Assembly (NCBI GenBank): GCA_051294905.1
Contig: CM119372.1
Span: 37,264,001 to 37,328,000, forward strand
Source: Botryllus schlosseri
Lineage: Eukaryota
Direction: 5' to 3'
DNA: 64,000 bases
The notes beneath the pieces were generated by a model. That model saw nothing but the letters and a program-made list of their open reading frames with translations. It was not told the DNA's origin and ran no database searches. Shown here piece after piece: positions 1 through 64,000 of this stretch. The position numbers were made by a program, and so were the translations under genes. Every line of letters starts with the position of its first letter. Position 1 is the stretch's first letter.

Positions 1-319
1 ATGCGAACGTGAATGGCAAAAAGGTTGGCCAGCCGCTGGCCTACGGGGAACAGATCTAGTCGTAAAGCATTGGGATTCTTACTTAACCGAATTCCGTTTT
101 AATATATTTGACCACAAGAATTCCAAATGGATTCACTACAGAAATCATATACTGCACCTTAACATGGGCAGTTAATTTTCTGTTTCGCTGCCTTCGGCAG
201 CTCAACCTGGTAGTAATATTTTTGACCACCTTCGGCGCGCATAACTTATGTAGGTGGTACGCGAGTACTACATGAAACCTCGAAATGGTACGCGGGTGGA
301 AAAAGGTTGGGAACCACTG

Positions 320-1200
320 GAATAGAGTGTTGAAGAGTATCAAGAGCACGCTGACTGGTAGAGTGTAGCTAAGGCGGCGAAATAGACCACATACCTTCGA
401 TAGTTGAGGTTTGTTTGAGTGATTGTATGTGACTCTTCCAGGACATGTCCGAATCCAGTAAAACACCAAGGTATTGGGCATTTTTAGTGTTGGAAACTGG
501 TTGGCCAGCGATGTCAACGGTTAGGTTATCGCAAGAGTTCACGATCAATAATTGGGATTTCGCAGCGTTAACCCGAAGGCTATTATGGGACGTCCCCTCA
601 TGCACTTTGGGCATTTGATCACGGGTGACGGCATTCAAGCTTGCGGTAGTAGGTGCGTGAGATAGGAGGTGAGTATCGTCAGCGAAGAGTGTGGTATTCA
701 ATGATGAGGTTTCAAAGATATCATTCACATATAAAGTAAAGAGGACAGGTCCAAGAACAGAGCCTTGCGGAACACCACAGGTATCAAGGTGGGGGGAGGA
801 CAAAGTGTTGGATATCGACACCATTTAATATCTCCCAGTCAGGTAGCTTTTCATGAGCTCTAGTTGTGGACCCCGGAACCCGAAGCGCGCCAATTTCGAG
901 AGAAGAATACTGTGACCGACGCAGCCAAACGCTTTTTTTAGATAAAAAAGAAATGCTACATCCCACACTTCGTTTCTCCAAGATGTCATAGTAATGTTCA
1001 GCCACTGTTAGCAGGGCATGAGAGGCTTGGTGCTTTTTGCGGAAGCCGAATTGTTGTGGAGATGTGGACATCTTGGCGAGGAACGAAGATAGAGAGAGGA
1101 GCAATTTTTCGAACACAATTCCAATACACGGTAGGACAGATATAGGTCGGTAGTTGGTGACATTAGTTCTATCTCCGGCTTTGTAAACCCCCAGCAAACA
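320..1200 (-). mobile_element. Frameshifted non-LTR retrotransposon (CR1/L2/Jockey-group) reverse transcriptase fragment
   Basis: ORFs 784-1230 and 369-824 carry RT motifs YKAGD..NYRPISVLP, QFGFRKKH, GVPQGSVLGPVLFTLYVND, FADDT, YLGV.LD; several frameshifts; cut at 319 by a MITE end (GGTTGGGAACCACTG). Confidence 0.9.
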
Positions 1201-2601
1201 CAAAACCGTAAAAGGATCATCCGGGATCATCTCGATTAGGTTCTGATTTTCTAAGTGTCGAGGGAATGTCTAAAATACGTAGCAGGATGGTCTTGTGGTT
1301 ATATTCAATCAGAATAAATTCATACTCGGTGTTGTTCCATCTCATGTATTAGGCTTCGTTATATCCGGTAGTTAACCTAATAATGCAAATTTTCTATCTC
1401 TCGCTGGTATGACTAAAATACGTAGAAAGGATGACTTTGTCGGTACATTCAATCACTATGAATTCCCATCCGGTTTTGTTCGATCTCATGCAGTAGCTTC
1501 GTTCTATCCATTAGAAAACAATGTTCTCCCTTCGTTTCATTGCGTGAGGATGTCACCGGTGTTGTATATTCGTGTTGTTGCTCTAAGGTCGAACAGTTTT
1601 GTTTTCTTCTGATATATATGATCTTCATTATATATATATTCGCTCTTTCGGTAATCTCGCATGTTCAACGAGTATGGCTAATAGTTTTATTCAGAGAATA
1701 ACTAAATAAGTGAGATGTAGGTTTAGGAATATGATTATCCATGCGTGACTTCTAGAATATTTCGGCGATTCAAATTTTACGTCATCGCGCCGGACGAAGA
1801 TTTGACGCGCAACAGGTCGCAGCCAGGCATAGTTCGCTCTTTCTGTATGGTAAATATATAGGAATTGTGACTGACTGAGGTAGCGGGTTAAAGGTATATA
1901 CGCAGTAGCATATAGCTTATGGGGTATTTCGAATTGCCTGTAGTATATGACGCCTAGAGCTGTTTGACTTTCTGCAAAACTGGTGTAGACAACTATAGAA
2001 AAGTTTCAGCTTTTCCAGGCTAGAATTAGAGCTAAACCGTTTTTTTCCGAATTAGATTACAATTATATTGCTGGCATTTCGCTCTAATTTAGTGAAATTA
2101 GACCACTATAATTATCTAGTTGTCCAAGTCGCTTCAAACATCTGAATTACCGGTACCTATACCTACTGTATATCATAATATTTATGCTTGAATTTTCTAG
2201 GTATATAAGTCATATAGATACATACCTGTAGAACACTGATTCGTGATTTTATAAAAGTTGGAGCAAGAATGGACATTTTCAACTTGATGTTGATTAATGG
2301 AGCAAAATTTGATATTTGAGTGCAATTATACCTCGAATCCAGTGACAAGATTATGAATCGTTGAAACCAAACGCAGCTTGTTTATGTTGGCCCAGAGAAT
2401 TTGGCTAGCCAGACCATATTGATAGAATATGGTCACAGTAAGATAATATTTTGGGCTAATTTACATGAACTTTCCAACATTTGATTTGATATGTCCGCTA
2501 AAACAGTTGTTATTCTGCTTTCGAATAAGACCTAAATTGCTGATTTCAATAGTAACTGTGTGTGTCAAAGGCTGTAAAGGTAATTTCTTTTCCATGTTAG
2601 A

Positions 2602-3747
2602 TGTTTGTTTGTTTGTTTGTGGTGTTCATGGTGGTGGTTCGACTACACTGGTCATTTTACACCAGGCCGGTTCTTATTATTATCATTCCATATCTGCCCG
2701 ATTACCAGTGAACTCGGCACTTAGTGAATTCGGCCGCACAAACTCGGCACTTGGTGAATTCGGCCGTGGTAGATCTGGTAGCGGTACCGGTCGCCATGAT
2801 TGGTTACTGGAATTTTTGCCGGTGAACTTGGCACTTTGAGTGGTTGTCAATGTTGTACGGGGGTCAGGACATGCGTAGATCACACAGTCACGGCATGATT
2901 AGATCACAGATTGCGTAATCGCGGGAAATAACGCGACGCTCTTCACTTGGTGAACTCGGCCCTTGGAGGAATTGGCACTAGAACACCTTCGCATTAGAAA
3001 TGCATTTAATATGAATGAACAGTATCAAAAAGGAAATTTAAACGTGTCGTGGCTCGCGGTAGATCTCGTAATCTTGGGATCCTTCAACCCTGTTATCGAG
3101 ACACCCTAACCCCAGAGTGGAATCGTCTCTCCAAAGGCAAAAAATAATTTATTTTGACGTGATCATGCGAAACATTTGTTGATGAGGAACACTGGCTTGT
3201 CGTGATCGATAAACGGAGAAGCGCCGCTTGATCTTCCACAGTTTCGATCTCACATACAACGCCAAGATCCATCTTCTCAAAACTTACACGACACAGGCCC
3301 GTCACTCACGCCATCGATTCCAAGCAGATCGCGCGTGGTCGGTATATGAGCGCTGCGTTATTTCCCGCGGCTACGCAATCCGTGATCTAATCACGCCGTG
3401 ACTGCGTGATCTACGGATGCCCTGACCTCCTTACAAGATTGACGAATCACTTGATAATACTATTATTAGTTTAATAATTCATATTAATAGCTGTTAATAC
3501 ACTTCATTACAAAATTTCCCGAGGGCCGAATTCACCAAGTGCCGAGTTCATCGGCAACCATCTGCCCACTTATAGCACGGCCCACTCCTAGGCTTTTTAA
3601 GAAATGGATATGCGGATCAGATGGCGAGGAGGAGCCTAGATAAACGGCCAACACTTCGGTAGGAATTATGGAGTCGACGTGTCAGGCTCGAACCCGCAAT
3701 TCATTGGTGTTTAGCTATAATGGAGGGTACCACTACGTTACCTCGCC
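2602..3747 (-). mobile_element. tRNA-derived SINE, interrupted by the 2700-3559 element
   Basis: Minus strand starts GGCGAGGTAACGTAGTGG (A-box-like), has GGTTCGAGCC (B box, 3685-3694) and ends in a (CAAA)n tail at 2602-2620; body recurs at about 10290-10690, 12240-13365 and 63143-63262. Confidence 0.7.
2700..3559. mobile_element. Non-autonomous foldback TIR element (Mutator-like assignment tentative)
   Basis: About 36-bp imperfect TIRs (GATTACCAGTGAACTCGGCACTTAGTGAATTCGGCC), perfect 8-bp TSD ATCTGCCC (2692-2699/3560-3567), repeated GTGAAYTCGGC motifs, inner inverted repeat about 2838-2940/3348-3452. Confidence 0.75.
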
Positions 3748-4189
3748 ATACCTTGTAAAATGGGACCGTAGCATTTGGCATTTCGTGTGGCAATTGACTT
3801 TTGTGTGGAAAATTGTGTTCGTTTTAGAACTTATCCGAAACTTTCATCCCGCCATAGATTGTATATGATAAAACGAAGCCACTCACCACAAAGGAGGATT
3901 TAAGAAGTTTGATGACATATTGAATGAAAGCAAAAGCCTTTGCAAGATATGTGGTATGTTGAATCTGTTTTGTTATTTTCAAATGCTTGCCGATAGCAGA
4001 CGGTATATATAAACGTAAGATGTGTGGAAGCTATCAAGGTGTTATGTTTATTATTTTTAGAAATTCAGTCAGTCAAAGTGGACGATCGTATTGCTTGGAT
4101 TATATTTACGCTTATTTTAGCATCTTGGAGATGCAACTCTGAACGTGGACGGTCATGAACAGTCAACTAATTCTGTTCCTATATTGACA

Positions 4190-4350
4190 TATCAGACATT
4201 TGCACTCGTACCGTTGGCGGCGACAATATTGGTCAGTCAGCAAAAAGCATCATGAAGAAGGTTGCCAGTCTGGTGAAATTATAGCAGAGTCGGAAAGAAT
4301 GGGAAATACGCTTTCATCAACCTCCATTTGAACAAGATCACATATAGTAA
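4190..4350 (+). pseudogene. Decayed exon encoding a DUF4806-like domain (probable transposon accessory gene)
   Basis: Translates VGGDNIGQSAKSIMKKVA (frameshift) NYSRVGKNGKYAFINLHLNKITY followed by a GTAAG donor; matches the GG..IM..YS..G..GK..F..L pattern I associate with DUF4806. Confidence 0.45.
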
Positions 4351-4430
4351 GAGACATTCATGATATGCTGCAAATGTCACTGTGTTCTTTGTCTAGTCAC
4401 CCCACTCATGTAACTATTGAGGCTTCATGC

Positions 4431-4917
4431 CAGAGTTGTGACCAAGTCACAAGGCTCAGAGTCACAAGTCAATCTCACTTTTATAGTTTTGACTCGAGTC
4501 ATTTTCAATTCACCACCGAGTCAAGTCCGAGTCCAAGTCAGCGAGCAGAGGGCCGAGTCCGAGTTATGGTATTATGACTCGAGCCAGAGTCATTGTGTTA
4601 GCTGCTCAGTTTCCAATTTAAGTCTTGTTAAACCAACTTTTGATATATTTTTTGTGATATCGAGTGGGTCGCATTTATAATATACTAATTTTCCTTACTT
4701 TTAGCAGTTTCTGGCCGCATTTTCAAATACCAGTATCAATAGACGAAATCCCAATAGCGATTTGCTGTACTATTCTTTGAAATAATCATGAAATGTCGGT
4801 CTTGGCCGTCTGAGTCTCAAGTCATGCGCAATGAGTCGAGTCATTTCAGTACTTTGAGAAGATGACCTGAGTCAAATCGAGTCAACAGAAAATCCTGACT
4901 CGAGTCTTACAACCCTG
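4431..4917. mobile_element. hAT-type MITE, family B (GAGTC subterminal repeats)
   Basis: TIRs CAGAGTTGTGA / TTACAACCCTG; perfect 8-bp TSD CTTCATGC; second copy at 15352-16763. Confidence 0.9.
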
Positions 4918-6068
4918 CTTCATGCAATGAGCATTTACTTTGAAGATAAATAGTAATTAAATAACTGGTTGGTGGTACAAAATTTTAATACTGCTTTCAA
5001 AAGTACCTTCATGATAAACGTTATTGAAACCCGAAGAACTTTTCGCGTTCCTATTAAAGAGCTACCGGCACCATAAAGGAAGCAAAACAGAGTTGAATTC
5101 AAAACCAGATGGAGAATTATGACGCATTAATGTCGAATTTAGAAATAACGTCAATGGAGCCAGAACACAGCAACAATGCAGTGCATGACAACGGCTGCGT
5201 AAAACAGTATGACAGCGTGACACAATTCTTTAATTATTTATTATAGTGGTGCCCACCGTAAATACTATTTTATTCAAATCCGAATTTTTCGATGGCAATA
5301 ACTCCGCTTCCACTTGTTTGAATTTTTTCTAATTATTTTTATATAATAAATAGAAACTTTCTTTTCCTGTAGCAATGCGGCTACTGGTTGGAATTGAACC
5401 AAATTTGGTGTGTAGGCTTGAATTAGGTAACCTAACAATTTTATCAAGTAGCAAAAACGATTTGAGAAAAAAAGTCATTTTTAAGAGCCCTAATGTCCAT
5501 GTCAGAGAAACGTTTTAGGGTAGGCCTACTCACATGTCTCGCAGCGTTCTCTACATAATTGTCAATTGCGTTACAAACTGTTCGCTTGTATTGGTTAAGC
5601 CATCCAACTTCGAATTGTAAAATGTTGGGAGTCTTGATATCAAATTTTTGAAAGGTGCACTTTGAGAAGATTTCGGAATCTGCCAAATTATACCACAAAA
5701 TTTAGCAAATTCTTTGACATATTTCATCCATTTGGGACTCGATCAACGTAAAAGAATTAGTAATTATTTAAACAATATATTGTATTTGTAGTTGAAGTAT
5801 AGTAATAATTCTTATGGTTGCCGCACTTGTAACGATTCACGGCCATAACTGGAATAATTAGAATGATGTAACTTTCAAATTGTCATGCATTTTGCAACAA
5901 CATTGTTCTCAATTTTCAAGGTGCTGACCATTGGAGGAAGAATCACCCGTAAGCCGGGAATTCACAATCCGTAAACGCGGCCGACTGTTTCTCTCCTCAA
6001 AAGGAAGGAAGAGAAAAAGGGAGCAGAAATAACAAGAGTGTGACAAGTCGCGTTCATTCGCTTTAATG

Positions 6069-7406
6069 CAGTGGTTCTCAACCTTTTTTGACACGCGCCC
6101 CCCTTGGAGATGGTCAAAAAACTCGCGCCTCCCTGACCCCCCTTGCATTTATCGTCATGTCAAAAAGAGCACATCATCTAATACAGAGGTGGGCAACGTT
6201 TTTGATAATCATGACCGCATTTCGATTGCTTATGTAGCGTAAGGCCGCATTCCTGGGCATAGCCGCAATGAACGATCTGGACGCAAAATTCCTACGGTAA
6301 ACTGTCCATATCCATTCCCGGTGAACTCCGGACTATTCTACTTGTCACAACGGCCTATTGTACGCACCGAAATCGCGAGTGGCAATGTTATGAATAGTTG
6401 CCGGGAGGTGCATATTGTCGCGTGGAGCGCGAAAATTTTTCAGGGCCGCGAACGAATTGCTATTTCTTGCCAATTCCCATTCCGGCTCAGATTAAGAAGG
6501 GCGCTACTGCATTAAAATAGAAAAATGAAGTCTTGTTGAATTGCGCGGAGGGCGAAGAAAATTTCAAGATTAATTAAAATCTCTCGAAAATGCGGGAGTG
6601 AATTCGTAATTGCAATTTGCATGTCTACGGCCGCCAACACATACTAATTGAATTAGGCGTCGACGGCCGCTCAAAATCCCTTCTACGGCTGCAGGCTGCC
6701 CACCCCTGATCTAATAGTATACATAAGGTATATCTTACGCCAATTTTGAATCTGCATTCCAGTTGTTGAGTCTTTTACATTGCTGACAAATTTCTTCAAA
6801 TTTGTTTGAAAATAACAAAAAACATTGAACAAGACATCCATTAATTAATTTCAATGTAGGTCACCCTGAGACTAATCCTGTTGCTGGTAGTGAGTACAGA
6901 GAGCAAGGCGTCGTTCTGTCCTGCCAGGCTAAATTTGATCAGTTTTCGAAATGAATTAATTGTGTTGATTTATAGCCTAATTGAGGGCGAAACCGGGCAA
7001 CCTATGTTGCATCTAAGTCTGTCTTAGGCAGTGCAGTTCGCAAGCTACTAACAAGAGCTGCCCAGCGCGACAGGCTTCAGGCTACTGTCAAAGCTATGAA
7101 GCAACGAATGACTTACACGTGGGAATTGCTCTCTATATCTCCAAATAATTTCAAAAATTTGCTCAAATGAAGTTGAAATCAGACTATACTCAGTTGAGCG
7201 CTGTTGCTAGAGTTTGTATTTTGCAAGCTTTCTTGAATATGGAATAAATTTCATCTTCATTAATCGTCTTCTCATAATGGATGTGAAACGCATGTTCAGA
7301 CACGTACAATTTATACTGACAATTTCTCGCGCCCCCCCTATACTGACTTTGTCAATTTCTCGCGCCCCCCTGAGAGCCTCCCGCGCCCCCAGGTTGAGAA
7401 CCCCTG
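6069..7406. mobile_element. hAT (Buster/Charlie-type) non-autonomous element
   Basis: TIRs CAGTGGTTCTCAACC / GGTTGAGAACCCCTG; perfect TSD CTTTAATG; CGCGCCCC subterminal motifs. Confidence 0.9.
6184..6708. mobile_element. Nested hAT MITE
   Basis: TIRs CAGAGGTGGGCAAC / GCTGCCCACCCCTG; perfect TSD ATCTAATA; homologous, inverted, to 61831-62583. Confidence 0.88.
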
Positions 7407-8961
7407 CTTTAATGCGTATTTCCATCCGCGAAGCGCGAAGTAGTAAGTGGGAAAACTAATGGGCGTTGGATTAGCACTTTATAAGGTTGACTCCAGCGCT
7501 GTATTTGCTAAATGTTGCGGTGAAATAGGGGTGGTGTCATTTGGTATCAATATTGACTATTAAAAGACCATTTGTTAGTGGTCATGGATTTGTTCGGCCA
7601 GTATGCAGTAATTTCTGATGGTCACTTCCCGGGCTTCTGTTCTCTAACCCCTCATGATTGTTATTCTGCTTCTAGTAAGACTGTCGATTCTAATGTTTTA
7701 TCGTATCATTTGTCGGAGGTTTCGCTCGCTTTTTTTAAAACGTTTTGCTCTCTGCTAGGTCAATTACTGGCTGAATATCACTACAGCCTAAGAAACTGCA
7801 CTAATTATCATTGTAATGTCTTGCTGGTTATCTTGCTGTCAATTCTAATAATTTGGTAATGTCTATACCAGTGCCGCCACTCAAATGTTTTGTTCTCTGT
7901 ACACAATATTGTTAGGTCTTCAGCTTTCCAGGCAGAGTGTCATTCCACTTTCTAGACTTGAGTATATATCTCTCCAACTAGCTGCCAAATAACTGATTCA
8001 TTTGGATTGTTGAATTGATCATTTTTGACAGAATGTGAAGAAATTTTAGTCAATAATTCTTTTTGTGTTAGTGGCTGTTTTCAAAGATTGCTGAAGTAGT
8101 CATCGTTGAACTTGATAATCAAGTAGAAGTGGCGATTGAAGTCGGTTCTCTAGTCATATAATAATAAAAAATATAATAATAAAAACTTGAAAACTTGAGT
8201 GGAAATAGTCCAGAATCAAATCCATTTTAGTAAGTATGGGTGAAAAAAATGTAGGAGTCATTCGTTATTCGCTACCTCTGCCATTTTCGCAGTACGAATG
8301 TCTTAGCTAACAATCGTCATTTTCATTTTATTTCTACAGGGTGTTGAAAAGAAAACGCCAGAGGGATTATCATCATCAGACGATGAAACCTTCTGATTAC
8401 TGACTGTTCTCATAGTTTCAGTTCGTTTCATTTTTTACACCGACATTATTTACTTGCCAATTCCTTTTGAATTAAATTACCGCAAATGTGATTAATATGT
8501 AGTAGATAATGTGGTGTGTGTGTGTGTACGCAGCCGTGATCAGGTTATGCCCAGTGGCAGAAAACAGGTTATTATATCAGGATATTCCTTTAATGTAGGA
8601 TCTACATTCTACTCACCATGTTTAAAGGCTGTAGCATCTGCATAATATTTACATTATTGAAGGACATGGAAAAGACATTGAATTGAGTCGACACAAAATC
8701 CCCCTTTCTACGACCTGCCGAGATCTAATATCTACTATATCGGGCTCGGCTTTCTACATCTTTGGTCTGTACTGTGTTTACTGGGCCGGGACAACTCTGG
8801 CAGTTTTCAGATAATTCGGGTCGACACCATTTTCTATCATGAAATTGAAAAAATGGGCAATGAGATGGCCGATGTGTGGGCTAATCAGTTTTAAAAACCA
8901 TTTTAATGTTAGTGTAATCAAAACTTCCGGCAGAGCCTACTCCAATATAATCTACCCAGAA

Positions 8962-9390
8962 GAATTTCTTTGAGGTACCGAATTTCAATACACAATTGAA
9001 TAGAATATTCGCATGAAGTGAACCCGAATATGTTCGGCTGACACTCGTCAGGGGTAATCGTCACTAATTAGTAGAGAATTGAAAAGAACATTGTATATCA
9101 ACAATCGTATCACAAAATATGACGGCCCCGGAATATAATTTTGAATATCCGGGGTGAAGAGATAAAAGACGCCAACCAAATCTGTGCCTGTACCATCCTT
9201 AAATAGTCCATTAAGCTTATGCGCTCTCTTCGTCCCCATTATTCGGAATTCCATCCGGTGACGTCATATTTTGCGCTACGGTTTGATGTACAATGTTCTT
9301 TCCAATTCTACTAGTTGCTGACGATTACTCCTGACGAGTGTCAGCCAAAAATATTTGGATTCATTTCAATGCAAATATTCTGTTCAATTG
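8962..9390. mobile_element. Penelope-like element: inverted pair of pLTR fragments
   Basis: Same pLTR as the 37-kb GIY-YIG copy, present in both orientations; degenerate 14-bp TSD TAATCTACCCAGAA/TAATCTACTCTGCA; two mutated hammerhead cores (9022-9055 -, 9327-9360 +). Confidence 0.8.
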
Positions 9391-9808
9391 TAATCTACTC
9401 TGCAAAATGAAAAGGCCTGTCCCTGTCGCGAAATAGAAAGATTACGCATGAAGATGGGCTACTCGGTAACAATTACTATCGATCAAACCTTTATAGTTAT
9501 TTGGTTGTCATCAATTCTCCACTGCAACGAATACCCGCCAGAAAGTGTCCGCTGGTATTGACTGACGAAGGAGCAACTCTGCGTTGACACAGACCCTGCG
9601 ATACAGGCTATGGTACAGATTACGAGGAAAATCATGTTGTCTCAAACGTTTCATTGACCTTATTATCGAATGGTTTCCAAGTTTTATGCTGTGTACCAAA
9701 TCCATTTCAGCCTCAGGCAATATTAAATTCATTTAATAGAAAATAAGTTACGGATACCAGCTTTCATAATTCGACACTTACATAATATAGTTTTTGTTGG
9801 CTCCAACT

Positions 9809-11110
9809 TAGTGACGTGCATCGAGATTCATGGCTGGTGAGGCACTGACCCTCTCCCCCCCCCACACACACACGAACACGTAAAGTACACACACACATAA
9901 ATATGTGAATAACAACAGCAGCAAGAGAAGGGGATAAGCGAGAGCGTTTTCTATGCACCCTGTTAGCCGTTGCAATTCTACACTCTACAGTACATATTCA
10001 TTTTTTCCATTAGTGAATTGTCCACAGTTATTTACTACAGATTGCATAACGAAAAGAATGAAACGAAAAACATAAATATATTTTATTCAAGGTATTAATT
10101 TCGCGGTTTTATATTCTTTATTACCCTTTGCTCCTCCAATCTCCTCTTTTACAAGTTTGAAATGGACACTGCATTTTATTGGGGATGCAGATTTCCTCGG
10201 ATAAAGGTTCGCAAATATATAAAACCTACAAGGTTAGGTGATTGAGTTGGCGTCCTGTTTCTTGATACATTAGCCGTATTCACGCGCCGTTCATCTAGGC
10301 TAGGCTACTCCTCGCCATCTGTTCCGTATATTTATTTCAATTCAATTCAATTCAATGCTACTATTTTCATCATTTCAATACACCACAAGACTGCGATACA
10401 ATGAAAGATATAGGAAGTTGTCGAAACGACTTGAAGTAGTCTCCGAAATCAGACACTCACCTGGCCTAGGCGATGTAAAAAGGTGACATGCACACTGAAT
10501 GAAAAATAAATGAAGATAATGTAAAAGAACAGGCAACAAAAAAAGGTGGCATGTGTCTTACAAAAATGTAGAAGTGAGCCATGCTACAAGTCGGCAGATA
10601 TGAAATCAAACGTAGAATTTCGACCTAGTGTAAATAACTATTGCAGTCGAAAACACGGTAAAGGCCACAAATAACGACAACGCAGGCTATGCAAGTATAT
10701 CTGACACATACCACAATTTAACGTAGCTATGGATGGAAAATACATAACAGCTACATTAGTAAGGGAATGTATTTGCTCCGCAGTACGTATTGGTCATCGC
10801 TACTAGATAACTCATACAACAGTGTCGGTTTCCGAAATCGATAACGCGTGTCACCGTGCTGCGATTGTCCGATTATCAGCAAATATAGTGAGCGAGGCAG
10901 ATTCAATCACCTGGCTATTGTTTCTCTGCGCTGCCATTGTACCTAAGAAAGCCGAATTTCATTTCACGGTGATTTTGAGGAAGTGTCAGTGCTCTAAGAT
11001 GGCTATACAGCTCTTGTGAAAATGCACGGCTCCAGATCCTTGCGCCGGCTCCAGATCCAAGCCATGGCATTGACACAGTCGGTAAATTTGAGGTGAGATT
11101 CTCATATTCA
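9809..11110. mobile_element. Truncated copy of family C hAT MITE, containing SINE sequence and a (TTGAA)n-tailed retro-fragment
   Basis: Begins AGTGACGTGCA..CATGGCTGGTGAGGCAC, colinear with 26085-27291; right TIR not found. Confidence 0.7.
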
Positions 11111-12369
11111 ATCTCGGTACATTGACATGAGCACTGAGCATTCTTAATCACGGTTGTTAGGTGACAGTGACAGCACTATAGCAATACACCGGTACCTGAC
11201 TCTTTATTGCGAGAATACGAATTATGTAAATTGTTAATTATGACACAAGGAAAATCGTATACGCAACTAAAAACTGATTGAATGTGTATGTCTTGAAAAG
11301 AAAAGCAGAAGTATTGATCACGAACACGAAGTAAAATCTACGAATTTCAAACTATTTTAAGAATGTTCGCAACTTCAGAATATTAATTTAGATACAGTAT
11401 GTTGTCACATAACGTCCCATTGTACCTGGAACCAGATCACATACAGCAGAGGAGTCAAACACATGACCAACGAGCCGGACCCCGCCCGCGAAGCAATACC
11501 GAGTAATTAAAAAAAAATGCTTGTATTGCCCAGCAAATTTCCGTCAAAAGTTGACATTGTGATGAGAAATACTTTCACGCAAATGAGCCACGAAGACAGC
11601 AAATGTCAAACATGTCATGTGCCACACCACAGTCGACCGACGGCAATATTTTCACTCTGGTAACATGAGTAACAACTCTGTGATATCGATACCAACAAGG
11701 TTAAAAGTACACACACTGTTCAGTGTTTTCAGGAAACATGGACCAAACGATAGATTCCCACAGCAGCGTAACGCCAATGCCAAACCGCTTCATGCAAGTG
11801 GCTTAAGTGCTCGAAGAATATAGTGCATATATATCCGCAACCGCTCTGCCATATAAATTTACCATCAAATATGCGCCTTCAATGTATGTCTGATGCTGTA
11901 AAAAAACTTCTTCTCGCCTCCCCGATCGTCTAGTGCAGTGCTTCTCAACCGGCGCCGCCACAAGCCACGTTGCCGTGCTCACAATAATTCGTGAGTCTGA
12001 TTTTCGTATCACAGTCACATTGATTGGAGCGTGAAATCCGACAGTGTGTTATTGTGTATGCGTGAGATTGAAATTAATTCTTTCCTCAAAAGTCTTTGTG
12101 AACGTTAATCGGGAAATGCATCAATCCAGCTTGATTTGTCGTTATCATCAGCAAACAATTGCGGCAACGCAAGCTCCTCATAACCCCTTCGTGCTTGGTA
12201 ATAAAAATAGACGAATTGGTGGTTGGATACGCGCTCTCTCGTCTGTTGTTGTTAGTGGTATTTATTGTAATTTTGTACTACAACGGTCATTTACACCAGG
12301 CCGATATTTTTATTATGATTGCGTCTGAGCACGGTCCACTTTCAGACGTTTTTAAAAGACCACTTAAGC

Positions 12370-13317
12370 CAGTGGTTCCCAACCTTTTAACGCCCACGTA
12401 CCATTCCGAGGTTTTATGCAGTGCTCGCGTACCACCTACATAAGTTATGCGCATCGAAGGCAATCAAAAATGTATTCGTCATTTATGACGTCATAATGAC
12501 GTATTTGACCTATGCGAGGCGTAATAGCAAATTCTATTAAACTAGGCTTTACCAGCCAGGGTTGATAGGAAGCATGGACTTGTTTTTTCTCCACCAGTCA
12601 CAAGAAGAAGAATATAATGAAAAAACAGCAAACAACAAACGTCAATTTATTTAATGCGATGACTGCATTTGTTTATTTTCCACTAGCTCAGCGGTGCTCA
12701 AATTTTTTTAGACACACCCTTTTTCTAAGTGAAAAAGTTTGCGTCCCCCTTATCGTCATATCGCAAAATGCAACAAGAATGCTAGCAATCCTAGCGAATA
12801 ATTTGATGGCATGGAAGGTTATGACAGTTGATAAGGGAATTCAAAAATATGCAATCAGGACGATACACAGAGCAGAAATAATGAAATGGAGGTAAATCGC
12901 GCTTAGCGCGAATTTTTTTTCAGTTAGCTGCAGCTTCGCGCCACCCTACAGTGCTTTCACGGCCCCAAGTTTGAGAACCACTGTTCTAGCTGGTCGATCC
13001 GTGGCATATGTTTGCTCACAGCGCATCGAAAGTAATGCATTGGCGCAACAAGTCGGTTTCGTTTCGACGACTTGATAGTCATCAGAGATGAAAATCCTTG
13101 ATCGCACTCCCACATAGACGAGAAAATTTGCGGCTGGGGAATAGCGTGATAAGCTAGAGTCGAGTACGAGGTGACCATTCTAAGCCTGAAGTTTATTGGA
13201 GAACAATCTTTGTGTTCAACCCCACCTGAACTAATAACTCCCTTCGGTCGAAAAAAAATAGAATCCACTCGCGTACCACCTGGAACACCTTCGCGTACCA
13301 CAGGTTGAAAACCACTG
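12370..13317 (-). mobile_element. Buster/Charlie hAT deletion derivative with transposase C-terminus, inserted in a SINE copy
   Basis: TIRs CAGTGGTTCCCAACC / GGTTGAAAACCACTG; perfect TSD ACTTAAGC; minus strand encodes FSSMWECDQGFSSLMTIKSSKRNRL..RCAVSKHMPRIDQL|VENKQMQSSH*, split by a nested MITE at 12689-12983 (TSD CACTAGCT/TTCTAGCT). Confidence 0.9.
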
Positions 13318-15351
13318 ACTTAAGCAGATCGGATGGCGAGGAGCCTATAGATAAACCTTTCACATCTGTAACCATCTGTTACATTCAGGACCTTAATTGG
13401 GGCACCCCAGCCCCCCAATTGGTACATCGATCTCGACGAGGGGCCAATATTATCACATGAATTAACATAAAATATGGACTATTTGTTCGGAGAACTATTA
13501 AACTTCTTTAAAAAAAATTTCGCGCCGGACGCGATTTGTCATTGTTCGATGTCTTGGTTTTAATAAGGCTACCTCCTCCCTAATAAAATAATACTCATAA
13601 TTTATAGAAATAGGCCTTTCGGTGTCGGCCATTACCGCGCAACGAACGATATACCAAGACATACGAAGTTCGGCCAGAATGCGACTCCGCCAAATGTGCT
13701 GCCAAAGATCGACAGTGAGAAGACCTCTGTAGAAACGGATCAAAATCTTCGATATATATAAATGCCGAATTTCCAATTGACTGTAGGCGCATTAATGGTT
13801 GTCTCCAAATATTGCAGTCGACAAAAATTCAACGCATAGTATATGAAATTGCCAATATCATTGACCGAATACCATCATGAATTTGGGAAAACATTAACGC
13901 TCACTGTAAATGAGATAAAGCGCAATCGCCAAATCTGGCGCTTGTGGCAGCACAATATCGTGCTAAAGCGCCACGACCGGGAGTGACCTTTAGTGCTATT
14001 CTTAAACTTCCTCTTTTTTCGGCCGTTTCTCGCTCTTTTGCGATGTGGTGGGATCGCGATGACAGGGAATCAGCATGCGGGTTTTGAAGCTTTCTTGGCG
14101 AGTAACGGTATTGCATGGCAGGACATCCAGAAATTGGAAGGTAAGTATATAAGTAATATAGCTTCAGCAATGTGCCCTGTTAACTAGCTAATCGAGACAG
14201 CTTGTGCAGTTATATTCAGTACATCTTATGTGGAGTTGGTTGAATGCTGGTGCCAATTGTGATCTATTAGAATGGTTACTATGCAGCTTAGGTTATTATT
14301 AGCGTGTACTTTTGATAAATGTCTAACGGACAGTCTTGTTATTGGTTGTGCCCCTTTGTTGGGAGTTCATATCGGCTTACAAAACATTTGCTGAAACGTC
14401 AAGTCTGATTTGTACATGCAAGCTCTGTCAATTAATGTTATGTTCAAAATTATTTCATATCTCAGAGAATGACGTAGATTCGGATATTTTCACCAAGCTT
14501 CGTGATAAAGACCTTTGGCAAATGACGTACCAAATGACGTACCGTCTGGCGTCTGTTGAGACTGCAAGAAGTACGAGCTAATTAACTATGGAAGCTCCGT
14601 TCATGCAACTGAATCTTGTTGTTACAGTTATGGGAGAAACTAGCAACTAATGGAGGTCCAGACAATACACGCCATGAATCTTTCTCAGTCGCAGACCCAA
14701 ACAATCCGTGCGGTGAATCAGCGTCACTCGCAGAGTCGGACACCACGTTGCCTGTGGATGAGTCGCTCCGTATTGATGTAGAATCACTCGCGCAGTCAGA
14801 TACCACCCTACCCATAGAGCCATCAGTCCAGGAGGATATAGGACCTTCAGCCACGCCAATACCGGTAATCATTATTTTGTAATATTTTGCTATGAATTGA
14901 GCTAAACTGTCTGTGTCTGCTGCTCATATCTCGGGGTGATGCCGGAGCAACCAATGCAGATCTCCATGTGGATGTTATGGTATTTATCTGCATAATTCTA
15001 GTAAGATTCTATCTTATATTTCCATCAATATTGCAGCCGTCGTGCAGTCCCAAAGACCCTGAACTCATTGCTCCGATGCCCTTGCTGGTATTCAGCTTCA
15101 AAGTTCAGCAAGCGCTCGAATCACGTACACTCGTACAGCTTATGTAGACCGCAATTGGCACAAAGGCTTGTCTCTATTCAAGCATCAATACGGACTCCGG
15201 CGTTCTCAGCTAACGAAGAAAGAGATTTCTTGGAACGTTCCCTACCATGGGCGACATCACACTAGTTAGTATGCATGTAATTATGACAACTTCTTATTGC
15301 TTTGTTATAGAGATTATGTGCCAAGGCTGTTTCTTCACTGTATGTGTATGA

Positions 15352-16763
15352 CAGGGTTGTAACCAAGTCACAAGGCTCCGAGTCGTAAGTCAATGTCACT
15401 GTTTTAGTTTTGACTCGAGTCCAGTCGAGTCATTTTCAATTGCCACCACCGAGTCAAAGTCATCAAGCAGAGGTTCGAGTCCGAGTCATGGGAATTATGA
15501 CTCAAGTCCGAGTCTGAGTCATTGTGTTGACTGCTCAGTTTCCAGATAAAGTCTTGTTAAACCCACTGTTATATCTCTGTTTGGTGATATCGAATGGTTC
15601 GCATTTATGATACACTAATTTTCTTCACTTTTAATAGTTAGTATCTTGCAGTGTTGGGATGACTAGAGTCATGACTTGACTCGAGTCACTTCGCTAAAAT
15701 GACTTGACTTGACTCGGCGTATCAGAAATGCGGATTGACTCGTGACTCGTGAGCAAAATTCACTAGCCTATTTCAAGTCATCAAGTAATCGGTGTCGATA
15801 TTTATCACTGTATCTTGCATATGCTCGGATGGTTCGCGAAACGCTGGTGTAACCCAATCATTCAATGGTCGAGCGTGTCACTTAGCCTCGATTGTTCTCT
15901 CACAAATAGATTGACCGCAAACAAAGTGATCGAAGCTTACAGCTACATTGTCGTAAACTCTAGTAGTAAACCAATAAAATAGAAAAATGTCTATTTCTGT
16001 TCTCTGTTCATACCTTTACCAAACCTCTTGTTTTATTGAAATTGAATTTGAACATAGTTTATATTGTCCTCAACCATTAGCGCATGCTCGAATTGTATCA
16101 TATCTATTTGTAAATGGGTAATGTATTGCATCTTATCAATTCGTTTCTCTATTTTTGCTGTTAACTATATAAACTGAGGTTATGCAATTATCTACGTAGT
16201 TCAACAGTTCTACGTTTATGCGAGCGATACAGCGCCTTATTGCGTGCATATTTAACTTAATATTCGTTCATCGGTTCAGAATCAATGACCACTCAATCTG
16301 TATTTCAGACAGCTAGCAAAATGCAATGATGTAATCGTGCCTCATACTTCGAAAAAGCGACTTGACTTGAAATGTGACTTGAGTCGAGGCACCGCCAAAA
16401 ATCGAGTCACCTTTGAAAATCGATTGACTTGACTTGACTCGAGTCAAAATCTGCAATGACTCGTGACTCGAAGGTAGTGACTTGATCCCAACACTGGTAT
16501 CTATCTGGTTACATTTTCAAGTACCAGTAACAATAGATGAACTCTCAATTGGGTGGTTATACTTTACTACTCTCGAGATTATATGGAAACGTCGCTCTTG
16601 GCCGTCGGAGTCTCTAGTCATATGACTTGGTTCGAGTCATGCGTAATGACTCGAGTCCAAGTCAAGTCGATACACATATTGACTCGAGTCAAGTCGAGTC
16701 ATCAGAAAATCGTGACTCGAGTCCGACTCGAATCGAGTCATGACTCGAGTCATTACAACCCCG
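15352..16763. mobile_element. hAT MITE family B, host of a nested family A copy
   Basis: TIR CAGGGTTGTAA; TSD GTGTATGA/TTGTATGA; colinear with 4431-4917 once the insert is removed. Confidence 0.88.
15649..16496. mobile_element. hAT MITE family A (nested)
   Basis: Perfect 12-bp TIR CAGTGTTGGGAT; TSD GTATCTTG/GTATCTAT; inverted homolog of 33637-34595. Confidence 0.9.
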
Positions 16764-17499
16764 TTGTATGAATATATTCATAGATCTGATCATATTCTAA
16801 TCATTCTTTTAGACACATACATTCTCTTACAGGTAAGGGAAGATAATTGGAATTTGATCGCACCAACCGCAGTTGAAGAGATCAGAACATACTACGAAAG
16901 AATGATGCTCATATTGGATAAGATATTTGAGGTAAATGCGGACTCGCAATTCCATTCTGAATTAAATTTGATTGATAATAACCCCTCAATTATTTAATAT
17001 TTTCAGTCCAATACTAATGAAGTGAAGCTGCAACAATTACAATCACAAGTTACCGATCTGAGAATAAACTCGAAAAAGAAGACCCCAATATCTGCTTTAT
17101 CAGTACAACAGGTACTTGTTTATAAGATTAATATAACTGTCAGTTTATAACGAATGTATGATTTGAAAATCAAGCAATAGCTTGATAACTATGATGACCT
17201 TAAGAAGGTTTTTATTGTGAGCATTATTGTTGTAATGTCAATGAGTTTCGTAGCACCTTCTGTTAACACAGATGATTGTGCAGACCAGGGACGGTAAACC
17301 CGTGGCCCTCGAAATGGTTTGGAGTCGTTACGATAACAAATTTGCCTACATTTCAGGCCCATGACATTCACATCAACAGCAAAACGTCCGAAGCTCCACA
17401 TTTGGTGGTTTCAAAGCATGGAAATGGAAAGATACCGGGATGGATTCTGGCTGATGGCCAAACGAGCAAAGGCCTGGGGCGCAACAAGACGGCTACATT

Positions 17500-17930
17500 G
17501 CCTCTTCCACTCAAGTACCTCAGCTCAAGACCCGCATTTTCCGTGCCACTGTCGAGCAGGCTCTTCTCTACGGAATAGAAGCACTCACGCTGACAGAAAA
17601 GCTGGCTAAGACGCTCAACGCCAACTACGATGTACTCCTCCGCTACGCACTCGGCATCCACCACCCGGAGCACATATCCACCAATGCACGGCGCAAACTC
17701 ACAAAAACGGTCCCATGCCGTTTGCTGGCTGCTGAACGACGCTTCCGCCTAATCGGCCCTCTAGTGCGGCATCAATACGATCAACAAGTTGCCGCCATCA
17801 TCAACCACATTCCGACGGAGCCATGGCGCAGAGGTGGCTGGAATAGAACCACATGGCGCTCGACAATAGAGAACGAGCTAGCGCAACGCGGGCTATCGCC
17901 CGAAGACGCCCACGATCGTCCAAACTGATT
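17500..17930 (+). mobile_element. RTE-clade LINE 3' fragment
   Basis: LKTRIFRATVEQALLYGIEALTLT..LLRYALGIHHPEHIS..RRFRLIG..RRGG..TTWRSTIENELAQRGLSPEDAHDR, typical of the RTE C-terminus; locally GC-richer. Confidence 0.8.
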
Positions 17931-19382
17931 ATCTTTACGTTCTTTTGCCCTTTTATTTAATGGAAAGTCGATATATCTATATTGGGACCTGTCTTAGCCC
18001 AAAGAATTCCAGCTCCTGGAGTTCGTGCAGTATGTCGTTGTCGGTGACAAGAATAATCAATATGTATCCACCAAACTATCTGATTTTTTTCATAATTTCG
18101 AACAGTCTGCTGCAGCAGAAGACCTTTGTTAGCATTCCATTAGGTTTTACAATCGTTCGTTCGTCCATTCGCATTTGAAGTTGGCAAATCTACTCATGTC
18201 TTGTCATATAATGTTCAAGTAATATGACATTGCAAATATTCCAGCAGTGTCGCTTATCTTTTCGTTATGCTAGATTGCTAGTTCCTACTTTTAGCTTGGC
18301 AGTCAATACTTTTGAATTTGCACCATCTCGTACTTATTGAAGTTCTAGTGCTGGCTTGTACAAGCAATATAGTATGGAAAGTATCCCAGGAACTTGATGG
18401 TTCGGTGTCCCTTATCTTTTGTCTATACTTGTTCCCACTTTGGCCATGACATCTAGATATCAGTAAGTAGTAAGTACTATAACTTATTTGCACCTCGGAA
18501 GTTCTACGTCTGGCATGACTTGACATGACATAATGGAAGTATTGTCAAATAGTTCAGTGCTGCTTAGCCCGTTAATTTACAAGTTTGTTCTTCAATCTTG
18601 GCCTCTATGCTATACATTCAGGTATATGTGCAAGATTTGTAAATTTCGTTTAATGTCTACAAGTGCATTTTTTTTGATAACATGTTTTCTTGAAAGCATG
18701 CACATCACTTGTTTCGTTTATAGTAAAATGTTCATATATTGCTGGTTTCGAACAGGATAAGTCGTCGAGTACGCCAGATTATTTAGTAATCCATATCAAG
18801 CCGTAGCACAGCTCAGATAGCGCTTGAATCATGAAGCACTATATATATAGCACATAAATCTTAAATCACAATATACACAGCATCAAGCACATTTTATTGT
18901 GATATCTTTTTGAACATGAAACGTGATATCTTTTATGCTTTTAAAGACACTAAAATATTTACAGTGATAGGCGCGACCAGATAACTAGCAGTGGTTCAAC
19001 TTCAAACGTTAATAGCGAATGGGTGTCTGGTGGGTCGCGCAATGAAATGTGGATGAAAAGTGGATCGCGAACTGAAAAAGGTTGAGAAGCACTGCTCTAG
19101 TGTGGTGAGTTGGTTCAATACAGCGGTTTAATAAAGCATTTTTGGAGTGACCCGAAAACTCGAATAGTGATTAAAAAATATTAATGAATCAAATTCGAAG
19201 ATTAGGAGTTTGCTTTCAAATTTATTATATACAAGGCATGCGCAGGTCTAACGCCAGATCGGACCAAATCGTGGGTATGAAACATTTGTCTGACGCCGGC
19301 CAGATTAAAATAAAGTAGCCTGATTCTGTCGAAAACTTCGAGAAAACCTGCTCCGAACATGGGGAGAGGTGTGAATAGAGTT

Positions 19383-20357
19383 TTATGCCGGTGGTGGTGG
19401 AGCGACATCAACGTGTGACTTGAAACTCTTTCTGGTGTCCTGACGTTGCCAATGGACAATTCCGCATGTACTGTGTACGGCCTTTCTCATTTCCTTTGAA
19501 CCAAAGTAGTACACGAACGGATTCATGCATTCCGTGATTCGGAGAACGCCATGAGCGATCAACAACAACAGCACCGAAGTACGATACGGCAGATCATCAC
19601 GCATGACGCCGATGTATATTTTAGTAACGGTCTCCCATGTATATCCAACGAGACAGCTGGTGGCTATAGACAGCAGCTGTTTAACGGCTTTTTTGTCCTT
19701 TGACTTCGTAACTGCGTTCGACGAACTTGCTGGTAACTTGCGTTGCTTCAAGAACACACAAATGCCGAAGCATAATCCAGTTACCAGTAGCATCGGGATA
19801 AAAACCCCGATGAGCACCGTAAGATAGAACATGAGCCGCACAGTTTGATTCGCGCGTTCGCCCAAGCCGCACCTGAATCCAACATCTGCTTTTGTAACAT
19901 CAAATAGTAAAAACAAGGGTGATGATAACAGAATGGCATAGCACCAGCAGAAACAAACCAAGCGAATGTATTTCCGTATATCTAGCACGTTCCTATTGGA
20001 GAGGGCATAGACGATTCCACGCAATCTAACGACGCTCAGCAACAAAACATGATGGACGGTTGCAATCGAAGTGACCATGTCCAGGGGCGTTGCAATAATG
20101 CAGAAAAATCTGCGAAGCGTGAAGTTTCGTGATGTAAGCACAACGAGTACGTGTGCTGGACTGTTGCAAGCTGAAATCATGTCGGAGATGCAGAGTCCAA
20201 TGATGATGACGTTGAAAACAGTCCGTTTCGTCCGAAGCAGAGCTGTGGTCATAACAGCGTTCGTCACGAAGCATATCGCGGATAAAATTGAAAAAGTAAA
20301 CATCGCAAAGGTATACAACGCACCGGTTGGTGCGTAGAGTTGTGTATCATTCGAAAT
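19383..20357 (-). CDS. Intronless rhodopsin-class (class A-like) orphan GPCR, subtype A; start codon uncertain
   Basis: Seven hydrophobic segments, LCISD (TM2), C3.25 plus ECL2 Cys, SVVRLR in place of DRY, FIPML (TM5), NPFVYY (TM7). The position homologous to the paralog's ATG is ATT (20355-20357); first in-frame ATG is at 20303. AATAAA at 19221-19226 (-). Confidence 0.85.
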   Translation of the reverse strand: MSNDTQLYAPTGALYTFAMFTFSILSAICFVTNAVMTTALLRTKRTVFNVIIIGLCISDMISACNSPAHVLVVLTSRNFTLRRFFCIIATPLDMVTSIATVHHVLLLSVVRLRGIVYALSNRNVLDIRKYIRLVCFCWCYAILLSSPLFLLFDVTKADVGFRCGLGERANQTVRLMFYLTVLIGVFIPMLLVTGLCFGICVFLKQRKLPASSSNAVTKSKDKKAVKQLLSIATSCLVGYTWETVTKIYIGVMRDDLPYRTSVLLLLIAHGVLRITECMNPFVYYFGSKEMRKAVHSTCGIVHWQRQDTRKSFKSHVDVAPPPPA

Positions 20358-20561
20358 TGATAATTTTTATTTACAGTCGAACACAAAAGCTGCTTTCCAA
20401 AATATAAAGAAATAATCTCGATAGATTCACGTACAGCATGTAATAATAAAGGTATGGGTTTTCAAATTCCTGACTGCAAAATTCATTCGGAAATCTCACA
20501 ACCAAACATTCAGCACGAAGAAAACGAAGTAGCTGTTATTTTATAGGCCAATGTTCTATAG

Positions 20562-21754
20562 CAGTGTTTCTCAACCGGGGGTCCCCGAAGCCTCAAAATG
20601 TAGTAGATAACTAATTAGTATTTTTTTTAATTCGAAAAATCACGAGGCAGTTTCTCTTCATTACTAGTAGAACTCCAGAGCTCGGATTAACAGAATGGCC
20701 GTCTGAGATGAAATATCTTACTCTGCAGACTCATTTTACCTGCTAAATTGCCAATAGCCTACTGATACAAACATTTTGCTGTTTAGAGATGTTTTGATGA
20801 GGATTGTGGGAAAAAGTTGGATCAGTAAGGTCAATCACGGTGACTTCGAAATGTTTACAAAATCCATTGTCTCCTCTGATGTACGCAATCATTATTACCA
20901 TAATAACCTCAAGATAAGCTGCTCGATAGAAATGACCAGTTTTGACGTTCAATCAATCAATCGACTGATTATATTTTAATCTGCTCAAGACATAATGTAC
21001 AATGTATAATGCGATGTAGTGAACAGATAGGGGGATGCCGAACGACCGACCCAGTTGGGGTCTCTTGAACTGGCATCCACCTCGATCTATAGTGCCCGAT
21101 GTCACAGTCTCCTTCGATGTTATTTTTTCTTCGCCGTACCTTTTTAGAAGCTGTTGCCTGCTCTTTTTTTTTCTTTATCGGGACTTTTTCTGGGATTTCT
21201 TTGTCACCGTAAGCACTACGGCACGGAAGACAAGGAGCCCAGAATAACCTGGAACTTGAGCCGCCTGCTTGGATGGTGTCGACGCTCACCACTACGCTAT
21301 CTCCCCCGAATGGTATATGTTCATTAAAAAATTGTTGGTCAATTTTTGTGCCCTATTTGTTGCGATCATACCCAAATGTGTCGTTGGAAGCGTTACGCGT
21401 TAATATTACATTCGCCACCACCTATGTTTGAAGAAATGGATTTTCGGCACTCGTTCATATCAAATCGAAGGCGCAGATTTTCAAGACACGACCACGTATT
21501 TCAAGAAATGCAATTGCAGAATTCGCTTTGAAATAATAGAAGTCAACTTCATTTCTACACGAATTGTATATTCTTATTTTCAAGAAAGAGCGTTTTGTTG
21601 CTGTTCATCACTGAGCCTACAGTTATCATTTGCACAAGATAGACGACGACTGCACGATAATTGAGCTAGAGTTCAACTAAAACTTCGTGGGGTCCGCGGA
21701 AGTCCGTTACGGGCTGAGAGGGGCCCACGGAGACAAAAAGGTTGAGAACCACTG
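20562..21754. mobile_element. Buster-type hAT MITE about 200 bp upstream of the GPCR
   Basis: TIRs CAGTGTTTCTCAACC / GGTTGAGAACCACTG; perfect TSD TTCTATAG. Confidence 0.9.
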
Positions 21755-21976
21755 TTCTATAGGGTTACCATACGTCCTGCATTAGAGGGATTTGTCCTCG
21801 TTTTCAAAAAATCGACAATGTCCTCCGAGGACGCTGAAATGTCCTACTATTTGGCAATTCGTCCTCGTTTATAGCTTTGAGAGCCAAGCGGTAATAATAG
21901 GGACTGGGGTTGCATTCAAAACAAACGGTGTTTTAAAACAGTTTGTTTAAATCACGTTTTAAACAATGTTCTAAAC

Positions 21977-22366
21977 CAGCGGATCCCAACGTGGGCGATA
22001 TTGCCCCCCAGGGGGCGATTTCTCGGTCTAGGGGGACGAAAATGACGAAGGGGGCGATAGGGGGGCGAAAATGGACAAATGGGGAGACAGGGGGCGAAAA
22101 TAGCGAAGGGGGCGATGACGCGTTAAAACGGCTATATTGGAGTCAATTCGGAGAAATGACCTCTTTTTTTTTAGTCAACCAACGAAAAACTGGTTGCAAA
22201 AGTGTAAAATTCGACATCGAGCCGAAAAGTTGGCCTTTTTTTTTAGTCAACCCGCCGGTGATTACAGTTTGTATGCCCATTTTTCGGTTCACAAAATTTT
22301 AGGGGGCCATGATCGGTGTTGAACTTGAAAAGGGGGCGATGGGTCGAAAAAGGTTGGGAACCACTG
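21977..22366. mobile_element. Buster-type hAT MITE (GGGGCGA motifs)
   Basis: TIRs CAGCGGATCCCAAC / GTTGGGAACCACTG; perfect TSD TTCTAAAC; inverted relative at about 42772-43206. Confidence 0.88.
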
Positions 22367-22498
22367 TTCTAAACAAATCCCTTAAAAACACATATTTGTT
22401 TTTTAAACGTGTAATTATAGCATAATTGTGTAATTACATTCGAAAAACATGTAGGTAGTATGAGCCTACATGGACGACTTGCACTCAATAATCTAGTC

Positions 22499-24435
22499 CA
22501 GTGCTTTTCAACCTGTGTGACGGTTCGCACTTGTGCGAATGAAAAAAAAATTCAGTGCGAATGACCAGCGTGGTGCGAATGGGGCGAATGAAAAACCCGG
22601 ATGAGTGCGAATGAAAATTGTCCATGCTTCTCAATTTTTTGACGTGGAATAATTCAAATAAACTTAATACGATACTATAAAGCACAGTGAGACCCTAAAT
22701 TTTGCCGTTTGGAAGCAATTTTAAAAACTTGTAAATAGCGGGGCTTTTCTAGTTCACAAGTGAGGAACGCTCCCGATGCGTGTACTGTATAATTGTATAT
22801 TGCGAAGTTTGAGAGAATATTTCCGCGCGAGAGGGTTACGTCACTGCCTGGAAAAAGATTTACTGGAATCAGTATCAGTTGCTCGGACTCGGAAACATCG
22901 TCCGTGTACGGACCTTGTAGGAATGTTAGTAATAGTAGCCGATGCCAGTGTCGACATTTGGCATATTTGAATGCAAAATATTGTAATTTCGGCACATATT
23001 CCTGTTTTTAAACAGAAGAATTTTGCGTTTCTTCAACTATAACAACTAACGCATTAGATCTGTAACAAGTGTTGTTTACTCGTGTACCTAACCAAGTATT
23101 AGAGCAGAGGTCTCAAACACGCGACCCGCCAGAGCATTTTGTGCGGCCCATAAGTGTCTTTATATTGCATTGCATCGAACTATATCAAGTCACTGGTCAG
23201 TGGACAGTTTATCTACTGACCATTGCAATGCCTGTGTGGAATTTTAACTACACCATTTAGGCTTTGACAAGCTTTCCTGTTCTTGGACTGATAATCTCAG
23301 GTCGAGTCTAGATCATTAAGTAAGGCATAGGCCTATTACATATAATTAATTGGTGATATCGCTAAGTTTGCTGATCCATAGGAAAAGTTTGCCTAGTGTG
23401 TATTCGTACCATCTTTGTACTACAAACTTTGTTATATTCCGAATTCAACCGATTTAGCTCGAGCGGGAGCACCCTCTGCAGCGCAAAATCAAATCCACCA
23501 AGACGTATGTCTTACGATATTCCTTCTGCAGCCTAATTGAAGCTTAATTAGACTGTTGAAACTTATTACTCTTTATGTATAAGGATATTTGGGATAGTAA
23601 AGATAATTTGGCATTACTTCAGTCAGTTTGCCATTGTTGAACGCTTGCCCTAATAAGAGCTTACCGCAGTTGGCAACCCTGGCCGATATAACTGTGCGTT
23701 AATCATCAATCTTATGTGACTTATAATTATTCAAGAAGTGTCGGCTTTGACAACACAAGGATACCGCAAGTTATTCTTGAAATATATGTTGATCTGTGTA
23801 CTCCATAGATAAGAAGGGAATGAAGTCTAAGGCTATCCATAAATAACTGTCATCAATCACTCAGATTGTGGGGGTTTGTATAGCAATGCTTTCCTGATTT
23901 TAACGCCCACCGTACCCTCCAATCGGCTAACATACATTAGTACGGTGAAGCATATTTTCGAATGTTGTCAGAAAATGAACGAAAGGTGCTACTCGCAACA
24001 TTGGTGCTACGATTCAATTGCAGTTTCACTATTTTGTGCGTTTTAAATGCGAACACATTCACATCGCGATGACGTAACATGTCGACTTAGTGGAAAAGTG
24101 ATATTGTTGCGAGTGCATGTTGTTCTTGGGTTAGCCTTCCAAGCTCCGAAGGAAATCATTGCACGATGCACCCGGAAACAACGAACACCTTGAGAACAGC
24201 GGGAGTGCTATATCTGTGATTTTTCGACAGCCATGATTTTAGTACTTGATTAATCAATAATACGATACGCTGAATGGAAAATATTGAAGCTCTGTACCTC
24301 CAAGAAGCTCTTCCAATACAAAAGTGACAAGTTTCTTCATTTCATTTTGTGTAATGAATTCCGATTGGCTGGTGCGAATGAAATTTTGTTTGAAAAAAAA
24401 GTGCGAACGGAGCTCAAAAAGGTTGAAAAGCACTG
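22499..24435. mobile_element. Buster-type hAT non-autonomous element with internal Penelope-like relic
   Basis: Perfect 16-bp TIR CAGTGCTTTTCAACCT; perfect TSD ATCTAGTC; TGCGAA motifs; 24281-24310 matches the Penelope pLTR tail. Confidence 0.9.
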
Positions 24436-26074
24436 ATCTAGTCGATGTACACGATATGTAGGGGCTGGAACGTTCGGCTCGGCAGTTTTAGCAAGTAGAT
24501 AAAAAACATTGTTACGGAATGGGTGTTATGATGATGATGACTACCGACCGTCAAAATGCTGCATAACAATGTAGTCCTGTTCAAAGATATTTTTGGTCTG
24601 TTTATGACAATGGTCGGATGCCCTTTTCGTCGAAGGATTCATATTGACCACATATTTTCAATTGTCAATGTCAATCCACTGTGACATCACAATTGAAGAT
24701 TCGTGACGTCATGACTTGAAAATGATGATACCATGTTTTAAACAAGAGTCATGTTTAAACATGTTTGTTTTCAATGGATTGTTTTTAATGCAGCCCTATA
24801 GGGACAACTGTAAAATGCCATAAATCGCTCGAAATCTTGATCACAGCGGTATTGGCGGCAAGGTTTGCTAAGAACGGAAAACATGGCGTGAAACGTTTTT
24901 TTTTCGCAGTCGAGTAGAAGACATGATTTTTTTTAGTCGACCAAATAATATTTACCGTAAAAATTCCCAAATTACTCGTTTTTTTCTCGTTACTATTATA
25001 CCTTTTGCAGCTTGTAAAAATTGAAATAGTGTCATTTTATTCGGATCTCAAAATTGGGAAACCCTGATGTTGTGTCTACATCAGTGGTTCTCAACCGCCG
25101 GTCCGCGACGACTTTCCTGCCGGTCCGCCAAGTATTTTAAAATTTTATACCTCATTTCAAGATGCAAAATGTTGAAGGCTTGTCAGTCGATGAAATAAAT
25201 AAAACATCAACATCAAAATATTTAGAACTTCGTGAGGTAACATTACGCTAGGAAACATGTTCGATTTAACTTGAAGTTCAAACCGTCTCCTTTGACGACA
25301 TGCGAGCGACAAGTACGAGCTGACGCGCTAAACCGCGCAGTTTTCACGATCATTCGTTTTCGAATCATTTATTTTGTGGAAAAACCCGTATCGCTGTGGC
25401 CAGGTACTCTCGTGCGGCGTTTTGCGTTCATAGTACGTCTGGTGGTAGTGGGAAATAAGCAAGATAGCACGACAAAGTGCTTGGTCCAGTGTTGGGATCA
25501 AGTCACTATCTTCGAGTCACAAGTCCATTCGACTCATTGCGCATTCTAACTCGAGTCAAGTCAGGTCGTGACGAGTCAAGTCACAATGTCGAATTTTTGA
25601 AGTTCGAGGCATGATTCAAGCCATTGCATTTTGAAAGATAATTGAAGTATGGATTGATTTACTATGAATTATGAATCCAGTAACGAATATCGATGTAATT
25701 ATTCATTCAACGGGGTATTGTATGACTCACACATACGTAGAACTACTAAGCCATACATTGGTAACTGTCCGCTAAATAAATGACAGAATATGAAATCTCA
25801 GATATTGAAACAAATTGATATGATCCGATACACAATCCACCTATCTACCCATACGATACTATTGAAGCCTGTTGACGTTTTTACGGTTGCTCTTTCGCGG
25901 TACTTTCGCTTTGTCACCTGATGAGCGAGCAGAGCTCCGAAAACTCGTGTAATTAATAAAGATATATTCATACAAGCGGACGTTAAATAGGGTGTAGAAT
26001 CTATCAAGGTCTTATGTTTTTACACATCGTCTGCTATCGGCGCAACAAAGTATTCAATTGTTGACGAGTAATAT

Positions 26075-27692
26075 TAGGGTTACTCAGTGACGTGCGGTGA
26101 GGTTCATGGCTGGTGAGGCACGCCCCCCCCCCCCACACACACACACACAACACGCACGCAAGCACGTAAAGCACCTAATAAAGAGACCTGAAATGTGAAT
26201 AACAACAGCAGCGGGTACAGAGAGCATTTTCTTTGCACACTGATAGCCGATGCAATTCCACATTCTATAATACATGTAGGACTGGTCGCTATTGTGCTAA
26301 ATGGGCAAATTTAGACAAATAATAAGTACTATCTCTTCAAGTAGGCCTTCCGGTATAAATTATTCGAAGAACATCAAAAAAGCATCCTCAGATACGATTT
26401 TATTTTTCAGTAAAACAACACTGGATTTGTCGAATTTCGAAAAAAAATGCACTAGGTCAAGTCAAAATAAACTAGATCTAGTGTTTAGGAGTGGCACCAC
26501 TGACCACAAACAACAACGCAGGCTTTGTAAGTATATGGTTATCACAATCACATACCACAATTAGGGGTTAAAGGGATTGCAGTTGCAGTCGAACACAGCA
26601 TAAAGGACACAAACAACGATAATGCAGCCTTTGCAAGTAGCTATCATATACCACAATTTAACGTAGCTGTGGATGCAAAATACATAACAGCTACATAAGT
26701 AAGGGAATGTATTGGCTGCGAATTACGCATTGGCCGTCGCTACTTATATAATTCCTACAAGACTGATGGATTCCGAAATCGATAGCGCGTTTCGCTGCGT
26801 TTCGATTGTCCAATTGTTAGCGAATAGTGCATGAAGCAGATTCGTTTGTGCCTCACCTCGCCATTGTTTCTCTATGATAGCATTGCCTGTAATGAAGGCG
26901 AAGGTCACCTTCCTTGGCGATTTATGGGGTTCTGGTGCCCTGACACTGTTAATATTTATATTTTCGGAATCAGTGTGACCATACCATTTCGTTGATACCA
27001 GTTATTAAGAATTCCGAGCTATTTATGATGAATTGCATAGTTGCAGGTGAGGCACGACCCGCCCGTGTCTCACCCGTGCCCCACCTCTCCTTTCGCGCTG
27101 TATTTTTGAATAATAATGATGCAAATCGATGATGTTGGATGAATAAAATGTTCAAATTTAGTTATTTATGAACATCGATGTGTAACATCAATATAATCAC
27201 GACTCATGGATGGGTTTCACAATTTTCACTTACTCATCCAGACGACAGGTGAGGCACTGCCTCACCTGCCTCATTGGACCGCACGTCACTGGGGTTACTA
27301 TAAGTCCTCTTTTATGAGTATTTGTATGCTTGTTTTTTTAACTTTATTGAAAGTGTCCTCGGAGGACGCCCAAATATCCTCTTCTTTGAAAATATTGGTT
27401 AAATATAGGGCAAATATTGACTGATATACAGTAAATCAGCACTGAAGTAACACTGCGGCGGCTATTTCTGGAGCTGAGCCGAGAAGCTGACCGTTTTTTT
27501 AGTCAACCAACCGATAATGTGAAAGAAAAACCGTAATTTGTGGTTCGAGCCAAAAAGTTGACCTTTTTTTTGTAGTCAACCGACCACGAGATGAGAAAAA
27601 AAATATCATTTTTCAGTATTTTCCTCCGGTATTGCAAGTCAAAATTTGGAAAAAGTGTCCTCTTTTCAGAGTTCCAAAATATGGTAAACCCA
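26075..27692. mobile_element. hAT MITE family D, nested in A
   Basis: TAGGGTTACTATA...TATGGTAAACCCA termini; TSD AGTAATAT/AGTATTAT; inverted homolog of 57877-58321. Confidence 0.8.
26085..27291. mobile_element. hAT MITE family C, inserted in the TIR of D
   Basis: Perfect 14-bp TIR CAGTGACGTGCGGT; perfect TSD GGGTTACT; TGAGGC motifs; relatives at 9809-11110 and about 44130-44633. Confidence 0.92.
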
Positions 27693-28456
27693 AGTATTAT
27701 GAATGTATAAACTAATGTATCAGCCCGATTCAAATTATGCAAGAGATTTGTTAAGATTAGTACTGAGCAGAAATACACTGCTACAGATCGAATACTACTA
27801 TTCTACGACAACGTAAGCTCTAATCACTACGTTTGCCGTCAATTTATTTGTGACATGCCGACGGAGGCAGAGTAAAGCCAGGTTGCGCAATCGTGGAATG
27901 ACTGGTTGTTCACATATCATATCAGCGTGTCGAGAGCCTGCTGTACGTTCAGGTACAACGAGTAAGTCGAGACCGATAATTTGATGACTTTGAATTGACT
28001 AGCAAATTATTACTTCAAGTCACAAGTAAATCCACATTTTTGCAACGCCGAGTCAAGTCGAGTTATTTTTCCAAGGTCATTTCAACACTGGCTTGGTCCG
28101 ACTTCGAAACGCGTCTTCCCTAGATATTGTCGAAGAGAAGAATATTATTCGAGTTGGCGTAATCGGGTGAATCCACGGTCTTAATCGGGTGAATCCACGG
28201 TCTTCATCGCGAAAGACTGCAATCGACTCTCGGCGCTAGCACGTTTATCCGGGCAAAATTTTTTTTACCACGAGTCAGCAGACTAACCATCGTAAAATCA
28301 CATGAATACCCTCGAAATATCACTCTGTAGTACCATAAGTGCTAAAAAACGGTTTCATACTTTACATAGTGGGTTAATGTCAATTTATTAAGGTCTAGCG
28401 GTCCGTCAATTATTATTTGAAATTATACCGTTCCGCGAGGAGAAAAGGGCTGAGAA

Positions 28457-28647
28457 CAATGTTCCGTCTAAGCTGCGCACGTGCCAAACGCGCAGTGCTG
28501 ACACGGTCTCTGCGCATAGAAAATCTAAGTTGCGCACAAAAATCCGAAGTGATGACCTTTTTTTAGTCGTTACGTGCTATTGTCCAAGCGTCTGCGCAGT
28601 GAGTTGGTGAGTGTGCGCAGACTCGTCATAACTTAGAGGGAACATTG
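28457..28647. mobile_element. Small MITE inserted in the right TIR of E
   Basis: TIRs CAATGTTCCGTCTAAG / CTTAGAGGGAACATTG; TSD GCTGAGAA/GTTGAGAG; TGCGCA motifs. Confidence 0.8.
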
Positions 28648-29726
28648 GTTGAGAGCCGCTGGTCTTCACCATTGTCTTTCAAATGTATATCACGAAGCTG
28701 TTGAAATGAGACGATATTCCTCCAGCGGGGCAATTCGATAACTTCACAGTCATAGACGCTGAGATTGGGTCTGCTAGGTATGCCGCGCATACCTAGTAAC
28801 TTTTTGGGTGTAACTCCCTGACTAGCAGGCGATTCAGAAATGAGCAATGTATTTCGTAATGATGCAGCTCACTTGAGAAAATCAGCATTAATTGATTGAT
28901 CGAATGCACATTATTAGAAGACGCGGCGTGAGGCAACAAGACCAAGACCTTGATATTATAGATGCCAATTTCTATAGGCCCGAAATGTAGCGATCGTCAT
29001 CATTGTGTAGAAATATGATATCTGGCGCAACGGCTCGAACTATCGCGTCTGCTGTGATTGAGATAGTTTTGACTTGCGCAATTATTAAAACACAGCTATC
29101 GGAAGATGTGTTACAGGTTCTTGATATCGAAAGTTCTGAGTCCTCTAAAATCAGTGTCACTACTGAACAGAGTCCAGAACAGACTATGCATCTTAGAAAA
29201 TAGTTCCTGTAACTTTAGTTTATTAGCCGTATTAACCAAATATGCGCATTCGTTTGTTCTCGAGACGGAGTGATTGAAATCTCCCGATTGTCGGCGAGTG
29301 TGTTGCCGAATATGTTGCGAGATCGCGAGCTCCTTAACACGATTAAGCTGATGCGATCGATGTATTATCGGCATTGGGGCACGTACATAAACATAATAAA
29401 TTGATGCTACCTTGCCAAATTTGAAATCAATTTAACAGGTGGCCGGCTGACTCCAGTTTTAAATGTTTTAAGTGTTTTAAACAACCATTTGTATTAAATG
29501 CAACCGCAGCGGTATAGGTAAGTGTCAGATCAGCGGCCATCTCTACCATGATCGACCTCGATAACGAAATTACTGCCCTGTGTAAAATCTGTTAGCGATA
29601 AATGACGAATCGGCTCTCACTCGACTTAGGAAACGAAATTATCACCAACATAGTTCAGTGACGTACTCAAAACTTGGCACAGTGTTCGATACTAAAATTA
29701 CGACATACCATGCCAAATCTCATGAC

Positions 29727-30217
29727 TAGGGCAAGTTTTTGTTGCAGTCAAATCCGTGAAATGTTGGTTTTATTTTTCACGGAAGTTTCAGTGAAAAGTT
29801 GCATTTAGGGACAAGTTCCTTAGAATTATTAACGTATGATATACTCGAATCGATCCGTATCCAAGGCAGTGTAGCAAAATTAGGTGTTGGCGACTTCAAC
29901 AAAATCAATAGCCTGAAAAAATTGACCCACTGAGAATATTTTTCATCGGTATAGCCTGAATTTACTTCAAATCAGAAAAGACTTAAAATTCAACCCACAG
30001 TATAATAATCAAGCCATCTATTCACATAAAGTGCCAAATATTTCCAGTAAAAAGTTAGTCGCATGAAAAATCGAATAAAGTTGCCTAAACTTGCATAAAA
30101 AAATAGAGAAAAGCAGTTAAAGCCTACATTATAAGATTCCTTTAAACAGCTTCAAACACCATACTACATATCTTCTGAGTATTTAGGAAGCTGTAAAAGT
30201 TGGAAAAACTTGCCCTA
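29727..30217. mobile_element. hAT MITE
   Basis: Perfect 14-bp TIR TAGGGCAAGTTTTT; perfect TSD CTCATGAC; truncated relative at about 40107-40490; interrupts a degenerate tandem dimer of about 200-bp units (29540-30460). Confidence 0.9.
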
Positions 30218-30609
30218 CTCATGACCGATCTCGGTATGGAACATCGTCAAAATCATTGGAGACCAATACCAGCCTTTGAGTAAAATCTGTTTGCGGTACA
30301 TGACGGATCAGCACACACTCAACTTCGGAAACGAAATTACCATCTTAATTTTGAGTAGCAAACCTGAAACTTGGAGCAGTGTTATATACGACCATCACGA
30401 CATAACATAGCAAGTTTCAAGAATTATCATGGTTCGTAACACTGTCAAAATCGACCTATACCAGCAACGGTCAACTCAGTACACAGGACAGCAACATAGT
30501 TCAGCTATAGATAACATTGTTACATCACACTGGCGGGGCAAATCGCAAAGTTGCCCCGCTTGATCGGTGATAATATGAATAGAGAAAGCAAATCACCGTT
30601 TCTTTATTG

Positions 30610-31944
30610 CAGTGGTTCCTAAACTTTTTATAGAGCTTCTTGGAGGTACAGAACTTCAATACACAATTGAATAGTACATTCCTATTGAAATAAACCCGAG
30701 TATTTTCGTTCGCGCCGTTGGGAGGGGCCGTTCACACTTACATTTGTGTGCCTTGGAGTCGAATTTTATCAAAATACACCAACCCAAACTCTGTCAACAA
30801 AAGAAGTTCGTGTACCACCTGAAAATAGTACATTGAACGCTCTCTCGTTCGAAATTTCATGCTGGTGACGTCATATTTTGTGATACGATTGTTGATATAC
30901 CATGTTATTTCCAATTCTCTACTAGTTGCTGACGATTGCCCTGACGAGTGTCAGCCGAAAATATTCGAGTTTATTTCAATGTGAATATACTTCAATTGTA
31001 TATTGAAACTGTTTATACCGTGACGAAAATCTGAGTTTTGTCCATCTCGCGACCCAAGCCTCATCCATCGATATGGATGCATTTCGAATATCAGTATGCT
31101 ACGTCTTGACGGGCATGTATGAAATAGCGAAGGCGTAGACATCCAATTGTTCACAATGTAGTTCTATGAAACAGTTGTGACGCACGCGATTTCAAATCGG
31201 GGTGCAATATTTTCCTCCACGGGCCACATTTGTAATGCGGGGCTCAGATTGCAAGGACGAGACTATATTCGGTGCCGACCATTTCAAAGACAGGACATAT
31301 CTGTATTGGAGGTTTTGGCCAACTAGCAACGGTCATTTTGGGCCAAGGTTTTATCGCACTCATCCTGCATTTCTAGCACCGCATTTTAGCCGCAAACGCT
31401 TGTAGGACCAAACCTTGTTTCATGTGCGGTGCGGCCCAGGCGGATAGTGTGGCCTCGAAATACATTTACACACCCTTAGAGTAAAGCATCCCAACGGGCT
31501 CCGGCGGCGTTAAGCGATTGTAGGAATATTCAGCTTTTCACAATCGCGAATAGATCCGATTCATTTCTGTAAATTATTCGGAGAAAAAACTTTTTTTCCA
31601 CCACCCTGCCCAAGTGTTACCCGCGTTAAGTTAGACCTTCCAGAGAAACCGATGTCAGACAATTCTTATCATGACAGCAAACTAATTTGTGTAATACAAA
31701 GATCGGCACATGTTAATGATTAAGGCATCGTATAGTAACCACTCTTCTGCGTGTCTCGCTTATTGGCTATAGTACACAACACAGTGACCTTCTATAGATA
31801 CAAACGAAGCACAGGATATCGCGGGAAACGCGAATAAATTTTGCTGTTGCAAGAAATTCAGCAATCGCTTCTGGCGCTCGCAACCCAAATTCATACGCTT
31901 CGCGACCCATGTTCGGGTCGCGACCTAAACTTTGAGAAACCCTG
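30610..31944. mobile_element. Buster-type hAT MITE hosting a Penelope insertion
   Basis: CAGTGGTTCCTAAAC / TTTGAGAAACCCTG termini; TSD CTTTATTG/CTTTAGTG. Confidence 0.75.
30633..31005 (+). mobile_element. Penelope-like element 3' fragment with short inverted pLTR
   Basis: Encodes GRGRSHLHLCALESNFIKIHQPKLCQQKKFVYHLKIVH* (GIY-YIG end); TSD AAACTTTTTATA/AAACTGTTTATA; hammerhead core at 30941-30966. Confidence 0.88.
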
Positions 31945-33636
31945 CTTTAGTGTAAGTGGCTTTGAGAGAACAGACAGGAAAAGCTTGTTATGAGCGCGTC
32001 CGGGCATGCCCCTGCTAGGCTTTTACAAAGCGAAAACACAAAATATAATTCGATTTTAGCTCAGCCTTCTCCATATATAGGCATTTACAATTGACAGCCC
32101 AAGAAGAATGCGATTTTTGCAGTGATTTCAGTATATATTGACTGTTGTGCGTCTATCAATTGTGAATCATCTTCACAGAACAGAATTTTAGGTGGGGCAA
32201 TGCTCCAGTTGCCCGATCGGACGAGTCGCCACTGCTGGAGCCGGTAAAATTTCAAATCAAACTTACCTAAGATGGAATCATGCAAAATGTATGAAACTCA
32301 TAAGTAATACTGGGAACTTTAGTTGAATTTATTGAAAAATAAGTTACTGTCTTTTTGATATTAAGCGTGTTGTGTGGTCCTATTGAAGATTATGGAAGAC
32401 TAAATTTAGATCTTTCATATCTCTGAATAATGCTCAAGCGTTCACCTTCTTGTCATTTTTAATTGGGGTAAAAATAAACTATGATGAACGTGGTGGGCCA
32501 CTAGAAAAGTTCATACGGACCGCCCGGACCGGTACCGGCGGCTGAGAACCATGCAGTGTTCAAGGCCAAATAGTGGTAAGCTCCAAATCGTTTTTTATGA
32601 AATAACAACGACAAACAGACACGCTCCTAAATCAGTATACTTTCGCTTCGATCTGAATCCTTTTGAGAATCTTGAGAACTGCGCATTCCTCATTGCGAGT
32701 GGCACCTGGTGCGCGTGATTTGGAAGGTCACACGTGCGACTACCCTAATGTACCCTTATTCAAAATCATTTGGCCCTGCACCGCAGCGCGATTTTTGTCG
32801 GGGAATTGTACAGGTTAATGTAGAATAAGTTAATATACCATCACGGAAGTTGAGGGTTTCGTTTCTTTACTAAAAAGCAGCCAACGACTGCGATCCTACA
32901 GAGTTATGCGACAACATGTGCAGTGCATATGCCATTTCTAAATAGTACAACACCGATGCAAATAAATGACCGACTAATATAAAACTTAAACGCGTAACAT
33001 GGATATTGTGTACTGCTATAGCGATAAGTAAAGTCACTGATCAGAGACATACATCTGAAGCCTGCATCCTCTGACATCTCAGCTGTAACTATTTCCGATT
33101 ACGCTGAATACCCAACAATTTTATCCATGTACTTCGGCATAGTAGGATGTGTAGTGTTTTAAAGCACACGATCTCAATATCCCTTGCACCCTGATCACGA
33201 CCCACAATCTATGAAATTGACGGCTTCGTGTAGTATGATGTATAATGAACATGTCCAACTATACAATCGGAATCTATCGTGTCTTCGAACGGGGTGGATT
33301 GCATAACAATCCAAAATCGATCATCACGAAGTCAGTAATTGTAATTCGAAGCGAGGTGCGTTATGATTCATACTCGTAAGACGAAAACGATTTCGCATAT
33401 AGCTACGCCGCTTTTCACGATAAGCCCGGCCCTCTAATACCGTTTTAAACAAAGACGAATTGAAGAGGTTAATAATTATTCGCACAACTCAAGTCGCTGA
33501 AAATCAGTATACATATCGCCTCGATTTTTAATCCACAGAGACAGTGTTAGATAATATAATTGTAGCGACCGCATTAACGAGATAAGCAGTGTTATTAATT
33601 GCGATTACACGATCCAATGATAATGGTAATAAGGAT

Positions 33637-34595
33637 CAGTGTTGGGATCAAGTCACTACCTTCGAGTCACGAGTCATTTCGAGTCATTGCAGATTTTGAC
33701 TCGAGTCAAGTCAAGTCAATCGATTTTCGAAGGTGACTCGAGTCAAGTCAAGTCACTCGATTTTTGGAGGTGACTCGAGTCAAGTCGAGTCAAGTCAAGT
33801 CAAGTCACGAGTCAAGTCACAATTCAAGTCAAGTTGCCTTTTCAAAGTATGAGGCATGGTTACGTCATTGAATCTTACTAGCTGTATAAAATACAGATTG
33901 AGTGGTCATTGATTTTTAACCGATTAACGAATATACACGCAAAAAAGGCGCTGTATCGCTCACATATACGTAGAACTGCTAACTTCGTAAGTAATTGCAT
34001 AGCCTCAGGTTATAGTTACCAGCCAAAATAGAGAATAGCGAACTGATAAGATGCAATAAATTACGTATTTACAAATTGATATATGATATATTCGAGCCGG
34101 CGGCAATGGGTGAGGACTATATGCAGTATATTCGAATTATATTTCAATAAGACAAGAGGTTTGATTAAGGTAAGAACAGTGAACAGAAATACACATTTTG
34201 CTATTAAATTACTTTACTATACTAGTTTGCGACAACATAAGCTGTAAGCTTCGGTCCTTTCGTTTGCGGTCAATTTATCAGTGAGAGAACAATGGAGGCT
34301 CAGTAAAACGTACGACCAATGAATGATTGGTCGCTCTCACGGGTTACACCAGCGTTTCGCGAGCAATCCGAACATATGCAAGATACAATAACTTTTGTGG
34401 ACACCGATTACTTGATGACTTGAAATTGACTCGTGAAATTTGCTCCGAGTCACGAGTCAATCCTCATTTCTGATACGCCGAGTCAAGTCAAGTCAAGTCA
34501 TTTTAGCAAAGTGACTCGAGTCAAGTCAAGTCATTTGAAAAAGGTGACTCGAGTCAGACTCGAGTCAAGTCATGACTTGAGTCATCCCAACACTG
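33637..34595. mobile_element. hAT MITE family A
   Basis: Perfect 12-bp TIR CAGTGTTGGGAT; perfect TSD ATAAGGAT; dense GACTCGAGTC/AAGTC subterminal arrays. Confidence 0.93.
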
Positions 34596-34603
34596 ATAAG
34601 GAT

Positions 34604-35424
34604 GGGTCTAATCCTAAGAGCAGGGCGTGGATAATATATGGAACAGACATCTTGTCTTTAATATTATCGGCAATATCAGGATCGCTGTGAAGGACGATAC
34701 GTAAACGCGTGATATTGAGATGTTTAACCCATTACTGTTTCGGTTGGACCAGTGAGCTGTGTTGTGAAAGACGATACGCACCCTTGATGCGAAGATCTTT
34801 AAAGCACTACATAAAAATGATCGCCAGTGGAAATCTTGCGATGCGAAGCATCGGTAGGAAGACGCCAAGCGTCATAGACAAGGAGGTTACTGGACAACAA
34901 TATTTCCATCACTTTTACGTCGCTAGTGACAAACGTGCTGGTATCCACGACCTCAAAATAAAATGGAAATATTGCAAACATTGAACCAATCCAAAAACAA
35001 ATAACAAATGCAGGGCATCTTTCAGCAGTCATTTGTCCTCGCGAGCTAACAGGTTTGACTATACTGCGAAACCGGATCACACATAACAGTAGTATGTGAT
35101 AGGGTATTATGGTGGACGTTCCGACGTCAACACTTGCTAACAAATTACAGAAGTTCGGATTTCGGAAATCCTTGAATGTCCTATTCCCGAGAACGTACAG
35201 TGGACTGTTTACAGTTGAAATGACGTGCCACAAGTAAAGTCCCGTTAGGATGATGTGAAATGTGTTGCGTTACATTCGCATCAAGATTGCCACAATCATG
35301 GAGCTTTCCAGGTCCCACACGACGGATTGCACTACGAACGTAGCAACAATCACAGCGAACTCCATGCGATTGAAAGGGAATGGTTCACTGAATGCATCCT
35401 GCGTCTCATTTTAACAAGCAGTAT
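34604..35424 (-). pseudogene. GPCR pseudogene, subtype B (paralog of 46451-47458)
   Basis: FNRMEFAVIVATFVVQSVV..ILMRM*RNTFHIIL..NSPLYV..YHILLLCVIRFRS..FVICFWIGS; start reads ATA, stop at 35270-35272, frameshift before TM5 (GVFLPML in another frame); 3' part degenerate, so the lower boundary is approximate. Confidence 0.92.
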
Positions 35425-35520
35425 CCTTTTCTATTTACCCACGGAGACGGTATTTACGTCCCTTAATGGCGACGCTTCCTATCTCCACGCATTCGAGTCT
35501 ACTCTGAATGGGGCAATATC

Positions 35521-36848
35521 CAGGGTTGCCATTGACATGGACCCAAAAATAAGGACAGTCGAAAAATTAGATTAGCATTAAAAAGTCTTTTTGTCCATAC
35601 TTTGTATTTACACGAGCCGTGGCGTATCACATTCCATACTTTTAGCAAAAACAACCTTCTCCAGCAACTTCTTGTTATTAGAAAGTGCTTCATGGATCTC
35701 ACGACAGCTGAGGTCTTGGTTTACCTTTACTCCCGGCCAAAACAGCACTTTGTCAGCCGCCCCCCTCAAAAGAACGTTGGTCTGGGGCCTCTTATAGGGT
35801 GATAAACCAAACTTTTTCACTTCGTTCTGATTAGACGCGTCAACCAAGATGGTAAAAGGCTGTACACCAAGTTTGGACAAATCAATTTTTGAGCGTATGG
35901 AGCATGAACTCCAGTAACAATGATTGTAGTCTTGGTCCATGTTGGAATCGGGGAATATTCCTTTTGCAATCGTAGTAGAGGAATGATTGCTGGTGTTTGA
36001 CGGTTTGGAATGCCCAGGTACCCTCAGCAGCAGCTGCCACTTGTGGTCTGTGGTCGTTGGTGCTGATCGACTTGTGAGAAAATTGTTCATCGACTGGTTC
36101 GAATCTATCATTATGACATTCTTCTTGTGTTTTGGGGTATCAATGTAGGCTGAAATAGCGGTCTTTCCTATGGCCCCCAGGTTAATATCACAATTGTAAA
36201 TATTGCAATGTGCAAAACACTCGCCCTTTAAGCTTCCTTTGATACCTTTGAATTCTCTCTCATAATCGTCACGAAAAAGTTTTTACGCCTGATCATTTTA
36301 ACTAATCAGATTTATCCTTGTTAGTAGCTAAAACTATATGTGCGATATAAATTTATCAATGATTTATAACTTTACTACTTTTTAACCCAAGTGTCGACTG
36401 CACTGTGCCCTTTTTCAGTACCTATAAATGCTGCCTTCCCCACAGCTTATATCTGCTGTAGGCTAAACAGCAGAAACCTGGTATTGCTGTTTACGGCTAA
36501 AATGACGTCCGCAGCGATAGCTTGGTACAGCCGAAACTTCTATACTACACACTGCCCTAGCTATCTTACCACTATGAAGTCTAATCTAGTGGTGTGTACG
36601 CCACAGTAGTTCCTTTCATTCATGATGTCATAAAAGCTCGACGCGAAGGCATAATTTTAATATATCATGCAACACAGATACCAGAGGAAAACACGATCGA
36701 AGTTCTGTAGTTGTTGAAAATAAGACAAAATAAGGACGCAAGTCGAAAAAAAGTACATTTCTTAGAAATAAGGACATTCGAGTTTTCTAAGACGTGGCCC
36801 TTAAAAATAAGGACAAATCTTAGAAATAAGGACGGTATGGCAACCCTG
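35521..36848 (-). mobile_element. Internally deleted hAT transposon with transposase relics
   Basis: 12-bp TIR CAGGGTTGCCAT; TSD GCAATATC/GCTATATC; AATAAGGAC repeats; relic BED-like finger AHCNIYNCDINLGAIGK..KHKKNV, AAAEGTWA..VKHQQSF, IFPDS, FTILVDASN, C-terminal VKVNQDLSCREI..NKKLLEKV. Confidence 0.88.
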
Positions 36849-37067
36849 GCTATATCTATAGGTTACCGGAGAGTTCACTGCGTAGCATGTTCCTATGCCC
36901 TTGATAGGCGTGGATTTAAATGCGTCGGTCGGTAGATTATTTTGTAATGTCGAGCAAATCAAGTCAGTATAAGATGGATAATGAAGTGGAATAAGCCGCA
37001 TTGACAAAATTCATATTTTCGATCTCTCTGTACATCTCCATACTGAAATTATGTATTCAAAGCATTT

Positions 37068-37633
37068 AATATACAATTAAATTGTATATTCATATTGAAA
37101 TGAACCCGAATATTTTCGGCTGACACTCGTCAGGGGTAATCGTCAGCAACTAGTAGAGAATTGGAAAGAACATTGTATATCAACAATCGTATCACAAAAT
37201 ATGACGTCACCAGCATGAAATTTCGAATGAGAGAGCGTTCAATGTACTATTTTTAGGTGGTACACGAACTCCTTTTGTTGACAGAGTTTTGGTTGGTGTA
37301 TTTTGATAAAAGTTGATTCCAAGGCACACAAATGGAATTGTGAACGGCCTCGCCCTACGATTCGAAATCGGTCGTCTCGATAATTATTCGCACAAATCGG
37401 ATTATCCAACAGATGTTTGCCGATGGCAGAATTAATGGCCTTTGATCGATCAGCATCAATCTTAAGTGGATGAGTTAAGGGTGAGCTTTTCACATCGCGT
37501 GACGCACGTGTTCTGATAAATCTGGGGACATGTTGGTTTATGCGGTCCTGCAGACGTCTTGACCGTTCACAATTCCATTTGTGTGCCTTGGAATCAACTT
37601 TTATCAAAAAAGTTCTGTACCTCCAAGAAGCTC
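37068..37633 (-). mobile_element. Penelope-like element 3' fragment (GIY-YIG endonuclease C-terminal part plus pLTR)
   Basis: RLQDRINQHVP..SAIGKHL..LESTFIKIHQPKLCQQKE; perfect 12-14-bp TSD TTCAAAGCATTTAA (37056-37069/37634-37647). Confidence 0.92.
37104..37137 (-). ncRNA. Minimal type I hammerhead ribozyme (intact core)
   Basis: ACCC-CTGACGA-G-TGTCAGC-C-GAAA-ATAT-TC-GGGT: stem I ACCC/GGGT, CUGANGA and GAAA boxes, 1-bp stem II, palindromic AATATT stem-loop III, UUC cleavage triplet. Confidence 0.8.
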
Positions 37634-38029
37634 TTCAAAGCATTTAAGCATACAGGTGAATCCACTTCATTTGGGCACCGGAAAATCTTTTTATTCGGCC
37701 AACATGCCAGGGAACGAAACAAAAGTAAAAACTGCAATGTGAAAAACTGCGCAATTCGCATATTTGATTATAACTAAAGGGGTTTTCCGACCTAAAAAAC
37801 GGAAGATTTTGACCTGAAAAATCAAAATGTTGACATTTTTTACTTTGAAAAACTTGATTTTGACAAAGTTTGGCCTCATTTATGTAAATTAGGTGTTTTC
37901 GATCATAATGTTAGAAATATAGGCCCTACTACTTATCTTCATTTCTGGTTGAAACTGTCTATCCTTACTAAGTGGTTAGTAGTTACATCATGCACTATAG
38001 TAGAAATAGGTAAAATTTGTTGTAGTAGA

Positions 38030-39300
38030 ACGAAAGATACTTACCTACATTCTCGGGTAGAAAGTGTCTGTCTTTATACTAAGCAGCTTGCCAAGAATGG
38101 AGAAATAACGTTCAACAGCAGCAGTTGTTGGCTGGCAACGCCAAAGTTGTGCGTACACTCCTGGTGACACAGCGTGTTGCTTCATTCTGACAATGTTGTC
38201 TACATCAGTGGTTCTCAACCGTCGGTCTGTAGACCGGGGCAAGTCCGCCATATATCTTAGGATTTTATACCTTAATTTTAAGATGCAAGATGTGTAAGGC
38301 TTGTCCGTTGATAAAATGAATAAAACATCAAATTTTAAACTGATGCAGAACATCTTGAGGTAAGATTAGGCAGGGAAACATGTTCAAGCTGTCTCCGGTG
38401 ACGACATGAGAACGACTCGCTAAGTACGAGCTGACTCACTAAATCGCGCATTTTGCACGATCATTCATTTTCGATTCAATAATTTTGTAGATGGTCTGGT
38501 ATCGCTGTTGCCAGGTGTTTTCGTGCCGCGCATTGTACTCGTAGTACGTTTGGAAGTGGTGGGAAATGAAATGAGCGAGATATCTCGACAAGGTGTTTGA
38601 TTCTACTCCGAAACGTTTAATCACTGGGTATTGTCGAAGAGAATAATATTATTCGAGTTGGCACGATCAGTTAATCCACGGCCTTCCGGCCCGAAAGTAT
38701 TTGGCTGTATGTTTATCTGGGCAAGTCAATTTTACCTTGAATCAGCACTGAGCAGACAATACCGTAAATTCGCACGAATACTATCATAAATATATTTAAT
38801 TACGAACAAAACCCTAAAACGTCACTCTCTAGAACCATGCTTGCAGAAAAACGGATGTATAATTGACATTTTGGGTTGGATTCAATATTTAAAGGTCGAC
38901 ATGTCCGCCAAATATCTTTTGAAATTTTACCGATCCGCCAGATGAGAAAAATTTTGAGAACTACTGGTCTAAATCTCAATTTTTCATCTTGATATAAGAA
39001 CCAATGTCCACGCAGTCTTGCTTCAGTTAGGATATTGCGGTACGTTGAGCATAACACCATGTCAACATTTGCGTTTCCTTCGACCGTTTATGATTCACGA
39101 AAAACAGACAGTGGGCCGTCTGCAACGGTAGGCCTATAAAGTAGGCTACAAGCTGTAAAATGTCAAAAGATAAGTGCAAAAATCTTCGATACAAACGAAA
39201 TGTAGGTTGCAAAAAAATTTCGACGCGGTGAGCAATTATAACAAATTTTCGTTCTAACGCTACAATTTTGACTGTTTTTGACATTTCAAACAAATCGTCC
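38030..39300 (-). repeat. Old hAT-like transposase-end relic (three copies: here, about 48130-50200, and about 56560-57110 inverted)
   Basis: Encodes CQPTTAAVERYFSILGKLL (hAT dimerisation-domain-like VER.FS motif); nucleotide similarity among the three copies is visible by eye. Confidence 0.6.
38206..38966. mobile_element. hAT MITE family E (uninterrupted)
   Basis: CAGTGGTTCTCAACC / TTGAGAACTACTG termini; TSD GTCTACAT/GTCTAAAT; empty site visible in the paralogous relic at about 48280-48292. Confidence 0.88.
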
Positions 39301-40919
39301 TAGTTATGACGCAAAAACCAGGAATCGTTAACTCAAAACGGGTAGCGGGCCACTTTTCAAATTTCCTTGAGGCCACGGGCCGCATGTATTAAATATCGAG
39401 TTAAAATATGCCACCACGTTTTTAAAGCTGTACGTCAGCACATCGCTGTGCTCTCCAATAGGGAACGCGCATAGAGAGGAGGAGTCTTTATTTTTTAGTT
39501 CGGCCAAAGTACAAAACAAACAGACGGCAATGATGGTGGTATAGAAAATTTGCATGCACAGTATTCCGTATCAGATGGGAATGATCGACACGACCTTGAA
39601 AATCAACTAGTCTAATCACACCCACTTCAAATATGTAAACAACTAAACATGTCTTCATAAAGTTTGGCTGTAAAAATGTTAAATAAGTGTTGCTGGGGTT
39701 AGCTAGACAAGGTATTTGCTGGAAAACTACACGTAAGGCTTGAGCTCGTGGTAAAGCCCATGGTCGTTTTTTAGGCGTCTCGGTCTTGTTAGTGTATGGG
39801 CAATAGCACGTCGAGACAACATGCCAATTCATATCAGCTAATTCTTCATCCGTGTAATGCTATCGCCAGCGCAAAGGCCGTATCAGCTACCGAGGAAAAG
39901 TGATGTTGGGCACAAAAGTATACCTAGTTTCGAAAAAGAACAGCGATATGTTTAGCTTAAATCAATTTCAGTATTTCAAAACGATTTAAGCTTTCCCAAA
40001 ATCTCAAATCAAGTCACGAGCCACAAAATATGACCTCGCGGGCCACGTGTTGGTGACCCCTGCAATAAACTGTACTTCGTTCGTTTTATCACAACATGAG
40101 TGATTATTAGGGCAAGTTTTTGTTGCAGTCATATTCGTGGAAAGATGCACTTATTTTTTCACCAAAGGTTCAGTAAAAAGTTGCATTTAATTTTCACAAA
40201 ATATATCTATCCTGAATGTACGTCAAATCAGAGTGAACCTCAAATTTAAACGATATTGAAATAAATAATATTGATAATTATGAACACGCGCTTTAAGTAC
40301 ATATAGTCACAAATATTTCGAGTAAAAAGTTGGCTGCATAAACAGTTGACCAGAAAAAAATCGAAAAGAGTTGCAAAAAGTTACAATATAAGATTCCTCT
40401 AAACAGCCTAAAACACCATACTATACATAACTTCCGAGTATTTAGGAAGCTGCCTGAAGTGGTAAAAAAGTTGCGCAAAAGTTGCAAAAACATCTCGTAG
40501 CGATTATATTGAAAAAGTGACGATCCATGCAGTAACAATCGGAAATGAATTCATAGAATTAGAGGGTTCAGCGTCACAATCGCTTATAATTCGGTGCAAT
40601 TTCGTCTATTCTATAAAACAGAATGGTACAGAAAATACCGTTTTAGCCATTGCCACATGGCCTGGTACTGTATTTGAAGAATACCTTTATTATGTTACGT
40701 TTTTATGCGTGTGTTACACAGAAACATATTATAAGGTAATTGTAGAATCGTTTCGTATCGAACTATTGTACAACACGACTAAGCCGAAGTTGCGCGTTTT
40801 ACGTGATTAGTGCCAATTACTGCAATGTACCGCAGCTGTAATTAATTTATTACACAAGAGCACAATATTTTATTTATCTGCCTTTGCGCATGACTATGAA
40901 AGGAACAATAGATTTTTCG

Positions 40920-41888
40920 CTTGCTCTTAAACTTGTCTCCGGCGCCCCTCGTGGGGCGATTTGGATTTTGAAGGGGGCGAAAACGCTCCGGGGGTGGTAA
41001 TAGGGGCGATGAAAAAATGTCCTCGTAGTAGATGAGGTAGTAAGGACATATGAATAGATAGTAGAACAATAGTTCTATAGATCCCTGAGTTCTCATTGCA
41101 AACTAATATTCGACAAAATCTGTCAAATCACAACGTTTTTCGTTGCTCTCATCACGAAATATTCACCGACGATGTTTCCATGAATGTAGTGGTTTATTTT
41201 AATTCATGTAAAATGAATTTGGCGTACTTTTGGATTGCCAATTCCCCGGTAAAATACTCCGGTCACGCTAGCTACTCCAAGTCGTTTCGACACCTTCTTA
41301 TCTTTTCATTGTATCGCAGTTTTGTGGTGTTTTGAAATGATGAACATAATAATAAACTGAAACTGAAACTGATACTGGTAGCTCAGGTTATCTCCCCCGA
41401 AATGTTTTGAACTAGATATTGTATCCGGCAGCGAACTTCGTGTCGAAATCGAAAAGGCACTGTATGTACAACTTTCAAGAGTCCTATGTACATTGGGAAT
41501 GTTTTGAAGCTTTTTGGCCGAATTGATTAACCAAATGTGCTTGTAGTTGAGAGCTACGAAATTAAATCGTCAGAATATTTCTTCATCGTAGCCTAAAGGA
41601 TGATACTGCCTAATATTGTCACCCATCACATTCATGTTGAAGTTAAGAGCTCGGTGCACGACTAAATTTAATGTTAGCAAACATCTCTGCCACATTTTCA
41701 GTTGATCTAGTAGTCACACAAAGCAATAAAACAAAACCCAATACAATTAATTTCCCCGTATTGCCAACCCGAAACCAGACTTCGACCACTTACCCATTGT
41801 TTTTTACTACAGTCCTTGAAATAGGGGGCACCAGACCCAGACAGTTTTTGAAAAGGGGCGCTGGAAGAAAAAAGGTTAATAATCACTG
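40920..41888. mobile_element. Buster-type element, inverted homolog of about 53226-54260
   Basis: About 1 kb of reverse-complement similarity; one TIR each (GGTTAATAATCACTG; CAGTGGTTCCTAACC). Confidence 0.7.
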
Positions 41889-44800
41889 GTATATATGGAT
41901 CGCACTTAATTTTAGTCACCGCGTGACAATGGCCCAACCGCTGTTTCATCGGTTCAATTTCGGACGGTTGTTTTGTAGAAAACAGTCATTGACGAGCAGA
42001 ATCAGTGCCGGTCGCAAACCCGAGTAGATTGACTCATTGGGGTCAGCCAGGTATCCTTAGAGATTATGCCGAATCAAGATGGTGATCACTGAGCACTGAT
42101 CCGCCGTGGTAACCCTAGATCTGGTGACAAGGTATAGTCAACGTTGATACCTAAGGAAAAGTGAAAGTTACGCCGTACTTTTCTACTAAATTACAACTAG
42201 AATTAACAATTCAAACTGTCAAATACTCAAACGTAGAATGCTGAACAAATGTATTACCTATCCAATGCGGTGAGATATAATTATAAAAACTATACTCACT
42301 CGACGAATCCTCTAACCATACATTATCCACTACCACTCCGTTTTGACATGTCTTGGAAACAACGAACTCTACTCCTGACTCGGTCGGTCATGAAGGGGTA
42401 TTTTTACTTCTAGTCCAGTAAAAACGGTGAATATTTGGCCTTTACTTTTCGCCAAGTCTGATATAATAATCCCGCTGTTCAAAATATTCGAAGACTCCGA
42501 TCGCACGTAAGTAAGAGCTGTATTAAACACTATGCGGCTAGATAAAATGGCCTATTATAGTATTTGGTAATTCGAATGCATAAAATTAAGCGTGTTTAAT
42601 AGGTATATGACGATAGCAGGCAAATAAATAACATGATCATACATATATAAGAAGGCAGAGTATGCGGGATACCTGAACACCCTATCTCTATATTTCTATA
42701 CATCGTGGGGTATGGTGTTTTGGTGCAGAACGTTTCGTTTGTGGATATTATATTGAAAAAGTACAGCTGTCCAGTGGCTTCCAACCTTTTCGACTCATAG
42801 CCCCCGTATCAAGCTCAACAAATATTTATCACCGCCCCCCCTCCCCCCATGTTATCGGATACGAGAAAGAGCACATATAAACGGGAAACTTATACAACTA
42901 ACCTTGATCGCTGTTGAATTGACTGCAAAATGGTCAAATTTTCGCGGCGATTCCGGTATCTGAGGACAGTGGTGGCGAGTTACAACTTTCTTTAATCAAC
43001 TTTTGGGGCAGTTTTTCACGTGTATTTTGTGCCGGTGTTCGGGTAATTATAGATATCCGAATGGAAGTATTTTAACATTTTCGCTACCAATCGCCCCTTT
43101 CGTATGTTTTCGGACCCCAATCGCCCGGTTTGACATTTTCATCCCCACCCCCGTATTTCTCAAATTCGCCCACCGGAGGTCGATATCGCCCAGGTTGGGA
43201 ACCACTAACCTGCACAATCGTTGATCCAAGTCGCGAAATCATCTCAATTTACAACGAGGTAAATTGCATAACAAGCCAAAATCGATGATTGCAATCCGAA
43301 AGGCGCGGTGCGCAATAACCCTTACATGTAGAGGTTGTTTCAGCAAGTGTCCCATCCTGCAACGAGGGCTCTCAGTCACGCCTGACTCACTTCATCGCAC
43401 AGAAGAAAGATGTCAGCATGTTATTATTTAGAAGGCATCACTGCCACAAACAGATAGCCTCGCCACTCTTAGTTGAAAACGGCATTAGCATGATCTTTTT
43501 CATTAAATTAGGGGCAATTACACCGAAGCCATTAAGGGGGAGACGATCCCTCGAATTGAAAAATTAGTGAAACGCCTATAACTTGACAACTAATGAAGCC
43601 ATCTTTCTTAAATTTGGACATAAGGTGATTTGGTGGACATTCCGATCAAGTTTTTTTTAAATATTTTTACCAAATTTTGAGACTTTCGGACCAATTTCAA
43701 GGAAAATTCTCAGACCAAACTTTTTCAGTGAATTTGTTTCTTAGTGCCATTTAGGGATTGAAATAGATGCAATGCACAGGATAGATTTTTTTAGTCCAAC
43801 AAGGGGTAACATGTGAGAGAAAAATCAGTTTTTGAGAAATGCGAAAAATGGCATTTTTAGACTTTCATAAGCAAATACGGATGGACCCCTTACCAACGCC
43901 CCGAAAATTAATTTACTATCCCAATATATGTCAATCTTCAAATTTTCAAGTTGATTAGATGACTTTTCTCCCTCAAAAATGGTTACTAGTATACTTATAC
44001 TTACGCAAAACCGAAATTTCGAGGAAAATCCATTTAAATTTCGCAACACACAAAGGTTATACTTTGGAAACTTCAATTTTAACATAGTTGGTACACTAGA
44101 ATGCCCGTCGGTGGTATAACATGGTATAACTGCGCTTGGATTGTAAGATTGTTGGCTAACATATTAGGTGAGGCATATGCATCTGTGCCTCTCCAAGCCA
44201 TTGTTTCTCGACAGTGCCGTTATACGTAACAATGCTAAATTTCACTATGTTAGACAATTTTGAGAGGGTTCTAGTGCTCTGGCATTGTTGTTCTTTAGAT
44301 TTTCGAAATCGATGCCACAATAGCATTCGAAAAATATCAGTTAAAAAAAAATTCTGATCTGTTAAAATGATGAATTGCGCTATCGTGCAGGTGAGGCTTG
44401 GCCAGTCTGTGCCTCATCTCTCCTCTCGCGCTATATTGTTTACCATGAAATAAGATAATTCCGTGATGCTGTATTTCAAAACGTTTGAGAATTATTCATG
44501 CATGAGCATCGATGGAAAATGCACATCATTATTGGTGTCATAATCATTGAAGGTGCCGTCACAATTTTCTTTAACTCATTCTGACTACAGGTGAGGCACT
44601 GCGTCACTTGCCTCCCCTGACCACACTTTACTGTTAATACGATTCACGACTGCACCATGCAGTTCATACGTAACTTCTTGTCTTGGAATAGTGGTCTGTA
44701 AATATTGGGGATGATGTGAACGTGAGGTTCGCGTTCTGTATGTGAACCTTTGAAATTTAGCGGCTCGCGTTCACAAACAAACATTGATAGGTTCTGCACT

Positions 44801-45216
44801 GTAAACCTTTTTTTCATTTATTACAAATTTTCACATCAATATAACATCTTTGGTTGAAATCCTTTGCATTTCAACTTCAGACAAATCTCTGCATGACGCT
44901 GACATCATAAAAATAAATTCAACACTAAACCAGTGTGCACCTTGTCAATTTCAATTTTTTTTCTTGCTTTGTTACAAAAGTTTGCTGCAAATATTCAGCT
45001 TTGCGTTTGTGAATATTTAGAGACTCTCTGTTGTTAGCTTGGCCCGCAATCACACTATAGCAGCAACGAGATACAATAAATGAACGTAATTAGCGAATTG
45101 TGCTGATTCAATCAAACAATGAAGTTGATATAAAGAATACTTGGTTGCCTGATGTCAAAATTCTATCAGGTGTATACGGGATCCCTCTTGATTTGATATG
45201 TGTATTGTATCATAAT

Positions 45217-45548
45217 TAGGGCTGGGCACAATGATCCGAGTACTCGAATCTGATTCGAGTATTAATTCTAATGATTCGAGTCGAGTAGTAAAAGACGATT
45301 TTTTCGAGTACTAAAATTACACGCTTCTCGCCACTGAAAGTTAATTTATCAACGAGAATTATAGTTTTGATACAATTTTCCAATGTGGAAGGCTTATAAC
45401 CATGATTGGCCGCATTGAAGCATACGAAACATAGTACAAAGCTACCAACGTTACATGAAATAACACATTTCCGAAGTCATTATCATCCAATTACCTTGTC
45501 AATAAGTGCAGTGATATCGGGTATGGTACTCGATTTTGCCCAGCCCTA
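45217..45548. mobile_element. hAT MITE
   Basis: Perfect TIR TAGGGCTGGGCA; TSD ATCATAAT/ATCATAAC; CGAGTA motifs. Confidence 0.88.
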
Positions 45549-46450
45549 ATCATAACAACCAAATCCGCGCGATTGGGGTCTTGGCTATTGTATAACTTGT
45601 TTATTAGGTGATATCGGTAGCAAGTATAGAAACCCGTTTCACAATAGCAATAGTCAGACGCCACATACATTGTCCGGTCTAGCCTATACCGTTGAGACGT
45701 AAGCTCACATTGCCTTGCAAGTCCTCGTCGAAATTGTTGACAAAGCGACGGAAAATATCGATTTCATGGGATAATTAGATCATTCGATTTTTCCAGCGGA
45801 TGCATTTGGTGATGTTCAAAAAGTCAGCATGCTCTTCCGCATTGTGGCATAATGTGGCCTGAATCTTCGGATATCGTGTACAGTGTACATTGTTGCATTA
45901 CTTAACTGAAATGTAGTGTAGTGTAGGGATATGATTAGTAATATGACGTCACGTGACGTCATAGGCTCACGTTGGCGTTCGCACGGAATATTTCAAAAAG
46001 GTTTGCGTTCACACGAACTAGAAACTTTCAGGGGTTCGCACCATACCTATAAATACATTGTGTGAAAAACAATACGCACGCGTGACGTGGTAAATATTAA
46101 ACGCATGACTACAGTATATATAAACGTCCGATCTCGCTATAAGTATTGGAGGTTTATCTGGACTCGTCATGTTAACCCAATTCGCGCAAGCGTTGTATTA
46201 CAAATAGCCTCGCACGAAAGAGGGCCGTGCTATAGGTCGGGAGGTCGGATATCACAATATCGATTGACGTGAAGTCACCAAATGATAAGGACAGGACCTT
46301 ACTACGAAATTGACGACAACAGCATGATTATAAACACATCAAATCATATCATGAACGTCTATAGGTCGTGGGCGACAAAAATCATAGCGATGACACAACA
46401 GTCCTTATGAAGGTGCCACCAACACCATCACGATTCGGTTGCACGTTTAC

Positions 46451-47458
46451 TCAAGCCGAGACTGTCATTTCTTCGGAGTTCCGTCTGTCTTCATTATTGC
46501 ATGGTATGATGTTGGGAAATTTTTGCTGGTACCATATTTTCGCCGTATCTCTAATTTCATGCGCTCCGAAATAGTAAATGACAGGATTAAGACATTCAGT
46601 GGCGCGAAGTACGCCGTGCGCGATCAGAGATACTGTCGTTACATGCCTATCGGAAATGTGATGTCTTCGTATGATAATGAAAAGCTTTACACTATAATCT
46701 ACCGTGTATCCAACCAGGAAGCTGATCACTACAATCCAGAGCTGGTGTAGGGCCTTCTTTTCCCTCTTCTGCGATGACGAATTGGACGATCTGGTAGCAA
46801 TAGTTGGTCTTCCACGAGTGAGAAACAAGATGATCGCCAGACAAAATCCCGTAATGCATAGCATTGGTAAGAACACACCAACCGTCACAGACAAACCGGT
46901 CAGGTACTGTATAGCACTATTGTCACTTATTATTTCGCAAGTGACAGACGAACCTCTATTCACGACCTCGAAAGCAAAATAAAATGGAACTATCATCAAC
47001 AGCGATCCGATCCAAAAACAAATGACGAACACTGTGCATCTGTCAGCAGTCATTTCTCCTCGCGAGGAGACAGCGTATACTACACTGCGAAACCGGATCA
47101 CGCTTAGCAGTAGTACGTGGTAGACTGTGACGATTGACGTTCCGAATTCGATCATTGGCGTCAAATAACAGAAGAGATTCGGCATTCGATAATCCTTGAA
47201 TGTCGCATTCACGGACACGTAAAGGGGACTGTTCAAAGCTGAAATGAAGTCCGAAAAGCAGAGTCCGATGAGGATGATGTGAAATGTGTTACGTTCCATA
47301 CGCATCAGGATCATCACCATCATGAAACTCCCAATACATCCAACGACTGATTGCACTCCGAATGTAGCAGAAAGTACTGCGGACTCTATGCGATTGAAAG
47401 CGAATTTCTCGCTATCAGACGCGTTCCCTGTTTCATTATAACTGAGCGTAGAATACAT
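46451..47458 (-). CDS. Intronless rhodopsin-class orphan GPCR, subtype B (335 aa)
   Basis: N-terminal sequons NET/NAS, 7 TM segments, LCFSD, C3.25, SVIRFR, W4.50, FLPML, EKKAL, NPVIYY; ATG to TGA intact. Confidence 0.93.
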   Translation of the reverse strand: MYSTLSYNETGNASDSEKFAFNRIESAVLSATFGVQSVVGCIGSFMMVMILMRMERNTFHIILIGLCFSDFISALNSPLYVSVNATFKDYRMPNLFCYLTPMIEFGTSIVTVYHVLLLSVIRFRSVVYAVSSRGEMTADRCTVFVICFWIGSLLMIVPFYFAFEVVNRGSSVTCEIISDNSAIQYLTGLSVTVGVFLPMLCITGFCLAIILFLTRGRPTIATRSSNSSSQKREKKALHQLWIVVISFLVGYTVDYSVKLFIIIRRHHISDRHVTTVSLIAHGVLRATECLNPVIYYFGAHEIRDTAKIWYQQKFPNIIPCNNEDRRNSEEMTVSA

Positions 47459-48373
47459 CCTTTGAAGTTTACTCAGTTTATTGTGCCGCGATAGAGACGA
47501 TGTTGACCTCCCGTTATGATAATGTAGCCTCTCTCAAGGCATTCAATTCTAATGATCGAGATTCTATATCTTCGCGTTACCGGATAATTATCGCTTGAAC
47601 GATCCGTAATAGCGTGCCTACATGTGTGGATATAGCATTAAAATTTCAGTGCGTTGGTCGTTCGATTATTTTGTAATAGGAAACAAATCATGTCATTACG
47701 AGATGAATAATGCAGTGGAATAACCAGCATTGGGTTAATCCATGTTTTCGATCCGACTCCACATCTCCTTACTGTCAAAAGGTAATGCATCATTCAAACG
47801 CTGCCAAGTATTCTCTGGGATCGGGAGACTTAAATACGGACCTATGGGGTTTCAGTCATGGCCAGTGACGTCCATGTGGAAGCCACCGCAGGAAAGTGGC
47901 CAGACCTGAAAACTAGAGGGCATGTAATTTCAAAAGCAGTTTTTTGCTGGGTTGCTTACCTTTGCATTTAATCTTGGGATATTACTAGAGCGAATATTTT
48001 CTGACCTAGAAAACAGAAGATTTTGCAAAAAATGAAAATTCTGACATAAAAAAAATTTAATTCTGACAATATCGTACCCTCAAATAGGTAAATTAGCCAT
48101 TTCCGTACATAATGTCAGAATTATAGTACTTTTCCGCATTTTAGTTGGAACTGTCTGTCATTATATACAAAGTAGCTTGGAAACACGTTTAACAGCAGCA
48201 GTTCTTACCTTTCAGCCTTGAGGTGCATTGGAAACTGCCGGAGTAATAACACCTGTTACTTCATGGTTCATACCGACAAGGTTGTCTACATCCGACTTTT
48301 AAGATCGCGACTTAAAACTGAGTTTTGTTAATATATTGCGATTCACTCGTACGTTTAGAGCCAATGTTGTTAA

Positions 48374-49984
48374 CAGGGCTTTGGAGCCGGAGCCGGAGCC
48401 CCGGAGCCGTGCATTTTTACCGGAGCTGGAGCCGGAGCCGGAGCTCTATATAAAATTCAGCCGGAGCCGGAGCCGGAGCTGGAGCCAGTTATTTGAGGGG
48501 TAGCTCCGGCTCCGACGCATTTCATGAGATGCTATTATATATGCAACAACCATATCTGCTGAGTTCACCGAATTCAACAGCAAACCTTCGCGAAATCTTT
48601 TCCTCTTTGGCGCTAACCATGTTCCTGGGGATTTAATAGTAGAGCAGTCGTACATTCAAAGTTCAATTTTCATACCTGAGTGCCGAACCTCGGTATGCGA
48701 CATATGCCTGTCAATATTGTGGGTATTCGGTATTCCCGCAATTTCATCATCAGCACAACCTTGTTGGCCAATTGTATACAGTTCGAAAATAATGATCACT
48801 ATGTATTACGCGAAATGGGAGAGATGATAAAAACGTGATTTCGTTGCACATGTCGATATGACGAGCACGAGCCGAGAAATTCCATCTCAACGATGCTAGG
48901 AATCGGATAAACAAATACTCGTTTTTTCGTGATAGTTCTTTAGTCGGGCCGCGAAAGTGGACAGTGTTATTGAGTATGCAATTATGCATGCTAATTGCAA
49001 TTCATTACTGCGCATCATTGTCATTCACTCCAGTAAGGATTTTCGAGCTTAAATAGGGAATGACAGAAGAGTAGGCCAAAACCCCATGGTATTCTATGTT
49101 GGAGACAAACTACTGATTTTATATACGCTATTTCCAATTTGTAATCATCTGTTTCGTAAACTTGTAAATGTGCAATGTGCATACTGCATAGTTTAATTCG
49201 TTGTTGACATGGCGCAATGTGCATGACACAGTGTTTATTTCGATTATTCGATTCATTTCAACGGGAAAATATTATTCCGATAAACTTGATCGACCCCGGA
49301 TGGACTAGTAACGAGTGTACCAATATGGAACGTCAAACCATAGGCCATTTGGTACAAATCGAATTTCTATTTATCACGTCGTTATATCCGCGCATTTTCC
49401 CCTTACTACAGTTACAGTGGAATAATAATCGCACATTTGAAGATTGAATTGAGCTGCATGGCCTAGTGGCAATGAGTACAGTGCCAGTGTTAAAACGTCG
49501 CATCAGAATTTTAATGCTGTGGCACGGAGTAAAGTGCTTTTTTAGTTTATTGTAATAGACGACGATTTACTAAAAATGTGACTGGACCCTGGATCTGCCA
49601 GTGCGTCGAAACTGATATTTTAACCAGTCATCAACATCCCAAGTGCCGCGGCCAGACTAATCATATTTTTGGTTGGCCTAGCGAGTTCACAATCTGAGCA
49701 ATTCAATTTCGATAATATAACATAATTTCGATAATATAATGGGAAATTAGCTCGCGGGCTACTCAAAGCCTTCTCGCGGGCCACATATGGCCCACAGGCC
49801 GCGGGTTGCTCCCCCCTGATATAGACAGACACGTTCGATAGTTTTCAGAGCCGGAGCCGGAGCTGGAGCCGGAGCAGTGGTAATAATGCTGCTCCGGAGC
49901 TGGAGCCGGAGCTGATGTATGATAGAAGCAAGCTCCGGAGCCGGAGCTGGAGCAATGCAAATTTATGGCTGCTCCGAAGCCCTG
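48374..49984. mobile_element. hAT non-autonomous element with GGAGCC subterminal arrays
   Basis: TIRs CAGGGCTTTGGAGC / GCTCCGAAGCCCTG; perfect TSD GTTGTTAA. Confidence 0.92.
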
Positions 49985-50704
49985 GTTGTTAAGGTACAGT
50001 TCAGTTTTGAGATATCGGTGTGAATTTGTACAAACTTTGGACCTCTAAAAACTTTGCACGATTTTCGGTGTTTTGATCATCACGCCATGTCAGGTTGTTT
50101 GTGTTATTCGATGGTTTATGATTCACAAAGAGCAGACAATGAATCATCTACAACAGTTGGTCTATAAAGTGTAGGCTAAAAGTTGCAAATTCTCAAATAA
50201 TAAGTAGGCTACACCGAGAGTGCAACCTCTGCAGTACCAAAGAAAAGTAGTTGTATTTGGCCCTTTTCATACCGGATTTTTTAAACTCTTTCGGGAACAT
50301 GTGCCCGAGCGGACAATGCCCACATAGAGCAGAAATTACGGTAACATTTCCAAGAACAGGTCGTGTTCACACCTATTTACAGTTACCACGAACTTTTGTT
50401 CATACAAGTCGCTGGTTCGGTGAGTTCGCGGAAAATTATGGCCGGTATGAACAGGCTTCCCCGTAAATGTTGATTTATGAAACCATGTCAGTGGGGTGTT
50501 CTAGTTGCAATATGATGCGAAATGACGAGGATTTTGGTGTCATGGATATGTGGAAAGTGATGTGGGAGAAGCTTCTTCGTCAGATGCGGAGAAGTTGGCT
50601 CCTCGTTGTCGCAATGGGATGTTCCAGTTTGCCTTCTCAATGTATATGGCGCCCTATACCTGTATCAGAAATAGAGCCCGAACATGTTCCTCATTTGTAT
50701 ATTA

Positions 50705-51505
50705 CAGAGTTGGGATCAAGTACCTGCGAGTAACAAGTCATTTCGATTCATTGCACATTTTGACTCGAGTAGAGTCAAGTCACTCGATTTTTGGAGGGGA
50801 ATCGAGTCAAGTCAAGTCAAGTCACGAGTCAAGTCATAACTCAAGTCAACTTGCCTTTTCGAAGTACGAGGCATGGAGCCGTCTGAAATACTAATCGAGT
50901 GGTCATTGAATCTGAACCGATGAACGAATATAGAGTTTAATATACATGCAAGAAGGCGCTGTATCGCTCACATATACGTAGAACTGGTAAACTACGTAAG
51001 TAATTGCATAGCCTCAGGTAATAGTTAGCAGCCAAAACAGAAAATACAGAATAGAGATACGAATTGATAAGATGCATTACATTACCAATTTACGAATTGA
51101 TATGATGCAATTCGAGCATGCGCCAATGGTTGAGAGGTATATAAACTATATTCGAATTCAATTTCAATAAAACAAGAGGTTTGGTCAAGGTATGAACAGA
51201 GAACAGAAATAGACACTTCGTATTTAAATTTCTTTACTACTAGTCTACGACAACGTAAGCTGTAAGCATCGATCACTTCGTTTGTGGTCAATTTATTTGT
51301 GAGAGAACAATGGAGGCCCAGTAAAACGCAAAATCATTGATTGATTGATTAATTCATTGATAGATTGGTCGCTCTCACGGCTTACAACAGCGTTTCGCGA
51401 ACAATACGAAAATATGCAGAATGCAATGATTTTTATCGGCACCGACTGTACTTCATGACTTGAAATCGACTCGTGAATTTTGCTCTGAGTCACGAATCAA
51501 TTCAC
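50705..51505. mobile_element. Truncated family A MITE
   Basis: Starts CAGAGTTGGGATCAAGT, colinear with 33637-34470; right TIR missing. Confidence 0.85.
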
Positions 51506-54500
51506 ATTATTCGTTGCCAAATGAGCCCTTCGCTATACAGAGGCGACCTCCAATATATGCGATTAATATATTTATTGATCGAATTCATTCATTACCTTGG
51601 AAAATAGCCTATGTAGTGCTTCGCGCGACCAGGGCATGACTGCACACTGAACAGTTGCACACGGAGTTTTCATGACATAATTGATATCAATTTTGAAGCG
51701 TAGCCATATAAGTCTTGTTTTCAATGTTACCTAATTCGGTTCGTTTCTATCGGACGACTAAAAAAAGGTCATCAGTATTCAAGTTGCCCGCTCAATGGTT
51801 CGTAATTTGCATGTGGCCTTTTGGCCGAGAAGGTTGGCCACCCCTGACATAGATAGAATTTGACATTATTTGCTAATTACGATTCAGTCGCGTGGGGGAA
51901 GAAAGCAGCAATATGCATCTTCGCGATGCAGTCACAAACTGATGCAAGTTTTGGAACGCTTCTTCCCACTTGACAAAATTAAAAATATGTGTAGTGTAGC
52001 TTAGCTGCACGAGTCGAACAAATGATTAGGAAATACTTCAAGTCCTCGTCCATGATTACTTGACTAAGTGCATGTAGACTAGACAAATGCTATTTCACTA
52101 CTTCCTGAATTTCTTTTATGACCAATGTCTATTAGTGAGAGTGTGCGCGTTGGTAATCAGTACGGCGTGTAATGAGAAAATTAGTAAGATGCATCTCTGT
52201 AATAGTTGCTGACTCAGACATAAGAACTACACTTCGTTTGTTTTATCTACATTTTAATTATACAGGATGGGATATACGCCGTGTTTGAATGATACATATA
52301 TAATAGGTTATTAGAGAGTCCATGTTATAAAAGCTGATAAAATATGAAAAAGGAAGGACATTTAGAAAGGCAACCTTTCGTGCATAGTGAATAATTCGAG
52401 CTGTGCCACAATGAAACAATTTTGCATGCCATCGGTAATTATATGTTTGCATATGCTTAATGATCATATGATAGTCATTTAACCGTCACTGTGGCATATA
52501 ATTTTCAAAGTAAATTGGTAATATACTGTTGGAGTCGGGGTTTGAGTCGAAGTCAGAGTCGGTACATTTAAAGACTCAGAAGTCGGAGTCGGAGTCGGTC
52601 CATTGAAAATATGTGGAGCCGGAGTCGGAGTTGGAGAGGGTAGTAAAATTTACCGACTCCACAGACCTGGTTCCAACCATCCCATATCGATATAGGTCGG
52701 CTATATCGAGTGGTAATTGTCCGTAGGCTCATGCAACATGTACAAAAGTATTTACACAATTATGGCATAATTTTACAATTAAAAAAAAAAAACAATTTTT
52801 TAAAAGCCTTTGTTTGAAACATTGCGTTTGTTTCCAATGCGACCCTACTGTCAAGTGAGTTCCTCTGAACAAAATATTATTGTAATGAAAGGGAGGATGC
52901 AAATCAATAACAGTGAGCTGAACCAGTTATCAGTCAATCGTCGTTTTTTTTTCTGGTTCGACATATGTCTCTGGGCCGGCATATCACACATAAACGAATT
53001 CATCGTCATTGTGCTGGATACCTTTTATCAGCTCAGAACACCTTCATTATTGACGATTGCGATAACTAAAATTACAGTCGGGATTCTAAACGAATTGTCG
53101 TAGCTTTTCCATCAGAAATATACCTTGGGAAGAGCATTTAAACAAGAGGCGAGCACACCGAATTCGAAGCTACAGTATATAGCATGGAATAGGACAAGCG
53201 ATGAAAATAAAGTGACACTCTGAAGCAGTGGTTCCTAACCTTTTTTTTTACAGCGGTCCCTTTCAAAAATTGCCTGAGTGTGGCGCCCACTATTTTAAGT
53301 AATGTAGTAAAAACAAAGGGTAAGTGGTCGAGGTCCGCTTTCGCGTTGGGACTTCAGACTTCACTATAAGACCACTCGACTACTTAACGGTATAGTTGTA
53401 TGTGCTACTCTCGGGATCAAATCCAGGTTGCTATACCAACCATCGAGTAAGGCCTATACGGGCTCATGGCATTTGGTTCGAGATCGATATACACATCCCA
53501 AATTCTCCTCTGCGATTGCCAATACGGCGGCGTTAACTGTATTCAGTTTTGTTTTATTGTTTTATGTAACTACTAAATCAACTGAAAATGCGCTGAAGCT
53601 TTGCTCACGAAAATTTATTCCTGCACCAAGCTCTTAACTTTAACGTTAATGCAGGTAACAACACTAAGGAGTATCATCCTTTATGATACGATGAAGAGAT
53701 ATTCTGACAATTTAATTTTGTAGCTTTCAAATGCAAGTATATTTTGTTAATGATTTTGGATAAAAAGCTTCAAAACATCTTTAATGTATAAAGGGCATCA
53801 CTCTCAAAAGTTTTACAGTAGCCTACAGTGGCGTTTCTATTTCAGCACGCAGTGAGCTGCAAGATAAAATACCTGGTTGAAAACATTTTGTGGAAAATAA
53901 TCCAAGCTCTCAGTATAAGCATCAGTTTATTAATACTTTCATCATTTCAAAACACCACAAAACTGAATTAAACACGAATTAAAATAAACTACTGCTTTCA
54001 TGGAAACATGGTCGTTGGATATTTCGCGATGAGCTGAACGAAAAATGTCGTGATTCGACAGATTTTGTCAAATGTTAGTTTGCAATGAGAACTCGGGGAT
54101 ATATAGAACCATTGTTCTGCTATATAATCCTATGTTTTCAGTACACCATCTACTTCGAGGCCATTTTTCTTCAGCGCCCCCATACCGCCATCCTGAGCCC
54201 AGCACTCCCCATTCTGCCTCTGAGCGTCTCCGCCCCCTTCAAAATCCGAATCACGTCCAGTGACCGTGACAGCACTGCGCATTCGCGCACGAGCACAGCT
54301 TAGAGGGAACATGCTTTTGACTCAGAGGCTTGTTACTTGGTTACAACTCTGCTTAAAATTCATCTATAACACTGGTCCGCACAATTTTTGTTGACTTTGA
54401 TCAGACAATTGATTTTGTTCAAGTTTTTGGCGCTGAATTAAAAAATGACTTCCGTTTTTCTTCATCACGTCATGTTTTGGGTTAGGCGCCCACCACATTG

Positions 54501-54819
54501 TTTCATAACCCACATAACTGCACTACTTTTAATATTTTGTGTTTATTGTGTAAAACGTTTCAAAAACCACCAGCAGTCGAAAGTAAATCAATAGATGTCA
54601 ATTAAACATTTGCACTGCTTTACTTGGTCGATTTAAACTAATATTGCTTCTACAGGACTAATAAAGTGCAAGTTTCAGAGTCCAAATTTACGCTAAATCA
54701 TGTGCAAAATCAAAATCAACATTTTTTTCGTTCAAAATTGTTGCCCCGTGTAATAGGGTCCCTGTTCAATAGATGATTTATTACTCCATGAGATTTCATT
54801 CAATTCGACATGTAGTAAT

Positions 54820-55400
54820 TCAATTCGCATTGACTGGCACTTCAACGTCAGCAACACGAATCCAAAATAGATTCCTGAAATCGCCTCACAGCCGATGCAC
54901 ATCCTTCATAATGTCGTGGGGGCCGAAGTAGTAGAGAAACGGATTCAATATATTTGTAGAACGAAGCGAGCCATGTGCACGGATCAACATTACCATTGAT
55001 GTACGCTACGGCAGATTATCACGCTTGAAGCCGATGTAAGTCATTGTAGCGGACCCCGCCGCGTAACCAGTACGCCAGCTACTGGCTATCGTGGCCAGCT
55101 GTATCACAGCTCTCCCATCCTTCTTTTTTGAAGTAGCACTCGTCGAGGTCGTAGGTACTTTGCGTCGCTCCGGGAATATACAGATGAAGATATATAATCC
55201 AGTCACTACGAGCATGGGGATCAAAATGCCGACGGTGATTGAGAAATAGAATATCAATCTGAATATCGCATGGTTGCCTTTAGTCAGGACGCTCCTGAAT
55301 CCAAATTCTATCACTCTCGCATCAAATAGGAATACCAAGGGGAAGGATAGAATCGCGGCGTAACACCAGCAAAGCGAAATCTACCGAACACATTATCACT
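54820..55400 (-). pseudogene. 5'-truncated GPCR pseudogene (TM4 to C-terminus), subtype A
   Basis: CVR*ISLCWCYAAILSFPL..ITVGILIPML..RDNLP*RTSMVMLIRAHGSLRSTNILNPFLYYFG..VADVEVPVNAN*; at least three in-frame stops; starts about 35 bp after the stop of 55435-56397. Confidence 0.93.
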
Positions 55401-55434
55401 TCGTAATACGCCATCCATCTGGGTATGTCGAAAT

Positions 55435-56397
55435 TCAATTCCCATTGACTGGTACTTCAGCGTCGGCCACACGAGCCCGAAATGTCTTTCGAAAATCTTT
55501 CCACAGCCGATGTACATCATTTCTTATTTCGTGCGATCCGAAATAGTAGAGAAACGGATTCAGTAATTCTGTAGAGCGAAGCACGCCGTGAGCAATGAGA
55601 AGCATTGCCATTGACGTCGTGTAGGGAAGTGAATCACGCATAAGGCCGATGTAAATCTTTGTAGCGGACTCAACAGTATATCCAGTAAGGCAGCTAGCGG
55701 CTATCATGGCCAGCTGTCTGACAGCCCTCCCGTCGTTCTTTTTCGAAGTACCACTAGTCGAAGTCGTCGGTACCTTGCGTCGCTTCAGGAATATACAAAC
55801 GGCGATGCATAATCCTGCTACTACGAGCATGGGGAAGAAGATACCGACCGTGATTGAGATATAGAATATTAATCTCACCAGCGAGTGGGTCCCTTCGCTC
55901 AGGCCGCACCGGACTCCAGATTCAGTCTCTCTCGCGTCCATTAGGAATAACAGCGGAAAGGACAGAAGTGTTGCGTAGCACCAGCAAAGCCAAACCCACC
56001 GGACACATTCTTGCGCTGTCGTTTCGTTTCTAGACGATAGTGCGTGGATGATTCTGCGCATCCTGAGTACACTGAGAAGCAGAACGTGGTGGAGAGTCGC
56101 AATTGAAGTGAGTACGTCGATAGGCTGAGCAAGAATGCATATGAATCGATGGTTCCTGAAATAGCGTGACGTTAGTACCACAACCACGTGCATGGGGCTG
56201 TTGCAAGCTGAAATCGCATCGGAGAAGCAGAGTCCTATGATGATGACGTTAAAAACGGTTCGTTTGGCTCGGAGCAGTGACGCGATCATGACGGTGTTCG
56301 CCAGAAAGCCAATCACAGCGAAACCAGAAAACAGCACGGTTGTACCAGTGTATAACGCATCACTGGCACCGTACGGTCGGTGTGTGACATTAGACAT
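55435..56397 (-). CDS. Intronless rhodopsin-class orphan GPCR, subtype A (320 aa)
   Basis: N-terminal sequon NVT, N1.50, LCFSD, C3.25, SVLRMR, FFPML, NPFLYY; 62/84 identical to the 19383 gene over ICL1-ICL2 by manual count. Confidence 0.93.
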   Translation of the reverse strand: MSNVTHRPYGASDALYTGTTVLFSGFAVIGFLANTVMIASLLRAKRTVFNVIIIGLCFSDAISACNSPMHVVVVLTSRYFRNHRFICILAQPIDVLTSIATLHHVLLLSVLRMRRIIHALSSRNETTAQECVRWVWLCWCYATLLSFPLLFLMDARETESGVRCGLSEGTHSLVRLIFYISITVGIFFPMLVVAGLCIAVCIFLKRRKVPTTSTSGTSKKNDGRAVRQLAMIAASCLTGYTVESATKIYIGLMRDSLPYTTSMAMLLIAHGVLRSTELLNPFLYYFGSHEIRNDVHRLWKDFRKTFRARVADAEVPVNGN

Positions 56398-57876
56398 CGA
56401 ACTCCGCGATTACATACAGTAAGTGCATATATCTGAAAATGTAAAATCATGGGAACATGCACGCTAAAAATGTCGTATATTCTCGGGCAGTTTTATAGCT
56501 TCTCGAGTATGCGGTTATGTCATATCTATCTCCGAAACAGCTTAGACTGAACTTTGTAATATGATGACTCTGGCGATTTGTTTTGACATGTCAAAATAAT
56601 AAAATAATTGACAAAATTGTAGCGTTAGGTCAAAAAGTTGACAAAATTGTGTACAAAGTCAACCTATATTTCGTTTCATTTCAGATGTTTGCACTGTCGG
56701 TGAACTTATCATTTGACATTTTACAACTTGTAGCTGACTTCATCGGCTTATCGTTGTAAACGGCCCATCGTCTGCTCATTGTGAATCATATGTCGTCATA
56801 TGAAACAAATAGGTTGACCTAGTGTTATGGCCAACGTACCGCAATATCTGAACTGAAGCAAGACTGCGTGGGCACTGGTTCTTATATCAAGAAGCGCACG
56901 ATGAACAATCGTGTAGTAGACAACATTGTCAGAATGAAGCAACAAGGAGTGTCATCAGAAGTGCACGCACAACTTCAGTGTTGCCAGCCATAACTACTGC
57001 TTTTGAACGTTCCTTCCCCATTCTTGGCAAGCTACCCAGTAAGGACAGATACGTTCTACCCGAGAATGTAGGAAAGTATCTTTATTTCTACCATAATGCG
57101 TGATGTAACGATTGGAATTCTTCATAGGTCCAGATTTCAGCATATCCCGAAACTGCCTTCCATTTTAAGTCTAAAAAGTTAGTAGTTTCGCCTAAAAACT
57201 AGTAAAAGGGAATTAGTCTTGGATGAGTAGTGCAAGTGGGATAAATATACTTGATTATTCCGTAAAATTTGACGGAGTTCGATAGTGACAATATTTTGTG
57301 AATACTTACGTTACAACACTGCCCTTTTTCAAGCGTATTATTAGAAAGTCACGAACTTCGCAATATGATTTAGAAATATGGCGCTGGCAAATTCGGCAGC
57401 AACGTCTCTCAACTCAATGATACCTGCACCAGCTATACGAAGATTTTGACCCAAAAATGATTATTAAAAATATGTAGCGACCTACCTAGTCTGACTCTCA
57501 TACAAGGAATAGTGACTTATAATTTCCGATTTTCAAACAGGATCAGAATCCCTCCAGTAATCATGAGCTGAAGATGTAATGCATGGGATGATCCATATGT
57601 GTCTGAACTAGTGAATGCACCAATCCGCTAGTTTACACATGCTACGACAAGCCCCATCACTAACAGCCCCCTCATACTATGTAGATCAGGGCAGTAATTG
57701 TTCCCGGTGGGCCAAATATGAATAAAAAAAATACGTTTGCGGTCTGAGACAAAGTTTAGGCTATATTCTGCAGCGCGCAGTGTTATTTCTAAATTCATGG
57801 AAGTGAATTACATTGCCACCACTATAGTTGATACAAGTGATGTGCTAATATTCGGCTGTATCACGGAGCTCTATAT

Positions 57877-58321
57877 TAGGCTTACCATATTTTGAAAATG
57901 CAAAAAGAGGACACTTTTTCAGAAATTTGCAAGATACAAAACCGGAGTAGAATTCCCAAAAACCGGTGAATTTTTCCCACTTTGCGGTCGGTTGACTAAA
58001 AAAAAAAAAGGTCATCACTTCCGCTCAGAGCTCAAAAACACGTTTTTCACTCCACATTGCTTGGTGGATGACTAAAAAAAAAAAGGTCTTCATTTCGCCC
58101 AGAGCTGAAATCACCGCTTTTCCTCCAAAATACCCGCCGGAGCTTCACTTCTGCGCTATTTTGCGGTATATCACTCGCAATTTCCTCTATATCTGACCTA
58201 AATTTTCAAAAAAGAGGACAAAATCTCAAAAAAGAGGACAAAACGGCGTCCTCCGAGGACACTTTCAAAAAAGTCAAAAAAGAGGACAAATCCTCTTAAA
58301 AGAGGACGTATGGTAAGCCTA
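57877..58321. mobile_element. hAT MITE family D
   Basis: Perfect 13-bp TIR TAGGCTTACCATA; perfect TSD CTCTATAT; AGAGGAC repeats. Confidence 0.93.
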
Positions 58322-59053
58322 CTCTATATGGCTTGGTGAAATAGCCCTGTTGTGCTGCTAGCTTCGTTAGCAGGTGATCCGCATCAGCCAAGTGATATTT
58401 TATATTTCACTGCATGATTTTTCTTATAATGCCGACTCCAATTACATTCACTAATCACAGAGACCTGCTCGATACCCACCGTTAATTAAAATGACCGGTA
58501 AAGAGATGACTTCAGAAAACAAATATTTAGTGCTTCTAATCCTGCTAAATTGTCAGCGCACAGCAGCCGCACCTTTCACAGATCAATATAACGTTGTATT
58601 GGGTATTCGGCGACTATACTATACACACACGACTGAAAAGGTCAATCTACCCCAGAGTGCTCGCGAAAACTGCCGTGGAGGCTGTCTAAAAACGCAAACG
58701 CGAACTGTCCATGAAAAGTCGGATTTGAGGCACCGATGCGGTGAATTAACCTTTTAGTCTCTCAACCTACCGGTCGGTAAGCAGTACCTGTATAAATTTC
58801 TTTCTTTTATGTATCGTTTTGGGGTAATCGTGATTAGTAATCGTAATCGATTACGACGATTACAACATTTCCAAGTAGTCGTAATTGCAATCGATTACAT
58901 CCGAAAAAAATCAGAAAATCCGAAGTAATCGTAATAGACTATCTCACATATCTAATCGAATTCTTTGTGACAGAACGATTACTTTTAATTTGTGCAAAGA
59001 CCATGACATAAACTGAACATTCGTGAGCAATGATTTATAACAGGTGATTGATA

Positions 59054-59326
59054 GAGCTTCTTGGATGTACGTAACTTCAATATACAATTGAATAGTATTC
59101 ACACTGAAATGGACCCGAATATTTTCGGCTGACACTCGTCAGGGGTATAATCGTCAGAAACCAGTAGAGAATTGGAAAGAACATAGCATATCAACATTTT
59201 CATTTCATGCTGGTCGCGGTATATTTTGTGATATGATTCTTGATATACAATGTTCTTTCCAATTCTCTACTAGTTGCTGTCGATTACCCCTGACGAGTTT
59301 CAGCTAAAAATATTTGGTTTCATTTC
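59054..59326. mobile_element. Penelope-like element: inverted pLTR pair
   Basis: GAGCTTCTTGG tail plus antisense pLTR joined to a sense pLTR; degenerate TSD beginning AACAGGT. Confidence 0.82.
59113..59146 (-). ncRNA. Minimal type I hammerhead ribozyme (intact core)
   Basis: Identical 34-mer to 37104-37137. Confidence 0.8.
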
Positions 59327-59344
59327 AACAGGTTACAATAAGCA

Positions 59345-60660
59345 ACAATTTTGAACGTAAAATTTGTTGACTTTGATTTTCCACTTGATTTAGGCTAATT
59401 TTGGCGTGCTGATTTCAAAAATGCCACTGGGTTTCTTCTATCACGTCAACTCTTTGCTTTACGACATATGCCCAACATATGCAAATTTTCACGAATTTAC
59501 CCATATTACTTTTCCATATCATATCAAAATCCACACTTTTACCGTGTAGTAAGTTATTTAGTCAAGAGCTCGATTGAATTATGTATAGGGAAAAGGTACT
59601 GGTATCGATCTCGGCCGATGCTTTCTCTTATTTTTGGATAGAGGATGCAGCCATCCGAGGATATTGCACACACATATTTGATGCAAACTGCAGGATATGG
59701 CAAGAAAAATAAACATGACATTTACTATCAGCTATAGGTCCAATGCCCCATTCAGCTTATTCAGTGTAACCTGAAACTCCTATACACTCGATAATTTGGA
59801 TCAAGATGAAGATCTTAGGGATAGCAGGCCAAATGATGAAGATTTTGAAATCGTAGTTGATTCAGAACGTAGAGTAGTCCATCAACACGAGTTATGGATC
59901 TGACATAAGCTTTGGGACTTGGAATAGAAATCTTCGGAACTTTTAACATCCTTATGAAGTGAGAAACGATTACTTGGCTAGGTAGAGAAGGTATCTCACT
60001 TTCGATCAGAAGAAACAGCCTTTTCTTCATAGGCCTACTTTCGGTAGCTTTGTGCATTGCCGTGATACTGGCATTGTCACGATACCGTTACCATGGATTA
60101 CTGGAGAAGTTAGGAATCCCTATTTACAAGTCAAGTGAATGGCAAATGCCTATAGATAGCTCAAAAAGGATCCTAAAGTGTGTCATTCTCCAAAATGGCA
60201 AAGTCTTAGGTTCAGTAACAATTGCACACTCATTTAGTCGCTTCGTGAATAATACAGAAACATTAGGAGTAATACCAAAGGTGGTCAGTAACGAAGTACT
60301 TCTACGTTTTGAAGTACTTGAAGTAGATTTTACCTACTCGCACTCCTTATTAAGTAGTCATGATTTTAGACTACTTCTACTTCTACTGGACAGTTTTCAT
60401 TTTCAGGAAAAAATAGGCGTAGAATACCTACTTAATTACTTGTGAACCGCCAATCCTACTTCTATTTGGTAGAAATTCTGGCGTTACATCTACTTTTACT
60501 TGAGTAGCGACGGCGACTACTTTGACCACCTCTGAGTAATACAGAAACATTGAATTATTGCAATATCATGAGCACGATTGGATCATATGTGTCAGCTTTG
60601 AAATATTGTGTTTTCTAGTGGTCCGACAATAAGGTTGCACATGTCACCCTGATACACATG
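59345..60660 (+). mobile_element. Degenerate DNA transposon, probably Chapaev3 (CMC superfamily)
   Basis: SSEWQMPIDSSKRILKCVILQNGK..SVTIAHS..LQYHEHDWIICV relic of the DSSK.SLK.VLLHNG..Y..H.W.IC motif; related terminus CACTGGTCC..TTTTGGCGCTGAATT near 54370-54460. Family name is from memory of the motif. Confidence 0.6.
60276..60534. mobile_element. hAT MITE (CTACTT motifs) nested in the transposase relic
   Basis: CAAAGGTGGTCA / TGACCACCTCTG termini; perfect TSD AGTAATAC. Confidence 0.88.
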
Positions 60661-60944
60661 TGCCACGGCCATATATTTATGTCGGACAGCAGACATTCAA
60701 AAAAGCTAAAACATCTAAATACTTTCCCTACAAACCTTGACATAGTCAGAGATGGACAAGGAGGAGAAAATGTTCCCCAACACCTGAAGAGAATTTAATT
60801 TTAGTGCTTGTCAAATGTAACATGAATATAATCCGGTGTATGCAAGATGCATACACATAATAATGGTTACTTAAGTCAGTGCTTCCAAACCAGCAGGTCC
60901 CAACTGGTTGGTCGCGAAGCTATTTCAGGAGGTCGACGAAGAGA

Positions 60945-61390
60945 GAGAGAGTCTTTATTTTCATCCAACCAAAATACATAACACACGTCAGTGGTGGTGG
61001 TACAGAAAATATGCATGCACAGTATTCGGTATTAGATAGGAATAGTCGATAAGACCGTGAAGGTCATCTAGTCTGATCACACCAGCATCAAACAGGTACA
61101 CTTGACTCTAAACAGTCTGGCTGTAAAAAATGTTGCGGTAGTTAAAAAAATAAAAGAGAAGAAAAATTAAACGATGGTAGCAAATATCAATGAAGCAATG
61201 TCTGGGCGAGGTAGGGCAACAGTGTTAATGTAACGACAAGAGGGGATCAAGTAGGGCTTTTTTGAATCTATTATAAGGCAATTCACGGATATGTGGTGGT
61301 AATGCATGCAAGAAATTGTAAATGTTCCAGTTTCTATTCAATTTCACAAACATTCCAAAGTCTCTATCTTCTCTCGATTACACGGGAGAT
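60945..61390 (-). mobile_element. LINE 3' end (second copy at about 39480-39700)
   Basis: Minus strand ..ALPPHIRELPYNRFKKALL, then a 3'UTR shared with 39480-39640 ending AATAAAGACTC(TC)n. Confidence 0.65.
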
Positions 61391-61830
61391 TACCCGTTCT
61401 TATTCTCTAAATTGAATCATTTTTACTCTCTTGAGTGCCAGGAGCCACGCTTTCGTGCTTGCAGTATTTCTTAGTCAGATGTTGGTGACAGTCGATTTGA
61501 TTTGAGCACGAAATTATGCTTAAAATTACGGAATATTTAGGCCTTTCTCCGGGGGCTTTACGAACATTTAATCCATCCCGATCATAATGAGCAAGGAATT
61601 GCTGCATCGCAAGCTATAATTGGGACCCCTTTTTGTTCGGCGTAAAATACGAATTACTGCTTGAATACTCGCTTTCTCGTTTGTAATCATATATTACGTG
61701 TCTTCTTGCTTACTTGATGCACTGGTACGCTCGCGCAATTTGACTCGTGGGCGTATAATTTGAGTCATTACTCACATGACTCATTGTACGTCAAATTACA
61801 TTCTACTTCGTTCGGTCATATCACCTAGAG

Positions 61831-62583
61831 CAGGGGTGACCAACCTGCGGCCGTCGACACGTATTTCAATTAGTATGTGTTGGCGACCGTCTACATGCAA
61901 ATTAAATTTACGAATTGACTCCCGTATTTTCGAGACATTTTAATTGTTCCTGAATTTATTTCGCGCTGCGATGCAACACGACTTCGATTTTAATATACTG
62001 ATGTATTTTGCAATCTGAGACCAACAGTATATATGCGAACAGCAGGGGAAAACGATGCGTCCTATATAGAAATATCGACTTGGAATGGTGCGCTCATCAC
62101 GAAAGAAATTTATTTGAGGTAAGTTTGGGCGATTCCAATATTTTTCCGTCCTAGGCTATATACCACCCCAAGATCAATCATAATTTATACCTTGCCCTAA
62201 ATTTTTTAAAGCACTCCATCCATTAACTCTACCAAGGAATTTGACCGCATGATCTGAGAAAAGATCAATATTTGAATATGTGAAACCACTTATATCAATG
62301 ACGAAATTAATTCGTGAATCTGAAAGATTTTCGCGATTCGCGCGACCATATCGAAACCAAGAAACTGTTCATAACATTATAACTCGTAATTTCGGTACGT
62401 ATAGTAAGCCAATATGAATAAATACATTCATACGGAGTTCATCGAAAATGGACATGGACAGTTTAGCATGGATATATTTGGCGTCCAGTTAGTGCTTTAC
62501 GACCACCTCATGGAATGCGGCCGTAGGCTTCATGAATATAATCGAAATGCAGCCGTGAAGAGCAAAAAGGTTGGTCACTCCTG
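61831..62583. mobile_element. Buster-type hAT MITE
   Basis: CAGGGGTGACCAACC / GGTTGGTCACTCCTG; TSD ACCTAGAG/ACCTAAAG. Confidence 0.88.
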
Positions 62584-62687
62584 ACCTAAAGGGTCGCTCA
62601 ATGAAACATTGCAACGAAAGTGCGTCGCGAGCTGAAAATGATTGTAAAGCACTGGATTAAGCCACCTCAACGGTCTAGATTCTAGAA

Positions 62688-63539
62688 CAGGGGCGGGCAA
62701 CTTCTCGAGTCGGCGGGCCGGATATAGGAAAATTAAGTACTTGGCGGGCCGGATTGCTGAATCGATACAATATTCGCTTATTTATCCACATTCCAGATAT
62801 ACAAGGAATAAGCCATTTCTCGCCGATAATGACGAAGACAATGTGGATTTGAGAATAGCATTGTCATACAGGCGCCGCCATGTCTGCTTCTATCTGATCA
62901 ATCAACACACGGTGCAATCCTCAATTAAGATTTCAAGGAGTTCGATAACCCCGGCACCCCTAATTTACCAACACATATATTCGTTAGGGTTGAGTAGGTG
63001 ACGAGATAGCATCGTTGTGCAACTGTGTGGCCTGAGAAATCTCGATAATGAATTCATGCGGTCCGCGACCTCTACGAAATTTGAAAAGTGGTCTGTGACC
63101 CGTTTTGAGTTGGCGACCCCTGGTATAAGCAGTGTTTTCGTCTTACAAAAGCCTAGAAGTGTGCCGTGCTACAAGTCGGCGGTTGCAGAATGAAAAATAA
63201 GAAATATCAGCCTGGTGTAATTGACCATTGTAGTCGACAAACACCATGATTACCACAAACGACATTAGGGTTGAGTACATCGCAAATGCCGATAATGCAA
63301 GTCTTCTCGCTTCGACGAAATTTCGCGTAAGCTCCACTCTAGCACGCTGCGCATATACGTATATATTAACATGCACTATGCAGTCACTAAAATTTGACGT
63401 TGTAAGCAAGTAGTGGGAAATCTCGGCAGACTAGGGCCGCGGGCTACATTATCATGTAAAACGGAAAACTGTCCGCGGGCCGGACAAAATCCCTTCGCGG
63501 GCCGGATCCGGCCCGCGGGCCGTATGTTGCCCACCCCTG
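62688..63539. mobile_element. Buster-type hAT MITE (GCGGGCC motifs) containing a SINE 3' fragment
   Basis: CAGGGGCGGGCAAC / GTTGCCCACCCCTG; perfect TSD TTCTAGAA. Confidence 0.9.
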
Positions 63540-64000
63540 TTCTAGAACGAACATAATCGCGAAACAGCCCAAACATTTCTGTAACATATTATGTTTGCCG
63601 GAGGGGACAGTACCGAAATTGAAAGTAAGGTACGTCTCGACACTGAATCGCTTAAAGCGCTATAAAAAGTTTTGAGCTCAATAAATTCGCCCAAAAATAC
63701 TTTACATTATGCAAACTATCGAATAGATCTTAAATAGCGTATAATTTCACGCTTCAATTCGTACCCCCTGCTTTGGTGCTCCATACCCCCAAGGGTTCCA
63801 CGGACCTGAACCGCTGTAGTATAACAAAGGGAACATAAATCAACTTACAACTTCGTGACTCGCAGGGTAGATCCATTATTTGGGCGGTTTATAACTTTAC
63901 TCAATTGGTCGGTCTCTCATTGTATTTTTTTCCAAATGCGTTGTTTGCTAACACAAATGCAACCATAATGGGGCCTCAACTATCCGTAATATGAGGAATT

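Follow-up and report, generated by a model that had tools for sequence, protein, structure and literature searches.

Clustered intron-free class A receptor genes in the sea squirt Botryllus schlosseri, candidates for chemical sensing

Receptor copies in the window and their decay

The window, a 64-kb stretch of DNA analysed at its full length, was surveyed in six frames by tblastn and profile searches, and exactly five related seven-transmembrane (7TM) sequences were found, all on the - strand (Table 1), in agreement with the initial annotation; the chance of all five sharing one strand is 1 in 16. That annotation had also suggested a comparison with Pfam 7tm_1, which all five copies matched: the E values of the long frames were 6e-21, 4e-23 and 5e-19, and those of the fragments 6e-6 and 3e-5. 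The long copies scored 69-83 bits against a curated cut-off of 30.5, placing them in class A. Each is a single open frame spanning TM1-TM7, and therefore lacks coding introns, and is preceded by about 12-25 residues ahead of TM1, so that the intronless coding regions and very short N-termini described earlier were both confirmed, as was the division into two subtypes: A copies are 55% identical to each other and 38-40% identical to B, and fragments A3p and Bp share 67 and 60% identity with A3 and B2, respectively. The description as a tandem array holds only for A3p, which starts 41 nt past the A3 stop, whereas intervals of 14, 11 and 7 kb containing repeats separate the other copies. No other host gene was detected in the window among 116 further frames compared with Pfam (24 longer frames plus 92 of the 177 with 66-99 codons, most repeat-covered frames being left out).

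Table 1. Receptor copies and associated features, in window positions
Feature	Positions	Strand	Description
A1, subtype A	19383..20357	-	Open 7TM frame, no internal lesion, ATT at start position
Bp, subtype B pseudogene	34790..35410	-	TM1 to mid-TM5 only, 3' half absent
DNA transposon in Bp 5' flank	35521..36848		11-bp terminal inverted repeats
Displaced Bp 5' flank	36914..37045	-	77% identical over 132 bp to B2 flank
B2, subtype B gene	46451..47458	-	Intact, ATG to stop, 335 aa
A3p, subtype A pseudogene	54820..55394	-	3' half of an A3 copy, TM4 to stop
A3, subtype A gene	55435..56397	-	Intact, 320 aa

Two copies are intact (B2 and A3), two are broken (A3p and Bp, the latter around 34800) and one, A1, is an open frame with an ATT start at 20357, which occupies the position of the A3 ATG. 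The first in-frame ATG of A1 (20303) lies inside TM1, and a search for an AG acceptor between the upstream stop and TM1 found none. The status of this copy is therefore uncertain among three readings: a pseudogene of very recent origin, which would be the third, a gene translated from a non-AUG start, or a fault of the assembly. Thus, the earlier count of two pseudogenes stands for the broken copies, but it missed the ATT, and the dead copies number two to three of five.

Bp carries an in-frame stop (35270-35272) and a frameshift near 34900 and has lost D2.50; its homology stops near 34790-34815, and not at the boundary of 34604 given before. A3p shows 77% nucleotide identity to A3 across 585 nt without indels, contains three in-frame stops and has lost the ECL2 Cys, E6.51, K6.55 and E7.46; the 23% divergence rules out an assembly duplicate. 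As to the intact genes, the B2 N-terminus bears two N-glycosylation sequons, and A3 was modelled by AlphaFold2 as seven helices plus helix 8 with a pLDDT of 92 (an earlier model built from 3 sequences only, pLDDT 61, was not used). A possible splice or trans-splice acceptor is predicted for A3 at 56433, and the nearest downstream AATAAA is 653 nt off, past A3p.

The transposon in the Bp flank is bordered by an 8-bp duplication, alike at 7/8 positions, and holds a 224-codon frame without a Pfam match; it is probably hAT-like, given the 8-bp length of the duplication. The B2 sequence matching the displaced Bp flank sits 185-316 nt upstream of B2, and this shared 5' flank indicates that the two copies arose by duplication at the DNA level. 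The dN/dS ratio was 0.16 between A1 and A3 and 0.32 in comparison with the dead copy A3p, and polarised amino-acid changes were 27 versus 10, the dead branch being the higher. These values support purifying selection between A1 and A3 and its relaxation on the dead copy. Combined, the duplicated flank, the transposon insertion, the low dN/dS and the relaxed constraint support a birth-and-death mode of evolution for the cluster, as judged from its sequence. Tandem, lineage-specific expansion with pseudogenes, a trait of chemosensory families, was observed here within the window.

An ascidian family and its apparent ancestry

By sequence, the window copies fall into a family that forms one clade with a support of 100/100 and in which every named member examined comes from an ascidian (Styela, Ciona or Clavelina). 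Examples are XP_039265942.1, XP_039270232.1, XP_004226264.1 and XP_076822023.1, from Styela clava, Ciona intestinalis and Clavelina lepadiformis. These proteins, automatically labelled "GHSR type 1-like" or "neurotensin receptor type 1-like", share the signature and clade of the window proteins, to which they are about 23-30% identical where compared. The signature consists of the absence of Asp from DRY (D3.49 missing in 70/70 rows with a residue there) and of Tyr5.58 (75/75), together with G6.47-Y6.48, R7.43, E7.46 and mostly D3.32. It is carried by 76 of the best 150 library matches, all of which remain separate clusters at 50% identity, and 50/51 family members matched Pfam 7tm_1 (E<=0.001), in keeping with the earlier proposal of an uncharacterised, expanded class A family. 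The family retains R3.50 (68/70 rows), D2.50 (65/67) and Y7.53 (73/76), and the class A fold markers D2.50, C3.25 with the ECL2 Cys, R3.50, P5.50 and NPxxY are present. The A3 model matched known folds with TM scores of 0.70-0.81, including peptide receptors, and displayed an ECL2 beta-hairpin; its ESM Atlas neighbours were generic class A receptors only.

Within the family, the window copies fall in a subclade of 15 tree rows, possibly from several species, with a support of 100/100 and pairwise identities of 26-55% in a 16-row alignment. P6.50 is absent from 23/23 rows of this subclade. None of the named ascidian members belongs to it, and most of them keep that residue. The subclade is intron-free, and two of four Styela isoform pairs compared differ by coding splicing. 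The proposed lineage specificity thus appears to apply to the intron-free subclade, but not to the family, which is present in Ciona, Clavelina and Styela alike. In Styela, one tandem arrangement was seen: two members occupy gene models.19 and.21 on the same scaffold, and a further GPCR is located at.20 (PMC9138782 Table S1). Other searches were bounded by sensitivity rather than informative on absence: a word-index protein search returned 0/3309 candidates with A3 alone and only 3 and 5 proteins with family alignments. Metagenome contig scans confirmed no locus (0/423 and 0/595 pattern matches), and the family motif was not found in the 2008 Ciona GPCR supplements, where PDF line breaks may hide a Ciona member.

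Among solved structures, the family profile ranked GHSR first (144 bits), followed by the motilin receptor (127) and SSTR2 (123). A profile of 22 GHSR-like members gave 152 bits for GHSR, 137 for both NTSR1 and the motilin receptor and 107 for NMUR1, aminergic receptors standing about 45 bits under GHSR; the Ciona member reached 75-96 bits with the ghrelin, motilin and neurotensin receptors, no other match exceeding 59 bits, and for Styela P0015 GHSR was top-ranked. The window proteins alone matched SSTR and opioid receptors first, and GHSR ancestry therefore rests on a chain via other members, the window subclade aligning to the GHSR-like group with an hhalign probability of 100. Orthology to SSTR or opioid receptors, with which D3.32 is shared, was rejected, the ranking being reversed with broader profiles. 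The family appears to have arisen from the ghrelin/motilin/neurotensin receptor group; its tree was built without named GHSR, MLNR, NTSR and GPR39 sequences, and a long-branch warning applies to its one neuromedin-U-like outgroup row. The copies had been described as unrecognised receptors, and they are indeed neither ORs nor one-to-one orthologues of a deorphanised receptor, but their origin can be traced through these rankings.

GHSR, MLNR and NTSR1 have in common with the family the class A fold, the TM3-ECL2 cysteines and NPxxY. By contrast, their ERY is replaced in the family by hydrophobic-R-x and their CWxP by GYxx, positions 7.43 and 7.46 carry R and E in place of Y and A, Y5.58 is lost, the acid is at 3.32 instead of 3.33, and there are many paralogues with pseudogenes. 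In GHSR, E3.33 and R6.55 form a pocket pair; in the window subclade 3.33 is not acidic and 6.55 is K, and E/DRY and CWxP are likewise altered.

Other memberships were examined and discarded. MAYDRYVAIC, KAFSTC and PMYFFL are OR motifs, and none occurs in the three window proteins; the OR profile 7tm_4 was absent among the families matched by 51 family members. Both results exclude OR membership, as the initial annotation had maintained. TAAR or aminergic membership, for which D/E3.32 would speak, is excluded by the missing DRY and CWxP and by the lower rank of aminergic receptors; opsin kinship, suggested by a basic 7.43, by the residue being Arg and not Lys and by the lack of opsins among the best 60 PDB matches. 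ORs and TAARs have an intronless coding region and a short N-terminus, with D3.32 in TAARs, and vertebrate ORs and TAARs form clustered, lineage-specific, pseudogene-rich class A arrays as in the window, but their ancestry differs. Lophotrochozoan lineage-specific class A expansions form similar clustered, pseudogene-rich arrays, according to the available text of PMC11886862.

Pocket composition and candidate roles

Positions deep in the pocket are conserved and charged. In the window subclade, 3.32 is acidic in 16/18 rows and 6.51 in 21/23, with K6.55 in 19/23, H7.39 in 21/22 and R7.43 in 22/22. Combinations at 3.32 and 7.43 (44 acid/R, 8 other/R, 8 other/N and 2 acid/other) come from a single clade and carry no evidential weight. 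Entropy was 0.66 bits at deep and 2.55 bits at rim positions, for a TM mean of 1.70; both sets were picked after seeing the data, and the shuffle figure is therefore no valid test. All 25 pocket positions averaged about 1.5 bits. The OR pocket is hypervariable, in contrast to the conserved, charged deep pocket of this family.

Such a pocket would fit peptide ligands equally well as chemosensory ones, and the copies could be paralogous receptors for endogenous, ascidian-specific neuro- or gut peptides with a common charged terminus, like the Ciona LF-peptide receptors, a reading we consider somewhat unlikely. The profile rankings indicate an ancestry among peptide receptors, the ECL2 beta-hairpin and fold matches agree with it, and a conserved charged core is what paralogous peptide receptors are expected to have. 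Ciona provides a precedent, since Ci-LF-R, Ci-YFV-R and Ci-NTLP-2-R form tunicate-restricted clades grown as paralogues, in this respect similar to the window family (PMC6475428). However, in the accessible text of three supplement files with the Ciona LF, YFV, NTLP-2 and GALP receptors, all deorphanised, the TM7 motif of the family had no match; the LF, YFV and NTLP-2 sequences given there were dissimilar by eye, and the LF receptors have long cysteine-rich N-termini, unlike the window family (PMC6475428, in its available parts). On this partial material, membership of those clades was rejected. Two further traits weigh against endogenous peptides, the death of genes within the window and the existence of at least 12 further lineages at less than 50% identity. 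Hormone receptors do not usually show frequent gene death and many diverged lineages.

A role in blood cells, as receptors of microbial or conspecific cues in chemotaxis or allorecognition, is unlikely. Vertebrate FPR, chemokine and MRGPR clusters are also intronless with fast turnover, and thus share the genomic anatomy seen here, and C3aR, C5aR1, CMKLR1 and FPR1 were among the fold matches, although no better than other peptide receptors. Against this stand a sequence ancestry outside the chemoattractant group and the RNA data: in three runs of unspecified tissue (22.2, 12.9 and 10.0 million records, one of them single-cell), which covered A3 and B2 on a stretch with no positive-control gene, A3 had zero depth and B2 practically none. 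These missing reads, together with A1 lacking an ATG, D3.49 and Y5.58 missing family-wide and P6.50 missing in the subclade, would also suit scavengers without signalling activity or an array that is decaying and mostly silent, a reading made very improbable by the retention of R3.50, D2.50 and Y7.53 in most rows, helix 8 in the A3 model and purifying selection between A1 and A3.

We tentatively prefer, with slightly less than even confidence, that intron-free receptors of the ghrelin group multiplied locally and most likely act as low-expressed chemoreceptors for charged ligands from outside. One branch of an ascidian family derived from the ghrelin/motilin/neurotensin receptor group would have shed its coding introns, by retroposition or intron loss, and multiplied through local DNA duplication of the kind observed in the window, where copies were also inactivated through stop codons, deletion and the insertion of a transposon. 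The surviving copies would be expressed at a low level on sensory or epithelial cells and bind a charged, water-soluble class of molecules, e.g. peptides or amino-acid-like compounds; the fixed polar core (D/E3.32, D/E6.51, K6.55, H7.39, R7.43 and Y6.48) would grip a common charged group, and the variable rim would adjust the ligand of each copy. Signalling, presumably through G-proteins, would use R3.50, NPxxY and helix 8, all of them retained, and an activation switch rewired by the loss of D3.49, Y5.58, W6.48 and P6.50. Against this preference weigh the near absence of reads on A3 and B2 in the three RNA runs, although these are a weak test, the conserved deep pocket, and the multiplication of tunicate-specific neuropeptide receptors as paralogues (PMC6475428). 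Known ligands of the parent group, in partly available sources, include bile acids for GPR39 and GHSR and erythromycin for the motilin receptor.

Significance for ascidian chemical sensing

Tunicates are without OR, V1R, V2R and clear TAAR orthologues, and the chemosensory receptors of this sister group of vertebrates are unknown and an open question, according to the available text of PMC7776563. A wider proposal, possible though doubtful, is that ascidians, after losing vertebrate-type ORs, recruited a ghrelin/motilin/neurotensin-type receptor as a chemoreceptor repertoire, whose rewired switch would combine an R7.43/E7.46 core with the lack of D3.49 and Y5.58, and in which the intron-free subclade would be the fast-turnover branch sensing settlement, food or neighbour cues. 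The window genes are candidates for sea-squirt chemical-sensing receptors, and the family provides a defined set of candidates that can be recognised by a diagnostic motif. Its intact genes are available for expression, and it is represented in Ciona, a genus in which reporter and knock-out work is routine. It also represents a natural class A variant without D3.49, Y5.58 and W6.48 and with a fixed Arg-Glu pair in TM7. Even if the ligands were endogenous peptides, the family would document the fate in ascidians of the ghrelin/motilin/neurotensin receptor lineage.

Receptor copies in the window

Five related class A GPCR sequences were found by tblastn and by profile searches of the six reading frames in which stops were masked; the two approaches agreed and revealed no sixth copy in the window. 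All five lie on the minus strand and match Pfam 7tm_1. The cluster described in the initial annotation, five related seven-transmembrane sequences on one strand, is real. Its claim of intronless coding regions also held for the three long copies, A1 and A3 of subtype A and B2 of subtype B. Two of the five had been called pseudogenes, and A3p (subtype A) and Bp (subtype B) are indeed broken, but A1 also lacks a start ATG: an in-frame stop lies upstream, the first Met falls within TM1, and no acceptor was found in the stretch from that stop to TM1.

Features of the window
Feature	Position	Strand	Description
A1	19383-20357	-	Frame without breaks; ATT at the position of the A3 ATG
Bp	about 34790-35410	-	One stop and a frameshift; ends in TM5
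B2	46451-47458	-	ATG to stop in a single frame, 335 aa
A3p	54820-55394	-	3' half of an A3 copy; three stops; begins 41 nt past the A3 stop
A3	55435-56397	-	ATG to stop in a single frame, 320 aa
Acceptor-like site	56397-56433	-	Pyrimidine-rich, 35 nt upstream of the A3 ATG
Reverse transcriptase	369-1269	-	LINE-type (Pfam RVT_1), broken, two frames
800-900 bp repeat	15672-16496, 33637-34591, 50705-51508		Three copies 76-78% alike; AGTCA-unit arrays at ends
MITE-like family	8966-9392, 30716-31008, 37065-37359, 59058-59328		Palindromic
Open frames	17276-17928, 37239-37634		No Pfam match

No recognisable host gene besides the GPCR copies was found in the window, which is repeat-rich (31% self-matching) and contains remnants of LINE and DNA transposons. 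One copy of the 800-900 bp repeat adjoins the truncated end of Bp, just beyond it. By eye, the two open frames look like what is left of the C-termini of non-LTR or Penelope-type elements.

Origin and decay of the array

A 132-bp stretch 5' of B2 recurs 5' of Bp with 77% identity, indicating that the duplication which produced the B pair took place at the DNA level and carried the 5' flank along; next to Bp, this flank has been displaced by a 1.3-kb element whose ends are inverted over 11 bp and which is bordered by an 8-bp duplication. Comparison of A3 with A1 gave a dN/dS of 0.16 at a dS of about 2, which is near saturation, and comparison of A3 with A3p gave a dN/dS of 0.32 at a dS of 0.62. 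With A1 used to polarise the amino-acid changes, 27 were assigned to the branch of A3p and 10 to that of A3. Had A3p been dead from birth, a dN/dS of about 0.55-0.6 would be expected by our own arithmetic, and it therefore probably functioned for a time before its death. Its 5' half was probably lost through a deletion that took intergenic DNA as well. Since the first AATAAA 3' of A3 is on the far side of A3p, the dead copy is probably now part of the A3 3' UTR. The duplicated flank, the broken copies and the dN/dS values bear out the earlier claim that the cluster is undergoing birth and death.

Between the acceptor-like site and A3 lies an upstream ATG, out of frame with A3, that opens a frame overlapping the A3 start; the site may represent a 5' UTR intron or a trans-splice site.

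The receptor family and its ancestry

Searching with a profile built from the three long copies retrieved 1730 proteins at E<=0.001, and 76 of the best 150 matches share a signature. Motif counts, taken over these 76 and the three window proteins with row totals varying by position, describe the family rather than test it, since the signature motifs also defined the set: S2.53 (66/68), acid at 3.32 (49/65), T3.39 (67/69), H3.42 (54/70), G6.47 (74/76), Y6.48 (75/75), R7.43 (66/76) and E7.46 (73/76), with D/E at 3.49 in none of 70 rows and Tyr at 5.58 in none of 75. Residue numbers were set by motif anchors and convention. The test of family unity is the tree. With FastTree (137 rows) the family formed one side of a long branch with support 1.0; with IQ-TREE, run on a set without fragments and some family members, 54 family rows were split from 7 outgroup rows at 100/100. 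The proposed expanded family was supported by a single clade in both trees.

Lookup of 30 of the 76 clusters gave nine from Styela clava, one each from Ciona intestinalis and Clavelina lepadiformis, and 19 without species assignment; among these and two further Styela proteins found in a separate search, no species-assigned member fell outside ascidians. Judged by the nearest of these relatives, the window is probably ascidian DNA, and likely stolidobranch. On one Styela scaffold, gene models.19 and.21 both belong to the family and flank another GPCR, and in one Styela cluster the three RefSeq models are about 98% alike and are spread over two contigs. The intron-free branch holding the window proteins (15 rows) was recovered at 100/100. 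Eleven of its members were looked up; all proved to be Logan proteins, and their identity to the window proteins did not exceed 45%. Subtype A received 100/100, and the pairing of B2 with cluster P0001 was weak (96/64). The root set by the outgroup sits between long branches, a situation that the tree tool flags; a root on the Ciona/Clavelina side would place the window subclade within Styela lineages.

Single window proteins matched SSTR1 and opioid receptors first. The whole-family profile ranked GHSR first, then motilin, SSTR2 and NTSR1, and a profile of 22 GHSR-like members gave 152 bits for GHSR, 137 for NTSR1, 137 for motilin and 107 for NMUR1. GHSR was still first for Styela P0015, which is close to the window subclade. 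The Ciona member, which Mirabeau and Joly 2013 reportedly may have placed, showed a clear gap, with 75-96 bits against GHSR, motilin and NTSR1 and at most 59 for others. These rankings point to a probable descent from the GHSR/MLNR/NTSR/GPR39 group, and hence a probable peptide-receptor origin; the SSTR resemblance of the window proteins may be read as drift plus the shared D3.32. Among four Styela isoform pairs, two show internal differences, of 1 or 4 residues, located after TM7 and in TM6, implying coding introns in these relatives, so the intron-free state of the window copies is probably derived.

Ligand pocket, expression and possible role

In an AlphaFold2 model of A3 (51 sequences, pLDDT 92), helix 8 follows the seven helices and ECL2 forms a hairpin; its fold hits, sharing 15-21% identity, were receptors for peptides and chemoattractants. 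Within the window subclade, residues of the inner pocket barely vary (D/E3.32, D/E6.51, K6.55, H7.39, R7.43, Y6.48) while those at outer positions do, the two sets having been picked post hoc. Positions 3.32 and 7.43 are adjacent in class A receptors, which makes a D3.32-R7.43 salt bridge likely; E7.46 likely lies next to D2.50, in the ion pocket. A sister subclade of eight rows (P0019, P0020, P0021, P0023, P0025, P0030, P0033, P0061) carries W3.49, K/R6.51 and N7.43 and lacks an acidic residue at 3.32. This pattern suggests a pocket of reversed charge and a different ligand class. Retention of R3.50, D2.50 and NPxxY argues for receptors that signal.

Reads from four RNA runs bearing the same species label were aligned to 45501-60500, a stretch that excludes A1 and contains no control gene. 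In the three informative runs, of unspecified tissue (22.2, 12.9 and 10.0 million records, amounting to 3-13% of each run; no reads of the fourth aligned), depth was 0 over 55001-56500 and 46501-47000; one run showed a depth of 0.04 over 47001-47500. Nearly all aligned reads were partial matches to repeats, and bin 59001-59500, where one copy of the MITE-like family lies, collected many partial reads originating elsewhere in the genome. The runs rule out only abundant expression in those samples, and zero depth fits rare-cell expression and silence equally.

On the best reading, the family would consist of sensors of one charged chemotype, which we tentatively, and with less than even confidence, take to be external. 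That the chemotype is instead an endogenous peptide seems less likely, and an immune or conspecific cue sensed on blood cells somewhat less likely still.

The family is ascidian and has an unusual motif set. No published description was found in the literature searched, where most subscription papers were absent, and to that extent the claim of an uncharacterised family stood, but its probable relatives have now been identified by profile ranking. Some Styela members are listed among 152 class A receptors (PMC9138782, Table S1), with no discussion in the text available. Ciona has 23 unassigned 'Other Rhodopsins' (PMC2396169), and the accessible main text of that paper does not mention ghrelin, motilin or neurotensin; the accessible portions of PMC5818035, PMC13746493 and PMC12448946 hold nothing concerning the family. 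Other peptide receptor clades specific to tunicates appear in the available part of PMC6475428. Lineage-specific GPCR arrays are an already known kind, with a precedent in Lophotrochozoa (PMC11886862, as far as accessible). According to the portion available of PMC7776563, tunicates have no OR, V1R, V2R or accepted TAAR orthologues and their chemoreceptors are unknown. A chemosensory role for the cluster would be a reasonable, if unproven, bet.
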